DNA from: Candidatus Moranbacteria bacterium GW2011_GWC2_37_8
GTDB lineage: Bacteria; Patescibacteriota; Minisyncoccia; Moranbacterales; GWC2-37-73
DNA length: 37,947 nt
Reading direction: 5' to 3'
NCBI GenBank assembly: GCA_000992165.1
Contig: LBTS01000002.1
Location: forward strand, 1-37,947
Position numbers and translations under genes: made by a program. Below, piece after piece: positions 1-37,947 of this stretch (position 1 is its first letter; each line of letters begins with the position of its first letter). The notes beneath the pieces were generated by a model that was not told the origin of the DNA, did not search any database, and was given only the letters and a program-made list of their open reading frames with translations.

Positions 1-118
1 CGAAATCTCTTGATTCTTAGGTATTTATTCCTAAAAACCCTCAAGAACTTCCTAATTATCATTTTAGAAAAAATCCCAATATGTATTGTATCTCCTACTA
101 GTATCTAATTATTAACCC

Positions 119-147
119 TTGACATATTTATCTTTTTAGATCATAAT
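119..147 (+). promoter_or_regulatory. sigma70-type promoter
   Basis: TTGACA-17 nt-CATAAT upstream of ORF 183. Confidence 0.65.
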
Positions 148-182
148 AGTATTCATGTTCTTAAATAAAATTTCAAGGAGAG

Positions 183-554
183 ATGCAGCCTATGCCATCA
201 GCTTTAAACTCAAGAACTTCCACAAAGAGGCTACGGGAACTTAAATCATTGCTTTCTCAACATGGAGAAGATATCGGCGAATTCGGTGTTTTCTGGGCAG
301 ACAGCCTCATAAAGCGTAATGCCAATCTTGATTCTTGTCCTCCTTGGTATATTATTTCCGAGTTTCAAATCGCACTTAACGATTTGCGAGTTGGAAGATG
401 CTGGGGCTCAAACAGTAAACTCGTAGGTAGAAGCGACCAGTCTATTTACGAGAACATCAGTTTAGCTTTCCCAGACATCGTGGAGGTGATTTTCTCAGAC
501 ACATTTGAGAAAGAACCGGTTTTAACACTCTTCGAGAAACTGAGGAGTATGTAA
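183..554 (+). CDS. hypothetical protein (orphan, 123 aa)
   Basis: ORF with TTGACA-N17-CATAAT promoter (119-147), AAGGAG SD and a downstream palindromic terminator; no family recognised. Confidence 0.7.
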   Translation: MQPMPSALNSRTSTKRLRELKSLLSQHGEDIGEFGVFWADSLIKRNANLDSCPPWYIISEFQIALNDLRVGRCWGSNSKLVGRSDQSIYENISLAFPDIVEVIFSDTFEKEPVLTLFEKLRSM

Positions 555-582
555 TAACCGCCGCTCTGTCCCAACCAATTAA

Positions 583-616
583 AAAGGTCTTTAGCGAAGC
601 TTCGCTAAAGACCTTT
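583..616. terminator. perfect 34-bp palindrome, probable bidirectional terminator
   Basis: AAAGGTCTTTAGCGAAG|CTTCGCTAAAGACCTTT between convergent ORFs, with A/T runs on both sides. Confidence 0.75.
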
Positions 617-667
617 AATTTTTCTCAAAATACTTCACGCTAAGAAGAAGCGACGAGTACGTTGACA

Positions 668-1129
668 TTATTCCGATTTTCCGCCATGAAACAATTTGAA
701 ACTTTCTCGATTTCTTGCAATAGATTCATCACAACTTCTCCTTTCCTCTTCTCTGTAATTCTCCCAAAGCTGGATAAACTCCCGATGAGCAGTTAATAGT
801 TCAGCGATTATATCAGCTGGTCTAAGCATCGCCTTGTGATCAAGGAAAAACTTATTGCCATATTTGAGTTCACCGTAAACCCGATCCTTCACGTACAAGA
901 GTTCTTCTTTTCCACTACCGGAAACATCAAAGAATAAAACTATTTTCGGTTGCCTGCTAAACTGGCGGACAATCATTCTGTAGCTAATAAATTTAGCTCT
1001 TTCACTACATAAAGTAGGCCACGGGTTATCAATGTCTAAATAAAAATACCATTTATCTTTGATTTCGTAGATATCAAGCATTCCCACCTCAACTAGCGGA
1101 CTCTTCTTGTTAATATCCGTAATTTCCAT
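668..1129 (-). CDS. hypothetical protein (orphan, about 153 aa)
   Basis: Part of ORF 668..1207; start moved to ATG 1129 (MEITDINKK), which follows a GGGAGGG SD. Confidence 0.65.
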   Translation of the reverse strand: MEITDINKKSPLVEVGMLDIYEIKDKWYFYLDIDNPWPTLCSERAKFISYRMIVRQFSRQPKIVLFFDVSGSGKEELLYVKDRVYGELKYGNKFFLDHKAMLRPADIIAELLTAHREFIQLWENYREEERRSCDESIARNRESFKLFHGGKSE

Positions 1130-1377
1130 ATGCCCTCCCGTTGGCATCATTGAATTGATAATGGTTGATAAAATTTTAAATAGCAATTTTAAACAAAACT
1201 TTAACACGAAGTTTCCCAGCAGTCAATTCGTGCAAATAGCCAAAGCGCAATAAACAAATTTTAATGGTTTGCAGTTTTGTTTATTAATTGATATAGTAAA
1301 TAACCTTGTAATTTAATAAATATTTTACTTTTCAAAGTAAAATCATAAAAAAATACTTCAGCCACAGAGGAGGAATA

Positions 1378-1773
1378 ATGCTTCAAAACAAATTTCGTCC
1401 GCTTCTATTATTCGTAGTATATCCCTCTATTTTTGAGGACTTGATACGCGACCAGACACTTCACAGAAAATTGCGCGAGAGGGGCACTATCGACTTTGGA
1501 TTCAGACGTACAATCGAAGACATCGATTTAAAAAGCGGCAATGTCTATGTAATAATGTTTCTCGATGAAAATGCCCCATGGGATTGGATGAGACTTGCCA
1601 AACAAAACATAAAAAATGAGAAATTCTGCGTAATTCACAATTTAGGTAAATTCAAAGGTCCAAACAATTATCGTATTATAACACCAAGCATCAGCATTTT
1701 TCATTTCATGATGGCGTTTTCCAGGTTAAGAGAAGCTTTCCCTGTTTTAATGAGAACACGAGGAAACCCATAG
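1378..1773 (+). CDS. hypothetical protein (orphan, 131 aa)
   Basis: ORF with GAGGAGG SD; alternating alpha/beta-like pattern. Confidence 0.65.
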   Translation: MLQNKFRPLLLFVVYPSIFEDLIRDQTLHRKLRERGTIDFGFRRTIEDIDLKSGNVYVIMFLDENAPWDWMRLAKQNIKNEKFCVIHNLGKFKGPNNYRIITPSISIFHFMMAFSRLREAFPVLMRTRGNP

Positions 1774-1791
1774 ATAACCAGGAGGTAAGAC

Positions 1792-2154
1792 ATGCTTAAG
1801 GATACAATCACCGTCACTATTTTTCTGGCACTTAGCCTTTCATGCGTCTTCACTGCTCCCAGATTCACCTCTTATAAATCTTACAAACACGAAGAAGGCT
1901 ATCCGCGAGCGTTCCGTTCCATCATGATATCCATCGGGATATTGCTTTTCGCCTTGGCGTACATTTTTCTTTCCCAAGCATGTACGATAATATTCAAAAA
2001 CATACTTTTGAAATGCTCGTACCGGGTTGATCCATCGTTAAATATTGCATTTTCATATTTATGCATGATCGCAATATTACCTCAGATGATCGATCTCCAC
2101 AGAGCAGCAATTAGAAATAGGATTCTCAAAGAATTCTGCCGAGTCAAACAATAA
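1792..2154 (+). CDS. hypothetical membrane protein (about 3 TM segments)
   Basis: AGGAGGT SD; three hydrophobic stretches; terminator follows. Confidence 0.7.
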   Translation: MLKDTITVTIFLALSLSCVFTAPRFTSYKSYKHEEGYPRAFRSIMISIGILLFALAYIFLSQACTIIFKNILLKCSYRVDPSLNIAFSYLCMIAILPQMIDLHRAAIRNRILKEFCRVKQ

Positions 2155-2195
2155 AAAAAAGTCAGTCAACGTACTGGCTCCCGCACTCACCCCTG

Positions 2196-2226
2196 AGCTC
2201 CGTCATCGTTTGACGGAGCTTTTTTA
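2196..2226 (+). terminator. intrinsic terminator
   Basis: AGCTCCGTCA-tcgtt-TGACGGAGCT then T6. Confidence 0.85.
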
Positions 2227-2416
2227 AACTGTGGAAAAACACTCGGCTTGCTTTTTATTTTTAAACAATATGATTTAATTCCTTATATCAAAAATTACTG
2301 ACTGAATTTGTCATTAATCATTCAGATTTGACATTTCTTTCATTTTCAATCAGATTTAAATTAAGGAATAACCAAATCAATGAGTGATCACACCACAACA
2401 AGGGGAGGGTGTTTCA

Positions 2417-2764
2417 ATGACAAGAAAATTTTCTCGCGTCATCGTCAGCACGGATATTCCAGGGTTTTTAAGGTACCTGGGCTTGAACAGAATTCCCTAT
2501 TGCACATGGGGCATGCAAGGTGAAGACTTTCAGAGCCGCGAAATTGATCCGGAAAACCTGTACGTTTTTGCCTATCGCAATCCCGCGGAGGCAGTACTCA
2601 CCTTCCTTGCAAGTAAGGTGACGGAGGAAAACGTCCTGGTGTTTTTCCGTCGGCCCGGCTCAGGATTCACCTCGAGCGATGAACGATTGAAAAACATAAC
2701 CATGATTTCAGGAGACACGCTCTTGCAACGTGTCCAACAGGAAGTCGCAAAAGTATTCAGCTAA
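2417..2764 (+). CDS. hypothetical protein (orphan, about 115 aa)
   Basis: Part of ORF 2384..2764; ATG 2417 follows a GGGGAGGG SD; terminator follows. Confidence 0.7.
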   Translation: MTRKFSRVIVSTDIPGFLRYLGLNRIPYCTWGMQGEDFQSREIDPENLYVFAYRNPAEAVLTFLASKVTEENVLVFFRRPGSGFTSSDERLKNITMISGDTLLQRVQQEVAKVFS

Positions 2765-2793
2765 AAAACGGGAGAGAATCAATTTCCCAACCT

Positions 2794-2824
2794 AAAGCCT
2801 CGCGGCAACATCGCGAGGCTTTTT
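2794..2824 (+). terminator. intrinsic terminator, copy 1 of a duplicated hairpin
   Basis: AAAGCCTCGCGGCAACATCGCGAGGCTTTTT. Confidence 0.85.
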
Positions 2825-2951
2825 CTTATGCCATTTTAATCCCAATTCCAATATCACTACCATATGAAGTAGAATGATAGTGATATTTCTCAATGAGTTA
2901 TTGTAGACTTTTAAAAATTTAGGAGTAGTATTCATATTAACAAACAAAAAT

Positions 2952-3242
2952 ATGGGAAGAAAAACTAACGCAACAAACAAAAAAGCCAGCGGCAAACACA
3001 CCACACTCACTGATACTAGCGCGCCGGTTTATAATTTTATTTGCAAAATTCCTGAGGTTTCTTCTGTTAGCGCAGGACAGATCAAAATGAATCTTCCCAA
3101 TGCTCCCCACAGAATAATCATCAAGGAAATGACCGGCTGTTTATCAATAAAAATCAGAAGCACAAAGAGCATACAAGAACTCAAAATCTATTCACAATCA
3201 CTGGAAAATGTAAAAAGGATTCTGGAGGAAAAATATTCATAA
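2952..3242 (+). CDS. small basic protein, DUF2103-like
   Basis: GKHTTL...KIPEVSSVSAGQIK...IKIRSTKSIQELKIY resembles DUF2103 (from memory). Confidence 0.6.
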   Translation: MGRKTNATNKKASGKHTTLTDTSAPVYNFICKIPEVSSVSAGQIKMNLPNAPHRIIIKEMTGCLSIKIRSTKSIQELKIYSQSLENVKRILEEKYS

Positions 3243-3329
3243 CGTGCTATTGACAATTTTAAATATTTAGTCTTTAATATATTGATGTGCTTTTGAGCAC
3301 AATATCTTGTTCTTTAAAAGGAGTTGGTC

Positions 3330-3668
3330 ATGAATTTTCCTGAGCTTTCCCTGTTCGTCTTTTATTTCGTCATCGGATCATATGAGGGCTTTATCCTTGC
3401 TATTGCCTTCATCATACTCATGTTTAAATTAAAAAGAGAATCGGAAAATTATCGGCTATTATCCATGCTCACTTTCTGTGGATACATAGCAGGAAGTCTT
3501 TTGGAGGTACCACTGCTTCCATACATCAAAGCTTTTGTAATTCATGCACTTGGACCAATGTCCGACTGGATTCGCGGAGTAAATAATTGCCAGGTCATGT
3601 TCACTGGAACAATTTCAACTGCCATAATTACGGTCATTTTGGGACTCAAAAAAATGAGATATTTCTAA
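3330..3668 (+). CDS. hypothetical membrane protein
   Basis: TTGACA-N17-TTTAAT promoter (3250-3278), AAAGGAG SD, three hydrophobic segments. Confidence 0.7.
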   Translation: MNFPELSLFVFYFVIGSYEGFILAIAFIILMFKLKRESENYRLLSMLTFCGYIAGSLLEVPLLPYIKAFVIHALGPMSDWIRGVNNCQVMFTGTISTAIITVILGLKKMRYF

Positions 3669-3690
3669 TCAAACAAGGCAGATCACAAAC

Positions 3691-3721
3691 AAAGCCTCGC
3701 GGCATCGTCGCGAGGCTTTTT
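3691..3721 (+). terminator. intrinsic terminator, copy 2 of a duplicated hairpin
   Basis: AAAGCCTCGCGGCATCGTCGCGAGGCTTTTT. Confidence 0.85.
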
Positions 3722-3754
3722 ACTTTTACTGCTATATATAGTTGTATAGTAGTG

Positions 3755-3784
3755 AAAAGAGCGAGGCTAAGTGCCTCGCTCTTT
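3755..3784 (-). terminator. dnaK terminator
   Basis: AAAGAGCGAGGC-taagt-GCCTCGCTCTTT just past the dnaK stop. Confidence 0.8.
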
Positions 3785-3790
3785 AAAAGA

Positions 3791-5710
3791 TTATTTTTTT
3801 TCTTCGTCTTTTTTATCCTCATCCTTTTTCTCCTCTTCAACCTCTGCCTCTTTCACTGTTTCACCTTCTGCGCCAGCGTTGGCTTCTTTGTCTGCCTTTT
3901 CTTTTTCTTGAGCAGCAGCATAAAGTTTTTCACCAATTTTTTGAGCAGCTTGTGAGAGTGTTTCGGTTTTGGCCTTGATTTCGTTAAGGTCCTCCCCATT
4001 CTTCACCTTATTTAGTTCTTCGATTGCTTCTTTGACTGGTTTGGTTTCTTCTTCAGTCACTTTGTCGCCTGCATCTCGCATTGCTTTTTCAGTAGTGTAT
4101 ACAAGAGTATCAGCAATGTTGCGAGCTTCAATCAATTCTTTCTTTTGTTTGTCTTCTTCTGCATGCATTTCTGCATCTTTTTTCATTTTCTCAATTTCTT
4201 CTTTTGAAAGTCCTGATGAAGCTTCGATTTTGATCGATTGTGATTTTCCGGTTGCTTTATCCTTAGCAGTCACATTCAAGATTCCATTCGCATCAATATC
4301 AAATTCAACTTCAATTTGAGGAACTCCGCGAGGAGCTGGCGGAATTCCATCAAGCAAGAATTTTCCAAGAGTCTTGTTTCCAGAGGCAAGTTCTCTTTCT
4401 CCTTGAAGAACATGGATTTCAACGCCTGGTTGACTGTCTGCTGCAGTTGAGAATGTTTGAGTCTTTGAAGTTGGAACAGTTGTATTTCTTTCAATAAGCG
4501 GAGTTGAAACTCCACCCATTGTTTCGATTCCCAATGTCAAAGGTGTCACATCTAAAAGCAAAACATCTTTCACGCTTCCTTCAAGCACACCTCCTTGAAT
4601 TGCAGCTCCAAGTGCTACCACTTCGTCAGGATTTACTGAAATGTTTGGTTTTTTACCAAAAAATTTCTCAACAGTCTGAAGAACAAGTGGCATGCGTGTC
4701 ATTCCTCCAACCATCACGATTTCATTAATATCCCCAACAGAAAGTTTTGCATCAGCAAGAGCTTTTTTCACTGGTTCCAAAGTTTTTTGAACAAGGTCGC
4801 CAACCAATTCTTCCAATTTTGCGCGGCTCATCTTCATCACTAAATGTTTCGGACCCGATGCATCAGATGTAATAAATGGTTGATTGATTTCAGTGTCAGC
4901 TGCGGTTGAAAGTTCAATCTTAGCTTTTTCAGCAGCTTCCTTGATTCGTTGCAGCGAAAGAGGATCATTAGAAAGATCAATTCCTTCTTGTTTTTTGAAT
5001 TCATCAATAATCCATCGGATAATGATTTGATCAAAATCGTCTCCTCCAAGATGAGTATCACCATTTGTTGATTTCACCTCCACAGTGTCGCCTCCGACTT
5101 CCAAAATGGAAATATCGAAAGTTCCTCCACCCAAATCATACACTGCAATTTTTTCGTCAGCTTTTTTATCAAAACCATAAGCCAAAGCAGCTGCAGTCGG
5201 TTCATTGATAATTCGACGAACATTGAGACCTGCGATTTCTCCAGCTTCTTTTGTGGCTTTTCTTTGCGCGTCGTCAAAATATGCAGGAACAGTAATCACA
5301 GCGTCGGTGATTTTTTCTCCAAGTTTTTCTTCAGCGTCAGCTTTCAATTTTCCCAAAATCATGGCAGAAATTTCCTGCGGAGTATAGTCCTTATCTCCCA
5401 TAGTTACTTTCACAGTTTCGCCAGCATGCACAATTTTGTATGGCATGAGTTTTTCATCTCGCTGAACTTCAGCGTCATGATATGCTCGTCCAATCAAACG
5501 TTTGATTGAATACAAAGTGTTTGCAGGATTTGTCACTGATTGACGCTTTGCTAAAAGTCCAACCAAACGTTCACCTGTTTTTGAGATTGCGACCATAGAT
5601 GGAGTTGTTCGCGCGCCTTCTTTGTTTTCCACTATTTCCGGTTTACCACCCATAACAACCGCCATGGCGCTGTTAGTGGTTCCCAAGTCAATTCCGAGAA
5701 TTTTTCCCAT
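3791..5710 (-). CDS. dnaK: chaperone DnaK (Hsp70)
   Basis: [41 protein letters not shown] motifs. Confidence 0.99.
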
Positions 5711-5721
5711 ATTTTTTTGCT

Positions 5722-5764
5722 CCTACGAATTACAAATCAGATACAAATTTACAAATGTACAAAT
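5722..5764. repeat. TACAAAT-type octamer array, direct-repeat copy 1
   Basis: CTACGAATTACAAATCAGATACAAATTTACAAATGTACAAAT; near copy at 6207-6249. Confidence 0.75.
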
Positions 5765-5842
5765 AAATGCACAAATTCAACAGCAAGATTGTAAATAGCA
5801 GGTTAGGTTAATTACTTTTTATTACAATTTATTAATTTCTTT

Positions 5843-5926
5843 GTCATTCCCATGAAAATGGGAATCCAGACCTAATTTAAATCGCGAGATAAAGATTGGC
5901 TGGATTTCCGCTTTCGCGGGAATGAC
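5843..5926. repeat. REP-like palindromic doublet (GTCATTCC...GGAATCCAG / CTGGAT...GGAATGAC)
   Basis: Two inverted 27-nt units, each a hairpin; related units at 9181, 25411, 25451 and 29231. Confidence 0.85.
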
Positions 5927-5996
5927 AATATTTTGTTATCACATAATGTCAAAATGACAAAATGCTTGTACGTTTGCATGTTTAAATGTTATGATA

Positions 5997-6072
5997 GCTT
6001 CAGAGTTGAGCACATCGTTTGCCCGCTTCGTCCAGCTGGGATATTTAAACAAATGCCCTCTGGGCTTTTTTT
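5997..6072 (+). ncRNA. candidate small RNA 1, antisense to the grpE-dnaK spacer
   Basis: Extended -10 TGtTATGAT (5987-5995), GC-richer body with CAGAG/CTCTG and GTTT/AAAC pairings, GCCC-tct-GGGC-T7 end. Confidence 0.35.
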
Positions 6073-6126
6073 GTTATTAAATTTCAATATTAATTGACAA
6101 ATAACGTGTTTCCCCTAAACTATAAC

Positions 6127-6198
6127 TATTGAGTCTGTTCGCGAAACGTGAATAGGCATGCCCTGGCGACTTGCCCTCCTAGTCGCCAGGGTTTTTTT
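6127..6198 (+). ncRNA. candidate small RNA 2, two hairpins, anti-SD loop
   Basis: TTGACA(6094)-N16-TAAACT; hairpin GTCTGTTCGCG-aaa-CGTGAATAGGC; terminator CCCTGGCGACT-tgccctcct-AGTCGCCAGGG-T7. Confidence 0.55.
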
Positions 6199-6206
6199 AT
6201 TTATCC

Positions 6207-6249
6207 CTACGAAATTACAAATTAATTACAAATTTACAAATATACAAAA
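6207..6249. repeat. TACAAAT-type octamer array, direct-repeat copy 2
   Basis: CTACGAAATTACAAATTAATTACAAATTTACAAATATACAAAA. Confidence 0.75.
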
Positions 6250-6277
6250 TGAATTTCAAATTACACCTTTCTTAAAA

Positions 6278-6847
6278 TTACTGAACAACTACTCTTGCTG
6301 GACGCACAATTTTTTCTCCCATCTTATATCCTTGCATCACAACTTTCTTAATCTTATTTTCAAATTTCTTTTCACCTTCACAGTGCAAACATTCTTTGTC
6401 CTCAATTGCTTCGTGCATTACCGGATCAAATGTGTCTCCAATTTTTGCAGAAATTTCTTCTACACCATTTTCACTAAGTACATTTTCAAGTTGCTTTTGA
6501 ATGTGCATGATTCCAACAACCCATCCTCCTTCTTTTTGATCTTCCGGAATGTGCGCAGTAGACATATGGAAATTGTCCAGCACTGGAATAATCTGCAAAA
6601 GAATATTGGATGCAGCATATTTAACCAAATCTTTTTGTGAATCACTTTGCATCTTTTTATAATTCTCAAAATCAGCTTGGCAACGCTTCCAACCATCAAG
6701 ATACTCAGCCGCCTTCTTTTCAATTTCCAAAAGTTCATTCTCTTGTTCAACTACAATCTCTTCTTCGATATCCTTGATGTCCTTCACTTCATCAGATTCC
6801 TTGATTGGCTCTTTTTCTTCTTTGGATTTTTTATGTTCTTTTGACAT
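6278..6847 (-). CDS. grpE: nucleotide exchange factor GrpE
   Basis: ADFENYKK, PVLDNF, FDPVMHEAI, GYKMGEKIVRPARVVV; lies between hrcA and dnaK. Confidence 0.98.
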   Translation of the reverse strand: MSKEHKKSKEEKEPIKESDEVKDIKDIEEEIVVEQENELLEIEKKAAEYLDGWKRCQADFENYKKMQSDSQKDLVKYAASNILLQIIPVLDNFHMSTAHIPEDQKEGGWVVGIMHIQKQLENVLSENGVEEISAKIGDTFDPVMHEAIEDKECLHCEGEKKFENKIKKVVMQGYKMGEKIVRPARVVVQ

Positions 6848-6851
6848 ATTT

Positions 6852-7015
6852 TAATCTTTAATTTTGAATTTAAAATTTTAAATTTTGAATGTCCTCCAAG
6901 GATAAGCCCGGAGCAAAAATTTTTAATGCTTTAATTATTTAAACATTTTGTCATTCTGATTTGATTCAAAACCTGCCTGCCGGTAGGCAAGGTTCGAAAT
7001 TCAGAATTCGAAATT
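6852..7015. repeat. inverted heptamer arrays interrupted by two small GC-rich palindromes
   Basis: TTTGAAT-type units 6852-6890 versus TTCGAAA/ATTCAGA units 6993-7015; inserts at 6891-6914 and CCTGCCTGCCGGTAGGCAAGG at 6972-6992. Confidence 0.7.
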
Positions 7016-7751
7016 ATATTATATTTATCATTACTATTATTACCATCGATGCCCCTAATAGTTTCTTAACGTATTCAATCATGGATTTATTTTTCGCATA
7101 AGCCATACGTTTTGGACCAATGAGCGCCAATATTCCTTTCTCTCCGCTGCTCAATCTATATGGCGAAACAATCATTGAGCAATTATCAGTTCCTACAATT
7201 GGATTTTCCTTACCGATGAAAATTTTTGTCTCACCTTCTTTCATGTCCCTGGTGAGTTGTTCAAACTTTTCATCAATATAGTCCAGGACTTCAACCAATC
7301 GGCACATTTCATCCATTTCTTGAAATTCAGGAGCTTCCATTAGTTCACGCATTCCAAAATCTGAAAATTCATCATTGTTTCCGCTTATGGCAAAATTTCC
7401 GCTCACATGTGACAAAAGTTTTGCTGTCGTTCTCGTAAGCCTAGAGTTTTGAGCTTTCAGTTTCAAAAATTCTCTTTGCATTTTTTGCTGTTCATCTTTC
7501 GAAAGTTCTTTTTCTTTCATCACTTCTTCCACAAAATATCGATATCCTTTATCGGTAGGAATTCTTCCTGCGCTGATATGCGGCTGATACAAATATCCTT
7601 CATCCTCCAAGGTCATCATGTCATTCCTGATTGTAGCAGGACTCACTGCAAACTTGTATTTTCCAACCAAAATCTGAGAACCAACTGGAATGGCCGTTTG
7701 CGTGTATTCTTCAATCACTGCTGATAAAATTTTTTCTTGCCTTTCGTTCAT
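7014..7751 (-). CDS. hrcA: heat-inducible transcription repressor HrcA (short form)
   Basis: PVGS, SPATIRNDM, QPHISAGRIPTDKGYRYFV, IGPKRMAY; CIRCE upstream. Confidence 0.97.
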   Translation of the reverse strand: MNERQEKILSAVIEEYTQTAIPVGSQILVGKYKFAVSPATIRNDMMTLEDEGYLYQPHISAGRIPTDKGYRYFVEEVMKEKELSKDEQQKMQREFLKLKAQNSRLTRTTAKLLSHVSGNFAISGNNDEFSDFGMRELMEAPEFQEMDEMCRLVEVLDYIDEKFEQLTRDMKEGETKIFIGKENPIVGTDNCSMIVSPYRLSSGEKGILALIGPKRMAYAKNKSMIEYVKKLLGASMVIIVMINII

Positions 7752-7817
7752 ATGAACAGGACATTAGCTTTTTAGGCCATAGCTTCTTAGCTCATGGAAA
7801 TATTTATTTGTATTTTT

Positions 7818-7846
7818 ATTGTATATCATGAATTAGCAGTCGTCAA
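7818..7846 (-). promoter_or_regulatory. sigma70 promoter of hrcA-grpE-dnaK, overlapping CIRCE
   Basis: Minus strand TTGACG-17 nt-TACAAT. Confidence 0.8.
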
Positions 7847-7859
7847 GTCCGAGTGCTAA
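7833..7859. promoter_or_regulatory. CIRCE operator (HrcA binding site)
   Basis: TTAGCAGTC-N9-GAGTGCTAA, one mismatch to TTAGCACTC-N9-GAGTGCTAA. Confidence 0.95.
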
Positions 7860-7885
7860 TTTGATATTATCAACCATCTTTATAT

Positions 7886-7923
7886 AAAAAAAGAAGGTTG
7901 ACTGAGTTACTCAGCCAACCTTC
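7886..7923 (-). terminator. intrinsic terminator of the Cys-rich small-ORF cluster
   Basis: GAAGGTTG-a-CTGAG-tta-CTCAG-c-CAACCTTC with T7 on the minus strand. Confidence 0.8.
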
Positions 7924-7942
7924 CCGTTGCGCACAATGCGCC

Positions 7943-8209
7943 CTACTTCATCTCTATTACCGGTTTGCAGCATCCCGATCCGCTTCCCTTTTGTCCTTCA
8001 CATACCGGGCATATCTCGCCCCCGTAGATACGCGGAAGCCTCATCTCGACAGTTTCATCCCTGACAGAGCAGTAAACCGTGAAAAACGGACGCTCTTCCT
8101 GGAAGCGACTACTGTCCAGAATCTCCTTCGAACTCTGAGGAGTTCTGCCGATATTGAAAGGCCTCGAGGACTGAACGTGGGATGGCACAGACTTAACACC
8201 ACATGACAT
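7943..8209 (-). CDS. small Cys-rich hypothetical protein (88 aa), possible zinc ribbon
   Basis: AAAGGAG SD before ATG 8209 (alternative GTG 8263 also has an SD); C...CPVC...CC. Confidence 0.6.
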   Translation of the reverse strand: MSCGVKSVPSHVQSSRPFNIGRTPQSSKEILDSSRFQEERPFFTVYCSVRDETVEMRLPRIYGGEICPVCEGQKGSGSGCCKPVIEMK

Positions 8210-8300
8210 ATACGACGCTCCTTTTATAACTAAAGTTTTTGCAACACTGATTACATCAAGCACTTGTCTCCTTTACGTTTAAATGCATCTCAAATCGTAG

Positions 8301-8438
8301 TTAACTTTTACTGCACCCCTTGCCGCAGTCGCCAAAACAAGTGAAGCCATCAGCAGCCTTACACCCTTGGGTTATAGCCTGTTCAATCTTCAACTTCGCC
8401 AATTTCGGTGTTTCCTCAGTTGTTGAACTCTCTTTCAT
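8301..8438 (-). CDS. 45-aa Cys-rich peptide
   Basis: AGGGGG SD; MKESSTTEETPKLAKLKIEQAITQGCKAADGFTCFGDCGKGCSKS. Confidence 0.6.
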   Translation of the reverse strand: MKESSTTEETPKLAKLKIEQAITQGCKAADGFTCFGDCGKGCSKS

Positions 8439-8502
8439 GTTACCCCCTAGTGTTGGAATCAGCGCCGCAAGACGGTGCTGTTGAAAATTGTCTTGAACTT
8501 TT

Positions 8503-8661
8503 TCAATCTCCGAAGCAGTGTTGCTGCTTGCAAGGATGAGGGCATTCACAACTTTCAACCGCCCCCACTATTTCCTGCACATTACCTGGAACTTTGGACA
8601 ACTTCTTTTCAACCTCTTGGACCTCTTCTTCCGAAATTCCAACTTCTTCCATGGTTGCCAT
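8503..8661 (-). CDS. 52-aa acidic/Cys-rich peptide
   Basis: GGAGGT SD before ATG 8661; MATMEEVGISEEEVQ...CECPHPCKQQHCFGD. Confidence 0.6.
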   Translation of the reverse strand: MATMEEVGISEEEVQEVEKKLSKVPGNVQEIVGAVESCECPHPCKQQHCFGD

Positions 8662-8847
8662 TTTCGCACCTCCGTGCTTAGTTCTTACACTATCGTAATA
8701 GTCCTCGCCTGATAAAACATGCATAAACAACCACACTCCATTTTATAAATTTTTAAAGAAGATATTGTTTATATAAAAAATCTCCAAATTTTAAATTTGT
8801 ATTCTGTATTCTGTATTTTCTACCTCCTACATTCTAATTCCTACCTC

Positions 8848-9087
8848 CTATTCCTTCGGCACCGGATCATATCCTCCATCATTCCAAGGATGACATCTGA
8901 AAAATCTCTTAATTCCAAGCCATCCACCTCTCAACACACCAAATCTTTCAACTGCTTCATACATATAATGGCTGCACGATGGATGAAAACGACAAATTCG
9001 ACCCTTCCAAAACCATGAAGGAATTCCATGGTCGAGCGAAAAAACTTTCTGATAAACCCTAATTAACAGTAAAAAAAACTTTTTCAT
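8848..9087 (-). CDS. yidD: membrane protein insertion efficiency factor YidD
   Basis: [30 protein letters not shown]. Confidence 0.95.
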
Positions 9088-9180
9088 ATGTAAATAATCT
9101 ACATTGATTAGTGACCTTTGTCAATTAAAAGAAAATGGTTTATAATCGACATATAGAGTAGTAGGTTTTCAATAAATTAT

Positions 9181-9208
9181 GTCGTCCCGCACTTGATGCG
9201 GGATCCAG
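9181..9208. repeat. REP-like palindrome
   Basis: GTCGTCCCGCACTTGATGCGGGATCCAG, 27/28 identical to 29231-29258. Confidence 0.85.
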
Positions 9209-9283
9209 ACAGCGCACTAATCAGACTACGCCTAGATTCAGTTTTTCGGATATAACTAAAACAAAAAATTAAAATAAACGAAG

Positions 9284-10192
9284 ATGAAAACAGTTGAATT
9301 CAAAAATATAACATGGATAGATTTTTCTGATCCAAGTGCGGATGATGTTCTTTATCTTCAAGAAAATTTTGACATTCATCCTATTGCTATTGAAGAATTT
9401 GTCACACCTACATATAGAGCAAAAGCCACGCAATATAATAATTGCATCTTCCTGACGATCCACGTTCCCCTGTATGATGCCAAAACCAGAACAACTTTCC
9501 CAGGCGAATTGGATATTGTAGTGACAAAAGACCACCTAATCACCGGGCACAATAAAGAAATTGTAGAACTTAATACTTTTTTTGCTTCACTGGAAGGCAG
9601 CGAAGGCAAACGACGAATTTATATGAGCAAAAGTCCTGCTCACCTTCTATATAGCATTCTCGAAATGCTTTTGGAATCGTGTTTTCCGCGCATTGACCAT
9701 ATTCATGAAAAACTTATCAACATTGAGGAACAAGTTTTCAATGGCAAAGAAAAAGAAATGGTTTTTGAAATTTCAATCGTAAAACGTGACATTCTTAATT
9801 TTCGCCGAACATTGAAACCACAGCGACATATCATTGAATCATTGGGGCAAATGAAAACTGATTTGGTTCCTTCGGAACTTGCTTTATATTTCCAAGATTT
9901 AACAGGAACAAACATCCGACTATGGAACGCGCTGGAAAGCAACAAGGAAACAATTGAATCCATGGAAGAAACAAACAATTCACTGCTTTCAAATAAATTA
10001 AACTTCACCATGAAAGTTCTTACTGTTTTTTCGGCAGTAATGATGCCTATGACAGTTTATTCAAACATACTAGCAATGAGCGCAGACATCCCTTTTGGGA
10101 AAAGTCCACACGCCTTCGCTATTCATTCTTCAATAATGCTTTTGATGTCCGTATTCACCATACTCTTCTTTAAAGCGAAGAAATGGCTGTAA
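9284..10192 (+). CDS. corA: CorA-family divalent cation transporter
   Basis: WIDFSDP, FDIHPIAIEE, LYFQDL, MKVLTVFS, two C-terminal TM helices; GMN motif appears as AMS. Confidence 0.9.
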   Translation: MKTVEFKNITWIDFSDPSADDVLYLQENFDIHPIAIEEFVTPTYRAKATQYNNCIFLTIHVPLYDAKTRTTFPGELDIVVTKDHLITGHNKEIVELNTFFASLEGSEGKRRIYMSKSPAHLLYSILEMLLESCFPRIDHIHEKLINIEEQVFNGKEKEMVFEISIVKRDILNFRRTLKPQRHIIESLGQMKTDLVPSELALYFQDLTGTNIRLWNALESNKETIESMEETNNSLLSNKLNFTMKVLTVFSAVMMPMTVYSNILAMSADIPFGKSPHAFAIHSSIMLLMSVFTILFFKAKKWL

Positions 10193-10194
10193 AC

Positions 10195-10267
10195 AGCTTT
10201 TTAGGCATTAGCTTTTTAGCTTCTTAGAAAAATACCAACTAATCGCAGAATTATTTTAGCTTTTTAG
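10195..10267. repeat. TTAGCTTY octamer array (left arm)
   Basis: AGCTTTTTAGGCATTAGCTTTTTAGCTTCTTAG ... TTAGCTTTTTAG. Confidence 0.8.
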
Positions 10268-10275
10268 AAATCTTT

Positions 10276-10632
10276 ATGATCAATTCTTATAAGGATCTTA
10301 TCGTATGGCAAAGATCCATGGAATTAGTTGTTGAAATATACAGGCTTTCTGACTTATTTCCAAAGTCAGAAATATATGGTATTGTGTCTCAAATGCGGAG
10401 AGCTGCTGTTTCTATACCATCAAATATAGCAGAAGGAAGAAAAAGGAGCACAAGAAAGGATTTCAGACAATTTATCATCATTGCTTATGCAAGTGCATCT
10501 GAATTAGAAACGCAGATTGAAATCTCTAAAAGATTAAATTTTATTAAATTAGAAGAATATTTAAAAACTGATGCTTTATTACTGGAAACTATAAAAATGT
10601 TAAATAAAATGATTTCCACATTGAAAAACTAG
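10276..10632 (+). CDS. four-helix-bundle protein (23S rRNA intervening-sequence protein / TIGR02436-like)
   Basis: SYKDLIVWQRS, FPKSEIYGIVSQMRRAAVSIPSNIAEG, ASASELETQ. Confidence 0.95.
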   Translation: MINSYKDLIVWQRSMELVVEIYRLSDLFPKSEIYGIVSQMRRAAVSIPSNIAEGRKRSTRKDFRQFIIIAYASASELETQIEISKRLNFIKLEEYLKTDALLLETIKMLNKMISTLKN

Positions 10633-10660
10633 AGCCAGCAATCGGAATTAAAATTTAAAC

Positions 10661-10687
10661 CTAAGAAGCTAAGGCCTAATAAGCTAG
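10661..10687. repeat. inverted CTAAGAAG octamer array (right arm)
   Basis: CTAAGAAGCTAAGGCCTAATAAGCTAG; 10661-10672 is the exact reverse complement of 10216-10227. Confidence 0.8.
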
Positions 10688-10693
10688 AAATAT

Positions 10694-12121
10694 ATGCTTT
10701 ACCTATACAATACACTATCAAAATCTAAGGAAATTTTTAACTCTCTCCATCCCGGTAAGGTCGGGATGTATAGCTGTGGACCGACCGTGTATGGCTATGT
10801 TCATATTGGAAACATTCGGGCATATCTTTTGTCTGACACTATCAGGCGATATTTGGAATACATTGGATATGAAGTACGCTTAATTAAAAATATTACCGAC
10901 GTCGGACATCTTACTGCTGACGACGTTGCGCAAGGAGATAGCGGCGAAGACAAAATGCTAGCAGCAGCGCTCAAAGAAAAAAAGACGCCGGAAGAAATTG
11001 CGAAATTTTATGAAACATATTTCAAAAACGTTGAGAAGCAGCTTAACATCATTCCTGCACAATATTTTCCCCGAGCAACCGCTCATGTGCCTCAGATGAT
11101 TAAGATTATTGAAGGATTGATTGAAAAAGGATTTGCTTATGAAAAGAATGGTAACGTGTTTTTTGATGTTACAAAATTTGAAGATTATGGAGAACTTTCC
11201 GGCAACACCTTGGAAAATTTGAAAGTTGGAGCGCGCCTTGAAGAACATCCTGATAAGAATAATCCTTGGGATTTTGCACTATGGCTAAAAGCTCCATCTG
11301 AACATATTTTAAAATGGGATTCTCCTTGGTCAATTGGCTATCCAGGTTGGCATATTGAATGCAGCGCCATGAGCACTGAATATTTAGGAAACACGATCGA
11401 CATCCATACCGGAGGTGAAGATAATATTTTTCCACACCATGAAGCAGAGATTGCTCAAACCGAATGTTTCACTGGACAGAAATATGTAAAGTATTGGGTG
11501 CATGGACGTCACCTCTTGATGAATGGTGAAAAAATGAGCAAGTCAAAAGGAAATCTATACAAACTTGAAGATATCATTGAAAAAGGATTTTCCGCCATGG
11601 ATTTGCGTTTGCTTTTCCTTTCTTCACACCATCGTTCACAAATGGATTTTTCATGGGAAGCTTTGGCGCAGGCACACAAGAATCTGCAGCGAATTAATGA
11701 TTTCGTTTTCAACCTTGAAGTAATTTCAAAAACAGAAAAAGATGGAGATTCTTTCGACATAGTCTCATATCGTGAAAAATTTGAAGCTGCAATGGACGAC
11801 GACCTCAATACTCCTCTCTCATTAGCTGTCCTATATGAAATGATTACAAATATCAATAAGCAAATTGCAGAAGATAAACTTTCAGCAACCGATGCGAAAA
11901 ACGCCTTAGCATTTTGGAAAAAAATAAATTCTGTTTTTGGATTTGTCTTGCAGGGTCAAGCTGAGATTCCTCAAGAAATAAAAGATTTGGTTAGACAGCG
12001 AGAACTTGCTCGTGAAGGAAAAGATTTCAAAAAATCAGATGAACTTAGAGCTTTGATTGAAAAACATGGTTTTATTGTGGAAGATTCAAAAGACGGACCA
12101 ATCGTAAAACCAGCTTCTTAG
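10694..12121 (+). CDS. cysS: cysteine--tRNA ligase
   Basis: [41 protein letters not shown]. Confidence 0.99.
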
Positions 12122-12158
12122 GCATTAGCTTTTTAGGCATAGCTTCTTAGAAAAAAAG

Positions 12159-12198
12159 AAAAGACGAGAGCCACGCAGTTACGCAACTCTCGTCTTTT
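12159..12198. terminator. bidirectional terminator
   Basis: AAAAGACGAGAG ... CTCTCGTCTTTT between cysS and a convergent small ORF. Confidence 0.8.
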
Positions 12199-12220
12199 TG
12201 ATTCTTGCGACACTTGTGGC

Positions 12221-12425
12221 TTAGCGCCTAAAAACTGAACGAATACCCAGAAACGCCAGTCCGCCTAGCACCCCAACGGCCGCGAATACAGGTAAAGCGG
12301 GAGCACCTACAGAAGTTGCAGCAAGCAATCCAACCCCCCTTTGCGCCAAGAGCAAACGAAGACGCTGCGCCGACACCCGCCCCAGATCCACCATACCTCA
12401 CTACCCTTCCTAAACCTTTTTTCAT
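12221..12425 (-). pseudogene. glycine-zipper membrane peptide (67 aa), frameshifted at a G6 run
   Basis: TAAGGAG SD and TTGACA-N17-CAAGAT promoter; removing one G at 12334-12339 gives a coherent Gly/Ala-rich hydrophobic peptide ending at TAA 12221. Confidence 0.6.
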
Positions 12426-12703
12426 GCGAAATACTCCTTAAGTTGTATTTAGTGAGTTTTACCCACTATTAAAATAACTTAGATATCTTGCCATTGTTTA
12501 GCGCCCATGTCAATCTGTGTGCAAATCGTGCACAAAACGCAAACTTTTTGCTGTTGCTAAGCTCTGCACACTTGCTATAATAAACTAGCTTAGTAGCTTG
12601 TAGGAATTAGGTTGTGGTAATTTTCATTTTCGACTTTTTCCCATCTTGCATACTACGTCCCACATCCTACATCCTACATCCTAATTCCTAATTCCTATCC
12701 CCT

Positions 12704-14119
12704 GTGGCTCGAGAATTTCAAAATTTCAAAAAGAAGGAAGCTAGAACATTGGCTGATTTCGGCGATTTACGAACGCCTCCACATAACCTCGAAGCAGAGC
12801 AATCAATCCTAGGTTCTTTAATGCTAGAAAAAGATGCCGTCATCAAAGTTGCCGATCTTTTGAAAGTTGGAGACTTCTACAAAGACATTCACAACACCAT
12901 CTATGAAACAATGCTTGAACTCTATGAACAAAGAGAACCTCTAGATGTTCTCAGTATCTCCAATAAGCTTGATGAAAAAAAAGAATTGGAAAGAATTGGA
13001 GGCTCGAGTTATCTCGCCTCTTTGGTTGGTAGTGTTCCCTCGGCTTCTCACATAGTACATTATGCTAAAGTTGTACAAAAAAAAGCACTACTTCGAAGAC
13101 TTATTCTCGCTGCCAGTGAAATTATTGAGGCTGGTTTTCGCGAGGGAGATGATGTGGAAAAAATTCTTGATGAAGCTGAACAGAAACTTTTTGCAGTTTC
13201 ACAAAAATATATCAAACAGGATTTCATGCCAATTCGTTCAATTTTGGAATCTGCCTTCAACCGAATTGATGAACTTCACCGCGACGGAAACAAGTTTCGC
13301 GGTATCCCGACTGGATTTATTGATCTTGATAACATTTTGGCTGGTCTGCAAAAATCAGACCTTTTAATCTTGGCAGCCCGACCTTCAGTTGGAAAAACAT
13401 CGCTTGCTTTGGATATCGCCAGACATGTGGCTGTTCGCGAAAATGCGGCAGTAGCCATGTTCTCATTGGAAATGGGCGCCGATCAGCTTGTTGACCGTAT
13501 GCTTGCAGCAGAAGCCAATGTTGATCTTTGGAGACTCAGAACTGGACGCCTCAAAAGTGAAGGAGAGAATAATGACTTTCAAAGAATTGGTGAAGCAATG
13601 GGAATCCTTTCTGAAGCCAAACTTTTTATTGATGACACTGCTAGCGCCAACATTATGGAAATGCGAACGATGGCGCGTCGTCTTCAGGCAGACAACAACC
13701 TTGGACTTATCATCATCGACTACTTGCAGCTTATGGAAGGACGCGGTGGAGATAATCGCGTGCAGGAAATTTCAGAAATTTCTCGCGGACTCAAAAACCT
13801 GGCTCGCGAACTTAACATCCCTATCATTGCCCTATCACAGCTTTCTCGTGCTGTTGAATCACGTTCTCCCCAAATTCCTAAACTATCCGATCTTCGTGAA
13901 TCCGGTTCTATTGAGCAAGACGCCGATGTTGTTCTTTTCCTCTACCGCGAAGACAGAGAAAAACCAGACACACCAAATAAAGGTATCGTAAAGATAATCA
14001 TCGCTAAACATCGTAATGGACCTGTGGGCGAAGTTAGCGCATTCTTCCAAGAAAATTCAGCTTCATTCCGTTCACTTGAAAGAATCCACGGCGAAAATCA
14101 AGCTCCTCAAGAATTCTAA
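12704..14119 (+). CDS. dnaB: replicative DNA helicase DnaB
   Basis: PPHNLEAEQSILG, AARPSVGKT, FSLEM, IIDYLQLM, LSQLSR, DLRESGSIEQDAD. Confidence 0.99.
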   Translation: MAREFQNFKKKEARTLADFGDLRTPPHNLEAEQSILGSLMLEKDAVIKVADLLKVGDFYKDIHNTIYETMLELYEQREPLDVLSISNKLDEKKELERIGGSSYLASLVGSVPSASHIVHYAKVVQKKALLRRLILAASEIIEAGFREGDDVEKILDEAEQKLFAVSQKYIKQDFMPIRSILESAFNRIDELHRDGNKFRGIPTGFIDLDNILAGLQKSDLLILAARPSVGKTSLALDIARHVAVRENAAVAMFSLEMGADQLVDRMLAAEANVDLWRLRTGRLKSEGENNDFQRIGEAMGILSEAKLFIDDTASANIMEMRTMARRLQADNNLGLIIIDYLQLMEGRGGDNRVQEISEISRGLKNLARELNIPIIALSQLSRAVESRSPQIPKLSDLRESGSIEQDADVVLFLYREDREKPDTPNKGIVKIIIAKHRNGPVGEVSAFFQENSASFRSLERIHGENQAPQEF

Positions 14120-14121
14120 TT

Positions 14122-14217
14122 CTGTAGCATGTATTTTGTAGAATGTATATTGTATGAAATTCAAAATACAATTCATTTCGTACAATACATGATATTTTAT
14201 ACATAATACATTATACT
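14122..14217. repeat. empty inverted heptamer array pair (TGTA-type / TACA-type)
   Basis: TGTAGCA TGTATTT TGTAGAA TGTATAT TGTATGA versus TACAATACATGATATTTTATACATAATACATTATAC. Confidence 0.75.
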
Positions 14218-14223
14218 ATCCCC

Positions 14224-14808
14224 ATGTATCCCAAAGCTTTCCAAAAACTAATAAAAAATCTTGCTTCCCTTCCTTCTGTCGGTCCAAAAATGGCCGAACG
14301 TCTTGTACTTTTTCTTTTCAAGCAGGATATTGAAAAAATACGTGATTTTGCAGAAAATCTTTTGGAAATAAAAAACATGAGAATCTGCCATCGCTGCTAT
14401 AATATTGCAGAAGGAGAACTTTGTGAATATTGCAAGGATGACAAGCGAGACCAGCATTCAATTTGTGTCGTCGAAGAACCGCTCGACATCATCTCCCTTG
14501 AACGCACGAAAGCTTATCAAGGTTTATATCACGTCCTCGGCGGTGTTATTCAAGTTGGAGATTCCGGCGCTGAACTCAAAATTCCAGAGCTTATCAGCCG
14601 CATTGAAAAAGAAAAAATTACTGAAGTTATCTTTGCAACAAATCCAACCACTGAAGGAGATGCAACTGCGCTATATTTAAAAAGAAAAATCCAACCTCTA
14701 AGCATCAAGATAACTCGTCTAGGTCGAGGTCTTTCAACAGGAGCAGATCTTGAATATGCCGATGAGCTTACAATTTCGGAAGCATTGACAAATAGAAAGG
14801 TTTTATAA
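14224..14808 (+). CDS. recR: recombination mediator RecR
   Basis: LPSVGPKMAERL, C4 zinc finger, ICVVEEP, YHVLGG, ATNPTTEGDATA, LEYADE. Confidence 0.98.
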   Translation: MYPKAFQKLIKNLASLPSVGPKMAERLVLFLFKQDIEKIRDFAENLLEIKNMRICHRCYNIAEGELCEYCKDDKRDQHSICVVEEPLDIISLERTKAYQGLYHVLGGVIQVGDSGAELKIPELISRIEKEKITEVIFATNPTTEGDATALYLKRKIQPLSIKITRLGRGLSTGADLEYADELTISEALTNRKVL

Positions 14809-14827
14809 AAAAATTTACAAGCATACA

Positions 14828-14857
14828 AAAAACCGAAAGCTTTCGCCTTCGGTTTTT
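14828..14857. terminator. bidirectional terminator between recR and rplU
   Basis: AAAAACCGAA-AGC-tttc-GCC-TTCGGTTTTT (one A/C mismatch in the inner stem). Confidence 0.8.
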
Positions 14858-14915
14858 AAAAAAGTATATTCAAAGCATGTCTACATGTTTAAATGTTTGT
14901 ATGCTTAAATGATTC

Positions 14916-15224
14916 TTACGCAATCTTAGTGATTTCCACTTCAGTGAAAAGTTGTTTGTGACCAAATTTAACTTTATATCGTTTCTTTGGTTTATGCTTA
15001 ATTCCCCAAACTTTTTTGTGACGTCCTTGCTCAACAATTGTTCCCTCCACAATTGCTCCAGCCACCAATGGAGTTCCGATTTTCACATCAGTCTCATCTC
15101 CAATGAAAAGCACTTCTTCAAAAGTAAGTTTTGCTCCGTCTTCACCTTCAAGCTTTTCAATCTTAATCTTATCGCCAACAGCGACTTTGTATTGCTTTCC
15201 ACCAGTTTTAATAATTGCCAACAT
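14916..15224 (-). CDS. rplU: 50S ribosomal protein L21
   Basis: MLAIIKTGGKQYKV, IGTPLV, KKRYKVKFGHKQLFT; start moved to ATG 15224. Confidence 0.98.
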   Translation of the reverse strand: MLAIIKTGGKQYKVAVGDKIKIEKLEGEDGAKLTFEEVLFIGDETDVKIGTPLVAGAIVEGTIVEQGRHKKVWGIKHKPKKRYKVKFGHKQLFTEVEITKIA

Positions 15225-15300
15225 GTCATTAATATAGATAATTGTTACTAAATCAGTATACCCCAAAGCAAAAAACTTGTCAATAAAGGGAGTTTTTTGA

Positions 15301-15423
15301 AAATTCCCAATTTCTAATTCCTAATTTCTAATGAATTTCAAATGCCGAATTTTAAACTTTTGAACGATTTCATCATTTAAATTGGAATTTTATTGGAAAT
15401 TAGATATTAGTTATTAGTAATTT
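15301..15423. repeat. empty inverted heptamer array pair (TTCTAAT / ATTAG-type)
   Basis: Left AAATTCCCAATTTCTAATTCCTAATTTCTAATGAAT aligns in register with the reverse complement of 15371-15423. Confidence 0.8.
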
Positions 15424-15428
15424 ATGAT

Positions 15429-17291
15429 TTATTCCAACACTGCCTTAATCCTTCTCACTCCGGCGCTTGAGGCCTCTTCCTTTTGAATCCTGAAGCTTCC
15501 TAGAGCGCCAGTATGCTCTACATGGGGCCCACCACATATTTCCTTACTGAACAGCACCCCATCTTTTTCAGCGGTATAGACGGTCACTTTTTCGCCATAT
15601 TTTGACTCAAAAGCGCCCATTGCGCCTGCTTTTTTGGCTTCATCAAGCGTCATTTCCTCCTTTTTAACGACTGCATTAGCCTCAATTGCATCATTTACCA
15701 GTCTTTCAACCTCTTTTTTCTGTTCATCTGTCATTTTCTCGCCATGTGAAAAATCAAAGCGAAGGCGTTCAGCTGTGATATTTGAACCCTTTTGCATCAC
15801 GTGATCCCCTAAAACTTTACGCAAGGCAGACAACATCAAATGAGCCGCAGTATGAAGTTTGGTCGTTTCCTCTCCTGAATCTTGCAGCCCTCCCTTAAAC
15901 ATTCCAGCTGAAGCAGTGCGAGAAAGTTCTTGATGCTTTTTAAGTTCTTCATTGAACTCAACTTCGTCAACAGTCACATTTTTCTCATTCGCCAGTTCAA
16001 TCGTAAGCTCAAGTGGAAATCCATAAGTCTGATATAAATCAAAAGCATCTTTTCCAGAAATATTTTCTCCCGACATTTTATTAAATTGTCTCAAACCATT
16101 TTCGATTGTCTTTCTGAATTTCTCTTCTTCCTTCTTAAGTTCATCAAAAATAGTTGCGCGTTTCTTGTTAAGTTCGGGATATTGCTCGCTATACATTTGA
16201 ATCACAATTTCAGCCACGTTTACTGAAAAATCTTTTTCAATCCCGATCAATTTTCCATAACGTACCGCACGGCGAATAAGGCGTCTCAAGACATAACCTG
16301 CTCCAGTATTTAATGGAACAACTCCGTCGCCAATCAAAAATGTGCCGGCCTTTAAATGATCGCAAATGATCCTAAATGATTTTGTCACATCTTCACTTTC
16401 AGCATATTTTTTTCCTGAAAGCTCTTCGATTTTCAAAATGATAGCCGAAAATAAATCTGTTAAAAATATGTCTTGGGTATTTTCGCTTACCGCCACCATT
16501 CTTTCTAGTCCGCCACCGAAATCAATATTTCCCTTTGGAAGCTGCTCGAAACCTTTTTCGGTTTTAATATATTGCATGAAAACATTATTTCCGATTTCCA
16601 AGAAACGTCCACAGTCGCAGTTCACGTGACATGGCAAGTCTTTAAACTCAGATTTTTCATGGAGCCCCAATTCAACTCCGAAATCCCAAAACATTTCACT
16701 GTCCGGTCCGCCTAGCTCACCCAATGGCATATTATCAGGCACACCTGCGCGGCTCCACCAATTTTTCTTTTCTTCATAATAGAAAATTTTTCCACCTTGC
16801 ATTCCATCTCTTTCTGAAAAATCAACATCCTTAGCTTCGATTCCAACTTCAGCAAATTTTTCTTTCCAAAAACTCACAGCTTCTGTGTCGCGAGCAATTC
16901 CAAGCTTATCATTACCGCGAAAAACTGTGACGAAAAGTTTTTCAGGATCAAGTCCGATTTCTTTGGTCAGAAATTCAAACATCCAAGCCACCTGCTCTTT
17001 TTTGAAATAATCACCGAAAGACCAATTCCCCAACATTTCAAAAAATGTTGTGTGACGATTGTCGCCAACCTCTTCAATATCTTGAGCTCTGAAACATTTT
17101 TGCGAATCAACTAATCTTGTTCCCAATGGATGTTTTTCTCCAAGAAGATATTGGATCATTGGTTGCATTCCGCTGCCTGTGAAAAGTGTGGTTGGATCAT
17201 TTTCCGGAGTCAACAAAGCAGAAGGCACAATAGTATGCCCCTTGGATTCAAAAAATTTCAAATATTTAGTTCGCAGTTCGTTTGCATTCAT
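15429..17291 (-). CDS. alaS: alanine--tRNA ligase (short form without C-Ala)
   Basis: HTTFFEMLGNWSFGDYFK, IDFGGGLER, GYVLRRLIRRA, HTAAH, ICGGPHV, AGVRRIKA at the C-terminus. Confidence 0.99.
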   Translation of the reverse strand: MNANELRTKYLKFFESKGHTIVPSALLTPENDPTTLFTGSGMQPMIQYLLGEKHPLGTRLVDSQKCFRAQDIEEVGDNRHTTFFEMLGNWSFGDYFKKEQVAWMFEFLTKEIGLDPEKLFVTVFRGNDKLGIARDTEAVSFWKEKFAEVGIEAKDVDFSERDGMQGGKIFYYEEKKNWWSRAGVPDNMPLGELGGPDSEMFWDFGVELGLHEKSEFKDLPCHVNCDCGRFLEIGNNVFMQYIKTEKGFEQLPKGNIDFGGGLERMVAVSENTQDIFLTDLFSAIILKIEELSGKKYAESEDVTKSFRIICDHLKAGTFLIGDGVVPLNTGAGYVLRRLIRRAVRYGKLIGIEKDFSVNVAEIVIQMYSEQYPELNKKRATIFDELKKEEEKFRKTIENGLRQFNKMSGENISGKDAFDLYQTYGFPLELTIELANEKNVTVDEVEFNEELKKHQELSRTASAGMFKGGLQDSGEETTKLHTAAHLMLSALRKVLGDHVMQKGSNITAERLRFDFSHGEKMTDEQKKEVERLVNDAIEANAVVKKEEMTLDEAKKAGAMGAFESKYGEKVTVYTAEKDGVLFSKEICGGPHVEHTGALGSFRIQKEEASSAGVRRIKAVLE

Positions 17292-17334
17292 TATGATAGG
17301 GGTTAGGAATTAGGAAGTAGCTAGTTCTAAATTC

Positions 17335-17556
17335 TTATTTCAACATTTTTTCAAGCTCAGCTCTTTCATGTCTACCGACCAGAAATTTATAATCTCGCTC
17401 TTCCAAAAACAAATCAATTGCTTGATCGATATTAATTTTTCCACTCGCCAAATCTCTTCCAACCTGCTTCATCTTTGATTCACCCATACCTGAAAGTTTC
17501 TCTTTGAAACCTTTTTGTTCGATAAATTTTTTAACAGTTGAAAAAAAATCTTTCAT
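17335..17556 (-). CDS. hypothetical protein (73 aa)
   Basis: Co-oriented ORF between mnmA and alaS, with protein-like composition. Confidence 0.7.
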   Translation of the reverse strand: MKDFFSTVKKFIEQKGFKEKLSGMGESKMKQVGRDLASGKINIDQAIDLFLEERDYKFLVGRHERAELEKMLK

Positions 17557-17585
17557 ATGATTATCTATTATATATTTTTAATAAC

Positions 17586-17846
17586 CTATCTACCCAAATT
17601 ATTCATCTGGTGCTTGAGTTTTATAAGTTCATTTTGAAATTGCATATTCTGCGCATCCAATTTTTTCATTATGTTTTCCTTCACTGTTATATCCATTTGC
17701 AGTTGAGCTTGCTTATGCTTTAAATCTCTAATCGCAACTTCAGCATCAAGCCTGGCTCGCGTCAACTTTTTCACATCACTATCCTTAAGCATTATTTCTA
17801 TTTGCAGTTTTTTCTTCTGTGTCAAAAGTTCTGGTGATAATTGCAT
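17586..17846 (-). CDS. coiled-coil hypothetical protein (86 aa)
   Basis: Start moved to ATG 17846 (MQLSPELL); the upstream extension overlaps mnmA and a repeat array. Confidence 0.7.
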   Translation of the reverse strand: MQLSPELLTQKKKLQIEIMLKDSDVKKLTRARLDAEVAIRDLKHKQAQLQMDITVKENIMKKLDAQNMQFQNELIKLKHQMNNLGR

Positions 17847-17919
17847 AAAAATTAAATGTCGCGAAGCGACTCGATCATTGGAAATTAAAAATTGGAAATT
17901 GGAAATTTTATAGCAGCAG

Positions 17920-19026
17920 CTATAATATTGTTCCCCCTCCAAGCACTTCGTTGTCATCAGCATAGAACACAGCTGACTGACCTGGCGTAATAGCTTTTTG
18001 TCCTTCCAAAAATTCCACCTCGTATTTCTTACCGGTTGCTGATGACTGATTACTGATGACTGACTTAATTATACCACGCACCAGCTGATGCCGATATCTA
18101 ATCTTAATATTTGCTTCAAGTGGCAATTTGGGCTCATTAGCAATCCAATTTTTAAGCTCAACAATCATGGTTTTTTTGAATATTTTCTCATTCGCTTCAT
18201 CGTTGGTTACTATTAAGCGATTGTTTTTGAAATCTCTTTCAACGACAAAATACGGACCATTTCCTCCAATATTAATCCCCTTTCTTTGTCCAATAGTATA
18301 AAGCTCCAAACCTTCATGCATGCCAATTTTTTCACCCTCCGTGTTTATGATTTCTCCGGGCGACAATTTCAAATTGCGTTTAATAAATTTGGTTGGCGTT
18401 TTTTCAGGCGTAAAACAAAGTCCTTGAGAATCTTCCTTATCAAAAACTGGCAGATTTATTTTTTCCGCAATTTTTCGTATTTCAGGCTTCTTGTATCCTC
18501 CCACGGGAAACAAAATCCTCGAAAGTTGTTTTTGAGAAAGTGAATACAAAAAGTATGTCTGGTCTTTTTCTTCGTCAGATGAAGTGTAGAGATGATATTT
18601 TCCATCAATCATTTCCAGTTTTGCATAATGCCCTGTTGCGACAAAGTCTGCGTCCATTTCAAGCATCTTCTTATACAAAAAATTGAATTTGATTCGCTCA
18701 TTGCAAACTACGCAAGGATTTGGAGTTCGTCCAGCCTTAGTTTCTTCTAAGAAATAGTCTACGACTTCTTTTTTAAATTCTTCTGCGGCATTGACAGTAT
18801 AGAGTGGAATATCCAAAAGCTGGGCCACTTTGCGAGCATCTTGCTGAGATTCAACGCTGCAGCATTTATTCTCCCTGAGTGAATCCTGTCCGGGTTCCTT
18901 CCAGAAATGCAAAAAAACTCCCACGACGTCATAGCCTTGCTCTTTCAAAAGTGCGGCTGCCACCGAAGAATCCACTCCGGCGCTCATCCCCACAATAACC
19001 CGTTTTTTTGGTGCTTCTTTAGTCAT
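17920..19026 (-). CDS. mnmA: tRNA 2-thiouridylase MnmA
   Basis: MSAGVDSS, GRTPNPCVVCN, ATGHYA, KDQTYFL, DSQGLCF, YTIGQRKG, AITPGQSAVFY. Confidence 0.98.
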   Translation of the reverse strand: MTKEAPKKRVIVGMSAGVDSSVAAALLKEQGYDVVGVFLHFWKEPGQDSLRENKCCSVESQQDARKVAQLLDIPLYTVNAAEEFKKEVVDYFLEETKAGRTPNPCVVCNERIKFNFLYKKMLEMDADFVATGHYAKLEMIDGKYHLYTSSDEEKDQTYFLYSLSQKQLSRILFPVGGYKKPEIRKIAEKINLPVFDKEDSQGLCFTPEKTPTKFIKRNLKLSPGEIINTEGEKIGMHEGLELYTIGQRKGINIGGNGPYFVVERDFKNNRLIVTNDEANEKIFKKTMIVELKNWIANEPKLPLEANIKIRYRHQLVRGIIKSVISNQSSATGKKYEVEFLEGQKAITPGQSAVFYADDNEVLGGGTIL

Positions 19027-19073
19027 ATGTGCTTTATTCTAGCACTGTAGATAAGGATTGTAAACGCTTTATA

Positions 19074-20258
19074 TTAAACCATTTTTTCCAATTCAGGAAG
19101 AATATCTTGCAAATCCCCCTTCAGTAAGTAATCCTCTTCTCCCACAAAATTAGGTTGCACGAGATTTATAGCAATCAATTTACCATTTGGATTATTTTCT
19201 TTATACCAAGCCAGCATACCTCTATCATCACTGCTCAATCCTACAGTAATAATTGCATCAATTTCTTTCAGCCAACTTGGCTGAATGTTTTCTTTTAACC
19301 AATCTCCAGTGGGTCTAAGTGCCTGAATTCCAGTTTTTTCATGCAAGTGATCCACATTCTCTGTGAATATCTTGCATTGCAATTTTTCAGCCAATCTCGT
19401 CAACGCTGAGTGCGCAATAGTCGGTCCATTTTCGAATGCAGCATTAGCAAAATCATCCCAAGGCTTAAGGGCTTTCTCGGGTTCACTGACTGCAAGCATT
19501 ATTAACTCATCACTATTCCTCAATCCATCTAATCTTAGTGATTTTTCAAGATCCTGCATCCCATAAACTCCTCCAGCCACTGAAATCCCAGCGCCCGTAT
19601 AAAACAAAACTTTTTTACTTTTCAATATTTCACAAACTTTCTCAATATCCATTTCCACAGGACTTGGCTTTTCAATGACCTTAGCAACTTCCAATCTTAC
19701 TTTTTTAAATATTTCTTCATCCAATAATCCCTCCGATCCTTTTCCATTCCTATGATTATCAAAAATTGTTTTTGCTATTTCCAAAGATTTTTCAAGTGTG
19801 AAATTTGAATTTCTCAAGACAATATCCGCATATACTTTTATGTTTTTATCGTCATCAGCAAATCTTATAAATCCTGCATTACTAAAATCTCTCTTTTTGG
19901 TTATGCAATAGCTTTTAGGTTTTTTATTATTCTCAACATCCTCTTCGAATTTTTCCTCTTTTTTTGGAGTAGTGCCAATGTCTAGAATAAAAACATCTTG
20001 TTCTATGCCATCAACCTGCTTTCTTATTTTGGTAAATTTCTTTCTTTCATCTTCAGTTAATGATTCTGGAAGTGCTTGATAGCATTCAATATGTATGAAG
20101 GAACCATTTGGAGAATGCATGAGATCAAATTTTCTCGTATCAAAAGAAAAACCAAAATCCATTGCTCTTGTTTTTTCAATCACTTTTTCCGGTCCTCTTA
20201 ATAAAGGATTTTCTTTTTTGATTTCTTTTGCTTGTGTAAAAATTCTTTCACCTTCCAT
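19074..20258 (-). CDS. Sir2-like NAD-binding protein with an unknown N-terminal domain
   Basis: YTGAGISVAGG, PTIAH, TENVDHLH, TVGLS, IN, GDL; no zinc module or HG motif. Confidence 0.8.
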   Translation of the reverse strand: MEGERIFTQAKEIKKENPLLRGPEKVIEKTRAMDFGFSFDTRKFDLMHSPNGSFIHIECYQALPESLTEDERKKFTKIRKQVDGIEQDVFILDIGTTPKKEEKFEEDVENNKKPKSYCITKKRDFSNAGFIRFADDDKNIKVYADIVLRNSNFTLEKSLEIAKTIFDNHRNGKGSEGLLDEEIFKKVRLEVAKVIEKPSPVEMDIEKVCEILKSKKVLFYTGAGISVAGGVYGMQDLEKSLRLDGLRNSDELIMLAVSEPEKALKPWDDFANAAFENGPTIAHSALTRLAEKLQCKIFTENVDHLHEKTGIQALRPTGDWLKENIQPSWLKEIDAIITVGLSSDDRGMLAWYKENNPNGKLIAINLVQPNFVGEEDYLLKGDLQDILPELEKMV

Positions 20259-20280
20259 AAATCTCTATTTCAAAAAAAAA

Positions 20281-21126
20281 TTATCTCAATCGTTTATCTT
20301 TCCTTCTTAAAGCCAGAAAATTTTCACCTGTCACCACACTTTTTCCGGTTTTTTCTTCGAGTGCAAGCCGGGCATCTTTGGCGATTTTTCCACCTTTTTT
20401 CGCGGGAATTTTGTTTTCCTCTAAGCCACGAGATTCCAATGTTTCGGCAATTTGACGTGTGGAAAGTTCCGCCAAGGCAGTGAAAACCAATTCCGCGTCG
20501 GACATATGATCGCGCAAATTTTGCGTTTTAAGATTTTTCAAATTTTTATGCTCACCAACAGTGAGGTCGCTCCATTCCTGATGAATTATATTCGTCAAAA
20601 TTGCAAATTCATCTTGCTTTTCCACCTCATTGTTTTTCCAATAGTCCGTCAGCTTGTTTCGGATTTCCTGCCCCATCATTCTTTGCTGGATCCATTTTTC
20701 ACTGCGACCCATTTTTTGCCAATATCCCCTTGAACGATTCACGCCCTTTTCCGGATCAGACATTTCCTGAATTCTTTCATAGCCAACTTTTGCCAGCCAC
20801 AATTTGATTGGTTCAGCTTTCTTGGAAGGCACTGATTGAATTAGACGCAAAATGGTTTCCACATTAGCCACGTCAGTTTCGCGCATTTTTCCATCTTGCG
20901 CTAACATTTTCAACTGGTCACAATTTGTGACCAGTTCACTACCTTCATCTTTTAGTCTATTTTTCAATGTTGTCCAGTAGCTTTTAGCCTTCTTGAAATT
21001 TTTCTGATCAATCAACGCCGCCACAACGTCAATCACCGAAAAAAACCAAGTTTCAGTTTTTTCATCGAAGTGCCGACGAATTTTGAAATTCTCAAAAATT
21101 GCCAGCGAATCTTCATTGTTTTTCAT
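20281..21126 (-). CDS. Bro-N domain (antirepressor-like) protein
   Basis: WFFSVIDVV, LKMLAQDGKMRETD, RLIQSVPSKKAEPIKLWLA, NLRDHM. Confidence 0.9.
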   Translation of the reverse strand: MKNNEDSLAIFENFKIRRHFDEKTETWFFSVIDVVAALIDQKNFKKAKSYWTTLKNRLKDEGSELVTNCDQLKMLAQDGKMRETDVANVETILRLIQSVPSKKAEPIKLWLAKVGYERIQEMSDPEKGVNRSRGYWQKMGRSEKWIQQRMMGQEIRNKLTDYWKNNEVEKQDEFAILTNIIHQEWSDLTVGEHKNLKNLKTQNLRDHMSDAELVFTALAELSTRQIAETLESRGLEENKIPAKKGGKIAKDARLALEEKTGKSVVTGENFLALRRKDKRLR

Positions 21127-21226
21127 ATTGTTTTTTGTTTTAACGTCTTATAGTGATATCTTAACACTATAAGCAAAAGTCGTCAAATATGCCTTGTCTC
21201 CGGAGGACAGTCCTCCTAAAAAGTTT

Positions 21227-21808
21227 CTACATTTCTTTTATCACTTCCATTACCTCATCAAAACTCGAAACAATTTTGAACGGATTACCCTTTTCAAGCC
21301 TCTCTCGTTCATGAAAACCAAAATCCACTGCGATTGTTCTGAGTCCGACTTTGTTTCCTTCTAAGATATCCCCAAGTGTATCCGTCACAAAAATACAATC
21401 TTTAACCTTCAGGTCATATTTTCGAAATAAATATTTGAATTTTTCCACTTTTGATTGATGAGATTCTGCCCCAAGTATTTCTTTGAAAACATGGGTGAAG
21501 TTATTATTCTGAAAATATGTATTCAATGCCTCTTCCTGATTCGATGAAACAATAAACAACACGTGTTTTTCTGACAGCATTTCTAATTTATTCTTTATGT
21601 TTTCGTCAGCTTTTAAAGATTTAAACACCTCTCTTTGTAATTTATGCATTCCATCATGTTTTTCCTTTTCTACTTTATGACATTCATGAATGTTTCCGTT
21701 AAAAAGGTTTCTATATTCATCTTTTGACATGTTCTCACCGAATATCTCGTGCGCTAATTCAAAGGTATCATGAATCACCCCATCAAAATCAAAAATTATT
21801 GTTTTCAT
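21227..21808 (-). CDS. HAD-superfamily hydrolase (phosphoglycolate phosphatase-like)
   Basis: IFDFDGVIHDT, IVSSN, K, FVTDTLGDI. Confidence 0.92.
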   Translation of the reverse strand: MKTIIFDFDGVIHDTFELAHEIFGENMSKDEYRNLFNGNIHECHKVEKEKHDGMHKLQREVFKSLKADENIKNKLEMLSEKHVLFIVSSNQEEALNTYFQNNNFTHVFKEILGAESHQSKVEKFKYLFRKYDLKVKDCIFVTDTLGDILEGNKVGLRTIAVDFGFHERERLEKGNPFKIVSSFDEVMEVIKEM

Positions 21809-21897
21809 ATCTTTAATATTTTAAATTAAATTTTTCAAGGAACCGTCCCTTGAAAATACAAACCAAGCAATAATTAAAAAATTATGGAAAAACAAAT

Positions 21898-23655
21898 TTA
21901 CGAAGAAAATTCTGAAGTTTGCTTTTGCCATAATGAATTATAGCGACCATTCAGATCTAATAATTCTTCATGACTTCCAGATTCAACTATTTTTCCTTCA
22001 TGCAGAACAATTATACGATCAAGCCCTGCAACAGTGCTCAGTCGATGCGCTACAACTATTGCCGTTTGCTTCCCTATAATTTCAGGCAATGCGCGCTGAA
22101 TTATTTGTTCACTTTCGCTGTCGAGAGCGCTAGTGGCTTCATCAAAAATCATAATAGGAGCTTTTTTGAGAATTGCGCGAGCAATCGCCACTCTTTGCTT
22201 TTGTCCGCCGCTTAATTTAACCCCTCGCTCGCCAACAATCGTGTCATAACCATCAGGCAATTTTTTTATAAACTCATGAGCATGAGCAGCTTTAGCTGCA
22301 CGAATAATTTCTTTGTCATCTGTATCGGAGTTATAATATGCGATATTTTCTTTTATACTTCTATGAAAAAGCAGCGGTTCCTGTGGCACATATGCTATCT
22401 TTTGTCTTAGTTCGCTTTGCCTTACATCGCGGATATCAATGCCATCAATTTTGATTGAGCCACTACCAATTTCATCAAAGCGAAGCAGTAGACTTGCGAG
22501 GGTACTTTTACCAGCGCCACTCAATCCAACCACACCAACTTGTTCTCCACCCTTTATTTTAATGTTGAGATTATTGAAAACTGATATTTTTTTCTTCTTG
22601 CGAGAATTTGATGGGTAGCTAAAATTTACTTTGTCTATATTGATCGCACCTTTTTTAATTAAAAGCTCTTTAGGGTTAACAGGATCACATATTTTCTCAT
22701 AATCATTGCCTAAATATTTTAATGTGGGATAAAGTTTGGTAGTTAAATCGTCGTGAGTTCTCACTAGCGAAGGCAATGCGTCAACACTGCGAATTATTTG
22801 AAACATATAAGTAAGTGTCAATACGATCAAGCCCAGCGATTGAGGCGCGGCGGAGGCAGAGTTAGACACAATAAGATAAACAGCTACCGTGATTCCGCAG
22901 GCCGTTATTATACTTCTAGGCAATTCCAGCAAAGTAGTTATCCCTCGTCTTAGTCCAAAGATTGCTGTTTCTTGCTTTACTAATTCTACCATTTTACCTC
23001 TAGCCTTGTCTTCAATTCCTCCTGATTTAAAAGCAATGATATTGGTGATTACGTCAGAAACTTCACCAGTTATTTTGCGATATATTTCATGGGAAAGTTG
23101 ACGATGCTTGTCCACCTTGCATGATGACCACGCCACATAGGCAAATTGAATCAAAACAACCGTAGCCGCCACCAATCCAACTTGTGGAGATTTAAAGAAA
23201 AGCACCACAGGAGGCACGACAAGTGAAACAAAAGCGCCCATTGCGTCGCCTCGCAGGAATCCCAGCAAAAGTAAAGCTGCATCCAAATGCTGTCTATATA
23301 AACTAGCTAAATATCCCGTTTGATTGTCGCGATAAAATGAAACGTCTTTGCCAATCAACTTTTGATAAAAAACCACCGCAAGCTTTTTGAATTGCACTTC
23401 TTCAGCATGAGTAGAAAGCAATTCTCCAAATGCTCCTATTATTACTGCAGCAAGATAAGCTATGAAGAAATACAGTGTGTACTTTTTTGCAGCATCAAAA
23501 TTTCCAGAGGCAACATTGGCAGTCACCTGCGCTATTGCAATAGCGACATAAACTCTCATAACAACAGTGCGAAACAATTCCGCGAAAAAGCCAACCCACT
23601 GACCAATGCTGCTACCATAAGTGCGGAATATGAATTTGTAGACTTCTATGTTCAT
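21898..23655 (-). CDS. fused ABC exporter (TM domain + ATPase)
   Basis: N-terminal TM helices; GLSGAGKS, VPQE, LSGGQKQR, FDEATSALD, AHRLST. Confidence 0.96.
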   Translation of the reverse strand: MNIEVYKFIFRTYGSSIGQWVGFFAELFRTVVMRVYVAIAIAQVTANVASGNFDAAKKYTLYFFIAYLAAVIIGAFGELLSTHAEEVQFKKLAVVFYQKLIGKDVSFYRDNQTGYLASLYRQHLDAALLLLGFLRGDAMGAFVSLVVPPVVLFFKSPQVGLVAATVVLIQFAYVAWSSCKVDKHRQLSHEIYRKITGEVSDVITNIIAFKSGGIEDKARGKMVELVKQETAIFGLRRGITTLLELPRSIITACGITVAVYLIVSNSASAAPQSLGLIVLTLTYMFQIIRSVDALPSLVRTHDDLTTKLYPTLKYLGNDYEKICDPVNPKELLIKKGAINIDKVNFSYPSNSRKKKKISVFNNLNIKIKGGEQVGVVGLSGAGKSTLASLLLRFDEIGSGSIKIDGIDIRDVRQSELRQKIAYVPQEPLLFHRSIKENIAYYNSDTDDKEIIRAAKAAHAHEFIKKLPDGYDTIVGERGVKLSGGQKQRVAIARAILKKAPIMIFDEATSALDSESEQIIQRALPEIIGKQTAIVVAHRLSTVAGLDRIIVLHEGKIVESGSHEELLDLNGRYNSLWQKQTSEFSS

Positions 23656-24401
23656 TTAATTATTTTTTTACATTTTTTACTTCCACATTTGTATTTTTCC
23701 AATACACTCAATTCACTATCCAAAACATATTCAGGGTGCTTTTCTAACCACCTTGAAATATCAGTCCACTTGAAACCATGAAAGCCAAGCTCGCCATCCC
23801 AATACTCGCGCTCACTATCGTCATTTTCAAAGCTAAAATTCTTAGCAACTTCAGGTGAAGCAAATTGGATTCCATTGTCTTCAATTAATTTCCGATCATA
23901 GACGCATAGGACTAGATCCTCTGGATGATATCTTGAAAAGGCATTTTCTTTTGCCAACTTAGCACAAAGCGAAGTCATCTTTTTGCTTCGTAAACTAAAG
24001 CCACCGTTGCCAACAACAGCTTTGCCAAATAATTCTTTTGGAAAATGAAAGTGATTAATAAAAAAATCATTCACGACCCATGGCGCACCAATATAGTCAT
24101 AGTTTAAAAATTCATCTGACCATGATTCTGGATTTAAAATAAAGCCATCATATTGAACCATGAGAACATGTGGGGTTTCCACATAATTGTCCAATTCAGA
24201 AATTACAAATCTCGAATATTCTTCAACAGAATTAATTGGCTCTATTGGAACAACATTTTTATTGTCTGATTTTATTGAGCTAAGAATTTTAACATCTGCA
24301 AATTCAAACTTCTCCTGACAAATATCCATAGCCAAAATAAGCCGATCCAAATCCACGCAGTCTATTCCTAATAAGGTCACTGTTTCAAGTTTCTTTTTCA
24401 T
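23652..24401 (-). CDS. DUF5672-family protein (glycosyltransferase-like)
   Basis: VQYDGFI, YDYIGAPW, VGNGGFSLRS, PED, FGFH-like LGFHG; 4-nt overlap with the ABC gene. Confidence 0.85.
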   Translation of the reverse strand: MKKKLETVTLLGIDCVDLDRLILAMDICQEKFEFADVKILSSIKSDNKNVVPIEPINSVEEYSRFVISELDNYVETPHVLMVQYDGFILNPESWSDEFLNYDYIGAPWVVNDFFINHFHFPKELFGKAVVGNGGFSLRSKKMTSLCAKLAKENAFSRYHPEDLVLCVYDRKLIEDNGIQFASPEVAKNFSFENDDSEREYWDGELGFHGFKWTDISRWLEKHPEYVLDSELSVLEKYKCGSKKCKKIIK

Positions 24402-24407
24402 CTAATT

Positions 24408-24980
24408 TTATTTTTCTAGAATAACATCCAACAATTCTGGGAATTCATTTGTTCCCATGTCACCCATTGTAAAGTGTCCGTGGCCATTTAATTCAATGAC
24501 TTTTCCTCCTAATGATTGATGATAAATTTCAAGACTCTTTTTGCCATCCTCCTCCTCATTATTTGAAGTAAACATTACGATTTTACCTACTCTATCTTTA
24601 ATGGTTTCATCAATTGGATACACATAAAATTCTTCCCTGCCTTTGTCGCCTTCATCTGGAATTTTCCAAGGAGCAACTAGAATCAATTTATCAACTTTTT
24701 GCTTTGTTTCTCCAAGCCAACGAACAAGAAAAGCACATCCACAGCTATGCCCAATCAAAATTGTATTTTCAGTAACTTCATATTTTTCAAATTCTTTTTT
24801 GAAATTTTCATAATCAGGCGCCCAAGGAGACGGCATCATTGGGGTTTCAGCTTTTATTCCCTGTGCCAAAAGCTTCTCCCTTATCCAAGGCATCCAATGC
24901 TTATCGAATGTCCTATCAGCTAGATTCATCATTTCCTCTTCTCTTCCTGGACAACCATGAATTATGATTATATTTTTCAT
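24408..24980 (-). CDS. RBBP9/YdeN-family alpha/beta hydrolase
   Basis: IIIHG, GHSCG nucleophile elbow, LILVAP, GHF. Confidence 0.9.
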   Translation of the reverse strand: MKNIIIIHGCPGREEEMMNLADRTFDKHWMPWIREKLLAQGIKAETPMMPSPWAPDYENFKKEFEKYEVTENTILIGHSCGCAFLVRWLGETKQKVDKLILVAPWKIPDEGDKGREEFYVYPIDETIKDRVGKIVMFTSNNEEEDGKKSLEIYHQSLGGKVIELNGHGHFTMGDMGTNEFPELLDVILEK

Positions 24981-25090
24981 AACCTTTTAACTTTATGCAG
25001 TTAATTACTCTAATTTGTATTCATATTAGCATTTAAAGTGTATTTTCTCAAGAATAGGGCGTATTTGAATTTTGAATTTTGAATTCCTCT

Positions 25091-25331
25091 GCAACCATAT
25101 GAAGTATGACCTTCGGGTTATAAACTCCGGCGAAAAACAAGTGATGCGCGTTAAAAAATTTTTGCGAGACGACCCAAGAGGCGCAGTGAAAATTTTAATT
25201 GGCTTTCAAAATCTATGATTTTGTCCAGACAATATATACCCGGAGGTGTGAAGCGAAGAACGCAGTTTTTGCCACAGTATCTTCATCAGGTTGCGATTTC
25301 TTTTGTAACTTTTCTATTAAAAGAAAAGTTA
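25091..25331. ncRNA. highly structured intergenic element (ncRNA or palindromic repeat)
   Basis: GCAACC/GGTTGC, ATGAAG/CTTCAT, cUUCGg hairpin, GGCGAAAAAC/GTTTTTGCC, CTCCGG/CCGGAG, terminal TAACTTTTCT/AGAAAAGTTA. Confidence 0.55.
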
Positions 25332-25410
25332 ATCCGTTCTATACATTAGTAATAAAGGAAAAAACTATATTTAATTAATAAAAATAATAAGTTTAATGAA
25401 ATAAAGCCAG

Positions 25411-25478
25411 GGATTCTTCGCTACGCTCAGAATGACAGTGATGCCTTGCCCTGGATTCCCAGTCAAGCTGAGAATGAC
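25411..25478. repeat. two tandem REP-like units ending in AATGAC
   Basis: GGATTCTTCGCTACGCTCAGAATGAC and CTGGATTCCCAGTCAAGCTGAGAATGAC. Confidence 0.8.
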
Positions 25479-25486
25479 AAGGAAGC

Positions 25487-25514
25487 AGAAAACTCCCATC
25501 GCTGAGAGTTTTCT
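25487..25514 (-). terminator. probable terminator of the VirD4-like gene
   Basis: AGAAAACTC ... GAGTTTTCT just past the stop codon. Confidence 0.6.
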
Positions 25515-25525
25515 AAAATATAATA

Positions 25526-27667
25526 CTAGTTCTCGCCGCGAGTTTTGTTTATCAAATTTCGCACTTCATCCAAATTTACATTCGGACGTTGGCGGGGTTT
25601 GAATTTTTTTGGAGCAATATGCTGCATTTGAGAAAGTGACATCGGACGATCTTGCGGCTCATATGCTTTGTGCTCAATTTTTCTTTCAGGCAATTCCTGC
25701 TTTTTCTCGACAGGCTTTGCATATTGAGGCTTGCTTTGTGCATATGGACGAGCAGCTGCTGCAGGATTAATATTTGCAGATTGCTGAGGTTGAGGAGCAG
25801 CAATCTGACTAGTAGGGTTTGCTTCTTGCCTTTCCTCTTGCTCACGCTGCATCTTTCTTTCCTGATTAAGTTTTTCCTTGGCGGTCATCCTTTGATAATC
25901 TTTCAAACAGTCTTTGCAAAAAGTTGGCCGCTTTCCATCGGGCTGAAACGGAACTTGAATCTTGTCACCGCACATGTCGCAAATTGCCTCAAACATCGGC
26001 TTTGGAGGCTCTAGTTGATTATATTCTCCCAAATCATCTACTGGCGCAGGGGCATGTCTCAAATCAGCATGCTGCTCCATCACTTTTTGAGGTTCAGAAG
26101 CTCTTGGAGGCTCAGGTGCGCTCACAGGGGCAGTTGGCTGCGTAAATTGCTGAGTTTGCTGGGATATAGGCGCTTGAGGCTCTTGTTTTGGACTAGCAGG
26201 GCTTGCTTGAAATGCGGGAGTTGGGGCCGCTGGCCGCTGAACTGGCGCTGAAGCTATGGGCTGCCTAGCAGGCGCAAAATTTGGATTCTGCGATGGTTGC
26301 TGTTGTTGATAAACGGATGCTCCTTGATATGGCGATGCCGATGTGGTTGGAGCAGCATTTACAGTTGGAAATCCCCCAACCGGCATCACGCCAGACCATC
26401 TCGCAATCTTGTCTTCAACTTCTTCCTTGCTTGACGCATAACGCTCGCGAGAAGCAGCAATAATCTTTTCCTCATTTTCCATTGTGTCTTCAATATATAT
26501 CGGCGGCAAAACTTGAGCCGAAAATGCATCTCCGGCAATACCGTCAATCATCAGTTTCAAATAGATATTATATTTCGGCAAATTCACAATATCATTTTGC
26601 ACAAATACAGGCGCAAATTCTTTTTCCAAAAATTCCGCATCAGTGGCGCCAACTCGAAATGAAATGATTGTGCCGGCATTACCAAAAATAGCATCGCGCA
26701 CTTTTTCATCAATCTGCGTGATGTATTGATTTGCCAAAATAAGGTTCAAACGATATTTTCGAGCTTCAGACAAAATATTGGCAAAAGATTCCGTTGCAAA
26801 GTTTTGAAATTCATCTACGTATAAGTAAAAGTCTTTTCGATCTTCTTCTGCGATATCAACGCGTCCCATAGCAGCCAGCTGAATTTTCGTAATCATCATA
26901 GCTCCAAGCAAGGCGCCATTGTCTTCACCGATGCGTCCCTTGGAAAGATTGATAATCAAAATCTTCTGGGTGTCCATCGCATTGCGAATATCAAAAGAAG
27001 ATTGAGTCTGACCAACGATATTTCTAATCAGGGAACTGGAGAGAAACTGTCCGACCTTGTTTTGAATCGGAGAAACAACTTCCTGCAAAACCTTATCGCT
27101 CCATTTCGGAAATTCATCAACCCAAAATTGCCTGATTACCGGGTCGGTAACTTTGTCTACAACTTTTTCGCGATATTTTTTGTCCACCAAAATTCTGGTT
27201 ACGCCCAAGAGTGTGCTGCCTGGATATTCCAAAAGTGCCAAAATTGCATTACGCAAAATGTATTCCAATCGTGGTCCCCAAGAATCTGCCCATATTTTTT
27301 TGAACACACCAATAAGACCCGATGCCACCAAATGGCGATAATCAGGATCAACAGATTCCATCACATTGAAAGCCAATGGAAAATTTTGGTCGGCAGGGTT
27401 CAGATAAATAACGTCATTGATGCGATTGGCTGGAATTGATTTCAAGAGTTTTTCCGCCGTGTCGCCGTGCGGATCAATATAACAAATTCCATGACCATTT
27501 CGAATATCCTGAACAACCAAATTCTCCAAGAGATTGGTTTTTCCCATACCGGTCTTTCCAATAATGTACATGTGCCTGGTCCTGTCATCTGTCTTGATTC
27601 CGAAAACCCTTTCCTGATTTCTGAAGTTTGTTTTTGCAAAAAATGCAATTTCGTTATTTTGCGCCAT
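25526..27667 (-). CDS. VirD4/TraD-like (TrwB-type) ATPase with Pro/Gln linker and CxxC-x17-CxxC domain
   Basis: GKTGMGKT, IDPHGD, YVDEFQNF, LSEARKY; CDMC...VPFQPDGKRPTFCKDC. Confidence 0.92.
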   Translation of the reverse strand: MAQNNEIAFFAKTNFRNQERVFGIKTDDRTRHMYIIGKTGMGKTNLLENLVVQDIRNGHGICYIDPHGDTAEKLLKSIPANRINDVIYLNPADQNFPLAFNVMESVDPDYRHLVASGLIGVFKKIWADSWGPRLEYILRNAILALLEYPGSTLLGVTRILVDKKYREKVVDKVTDPVIRQFWVDEFPKWSDKVLQEVVSPIQNKVGQFLSSSLIRNIVGQTQSSFDIRNAMDTQKILIINLSKGRIGEDNGALLGAMMITKIQLAAMGRVDIAEEDRKDFYLYVDEFQNFATESFANILSEARKYRLNLILANQYITQIDEKVRDAIFGNAGTIISFRVGATDAEFLEKEFAPVFVQNDIVNLPKYNIYLKLMIDGIAGDAFSAQVLPPIYIEDTMENEEKIIAASRERYASSKEEVEDKIARWSGVMPVGGFPTVNAAPTTSASPYQGASVYQQQQPSQNPNFAPARQPIASAPVQRPAAPTPAFQASPASPKQEPQAPISQQTQQFTQPTAPVSAPEPPRASEPQKVMEQHADLRHAPAPVDDLGEYNQLEPPKPMFEAICDMCGDKIQVPFQPDGKRPTFCKDCLKDYQRMTAKEKLNQERKMQREQEERQEANPTSQIAAPQPQQSANINPAAAARPYAQSKPQYAKPVEKKQELPERKIEHKAYEPQDRPMSLSQMQHIAPKKFKPRQRPNVNLDEVRNLINKTRGEN

Positions 27668-27668
27668 A

Positions 27669-27793
27669 CCCGGTAGTAGAAATTTGAATGAGCGTTGCTC
27701 AAAAAAATTATCTTTTTTGAAATTTTATATTACCCGATGAAAAAAATAAAATAGAGATTTAACTTTTTTATATTTCAAATTTTCACTACCGGG
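27669..27793. mobile_element. 125-bp MITE-like element with 20-bp TIRs and a 4-bp target duplication
   Basis: CCCGGTAGTAGAAATTTGAA / TTCAAATTTTCACTACCGGG (18/20), with CATA on both flanks. Confidence 0.75.
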
Positions 27794-27825
27794 CATACTA
27801 ACGTTGTAGTATTTAAAAAATTACT

Positions 27826-27926
27826 TGAATCATGATTTAGGAATTAGGAGTTAGAGTTTAGGAATTAGTAGTTATGCTTGATTCATAATTCATAATTCTT
27901 GTCTTTTGATTCTTGATTCATAATTC
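27826..27926. repeat. heptamer arrays (TTAGGAA-type / TTCATAA-type)
   Basis: TGAATCATGATTTAGGAATTAGGAGTTAGAGTTTAGGAATTAG ... TTCATAATTCATAATTCTTG...TTCTTGATTCATAATTC. Confidence 0.7.
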
Positions 27927-27931
27927 GCCAT

Positions 27932-29212
27932 CTATTCAATCGGTAGATTTGAAGGAGCTCCGCCACGTTTTGCTTCCACGCGGTTGAGGGATGGAGCCAT
28001 CACATTCATATCAGGCAAGTGAAACAACGTGGCAAGTTCTTCAGAACTAAATGTTAACATTTCGCCATCTCTATTTCTAGTTCGGTAACGTCTTAGAAGT
28101 TTTCGTTGACGATATCTCAAGCGCGACTTTTGAAAAACATAATTTGCAAAAGTTTTAGAATTATTGTCTGGCTTAAGACTATTCATGTTGTCGTCACCAA
28201 ATTGTTTGAGAGATCCCCAAATAGAAGAAACGCCAAGAGATTTGTCGAAATTTTCCCTGCGTCCAACATATACAAATCTTCCCTTGGTTGAAAACTGCAG
28301 CTTCCCAAGATTATCCTCCACAGCTTTCAGCGCATCGCGCTCGCCAGGTGAAAGTCGAATGTCCAAAGGTTGTTCTTCTTTTTTCTTAACGGCTGCAAAT
28401 TCCACAGGGCCATTTAATCCAGCAAAAAGATTACTAAAAATATCCTTAACGTCTCTCCAGAAGCGTTCGAAAGGTCCTTCTTCGATTTTTTCTCTACCCT
28501 TTAGTTTATCAGTAAATTTCTTTCCTGCTTTAGCAACCCATCCGGGAGAATGAGGGGCTATCACCCACTGAAGCCACAAGTGTTGCCCGGGACCAATTTT
28601 TCCCATTGTTTCAATAAGACCAGCCAAAGGATCAATCATGGTACCGGTTATATCCTCTTGAAATTTTTGATAAGTGCGAATTGGAAAAAATTCATCTTTC
28701 TTTGTAAATACAACATCTGCTCCCCATAAATCCCACTGATTATTTGGAATCAAGACAGGCACATCATCAACATAATCCGGGACTTCAATAATTTCAACAT
28801 CTGGATATTGAGCATATAGATGAGCCTCAACCAGATTTCTATACTTTTTCATGGTGCGAATATATATATGCACCGTTCCTTGATCGCTTGCAATTTCCAA
28901 ACTCATATAATCAGCAAACATACCACTAATGTATTCTTCAGCGATATCAAAACCTTTTTCGACTCCAGCAAAACCTGCAAAAAGACCTTCCATTGGTTTT
29001 GGACTTTTTTCAATATTCTTAGGTGGGATAATTTCCAAGAGCACCCATTTGGCAGCGCCCCAATATGCATCTTGCACATGGCGAAGCCAATAAATTTTGA
29101 ACATATAAAAGAAAAGCGGCGGCAAAGCTATGAACCATACATAGTTCATAGCTTGCCAAGCCGTTTTCATGGAAGAAACAATTTCTAAAATTGAACTTGA
29201 AATAATGTCCAT
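27932..29212 (-). CDS. conserved CPR membrane-anchored protein upstream of the VirD4-like ATPase (DUF8128-like)
   Basis: N-terminal TM, LEIIPP, SLEIAS, LYAQYPDVEI, PIRTY, EELATLFHLP, PSNLP; start moved to ATG 29212. Confidence 0.8.
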   Translation of the reverse strand: MDIISSSILEIVSSMKTAWQAMNYVWFIALPPLFFYMFKIYWLRHVQDAYWGAAKWVLLEIIPPKNIEKSPKPMEGLFAGFAGVEKGFDIAEEYISGMFADYMSLEIASDQGTVHIYIRTMKKYRNLVEAHLYAQYPDVEIIEVPDYVDDVPVLIPNNQWDLWGADVVFTKKDEFFPIRTYQKFQEDITGTMIDPLAGLIETMGKIGPGQHLWLQWVIAPHSPGWVAKAGKKFTDKLKGREKIEEGPFERFWRDVKDIFSNLFAGLNGPVEFAAVKKKEEQPLDIRLSPGERDALKAVEDNLGKLQFSTKGRFVYVGRRENFDKSLGVSSIWGSLKQFGDDNMNSLKPDNNSKTFANYVFQKSRLRYRQRKLLRRYRTRNRDGEMLTFSSEELATLFHLPDMNVMAPSLNRVEAKRGGAPSNLPIE

Positions 29213-29230
29213 ATTTTTGTTTTCTCTACT

Positions 29231-29258
29231 GTCATCCCGCACTTGATGCGGGATCCAG
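29231..29258. repeat. REP-like palindrome overlapping a stop codon
   Basis: GTCATCCCGCACTTGATGCGGGATCCAG; read on the minus strand it encodes LDPASSAG*. Confidence 0.85.
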
Positions 29259-30335
29259 TTTATATCTCCGGTCAGGCGATGTTCCTGTTTTGATTGAATA
29301 CACGCCTTCTTTAGTTTTGGAAAAATAGTTATTCAAATTTATAACAATAGTTGATTTCTTAACGTGTCTGATATCCAAAACCTTCTTCAAAATTTCATCT
29401 CTATTTAATGGCTTAGATGATTTTTTCAAAATTTCTTCAATAACATCCTTGACTGTGCCCTTTTTATATCCCCATTCAACCAATGCATAAATTCCCCTAC
29501 CAACCAAAACGAAATTTTTATCTTTAATTAGTTCATTATGAACAGTCTGCGGATGAGTACCTTTTTTATTCAAATGATACTGGTCAATTTTTTTTGCAAT
29601 GTCTCGGAAATGCAACGGTATTCCTGCCTCTTTCAACACTAAATATGATTTCTCCCTTGTTCCTTTAGGAGAAATTTCTTTCCATTTTGCGATTCCCCAT
29701 TTTTCAAAGGTATTTTGCTTTATCTCTTCAGACACTTCCAAATAGCTTTGGAAAACATCCTTCTCAATTTTTACCTCTGCCTTTAACAATTCAAACATTT
29801 CATCAACAGAAAGAGGTTTCTTTTCAGCAACCAAAACTTTCACTGCTGCATTTTTAACTGCTCGCCATCCTTCAATATCAAACAAAGGAAGCATGTATGA
29901 AAATGACAACTCATCCTTAACTTCAACCCCCTTAACAGCATCTGTGCATTCAAGAAAAAAACAAACAGCAGCTTCTTCGCTTGCGTTTCCTTTTCCAAGA
30001 ACTTTCAGCAATTGCTTTTTCTCCATTATACCACCATTTTCAGTAATAGCCAAAACGATTTTATCTTGAACTTGAGCAAATAATGGAACTCCACTTTTTT
30101 CCTTAACTTTCTTAAGAACCTCACGAATCACTTGTCTTACACGTTCACGAGTTATGCTATATTTTTTTCCAATTTCCTCAAGTGTAAGTGCATGAGAATT
30201 GAAAACTCCATAGCGTGTAAAAATTATTTCCTGGCTGCGCAACGAAAAATCAGCCACGATTTGCTTGAGTGCTTCTGAGAAAAATAAAGGTGTTTCCTGA
30301 ACATTTGTATTTTCTGGCTTGTTTGATGTTTCCAT
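29232..30335 (-). CDS. sigma-70 region-4-like HTH + HARE-HTH (RNA polymerase delta-like) protein
   Basis: TLEEIGKKYSITRERVRQV; PLHFRDIA, QTVHNELIKD, FVLVGRGIYAL. Confidence 0.85.
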   Translation of the reverse strand: METSNKPENTNVQETPLFFSEALKQIVADFSLRSQEIIFTRYGVFNSHALTLEEIGKKYSITRERVRQVIREVLKKVKEKSGVPLFAQVQDKIVLAITENGGIMEKKQLLKVLGKGNASEEAAVCFFLECTDAVKGVEVKDELSFSYMLPLFDIEGWRAVKNAAVKVLVAEKKPLSVDEMFELLKAEVKIEKDVFQSYLEVSEEIKQNTFEKWGIAKWKEISPKGTREKSYLVLKEAGIPLHFRDIAKKIDQYHLNKKGTHPQTVHNELIKDKNFVLVGRGIYALVEWGYKKGTVKDVIEEILKKSSKPLNRDEILKKVLDIRHVKKSTIVINLNNYFSKTKEGVYSIKTGTSPDRRYKLDPASSAG

Positions 30336-30444
30336 TTACCCCGTTAAATAAGATTTGAATCTCCTTATGGAGAAGCAACTTACTTTTGATAAAATTTAAA
30401 CGATTTGACTCTTAATTCCTCCCTGCCTATCCAACAGGGATGAA
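30336..30444. mobile_element. degenerate CCCCGTTA-type inverted-repeat element abutting a start codon
   Basis: TTACCCCGTTAAATA at left versus TATCCAACAGGGATGAA at right. Confidence 0.4.
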
Positions 30445-30510
30445 TTTAATACCAAATTTAATATATATTAGGTTTCAAATTATATTAACACATATTAAAA
30501 TTTTGTCAAC

Positions 30511-30787
30511 CCCATTAGAAATTTCATATTTATTATGGAATATACGCAATATACGGTTCCATGAAAAACAGCTATTGCTTTTTGTTTTTCTATTTTCTTT
30601 TTGGCCAATTATTGCGACAGCAATTCCTGAGCCCTTGACCATAGATTTGGGTCAAGGGTGTGCTCAAAAAGGAAATATAGCTGGAACCATATATTGCGTA
30701 TGACCCTTTATTATCAGCTATGGATTTTGTTTTTTAATTGCTAAGACTATAAACCATAAAATTCCGTATCTTGAAATTTCTAACGGG
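30511..30787. mobile_element. 277-bp MITE-like element with a long internal hairpin
   Basis: TIR CCCATTAGAAATTTCA / TGAAATTTCTAACGGG (15/16); internal 20-bp inverted repeat 30542-30561 / 30682-30701. Confidence 0.7.
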
Positions 30788-30805
30788 ACAGGGCCATATT
30801 TACAC

Positions 30806-30837
30806 AAAAAAACAGAGGCTAGTTCGACCTCTGTTTT
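30806..30837 (-). terminator. pheT terminator
   Basis: AAAACAGAGG ... CCTCTGTTTT with a T run on the minus strand. Confidence 0.8.
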
Positions 30838-30861
30838 GAGCAACAATTCACAATAATCTGA

Positions 30862-33276
30862 TTATCTACGCATTTTTAATTCTAATTCACTTTCAAGCTT
30901 GCTTGTAATTAAATTCATGACATCATCAATCTCTTTTCCGTTTAATGTTCGCTCAGATGCGCCCAAAATTACATGGAAAGCAAAGCTAGTCGTGCTATCT
31001 GCGAAGTCAATCGCATCAAACATATCCACATCCAAAACCAAATCGCCGCCGGCCTTTTGAATTACCATCAAAATATCATCGACTCTAACATTTCCGCTCG
31101 CTATCAAAGAAATATCCCTAATAACAACAGGATGTTTTCTGATTGGGGTGAATTCCCTTTCGGCCTCAGCAATCGCGCAGAGTTTTTCCATATCAAATTC
31201 AAAAATTGCCACTCGATTATTAATATCAAATTCTTCCAGTACGAATGGATTTATTTCTCCGACAAATCCGATACTTTCCTGAGAACCCTCGATTTTAATT
31301 TCAGCGCTTCGACTCTGATGCCAAAGAGAAGGCGTTTCAATTGAGCTACCTTCGAAAGTATCGTAATAACGGTCATTAATTCCGATCTGCTCAAGCAAGT
31401 AGTCAACATGACTCTTCGCTTCAAAGAAAACAGATCCATGCCTTTTGTCTATTTTTTCTTCTTTGGCACCTTTCTTTTCAGTAACAATCGCTCCAACTAA
31501 GATACTTTTTTCTTCTGGTAATGCATCTTGAAGGGAAGGAAAATATATTCTACCTATTTCAAAAATATTAAATTCCTTATAATTTTTTATATTATCTCTA
31601 ACATTCTTCAAGATTCCAGGAATCAAACTTGTGCGCAAGATTGCATGATCAGCTGTCATCGGAGCTTCAAGTTCAAGATGCTTAATTGAATCAAGTCCTG
31701 CAACATTAGCCTCAGCATATGAGTAAAAAGAATAATTATATACTTCATTAAAACCTATTGATGCAAGCAAATCCTTAATATCTCTAGCAAACTTTCTATT
31801 TTCATTAACCGTGGCGCCAGACAGATTTACCAAGGGAGATTTAGCTAAGATATTTTCATAACCATAAACGCGACCTATTTCTTCAATTAAATTTTCTTGG
31901 GTTTTAAGATCGATTCGATAAGTTGGAATTTTTGCAATCAGTATGTTCTTTTTGATTTTTACTTTAATATCCAAAGATTCTAAAATTCTTGAACACTTGG
32001 AAGATGGGACCTCCATGCCGAGCAAGTTGTTCAAATAATTCAAATCCAGTTCAACAGTCCATGGAGAAACCGGCTTAGGATACAAATCAACAATTCCCTC
32101 TAATTCCCCATTCGCAGTATGTTCAAGTATCTCAATAAGGCGCACTATTGCTTTCTCTGCCAAATTAGGATCAATCTCCTTTTCAAAGCGAAGTGCTGCT
32201 TCGGTAACCATATTCAAACTAGTGCGGGTTTTTCTTACACTAGTCGCATTAAAAGTAGCGGCTTCCAAAACAATGGCTCTTGTTTTATTGGATATTCCGC
32301 TATGCAACCCACCCATGACACCAGCAAGCGCCAAAATTTCCTTCTCGTTTGAAATCACAATATCTTCAGAAGACAATTGCTTCTCTGATTCATCTAATAA
32401 AATTATTTTTTCTTCGGATTGAGCTTTTCTGATTACAATTTTGGTTTTTTCATTTTCTGAAATCTGCTCGAAATCAAAAGCATGGAGCGGTTGCCCTATT
32501 TCTAACATCACAAGGTTTGTCGCATCCACCACGTTGTTAATGGGGCGAATCCCGCAAGTTTCCAGTCTTTCCTTCATCCACTCAGGAGAATCCTTGATTT
32601 CGACATCAGTCATAACCACACCAATGTATCTTGAACAGATTTCAGGATCTTTTATTTCCACGGATAACCTATTAGTTTTTTTTCTAGGCAAAATCAATCC
32701 ATCGAAATCATAGTCGATTATATTTCCTTCCAGAGCCGCAATTTCGCGAGCCATTCCCACATGACTCATAGCATCATGAGCTCTATCTGGCAGAATTTTT
32801 ATTTCCAAAGTCTTGTCCTTTTCTGACAGCACATCTACTAATGGAGTTCCAATTTCAACATTTTTATCCAAAAGAAAAATACCAGAATGATCCGCTCCAA
32901 GTCCAAGTTCATCAAGTGCGCAAAGCATTCCGAAAGATTTTACACTGCGAATTTCAGCTTCCTTTATTTTGAAATCTCCAGGCAAAGTTGTTCCAATCGT
33001 AGCCACAGGAACCTTGTCCCCTATTGATATATTATGAGCACCGCAAACAATCTGAAGAACTTCTTTCCCAATATTAACCTTTGTAACCTGCAGCTTGTCG
33101 GCATTCGGATGTTTTTCTATTTCCAAAATTTCTCCAACAACAACACCATCTAGTTTCAATTCATCCTTTTCAATCTCTTCAACCTCAAAGGAATGCATGG
33201 TTATTTCTTCAGCAATTTCTTCAGCGGATTTCTTACTACCCGAAAGTTCTTTGAGCCAATTGTAGCTATATTTCAT
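30862..33276 (-). CDS. pheT: phenylalanine--tRNA ligase beta subunit
   Basis: HPNADKL, IVCGAHN, INNVVDATN, GQPLHAFD, EEIGRVYGY, LRTSL, RDIS. Confidence 0.99.
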   Translation of the reverse strand: MKYSYNWLKELSGSKKSAEEIAEEITMHSFEVEEIEKDELKLDGVVVGEILEIEKHPNADKLQVTKVNIGKEVLQIVCGAHNISIGDKVPVATIGTTLPGDFKIKEAEIRSVKSFGMLCALDELGLGADHSGIFLLDKNVEIGTPLVDVLSEKDKTLEIKILPDRAHDAMSHVGMAREIAALEGNIIDYDFDGLILPRKKTNRLSVEIKDPEICSRYIGVVMTDVEIKDSPEWMKERLETCGIRPINNVVDATNLVMLEIGQPLHAFDFEQISENEKTKIVIRKAQSEEKIILLDESEKQLSSEDIVISNEKEILALAGVMGGLHSGISNKTRAIVLEAATFNATSVRKTRTSLNMVTEAALRFEKEIDPNLAEKAIVRLIEILEHTANGELEGIVDLYPKPVSPWTVELDLNYLNNLLGMEVPSSKCSRILESLDIKVKIKKNILIAKIPTYRIDLKTQENLIEEIGRVYGYENILAKSPLVNLSGATVNENRKFARDIKDLLASIGFNEVYNYSFYSYAEANVAGLDSIKHLELEAPMTADHAILRTSLIPGILKNVRDNIKNYKEFNIFEIGRIYFPSLQDALPEEKSILVGAIVTEKKGAKEEKIDKRHGSVFFEAKSHVDYLLEQIGINDRYYDTFEGSSIETPSLWHQSRSAEIKIEGSQESIGFVGEINPFVLEEFDINNRVAIFEFDMEKLCAIAEAEREFTPIRKHPVVIRDISLIASGNVRVDDILMVIQKAGGDLVLDVDMFDAIDFADSTTSFAFHVILGASERTLNGKEIDDVMNLITSKLESELELKMRR

Positions 33277-33320
33277 ATGTTCCTAAAATTTATAAATAAA
33301 TACTATCCACTAATATTCCT

Positions 33321-34349
33321 TTAAAATTGAGATGTAAAGCGAACATCCCCACTATGAAATAAACGAATGTCATTTATTTTGTATTTCATCATAGCTAATC
33401 TTTCTATTCCAAACCCCCAAGCAAATCCCTGATATTCATTTCGTTTATATCCAGCCGATTCAAATACAAACTGATTAACCATACCAGCTCCTCCAATTTC
33501 AAGCCATCCAGCATTCTTGCAACCAGAGCAGCCCTTTCCACCACACATAGTACAGCTTATATCGAACTCAAAACTTGGCTCCGTGAATGGAAAATAACTT
33601 GGTCTTAGGCGAACCTTTACATCTTTTTTGAAAAATCTAGAAAAGAATTCTTGTGCAATAAATTTAAAATTTCCAACATTTATATTCTTATCTACAACAA
33701 GAGCCTCAAATTGATGGAAGGTGTGTTCATGTGTTGAATCAGTTGCTTCATTACGAAAAATCCTTCCTGGTACAATAATTCTATATGGCGGCACATGTTT
33801 TTCCATATACCTCACTTGTACAGCTGAGGTCTGAGTTCGCATGGCGACTCTTTCATTAGCATGAAGTCCTTTTAGCCAAAAAGTGTCCTGCATATCACGA
33901 GCAGGATGGTTCTTGGGCATATTAAGAGCATCAAAATTATAAAATTCAGTTTCAACTTCTGGTCCATCCGCAACTTCAAACCCCATCGAAGTGAAAATGT
34001 CTTCAAGTTCATTTTGAATTTTTGTAAGCGGATGAAGATGGCCGCGTTTCATTTTTTTAGCAGGAATAGTGACGTCTATTTTTTCCGCAGCAAAATCAAA
34101 ACTTTTCTCCTTAAGTTCTTTTTCTTTCTGCGTGAAAGCGCTTTCGATTTCCGCCTTAACCGTATTTGCCAATTGCCCAACAGTCTTTCGCTCTTCGCCC
34201 GTCAAATCCTTAAGACTTTTCAAGATATTCGTAAAATCACTCTTGCGTCCAAGATATTTAATGCGCAATTCTTCAGCAATCTCAACAGACGTAGCCTCGA
34301 TTATCTCAGCCAATGCCTGCTTTTTTATTTGTTCAATTTTTTCTTTCAT
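33321..34349 (-). CDS. pheS: phenylalanine--tRNA ligase alpha subunit
   Basis: HPARDMQDTF, RTQTS, FHQFE, RPSYFPFTEPS, GFAWGFGIERLAM. Confidence 0.99.
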   Translation of the reverse strand: MKEKIEQIKKQALAEIIEATSVEIAEELRIKYLGRKSDFTNILKSLKDLTGEERKTVGQLANTVKAEIESAFTQKEKELKEKSFDFAAEKIDVTIPAKKMKRGHLHPLTKIQNELEDIFTSMGFEVADGPEVETEFYNFDALNMPKNHPARDMQDTFWLKGLHANERVAMRTQTSAVQVRYMEKHVPPYRIIVPGRIFRNEATDSTHEHTFHQFEALVVDKNINVGNFKFIAQEFFSRFFKKDVKVRLRPSYFPFTEPSFEFDISCTMCGGKGCSGCKNAGWLEIGGAGMVNQFVFESAGYKRNEYQGFAWGFGIERLAMMKYKINDIRLFHSGDVRFTSQF

Positions 34350-34383
34350 AGATAATTCAAATTATAATACAAGATACCAAATG

Positions 34384-35589
34384 CTATATACCAAATACTA
34401 TTCTAACGAATCCCATCTTCCCAATTTTTAAAACTTTTCCATCTAATTCTTTTGTAACCAAGAATTGCGGGTCGAGGTATTTTTCGTCTTCAATTGAAAC
34501 TCCGCCTTGTTCGATTTTTCGACGAGCTTCGCCCATGCTTGAAGCGTTTCCAGATTTCACAAGGACTTCAGTTAGTTTCATTTCTCCTTCGATAATAAGC
34601 TCTAGAATATCTGTCGGGATTTCTTTTTTGGAAAAAGTATTGATGAAATATTCGCGCGCAGTTCTAGCAAGTTCTTCGCCGTGATAAATTTCAGTGATTT
34701 CTCCAGCCAAGCGAAGTTTTGCATCGCGAGGATTCAAAGCATCTTCTTTCATTTGCTTTTCAATTTCCACAATTTCTTCCATGGCAACGCGCGTACAATG
34801 AATAAAATATTTCACAATCAATTCATCGCCCATGCTCATCATTTTTCCAAACATGGAATTTGCGTCGTCCATCAAATTTATAGTGTTCCCCCAAGAAGAA
34901 CTCATCTTGCGTCCGTCAGTTCCTTCAATCAGATTCACCATCATAACATCTTGCGGATGTTGTTTGTATTTTTTCTGCATTTCGCGTCCAGCCAAAAGAT
35001 TGAAACGCTGGTCCGTTCCCCCTAGTTCCAAATCAGCTTTCAGCATTACGCTGTCATACCCCTGCATTAATGGATACAAAAGTTCGCGAAGAGAAATTCT
35101 AGTTCCCTTGTCTAATCTTTTTTTGATATTGTCGCGCGCGATAAATTCAGCCAAAGAAAAAATATCAGCTTGCTCGGAAATTTCATTGTAGGTCAATTTT
35201 CCAAGCCATTCAGAATTTTTATGAGTTTCCACTTTACTCATATCCAAAAGTTTTCCGGCTTGATCCAAATATGTTTCCAAATTTTTATTTACAGCTTCTT
35301 GCTCAAGCATCGGGCGTTCACTTTCCTTGTCTGAAGTGTCTCCAATCACGCCTGTAAAATCTCCGATAATCAAAACTATCTGATGACCTAATTGTTGAAA
35401 ATCTCGAAGTTTCAGTAATGAAACAGCCCGTCCCAAGTGAATATTTGAACTTGTAGGATCAATACCAAGCTTTATGCGAAGTTTTTCCCCATTTAAAAGC
35501 CTCTTTTTGAGGTTTTCCTTATCAATTACTTCATTGACTCCTCTTGTCAAAAGTTCATCAATTTGTTTTTCTAATTCTTTATCTTTCAT
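34384..35589 (-). CDS. tyrS: tyrosine--tRNA ligase
   Basis: KLGIDPT, HLGR, GDFT, YPLMQGYDS, GGTDQRFN, KMSSS, C-terminal S4-like domain. Confidence 0.99.
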   Translation of the reverse strand: MKDKELEKQIDELLTRGVNEVIDKENLKKRLLNGEKLRIKLGIDPTSSNIHLGRAVSLLKLRDFQQLGHQIVLIIGDFTGVIGDTSDKESERPMLEQEAVNKNLETYLDQAGKLLDMSKVETHKNSEWLGKLTYNEISEQADIFSLAEFIARDNIKKRLDKGTRISLRELLYPLMQGYDSVMLKADLELGGTDQRFNLLAGREMQKKYKQHPQDVMMVNLIEGTDGRKMSSSWGNTINLMDDANSMFGKMMSMGDELIVKYFIHCTRVAMEEIVEIEKQMKEDALNPRDAKLRLAGEITEIYHGEELARTAREYFINTFSKKEIPTDILELIIEGEMKLTEVLVKSGNASSMGEARRKIEQGGVSIEDEKYLDPQFLVTKELDGKVLKIGKMGFVRIVFGI

Positions 35590-35668
35590 ATTTCAAGTAT
35601 AAATTAACTAAATGATACATCAATAATACCAATTTAAGCCGATTTTAGCAATACTGACAATATTACCC

Positions 35669-35697
35669 TTGCCAAATCCTCAATATTCTGCTAGAAT
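35669..35697 (+). promoter_or_regulatory. sigma70 promoter of the GGDEF gene
   Basis: TTGCCA-17 nt-TAGAAT with extended TG. Confidence 0.65.
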
Positions 35698-35761
35698 AAT
35701 ACGTGCTTGAAATTCAAAAATTATAGTCAAAGTTTTTTTAAAACATAGGAGGAAGTGCGCG

Positions 35762-36463
35762 ATGTCAGAAGAAAAATCAGCAGATGAGAAGATAAAGGAT
35801 CTCGAAAGTCAACTTAACGCAGCCAACAAGGAACTGGAACGTATATCAAAATGTCTCATGAAAACACAATCAGAAAGGGATAAATTATCGAGACAATGCA
35901 TCGCAGCAGAAAATCGTATAAGTTTGCTCAGTGTCAGACTTGTGGAAAAACAGGAGCGAATTGATTTACTTGAAATCCATGCCCTAGAGGAACCATTGAC
36001 GGGCCTCTATAACAGACGCTACGCCGATCTGCAAGCATCTCGCTTTGAAAATGCAGTGTCGTCCCGCGTTCTGTGCGTCATCGTTATTGACATCAATTAC
36101 CTGAAAAGAATCAACGATAGTTGTGGACATGAAGCAGGTGATCAATTATTAGTTGCATTCTCAAAGAAACTGCAAGAATTTCCAGGAGAAAACAAGACCG
36201 TAGCAAGAATAGGCGGAGATGAGTTTTTAATCATCAAGGCCAAAGATGATAAAAAGCAAGCAACAGCCTACTGCGAAATGATCAGGAACACACTCAATGT
36301 GGGATTTAAGTGCACGGTTGCTGGCGGAGAGATTTTTTGCACAGCGTCTGTCGGTTTTGATATTCACGTTCTAGATGGCAATTTTTCTTTCAATGATCTA
36401 TGGATTTCGGCTGATTTAGATATGTACAAAAATAAGACCAGAAGCAGAGAAGTAAATATATAG
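35762..36463 (+). CDS. diguanylate cyclase (coiled coil + GGDEF)
   Basis: EPLTGLYNRR, DINYLKRIND, GHEAGD, ARIGGDEF, ADLDMY; AGGAGG SD. Confidence 0.95.
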   Translation: MSEEKSADEKIKDLESQLNAANKELERISKCLMKTQSERDKLSRQCIAAENRISLLSVRLVEKQERIDLLEIHALEEPLTGLYNRRYADLQASRFENAVSSRVLCVIVIDINYLKRINDSCGHEAGDQLLVAFSKKLQEFPGENKTVARIGGDEFLIIKAKDDKKQATAYCEMIRNTLNVGFKCTVAGGEIFCTASVGFDIHVLDGNFSFNDLWISADLDMYKNKTRSREVNI

Positions 36464-36508
36464 AAATTCAATACAATTTCAATGCAAAGTCATTAAAAGG
36501 AGGACGTC

Positions 36509-36643
36509 TTGAACAAATCGAGTCTTAAGCCCAGGGCCACTAGAAGTGAAATCAATAGCCATATTAAGAAGCTCAAAAAAGGCGTTGACACCAGAACATC
36601 CAAACAGCTCGAGGATTCTGAAGATCAAGAGCCCAAGAAGTAA
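36509..36643 (+). CDS. 44-aa charged peptide (not in the ORF track)
   Basis: AAAGGAGG SD then TTG; MNKSSLKPRATRSEINSHIKKLKKGVDTRTSKQLEDSEDQEPKK; ends just before the terminator. Confidence 0.5.
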   Translation: MNKSSLKPRATRSEINSHIKKLKKGVDTRTSKQLEDSEDQEPKK

Positions 36644-36656
36644 AGCTCAACGCAGC

Positions 36657-36693
36657 AAAAAAGCCACCCTCGCCTAGCGCGAAGGTGGCTTTT
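36657..36693. terminator. bidirectional terminator
   Basis: AAAAGCCACC-CTCGC-ctagc-GCGAA-GGTGGCTTTT. Confidence 0.85.
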
Positions 36694-36707
36694 CATTTTC
36701 CAAGAAA

Positions 36708-36986
36708 CTACAGGAGTCCTAGTCTTTTCTTTGCTTCGAAAATCTGATGATCATTCATTTGACCTGTCTTTTTCATTTGCTCCAATGTTTTCAAAATGTC
36801 AGCTTTATTTTTCTGAATATTATCCGGAGTCATGACTTTTTTCATCAACTTCTCTCTTTCTTCTGGACTCATCTTTTGCAATTTCTTCATAGCCATGCGC
36901 TGCAGCATGCCCATATTTTGCGGATCCATTGGATCCTTGGATTTCTTGTCATCTGTTTTCTTTTTGAAAGCGTCGAGAATACTCAT
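36708..36986 (-). CDS. Met/Lys-rich helical hypothetical protein (92 aa)
   Basis: Start moved to ATG 36986 (MSILDAFKKK). Confidence 0.7.
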   Translation of the reverse strand: MSILDAFKKKTDDKKSKDPMDPQNMGMLQRMAMKKLQKMSPEEREKLMKKVMTPDNIQKNKADILKTLEQMKKTGQMNDHQIFEAKKRLGLL

Positions 36987-37061
36987 ATTGTATATTAAAT
37001 TAAAAAAGTTATGTTTAAATTTCATTTGAAATTTTCCTGTATAATTCAAACCCATAAGGAA

Positions 37062-37166
37062 CATCAGTCATTAGCTGTAAGAATGGTTTTTGGTCATTAG
37101 TTTTTTAGAAAAAATAGGTGACCAATGACTAATGACTTGTCCTACTTCCAATGACCATTGTTACTA
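37062..37166. repeat. inverted heptamer arrays (GTCATT / AATGAC-type)
   Basis: CAGTCATTAG...TGGTCATTAG versus GACCAATGACTAATGACTTG...CCAATGACCATTG. Confidence 0.65.
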
Positions 37167-37183
37167 TTTCTTGTATTTCATCG

Positions 37184-37947
37184 TCAATTCATAGAAGAAT
37201 AAGTTCCGAAAGTCACACCAACCAAAAGCGCCAAAGCGAAATATTTAATAGTAGCTCCACCGAAAAGATAAATTGCGAGCAATGTAATAATTACAGTCAT
37301 TGAAGTATTGATTGAACGCACCAATGTTTCATTAAGACTTTTATTCACCACCTCGGGAAACGGAGTCTTGCTGGAACCTTTCAAAAGATTTTCGCGAGTT
37401 CTATCATATACCACAATTGTGTCATGCACAGAGAATCCCAAAATTGTCAGGAGTGCTGCAATAAATGGGATTCCAACTTCAATTCCATAAAAATGGCCGA
37501 GGAGTGAAAAAACTCCAGCAGTAATCAAAATGTCATGAGCCAAAGCAATAACTGCCCCCGCGCCATATTTCCATGATTCAACTGGGCGTGAAACTTTGCG
37601 AAAAGCCCAAGCAATATACGCCATAATAGTGAAGATGGCTAACAAAATTGCATTTAAAGATTTTGTTTTAAGTTCCTTAGACACCGATGGGTTAATAAAA
37701 TCAACGCTTTGTTGAGTGACTCCCTGATATTTTGCGCTAAGTGATTTCCAAACATCGTCATTAATCTTGTCATCCTCTGATGCATAGCGAACCAACATCG
37801 AATTATCATTTGATGCCTGAATAGTAAGACTGGTCAAATTTAGATCCTTTAAAGATTCATTAACTTCCTGATTCGTGGGTGCGCTATCTGCAAACTTAAC
37901 TTTCATGAGTGTACCACTCGTGAAATCAATATCATATTTGAGCCCCC
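37184..37947 (-). CDS. secF: protein translocase subunit SecF (5' end outside the window; C-terminus apparently frameshifted)
   Basis: IDFTSGT upstream of the listed Met, ALAHD, LTILGFSVHDTIVVYDRTRE, TLVRSINTS, GTYSS. Confidence 0.95.
   Translation of the reverse strand, partial: GLKYDIDFTSGTLMKVKFADSAPTNQEVNESLKDLNLTSLTIQASNDNSMLVRYASEDDKINDDVWKSLSAKYQGVTQQSVDFINPSVSKELKTKSLNAILLAIFTIMAYIAWAFRKVSRPVESWKYGAGAVIALAHDILITAGVFSLLGHFYGIEVGIPFIAALLTILGFSVHDTIVVYDRTRENLLKGSSKTPFPEVVNKSLNETLVRSINTSMTVIITLLAIYLFGGATIKYFALALLVGVTFGTYSSMN

Follow-up and report, generated by a model that had tools for sequence, protein, structure and literature searches.

The tandem arrays of degenerate 7- and 8-nt words found at many gene junctions in Candidatus Moranbacteria bacterium GW2011_GWC2_37_8, an ultra-small groundwater bacterium, are probably the arms of palindromic selfish cassettes that resemble intervening sequences (IVS), most copies being gene-less, non-autonomous relatives. 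A full cassette consists of a 5′ arm of ∼4–5 tandem 7- or 8-base words, a small four-helix-bundle gene of the PF05635 family, and a 3′ arm reverse-complementary to the 5′ one; in this genome, arm–loop–arm hairpins or single arms that lack the gene make up most copies. PF05635 comprises the 23S rRNA intervening-sequence proteins, which are Avd-like. The window referred to below is the 37,947-nt stretch LBTS01000002.1:1–37947.

Periodic Arrays in the Window and the Genome

When the periodicity analysis proposed in the preliminary description is run on the whole 826-kb genome, periods 7 and 8 stand out. Lag autocorrelation, with a segment score of at least 12 as the cutoff, finds 146 period-7 arrays (109 non-coding) and 40 period-8 arrays, compared with less than one (0–0.6 per period) in order-2 Markov nulls. 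Periods 14 and 21 also appear, as multiples of 7, and periods 2–6, 10, and 11 show no enrichment, with 0–3 segments each. Ordinary slippage does not account for the arrays. Of 252 arrays genome-wide, 190 are outside called genes. The array words form 36 clusters, among which the abundant families GAATCAT and GTTATAA have no resident cassette.

The arrays first noticed by eye at gene junctions are real, as 10 of the 11 sites are periodic by Tandem Repeats Finder (8798–8850, 12649–12697, 14119–14216, 14877–14911, 15301–15422, 17877–17907, 25064–25085, 27837–27926, 34366–34401, and 37119–37137). The eleventh, at 17295–17325, is visible by eye and was missed by both this program and our own scan. 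Additional arrays are present at 5742–7015, to the left of the range first described: three short period-8 arrays of the TACAAATN type in the dnaK–grpE spacer (5742–6248), and TTTTGAA (×7) and TTCGAAA (×3) arrays between the grpE start and the hrcA stop (6839–7015). As for the impression that orphan genes are free of arrays, positions 1–5700 of the window hold none versus 14 in its remainder, a difference that is not significant given the ∼2 expected by simple arithmetic. Solo arrays include ATTGGAA (×4.4) after the mnmA stop (17877–17908) and a perfect TTTGAAT array (×3.1) found by Tandem Repeats Finder at 25063–25086. A AGCTTCTTAGGCATT array at 12112–12150 (plus strand) overlaps the cysS stop, with a terminator-like hairpin after it at ∼12160–12195.

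Inverted Pairing and Hairpins

A reverse-complement partner lies within 160 nt of 141 of the 252 arrays, compared with 9 of 252 controls, and of 53 neighboring arrays separated by up to 100 nt, 42 are inverted complements, compared with 15% of random pairs. Nine segments of the window were folded, each with 200 shuffles. Five form strong hairpins, with z values of −2.7 to −5.2 and 0–2 of 200 shuffles equally good. The first (folded segment 12584–12702) contains a gene-less hairpin at 12586–12702 on the plus strand with TAGGAAT and ATTCCTA arms (MFE −23.6, z −3.9), which ends 1–6 nt ahead of the dnaB start. The second (14117–14223) has TGTATAN and NTATACA arms at 14119–14217, also on the plus strand (MFE −23.1, z −4.1), and fills the dnaB–recR spacer. 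In the third (14809–14915), between the convergent recR and rplU, the arms at 14814–14829 and 14877–14915 surround a classic terminator hairpin at ∼14833–14858, and the element as a whole (14814–14915) has a z of −5.2. Two gene-less hairpins are on the minus strand: one at 15301–15432 (folded segment 15296–15428, z −2.7), with AATTYCY and RGRAATT arms and a 59-nt core, lies between the rplU start and the alaS stop, and the other (37062–37166, MFE −26.4, z −3.3), with TTGGTCA and TGACCAA-type arms, separates the secF stop from the start of the next gene.

The other four folded segments are not strong hairpins. Two of them, 8786–8851 and 27826–27931, are pairs of unlike arrays that adjoin. At 8786–8850 (minus strand), directly 3′ of the yidD stop, a TAGGAGG-type array (×4) whose first TAG is the yidD stop codon is followed, in minus-strand order, by CAGAATA (×3), and the two are not self-complementary. 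At 27826–27926, TTAGGAA (×4.6) adjoins ATTCATA/CTTGATT (×6); these belong to different families and are not mutually complementary (z −1.0). The remaining two segments, 17292–17334 and 34350–34403, are single arms: three TAGGAAT-like units just 5′ of the alaS start (17295–17325, minus strand), and a period-14 (2 × 7) array at the junction of the tyrS stop and pheS start (34364–34403), for which folding gives no hairpin (z 0.0). The initial view that the arrays are often empty inverted pairs therefore holds for five of the nine segments, and not for the four composed of unlike neighbors or single arms.

The Four-Helix-Bundle Gene and Its Arms

The window contains one cassette. Its 5′ arm, of AGCTTTTT/AGGCATT words, begins 3 nt past the corA stop (10195–10227), the PF05635 gene (23S_rRNA_IVP, E 6e-39) at 10276–10632 encodes 118 amino acids, and the 3′ arm, CCTAAGAAGCTAAGGCCTAATAAGCTAG, at 10660–10687 ends 6 nt ahead of the cysS start, all on the plus strand. 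The genome has four PF05635 genes, and inverted arrays bracket every one of them, with a different word in each case. The architecture extends well beyond this organism, as 59 of 77 PF05635 loci from many phyla have a bracketing score of at least 16 (null 95th percentile, 15), and the flanks of 36 of the 77 pair above the 99th percentile of shuffles. Upstream flanks of these loci show period 7 in 36 cases and downstream flanks in 41, and periods other than 7 and 8 each occur in at most two. In relatives, 57 of 83 cassettes have an arm score of at least 14. Arm similarity tracks protein identity in two Mantel tests (r 0.13, p 0.002; r 0.30, p 0.001), rising from 0.20 at <25% protein identity to 0.70 at >70%. 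Judged from these sequence comparisons, gene and arms appear to travel together.

The association is also quantitative. In the correlation that the preliminary description proposed, array load rises with the number of PF05635 copies (Spearman rho 0.66 across 150 Patescibacteria genomes, which are related and so are not independent samples; rho 0.49–0.59 in 31 relatives). The median number of array hits is 1, 3, 17.5, 32, and 66.5 in genomes with 0, 1, 2–3, 4–6, and at least 7 copies, respectively. The arms of the cassettes themselves inflate this relation, by an estimated ≤∼1.5 hits per copy versus the 6–8 observed. Among the 55 genomes that lack a PF05635 match, 7 nonetheless reach 10 or more array hits.

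The words of the four resident cassettes, with at most one mismatch, cover 97 of the 252 arrays, and arms of gene-less modules are 88–98% identical over 30–58 nt to cassette arms of other genera. Because resident or related cassettes use the same words as the gene-less copies, the best reading of the latter is as non-autonomous relatives. The suggestion that the arrays are remnants or non-autonomous versions of a four-helix-bundle unit, one part of an interpretation that is partly supported as a whole, is supported by the shared words, the bracketing of all four genes, the correlation with copy number, and two orthologous junctions (see below) that have the gene in some genomes only. MITEs have terminal inverted repeats and target-site duplications and derive from an autonomous transposon by internal deletion; the elements here have arms with this high identity to cassette arms and loops without ORF remnants. 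The loops of the gene-less hairpins are mostly unlike one another, while the arms share words, and comparison of these loops with the interior of the cassette ORF gives zero matches. These comparisons therefore do not demonstrate that whole elements are copied and pasted; the arms could be built in place.

Cassettes share a (Y)AG core: it marks the 5′ arm at 51 of 52 loci (AG exceeds CT in 51, with the reverse in one), and on either strand it is the 5′ arm that has this core. The length of the in-phase AG chain peaks at five, in 20 upstream and 28 downstream loci. The PDB homologues of the window protein, 2gsc and 2rld, have five chains each, and Xcc0516 is described as a homopentamer (PMC4990558). 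The five-unit mode fits the need for a stem of ∼30–35 bp as well as it fits a pentamer.

These features bear on the idea that the arms are templated de novo repeat additions, made at DNA ends or hairpin bases by an Avd-like protein that works with a polymerase or a reverse transcriptase; inverted arrays would then arise to either side of a site with no need to copy an entire element. Arms that share words around unrelated loops, arms that enclose pre-existing terminators, the constant 5′ placement of the (Y)AG arm, and the resemblance of PF05635 to Avd, described as the partner of the reverse transcriptase of diversity-generating retroelements (PMC10053308), would all be in keeping with such a process. 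However, no RVT_1 match is found in the genome, which is 80% complete, the process has no known template, and the scheme is wholly inferential, and we regard it as unlikely.

Position, Insertion, and Turnover

The arrays hug start and stop codons, as had been noted by eye; in 37 co-directional modules, the median gap is ∼7 nt on the stop side and 8 nt on the start side. The accompanying proposal that G/T arms follow stops and C/A arms precede starts fails genome-wide (16/37, p = 0.51); the AG-phased arm is first in 10 modules and the CT-phased arm in 6, with neither in 21. Indeed, such a rule is ill-posed because an inverted pair reads identically on both strands. Arrays also occur within coding regions: 25 confident genes contain 36 in-frame arrays, with no stop triplets in the gene frame and 36 in each of the other frames, the zero arising because the arrays were called inside open frames. 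In the window, a CTGATGA-type array inside mnmA (18039–18063, minus strand) is translated in frame as SVISNQSS, and across 19 genomes LigA carries lineage-specific inserts in the same loops.

Orthologous junctions show turnover. The corA–cysS junction measures 2–14 nt in three relatives, holds a hairpin alone in one, and carries a cassette in three genomes (G000, G001, and G018), whose arms belong to two different families. At dnaB–recR, where this genome has the TGTATA hairpin, both congeners have an AGCTT one instead, G008 has a cassette, and four genomes have nothing. Two junctions thus lack the gene in some genomes and carry it in others, a point that the preliminary description had proposed to check, and the arrays turn over, by gain, loss, and exchange, more rapidly than the adjoining genes diverge.

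Taken with the pairing and the gene association, these swaps weigh against the notion that the arrays are simple-sequence repeats produced by polymerase slippage with an intrinsic 7-nt preference, the link to the gene being incidental. Heptamer repeats are described as over-represented in many bacteria, with a polymerase footprint as the suggested cause (Mrazek 2007, via PMC4692102), and unit numbers are reported to differ among Coxiella strains (PMC4990558). Slippage nevertheless leaves unexplained the reverse-complement partners, the bracketing of one gene family, the dose relation, the wholesale exchange of word families at a single junction, and the conservation of the (Y)AG core. It is already disfavored, and we consider it highly improbable.

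DNA or RNA Level

The location of the arms, which abut stop and start codons, invites the reading that they are host regulatory RNA elements, either intercistronic stem-loops or repeated sites bound by an RNA-binding protein, that tune housekeeping operons; the effects proposed for such elements are on translation, coupling, or mRNA processing. In its favor, the genome encodes RNase III, and Shine–Dalgarno motifs precede 0 of 62 genes with arrays versus 32 of 521 others, a comparison based on crude start calls. Such motifs are rare in this genome overall. Translational or transcriptional roles and a binding protein have also been suggested for the TAACTGA repeats and the Nostoc heptamers (PMC4679880; bioRxiv 10.1101/2022.06.06.494920). 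However, an RNA stem under selection is not what the arms resemble: among mispairs on the transcribed strand, G·U does not outnumber A·C in 55 modules (55 vs 69) or in the cassette arms (67 vs 72). The folding energies of array spacers do not differ between sense and antisense (63 vs 50, p 0.35), unlike those of other spacers, which do differ (188 vs 91). The arrays are without RNA-strand selection, and the DNA level rather than the RNA level is indicated. In addition, the same operon junctions in relatives hold other words or nothing, arrays are found inside coding regions too, and both arm configurations are found. A regulatory role of this kind is therefore rather unlikely. As suggested early on, an oligomeric protein may read a periodic code, since a (Y)AG core recurs every 7 nt, mostly five times, and the homologues are pentameric; that the code would be read on RNA finds no support, the transcribed strand showing no G·U surplus.

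Comparison with Known Systems

A close likeness is to the S23p intervening sequences of Coxiella burnetii and Leptospira, in which a PF05635 ORF lies inside a long inverted-repeat stem (PMC4990558). The Coxiella element is described there as having a 28-bp terminal stem that RNase III cleaves; directly ahead of its S23p ORF are tandem GACAGAT heptamers whose number varies among strains, and this word contains the CAG core seen here. The ORF at 10276–10632 and the terminal inverted repeats agree with this plan. Unlike S23p intervening sequences, the elements here are located between or inside protein-coding genes and not in a 23S rRNA helix (an Rfam scan of the window, rRNA included, gave zero matches), most array pairs have no ORF, and such elements number dozens to hundreds in a 0.8-Mb genome, with many families of words.

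The likeness to cyanobacterial STRR heptamers that had been pointed out is a fair comparison, as 7-nt tandem units here are mainly intergenic and over-represented. STRR1–3 are defined words of heterocystous cyanobacteria; in this Patescibacteria genome with its 36 word clusters, the hairpin at 37062–37166 uses TTGGTCA, a word that may correspond to STRR2. The heptamer repeats compared are GGGNATC of Xanthomonas and Nostoc (PMC4692102), the upstream heptamers of Nostoc (bioRxiv 10.1101/2022.06.06.494920), and TAACTGA of Beggiatoaceae, Cyanobacteria, and Bacteroidetes (PMC4679880). As those accounts describe them, they are likewise intergenic tandem 7-mers of 2–6 or more units, often a few nucleotides from start codons, with some in inverted pairs and some translated within ORFs, and words of the TCAGTTA and TTGGTCA types occur here as well. 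The cited accounts handle single words, whereas here many words share one architecture whose copy number scales with a gene; the accessible text of PMC4679880 does not mention "four helix", "S23", or "intervening sequence".

REPIN/RAYT systems also combine a single-copy gene flanked by cognate, variant-specific repeats with many gene-less hairpins in intergenic spacers. By this analogy, a Y1 transposase (RAYT/IS200-type; PMC3116915) acting on DNA hairpins would mobilize the arrays in trans, with the four-helix-bundle gene only as frequent cargo, and the genome does contain one PF01797 match (31.9 bits, C3:3642–4280). That gene, however, is flanked by a different 16-nt palindrome and not by arrays, and the first 8 kb of its contig contain none; moreover, the arm word differs from one four-helix-bundle variant to the next, which points to the cassette gene rather than a single transposase. 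The PF05635 product differs from RAYT, an HUH transposase, in being a ∼120-residue four-helix bundle that has no known catalytic motif, and the arms differ from REP/REPIN in being tandem word arrays, not a fixed palindrome. Movement by a Y1 transposase is thus very unlikely. No transposase, nuclease, or reverse transcriptase linked to the arrays was found in the genome.

Rickettsia palindromic elements are fixed sequences of 100–150 bp that insert in frame in protein genes at tolerated surface positions. The in-frame palindromic insertions seen here are similar, but the Rickettsia elements are not known to have heptamer words or an associated cassette gene. PF05635 proteins are relatives of Avd, the accessory protein of diversity-generating retroelements, in which an Avd-like gene sits next to a reverse transcriptase and to template and variable repeats; the neighbors of the window cassette are corA and cysS. 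TRAP is an 11-mer ring that reads (G/U)AG triplets of the single-stranded trp leader RNA, one core per subunit at a set spacing, and offers a functional analogy for five (Y)AG words and a pentamer with putative binding by PF05635, although it differs in subunit number, fold, and spacing.

Conclusions

The cassette reading set out at the beginning, which we favor with moderate confidence, would describe selfish DNA that settles where it is tolerated: in spacers, around terminators, and in frame in permissive surface loops. The arrays would hug both codons because they settled in stop-to-start spacers that were originally 2–25 nt. We infer that a pentameric four-helix-bundle protein recognizes five (Y)AG-cored words of a single-stranded arm and that it may take part in spreading or maintaining the arms. 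The stems, if transcribed, may be cut by the RNase III of the genome, as in the rRNA intervening sequences of Coxiella. The hairpins formed by heptamer arrays tie the long-unexplained heptamer repeats of bacteria to one gene family.

Results and Discussion

The eleven sites in the window at which tandem runs of 7- or 8-nt words had been described are real arrays; Tandem Repeats Finder calls a period of 7, 8 or 14 at 10 of them, and the eleventh (17295-17325) has three units only. Scanned genome-wide by lag autocorrelation, the sequence gave 146 segments of period 7, 40 of period 8, 15 of period 9 and 8 of period 12, and the other periods between 2 and 13 gave 0-4 each. Null sequences simulated with order-2 Markov models of the coding and non-coding DNA contained 0-0.6 segments per period. 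Because periods 7 and 8, with their multiples, alone are clearly enriched, a generic slippage null is rejected. A less stringent threshold yields 252 arrays, with a median length of 4.4 units and a mode of 4-5. Their consensus words form 36 clusters, the largest being AAAATTC (52 arrays), AACTAGT (32), AATCATG (24) and AAATTGTT (23). Of the 559 spacers that are 40 nt or longer, 148 contain arrays, though counts by gene context are approximate since our home-made gene caller misses short genes such as yidD.

The genome measures 826 kb in 48 contigs (~80% complete, 37% G+C), and the window, one entire 37.9-kb contig, carries housekeeping genes (dnaK, grpE, hrcA, yidD, corA, cysS, dnaB, recR, rplU, alaS, mnmA, pheST, tyrS and secF). 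The genomes of relatives are likewise ultra-small, at 0.7-1.4 Mb. Neither Rfam families nor tRNAs were found in the window. After the gene at 24408-24980 comes a 240-nt non-coding stretch (25090-25330) with no Rfam match; in related community contigs it shows several small deletions (25107-25125) and replacement of a ~90-nt segment (25162-25252), and a repeat or a structured RNA of variable sequence is a possible interpretation. The segments at 9170-9215 and 25395-25480 are GC-richer and palindromic (e.g., GTCGTCCCGCACTTGATGCGGGATCCAGA, and a pair of stretches containing CAGAATGACA and GAGAATGACA); they have no relation to the heptamer arrays and are possibly members of a different dispersed repeat family.

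Pairing of the arrays is local. Neighboring arrays no more than 100 nt apart are complementary in 42 of 53 cases, compared to 15% of random array pairs, and a complementary partner lies within 160 nt of 141 of the 252 arrays (124 of the 190 intergenic ones), as opposed to 9 of 252 random genomic segments. Pairing across whole host genes, which would join the 5' and 3' ends of an mRNA as at cysS, was also considered and rejected; 13 of 59 array pairs more than 300 nt apart are complementary, no excess over the random 15%. The inverted pairs described in the window hold up in part, as five of nine folded segments form strong hairpins (z -2.7 to -5.2), while the other four are solo arms or two unlike adjoining arrays. 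Genome-wide, we identified 37 co-directional modules, that is, gene-less arm-loop-arm units, in which the 5' arm begins a median of ~7 nt past the stop codon and the 3' arm ends ~8 nt short of the next start. Most loops show no relation to one another, apart from those of an AATTTYGAAT family, in which a core of ~47 nt is conserved; in two window modules (recR/rplU and downstream of cysS) the loop contains an ordinary terminator hairpin. The proposal that a G/T arm follows stops and a C/A arm precedes starts fails as a rule, being borne out in only 16 of 37 modules; the gene-less modules are AG-first in 10 cases, CT-first in 6 and neither in 21.

Displacement of Shine-Dalgarno sequences by the arrays was given low weight, as such motifs are rare genome-wide. 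With crude start calls, GGAG or GAGG is found 4-20 nt upstream in only 32 of 583 confident genes, which suggests that initiation in this genome is largely Shine-Dalgarno-independent. At the recR-rplU junction, the window lacks a small gene (0.4-1.4 kb) that is present there in most relatives. A conserved TTG...TATAAT-like motif precedes this gene and overlaps the recR stop (window 14800-14812 and the orthologous recR ends).

The window gene at 10276-10632, between corA and cysS, matches PF05635 (23S_rRNA_IVP) with an E value of 6e-39, has close homologues in Patescibacteria/CPR records, and is flanked by inverted AGCTTTTT/AGGCATT arrays. All four PF05635 matches in the genome are bracketed by inverted arrays in this manner, each with a distinct word (AGCTTTTT, AGTAACT, AAATTGTT and AATTTCC), and within one mismatch these four words cover 97 of the 252 arrays. 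We refer to a PF05635 four-helix-bundle gene with its two reverse-complementary arms as a cassette. As an independent sample, we collected 80 loci from many phyla that encode relatives of the window protein; both flanks were available for 77. In 36 of these, the complementarity of the two flanks lies above the 99th percentile obtained with shuffled pairings (median score 19 versus 9). Period 7 is seen upstream in 36 loci and downstream in 41, period 8 in 6 and 9, respectively, and no other period in more than 2. Among 83 cassettes of 30 relatives, 57 have an arm score of at least 14. Arm similarity tracks protein identity (Mantel r 0.13, p 0.002, 59 loci; r 0.30, p 0.001, 57 cassettes), the mean rising from 0.20 at <25% identity to 0.41 at 50-70% and 0.70 at >70%; therefore gene and arms travel together. 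Four of the high-scoring cassettes (L131, L132, L138 and L140, from relatives G020, G011, G018 and G021) have arms with a 9-nt period of the AAAGTTYNT type rather than 7 or 8.

Array load correlates with the number of four-helix-bundle genes. For each genome we counted matches to a five-unit, AG-phased period-7 pattern and matches to PF05635. Spearman rho values are 0.49 to 0.59 among 31 relatives and 0.66 in 150 genomes from 130 genera, evenly drawn across the phylum and including one unpublished genome (G179), with the caveat that related genomes are non-independent. At 0, 1, 2-3, 4-6 and 7-20 PF05635 copies, the median number of pattern hits is 1, 3, 17.5, 32 and 66.5. By estimate, the cassettes' own arms add at most ~1.5 hits per copy, compared to 6-8 observed. 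At least 10 hits despite no PF05635 match are seen in 7 of 55 genomes.

Orthologous junctions reveal rapid replacement of these elements within a grpE-to-mnmA synteny that is kept across the family. The corA-cysS spacer is 2, 12 and 14 nt long in relatives G004, G009 and G006. G014 and G017 have single arrays there, G028 has an AGCTT-type hairpin with no gene, and the window genome and G018 have a cassette with AGCTT-type arms. In the congener G001 the cassette has TAGGA-type arms and a protein that is only 68% identical. At dnaB-recR, the window carries a TGTATA hairpin and both congeners an AGCTT hairpin; different words are found in G012, G018, G007, G014, G028 and G023, and no arrays in G004, G019, G009 and G010. 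In G008 this same junction, gene-less in the window, holds a complete cassette with AATTTTA arms. Between the window genome and G002, the coding DNA flanking dnaB-recR is ~75-88% identical per 60-nt block; the spacer itself has no homology, yet equal length and layout. Arms of gene-less modules in our genome match cassette arms in two other genera at 88-98% identity over 30-58 nt. A blastn-short search of the loop cores for ORF remnants found none; matches are in the arms only, reaching at most 2-11 nt into ORF ends. In metagenome assemblies, the arrays near 10199-10221 and 17878-17907 are points at which contigs of run X1 break off, and the array at 10195-10227 is common to 3-9 community contigs per place, which then diverge.

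Arrays also occur within genes; 25 confident genes, all 250 aa or longer, enclose 36 of them completely, including one in the window mnmA. These arrays encode recurrent peptides (such as VTSNQQ, VTSYQL, SVISNQSS, IMNHES and ESRIKNQ). Stop triplets number 0 in the gene frame and 36 in each other frame, the zero following from the arrays being called inside open frames. Judging from the sequence of LigA, variants such as GCAACCA stand for GTAACTA exactly where TAA or TAG would be in frame. An alignment of LigA from 19 genomes reveals lineage-specific inserts at the same few loops, with lengths of 697 aa without inserts, 764-766 aa here and 867 aa in G008. Across the LigA loci (L021-L040; C16:25774-28068 in the window genome), four to five insertion hot spots have been used independently in different genera. 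The ~100 extra residues of the G008 enzyme include repeats reading HLSRVLDILSQGEKK, a different repeat family that is translated in frame.

A functional RNA stem would be expected to tolerate G·U but not A·C mispairs on the transcribed strand. No G·U excess is seen in 55 co-directional intergenic modules (55 G·U versus 69 A·C) or in the arms of 59 cassettes (67 versus 72). Sense and antisense folding of array-containing spacers does not differ (63 versus 50, p 0.35), whereas spacers without arrays fold better in the sense direction (188 versus 91, p 3e-12). On the basis of these mispair counts and the folding null, no selection on RNA structure is seen, and the palindromes look like DNA-level features, or ones too young to show such selection.

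The cassettes have a strong polarity in that AG exceeds CT in the 5' arm in 51 loci versus 1, and TAG exceeds CTA in 44 versus 1. Since either strand of an inverted repeat reads the same, the polarity belongs to the palindrome, whose AG arm lies 5' whichever strand is read, and not to gene orientation. In the phased logo, A (0.82) and G (0.80) lead into five variable positions, and the next unit is preceded by T (0.53). The longest run of in-phase AG most often comprises five units, with 4, 5 and 6 units in 12, 20 and 9 upstream and 5, 28 and 8 downstream flanks; in shuffled flanks it reaches 4 units at most. The solved homologues 2gsc (E 1.5e-24) and 2rld contain five chains per entry, and Xcc0516 is described as a toroidal homopentamer in PMC4990558. 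The five-unit mode is consistent with one word per subunit, and equally with a minimum stem of ~30-35 bp. The AG core and the count of five provide a quantitative hint of a possible periodic code read by an oligomer, as the preliminary description had entertained. The two weaker PF05635 copies of the genome have non-AG words, suggesting that there are several subfamilies of the protein and that each has a word of its own.

Of the readings first offered, the one in which the arrays are non-autonomous versions of the four-helix-bundle unit is best supported, by the bracketing, the dose relation, the shared words and the turnover at junctions. The unit works like an rRNA intervening sequence, but the defining rRNA location is absent here. 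In Coxiella (PMC4990558), RNase III cuts the intervening sequence at a 28-bp terminal stem, and two to three tandem GACAGAT heptamers, variable among strains, precede the S23p ORF. An RNase III gene is present in our genome (C15:28689-29372). The unit likewise works like a REPIN-type selfish palindrome, but carries none of the HUH transposases that define that class. A Y1 transposase-like ORF (C3:3642-4280, 213 aa, PF01797, 31.9 bits) has no arrays nearby. This ORF has the same 16-nt palindrome-containing sequence (AGTCGAGGACGGTCCT) on both sides (C3:3600-4335), an arrangement that resembles a RAYT-like gene flanked by a REP-like repeat of its own. PF05635 resembles Avd (PMC10053308). As RVT_1 was not found in the ~80%-complete genome, the PF05635 genes are not Avd genes of a diversity-generating retroelement (DGR) in context.

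Conclusions

To our knowledge, decades of cataloguing heptamer repeats in bacteria have produced neither an origin nor a binding protein for them. In their available text, PMC4692102, PMC4679880 and bioRxiv 10.1101/2022.06.06.494920 leave both open. The first reports heptamer simple sequence repeats as over-represented, intergenic in Xanthomonas and Nostoc and inverted in some cases, and describes detailed literature as absent. The second counts 169 repeat sets of TAACTGA, mostly just upstream of start codons and with no evident mechanism, and its accessible text has 0 occurrences of "four helix", "S23" and "intervening sequence". The third places Nostoc heptamers near start codons, with the binding protein unidentified. 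In open-access text we found no literature tying heptamer arrays in general to PF05635 cassettes.

We put forward, tentatively and as a less than even prospect, a wider proposal. PF05635 pentamers would be sequence-specific readers of five (Y)AG-core heptamer words and, together with their inverted arms, would constitute a widespread, transposase-less mobile palindromic element. The unexplained heptamer repeats (STRR, TAACTGA and others) of Cyanobacteria, Bacteroidota, Xanthomonas, Patescibacteria and other groups would be gene-less descendants of this element, and rRNA intervening sequences would be copies that landed in rRNA.

For ultra-small genomes, the arrays bear on annotation, as ~250 of them in 0.8 Mb break metagenome contigs and inflate spurious ORFs, and they add 7-30 residues to essential enzymes such as LigA, RecG and MnmA. 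With array load tied quantitatively to one small gene family, there is now a concrete candidate for the reader of these repeats, a pentamer that would bind five words of its own arm, and rRNA intervening sequences would become one landing site of a far more general element.

Follow-up and report, generated by a model that had tools for sequence, protein, structure and literature searches.

[quoted passage not shown]

The main finding obtained in this work is that genes of the family of 23S rRNA intervening-sequence proteins are normally packaged between mirror-image arrays of short tandem repeats, in operons as in rRNA, and that this arrangement is found in many phyla and also in viral contigs. 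In Candidatus Moranbacteria bacterium GW2011_GWC2_37_8, a gene of this family, predicted to encode a 118-aa four-helix-bundle protein, lies between corA and cysS. We consider it probable that this gene and its arrays constitute a cassette of the rRNA intervening sequence (IVS) type that is lodged in an operon, whose arms would be paired in the transcript and which would be gained, lost or replaced as one DNA unit. The comparison with rRNA intervening sequences is made because the 23S IVS of Coxiella has the same build, and because a relative of this bacterium (G039) carries such a gene within its 23S rRNA gene. To our knowledge, the S23p/IVS protein family has been without a known function since rRNA intervening sequences were described, and we know of no explanation for the short tandem heptamer arrays of bacterial intergenic DNA either. 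The window (the whole stretch of 37,947 nucleotides analysed here) and the loci gathered from other genomes show that these two unexplained things belong together, and their pairing gives concrete experimental handles on both.

The window is one contig (C2) of a genome of 826 kb in 48 contigs, with about 37% G+C. On its forward strand, corA (9284..10192; PF01544, E 3e-51) is followed, 3 nt past its stop codon, by the left (5') arm of the cassette (10195..10227, forward strand), which is made of four tandem TTAGCTTN and TTAGGCN units. An extra, proximal copy of a unit pair (TTTTAGCTTTTTAGAAA, 10254..10270, forward strand), 94% like 10214-10230, ends 5 nt short of the ATG of the four-helix-bundle gene (10276..10632, forward strand; PF05635, 23S_rRNA_IVP; TIGR02436). 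The right (3') arm (CCTAAGAAGCTAAGGCCTAATAAGCT, 10658..10687, forward strand) is the mirror image of the left one and ends 7-9 nt before the ATG of the downstream flanking gene cysS (10694..12121; PF01406, E 1.4e-102), which is on the same strand as corA. Since the corA stop codon occupies 10190-10192 and cysS starts at 10694, the whole cassette (10195-10685, 491 bp) fills the entire gap between both genes. Its arms form an imperfect inverted repeat of 28 nt (10195-10222 and 10658-10685), complementary at 24 of 28 positions (86%) and 435 nt apart; the exact core of the pair matches at 12 of 12 positions (10216-10227 and 10661-10672), and the segment 10256-10267 of the proximal copy is also able to pair with the right-hand core (92% match). 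The arrays, the exact core and the gene between corA and cysS had all been named in the original prediction, and all of them are present. The arrays had been described there as TTAGCTTY octamers, a description that holds for their existence and not for their period: AGCTTTTTAG-type units start at 10195, 10210, 10218 and 10258, the window's arrays mix units of 8 nt (TTAGCTTN) and 7 nt (TTAGGCN), and the period in the family as a whole is mostly 7. As we read the alignments, the two arms of the window disagree at the variable position of every unit, which weighs against a reading at the RNA level alone. Solo arms of the same family had likewise been noted at the cysS stop and in the hrcA leader, and they are real. 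One of them (12111..12150, forward strand) has the orientation of the left arm, its first TAG (12119-12121) being the stop codon of cysS; the other (7764..7792, forward strand) lies 13 nt upstream of the start of hrcA, a gene of the reverse strand.

The octamer TTAGCTTY alone is mildly enriched in the window, with 10 matches against 5.2 +/- 2.3 expected (about twofold), a number that was reached in 2 of 100 shuffles. The bracketing of the gene was assessed by an inverted-flank score, which measures the complementarity between 110-nt flanks and was computed for 771 genes of the genome. The cassette gene scores 36 and ranks 9th of the 771 (median 17, 95th percentile 24), with a low direct-repeat score of 18. 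Two PF05635 genes of the genome rank 9th and 12th, both with low direct-repeat scores, and the genes ranked higher are for the most part housekeeping genes with self-palindromic elements on either side, copies of which give high values in the inverted and the direct score alike. By our reading, the arm at 12111-12150 appears to have much the same degree of complementarity to the right arm as the left arm has, which would leave cysS bracketed too (inverted score 37). The genome holds four PF05635 matches, one of which lies at a contig end and was left out of the flank evaluation; the three that can be evaluated are all bracketed by inverted arrays, each with another unit (TTAGCTTN, GTAACTN and AATTGTTT). 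The paralogue on contig C7 sits between the genes for the small and large subunits of a hydrogenase and has arms of GTAACTN heptamers, and the paralogue on contig C1, with arms of AATTGTTT units, sits between a pilin-domain gene and nusA.

The same packaging recurs around the gene family at large. In the same order, PF05635 genes occur in 36 of 41 genomes, with up to 13 copies per genome. Bacteroides thetaiotaomicron is a carrier of the family too. At 31 loci of these relatives, the inverted score of a gene's own flanks has a median of 32, against 19 for mismatched flanks, and 19 of the 31 exceed the mismatched 95th percentile; at 14 of the 31, the own downstream flank is the best partner of all. 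A wider set of 80 loci, obtained with an alignment of eight sequences as query and one genome per species, spans many classes of Patescibacteria, Acidobacteriota, Clostridia, Fibrobacter, Chloroflexi, Ignavibacteria and others. For 77 of these 80 loci the own-flank median is again 32, against 17 for mismatched flanks and 16 for direct repeats at the same locus; 46 of the 77 lie above the mismatched 95th percentile and 21 above the 99th. The remaining 31 of the 77 are not above the 95th percentile, which counts against our preferred reading. In 31 of 32 viral contigs the medians are 37 and 16.5, with 24 of the 31 above the mismatched 95th percentile. Arrays of period 6-9 are concentrated right beside the gene, at 0.78 and 0.94 per 100-nt bin, compared with about 0.06 elsewhere within +/-1.5 kb (80 loci), and the bracketed gene is found also in high-G+C Acidobacteriota. 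In the same 80-locus set the upstream neighbour points the same way as the gene in 66 of 74 cases, the downstream neighbour does so in 59 of 71, and both do in 50 of 65. Thus, flanking inverted 7-8-mer arrays, which the original prediction had proposed to look for at paralogues and relatives, are far commoner there than around other genes. Its description of the whole as an undescribed element has to be narrowed, since the rRNA-lodged form and its heptamers are already in print; for the operon-lodged, family-wide form, a literature search covering main texts outside the subscription journals found neither a description nor any report that ties PF05635 genes outside rRNA to inverted heptamer arrays.

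At the corA-cysS site, gene and arms change together and out of step with the flanking genes. The adjacency of corA and cysS is conserved in the order, and in 26 such junctions of relatives the gene is present in 8 and absent from 18, so that the empty alleles that had been foreseen do exist. A ninth filled site, in the relative G022, was seen apart from these 26. The 18 empty junctions comprise 5 tight ones (0-15 nt), 6 with array hairpins of unrelated units, and others with different spacers; filled and empty states co-occur within the genera g7, g10, g11 and g13. Paralogues without an excess of flanking arrays, or a stable synteny with no empty sites, had been named as outcomes that would speak against the element, and neither was found. 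In the relative G002, corA shows 95% identity, the gene only 69%, and the arms are different, while in G022 cysS shows 56% identity, the gene 81%, and the arms are of the same TTAGCTT type. In four genera, arms of this type accompany a single type of cassette, whose proteins are 80-86% identical; across these genera the arm cores are invariant, the adjoining spacers are unalignable and the synonymous sites are saturated. The G+C content of the cassettes is 0.27-0.31, compared with 0.34-0.42 beside them. In two of the nine corA-cysS cassettes there is hardly any pairing of the arms (scores of 21 in G011 and 17 in G015), which also counts against the preferred reading. The 112 loci gave no sign of recent transposition, as no near-identical cassette was found in other surroundings; wherever two of the genes reach 80% identity or more, their flanks agree as well, and the apparent exception (L116/L118) represents the same context with a diverged next gene. 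Comparing filled and empty corA-cysS sites by eye, no target-site duplication was visible. Among the metagenome contigs none joins corA straight to cysS; there is one weak joint, from 9767 to 11011 (side 22), which probably belongs to another organism. The absence of recent transposition, of a target-site duplication and of such a contig likewise counts against the preferred reading.

Regarding the transcript, no promoter-like or terminator-like site was recognized in the window between corA, the gene and cysS, and a G+C-rich terminator-like hairpin after cysS (12159..12198) is the first such site downstream of corA. Together with the co-orientation of the genes, this makes read-through transcription the simplest reading. 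We hypothesize that the cassette is transcribed by read-through from corA, that its arms would form in the transcript a closing stem of about 23-28 bp which loops out the gene, and that RNase III would cut this arm-arm stem, as it does for the Coxiella 23S IVS. Such cutting would allow the insertion to be tolerated inside the operon. At the DNA level the cassette would spread or be exchanged as one piece, and it may leave or seed gene-less array hairpins. When the segment 10186-10696 is folded in silico as RNA, the MFE and the centroid structure alike are closed by the arm-arm stem; the z-score is modest overall (-1.72), a further point against the preferred reading. An rnc gene is present in the genome. 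Searches of the window against Rfam gave nothing at gathering scores, only chance-level matches at E up to 1, and no rRNA. From the fold and from the analogy with the RNase III-cut IVS of Coxiella, the arms probably pair in the transcript.

The analogy itself is supported by previous studies. In the passages available from PMC4990558, the helix-45 IVS in the 23S rRNA of Coxiella burnetii is described as a 28-bp stem with the S23p ORF in its loop and with two to three GACAGAT heptamers in the 5' arm, before the start codon; RNase III cuts it mid-stem in vitro, under conditions of 0.5 M salt, and the IVS of Leptospira is cited there as another one that bears an ORF. According to the accessible part of 10.1101/2024.02.27.582315, the rRNA insertions of CPR bacteria include 23S_rRNA_IVP ORFs. 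The 23S rRNA gene of the relative G039 harbours a PF05635 gene in sense orientation, where an inverted repeat of 26 nt (77%) encloses a loop of 441 nt. As far as the available descriptions go, the cassette shares with the Coxiella and Leptospira type an S23p/PF05635-family gene in the loop, and with the Coxiella type the closing terminal inverted repeats (stem of about 28 bp; 28 nt in the cassette), tandem heptamers of variable copy number in the 5' arm upstream of the start, a G+C content below that of the host and a sporadic distribution that suggests horizontal transfer; the sizes are 428-444 nt for the IVS and 491 bp for the cassette. Unlike an rRNA IVS, the cassette lies between two protein-coding genes and not in an rRNA helix, and its arms, unlike those of the Coxiella IVS, belong to a family dispersed at 33 sites of the genome. 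The Coxiella ORF is reported, in the text available, to be decaying and probably unexpressed, whereas the ORF of the cassette is under strong purifying selection; in the same source RNase III cleavage is shown for the Coxiella IVS, and for the cassette it is only presumed. The looping-out of the gene like an intervening sequence, as originally predicted, is therefore an apt comparison in view of the Coxiella build and the G039 gene, while the interpretation as a whole is partly supported.

The 118-aa product matches PF05635 with an E of 6.1e-39 (133 bits, cut-off 33.8; residues 6-111 on profile positions 1-106) and TIGR02436 with an E of 4.3e-38 (129.9 bits, cut-off 24). The solved structures that come closest to it, 2gsc (E 1.5e-24) and 2rld, both have five chains as deposited, and the accessible text of PMC4990558 describes S23p as a homopentameric toroid. 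Among the four TTAGCTT-armed cassettes, each from another genus, dN/dS is 0.03-0.055 and pS 0.65-0.74; the gene is under strong purifying selection. The structural kinship to Avd, the accessory protein of diversity-generating retroelements (DGRs), that had been pointed out is reflected in a weak match to NF033474 (the Avd equivalog) and in the passages of PMC10053308 available to us on the relationship between four-helix bundles and Avd, and the two proteins share a related four-helix-bundle fold. The 118-aa protein is not itself a DGR accessory protein Avd, given that its NF033474 score of 22.1 bits is far below the cut-off of 80 and that no reverse transcriptase (PF00078) was found in the genome, which is 79.8% complete; for the latter reason a reverse transcriptase was also rejected as partner of the cassette.

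The repeat units have a common core on a variable background. In 122 arrays the period is 7 in 81, 8 in 31 and 9 in 10, and an arm has some four units (medians 3.9 and 4.4). Unit sequences vary between loci yet match within a locus, with the core kept: TAG is present in 99 of the 122 unit consensuses, against 23 in shuffled units, and the unit matrix anchored on AG reads Y-A-G-notA-T. The arms of the C1 paralogue and those of several viral loci are without YAG. The other stop triplets are depleted (TAA 4 against 9.3; TGA 6 against 23), so that the enrichment of TAG is not a stop-codon effect, and the idea of a three-frame stop insulator was rejected on these grounds. Unit by unit, one arm is the mirror image of the other, with an identity of 0.82 in the best register, a figure somewhat inflated as the register was picked for best fit, against 0.645 when displaced by +/-7-8 nt. 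At 43 of 52 loci the best match across the arms lies above the one for a shift within an arm, and columns that vary within an arm match between the arms in 68% of cases, against 39% when shifted by one period. Among the arm mismatches, those compatible with G.U pairing in the sense transcript number 43 against 52 (p 0.41), and 135 of 230 are transversions; this lack of G.U bias counts against selection on the RNA stem alone, since such selection predicts a bias. The 5' arm is G+T-rich in 46 of 52 loci. This was considered as a polarity of the arms relative to the gene and rejected, because it is a strand-symmetric property of an inverted repeat and silent on gene orientation. With its conserved YAG core and a neighbouring position left free, the unit looks, from the sequences, like a phased binding site, for which the pentameric protein is a candidate binder; this, too, weighs against a reading at the RNA level alone.

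This leads to the alternatives to a transcript-paired cassette, the most serious of which holds that the arms are chiefly arrays of protein-binding sites. Each subunit of the pentamer would recognise one of the phased YAG units, either in RNA or in single-stranded DNA, and pairing would be secondary. By binding, the protein would control its own expression or else keep up and spread the arrays; the candidate ligand would be (UUAGCUUN)4-5 RNA or the matching DNA. Such an explanation would account for a unit core that is conserved across phyla while other positions vary (TAG 99/122; Y-A-G-notA-T), for about four units per arm in a family whose relatives' structures have five chains and whose S23p member is homopentameric in the available text of PMC4990558, and for arm cores that do not vary over four genera, while the variable unit position fails to match from one arm to the other. 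It is also in line with the absence of G.U bias among the mismatches and with an array density that follows the density of the gene (rho 0.52) and not that of Y1_Tnp (rho 0.17). Nevertheless, units differ widely among loci and paralogues, some being without YAG, the genome has more array families than such genes, and the correlation would arise just as well from genes and arrays that are components of a single invading element, the genomes being also related. We therefore regard binding as the chief role of the arms as rather unlikely.

Two further explanations take either the gene or the arms to be ordinary parts of the host. Intercistronic hairpins are common regulators, and the cassette gene, being under purifying selection and co-oriented with its neighbours, could be a plain host gene accompanied by a terminator, an attenuator or an mRNA-stabilising stem. 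This is improbable, as the presence of the gene at corA-cysS varies within genera, which contradicts stable synteny, its identities are out of step with those of the flanks, and its G+C is lower. With one arm per flank (inverted score 36 against direct 18) a hairpin must span the gene, which does not fit an ordinary regulatory hairpin; no T-tract terminator follows either arm, and the same build is found inside a 23S rRNA gene and in viral contigs. Slightly less probable still is the possibility that the arms belong to the target, the gene having been inserted into the loop of a pre-existing intergenic array hairpin. Gene-less array hairpins are indeed abundant (244 arrays of period 7/8 in the genome, and six short inverted pairs of the arm family), some empty corA-cysS sites hold them, and units differ from locus to locus. 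Against this, TTAGCTT arms go with one cassette type in four genera, where the empty sites hold unrelated arrays or nothing, and the same bracket occurs in high-G+C Acidobacteriota and viral contigs, with arrays concentrated at the gene within +/-1.5 kb. Finally, a mere chance similarity of low-complexity, A+T-rich intergenic DNA is hardly conceivable. The roughly twofold enrichment of the octamer in the window and the plentiful short tandem repeats of the genome would agree with it, but it is already rejected by the rank of 9 among 771 genes, by matched flanks scoring far above mismatched ones in three independent sets of loci, and by an at least 13-fold enrichment of arrays in the bins adjoining the gene.

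Besides the cassette, the arm family occupies 33 intergenic sites in the genome, most of them less than about 15 nt away from where a gene ends, and six of them being the short inverted pairs. In groundwater metagenome contigs the depth of the left arm is 15-90 times that of its flanks, and one contig, at a depth about that of the genome itself, carries arm, 24 nt, arm. As the gene body is single-copy in these contigs and the arm is not, this cassette itself is not spreading now, which again counts against the preferred reading. The 244 arrays of period 7/8 in the genome (TRF score of at least 36) correspond to 29.5 per 100 kb, and their families outnumber its four-helix-bundle genes. A tentative and rather doubtful extension of our findings is that the four-helix-bundle pentamer acts in trans as the partner of bacterial heptamer arrays (YAG-phased 7-8-mers in RNA or single-stranded DNA, one unit per subunit), the gene-bearing cassette being the autonomous member that would maintain or spread the gene-less hairpins. 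If true, genomes without the gene would have almost no arrays. In a survey of 28 relatives (20-80 kb each, arrays adjoining four-helix-bundle genes excluded), genomes with no such gene had 2.1 arrays per 100 kb (5 in 239 kb), those with one or two genes 9.9, and those with three or more 16.6, which is a density about 8 times lower without the gene than with at least three copies within the same order. Array density correlates with the density of four-helix-bundle genes (Spearman rho 0.52), with a nominal p of 0.0045 that overstates the case because the genomes are related. The suggestion in the original prediction that the protein may bind or spread such arrays finds its evidence in this correlation. 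Y1_Tnp genes, present in 24 of 41 genomes and with one weak match in this one, do not track the arrays (no correlation, rho 0.17), and the relative G035, with three Y1_Tnp genes, lacks a four-helix-bundle gene and shows not one array in 39 kb; a Y1_Tnp/RAYT mobiliser was rejected on this basis. When set beside MITE- and REP-like elements, the arm family has the dispersed copies of terminal repeats, and neither a target-site duplication nor a tracking transposase was seen.

Short multi-copy intergenic palindromes that form hairpins in mRNA are well known from other bacteria, as REP/BIME sequences with their RAYT transposases, the Correia elements of Neisseria, whose hairpins are RNase III substrates, and the palindromic elements of Rickettsia, which can sit in frame inside genes. 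The arms described here differ from all of them in being made of tandem 7-8-mers, in their varying unit and in the existence of a gene-bearing form; unlike REP sequences with RAYT, they are not tracked by the RAYT-like Y1_Tnp genes. A closer likeness is found with the heptamer TAACTGA, reported by MacGregor (2015, PMC4679880) as direct repeats in Beggiatoaceae, Cyanobacteria and Bacteroidetes, with a patchy distribution over phyla and of unknown function. In the portions of that article available to us, it forms 2-6 tandem copies, almost all of them intergenic, that abut start codons or overlap ORF ends; a single inverted case of this one heptamer is given, and S1, Csp or CsrA are proposed as binders, no link to the S23p/PF05635 family being drawn and the terms 'four helix', '23S' and 'S23' being absent from the text. 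TAACTGA-like units (GTAACTN) form the arms of the C7 cassette of this genome and many of its gene-less arrays, which share with the published repeats the tandem 7-mers, a median of about four copies and the position abutting gene ends. Unlike the TAACTGA direct repeats, the arrays studied here occur as mirrored pairs around a specific gene family. As with the Rickettsia elements, arrays of this genome also sit in frame inside a gene, ligA, which points to a DNA-level process. For genome annotation, it follows that such arrays supply stop codons, as for cysS, fill intercistronic spacers and, in ligA, form part of the reading frame itself.

By reading, the arm over the cysS stop codon (12111-12150) and the left arm (10195-10222) appeared to be complementary to the right arm of the cassette (10658-10685) to much the same degree, and the right arm thus has two possible partners. 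In the flank scoring of genes from the window's own genome, cysS had an inverted score of 37 for its own flanks. Judged from the sequence, a choice of partner by the right arm is possible, in which one pairing would loop out the small four-helix-bundle gene and the other would loop out cysS.

Outside the window, on contig C16 of the same genome (25774-28068), a gene encoding a 764-aa DNA ligase contains several in-frame AGTAACY-type heptamer arrays (sequence of 26101-26620), whose translation gives stretches like VTSNQQPVTS and VTSNSSLVTG. This coding region also contains inverted pairs of arrays, spaced 333-660 nt apart. Since the arrays lie in frame within the ligase gene, heptamer arrays can insert or expand inside genes. 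The genome also carries another dispersed element, a longer one (about 100 nt) with GAATTTT/AAAATTC heptamers surrounding a TGTTTTAAACA centre, which is found on both sides of several housekeeping genes; its sites include contigs C10 (24082-25692), C31 (10211-10672), C25 (14757-15293) and C44 (4475-4783).

A 212-aa ORF on the minus strand of contig C3 (3642-4280; positions 1291-1929 of the extracted locus L165) gave a weak IS200-like Y1_Tnp match, of 31.9 bits and covering only positions 41-119 of the profile, and is flanked by arrays (inverted score 27, direct score 39). Many relatives have comparable partial matches in proteins of about 220-250 aa, and these may represent a diverged RAYT-like family. 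In the comparison across relatives, this family did not track array density.

In the relative G010, about 800 nt of other DNA separates corA from cysS (locus L053, 700-1500), and neither a four-helix-bundle match nor arrays were found in this stretch. In the relative G039, the 23S rRNA gene harbors a group I intron at 1630-1861 of locus L210 (RF00028, 61.4 bits), which shares that single gene with a four-helix-bundle intervening sequence.

Within the window, local G+C content peaks at 0.53 in 7900-8200 and at 0.51 in 12100-12400, against surroundings of about 0.35-0.40; ORFs overlap on both strands in both peaks, and the Rfam search of the window returned no match in either. Upstream of hrcA, past the solo array arm and 40 nt away from it, lies a near-perfect inverted repeat, TTAGCAGTC-N9-GAGTGCTAA (7833-7859), a candidate that looks like the CIRCE operator of HrcA.
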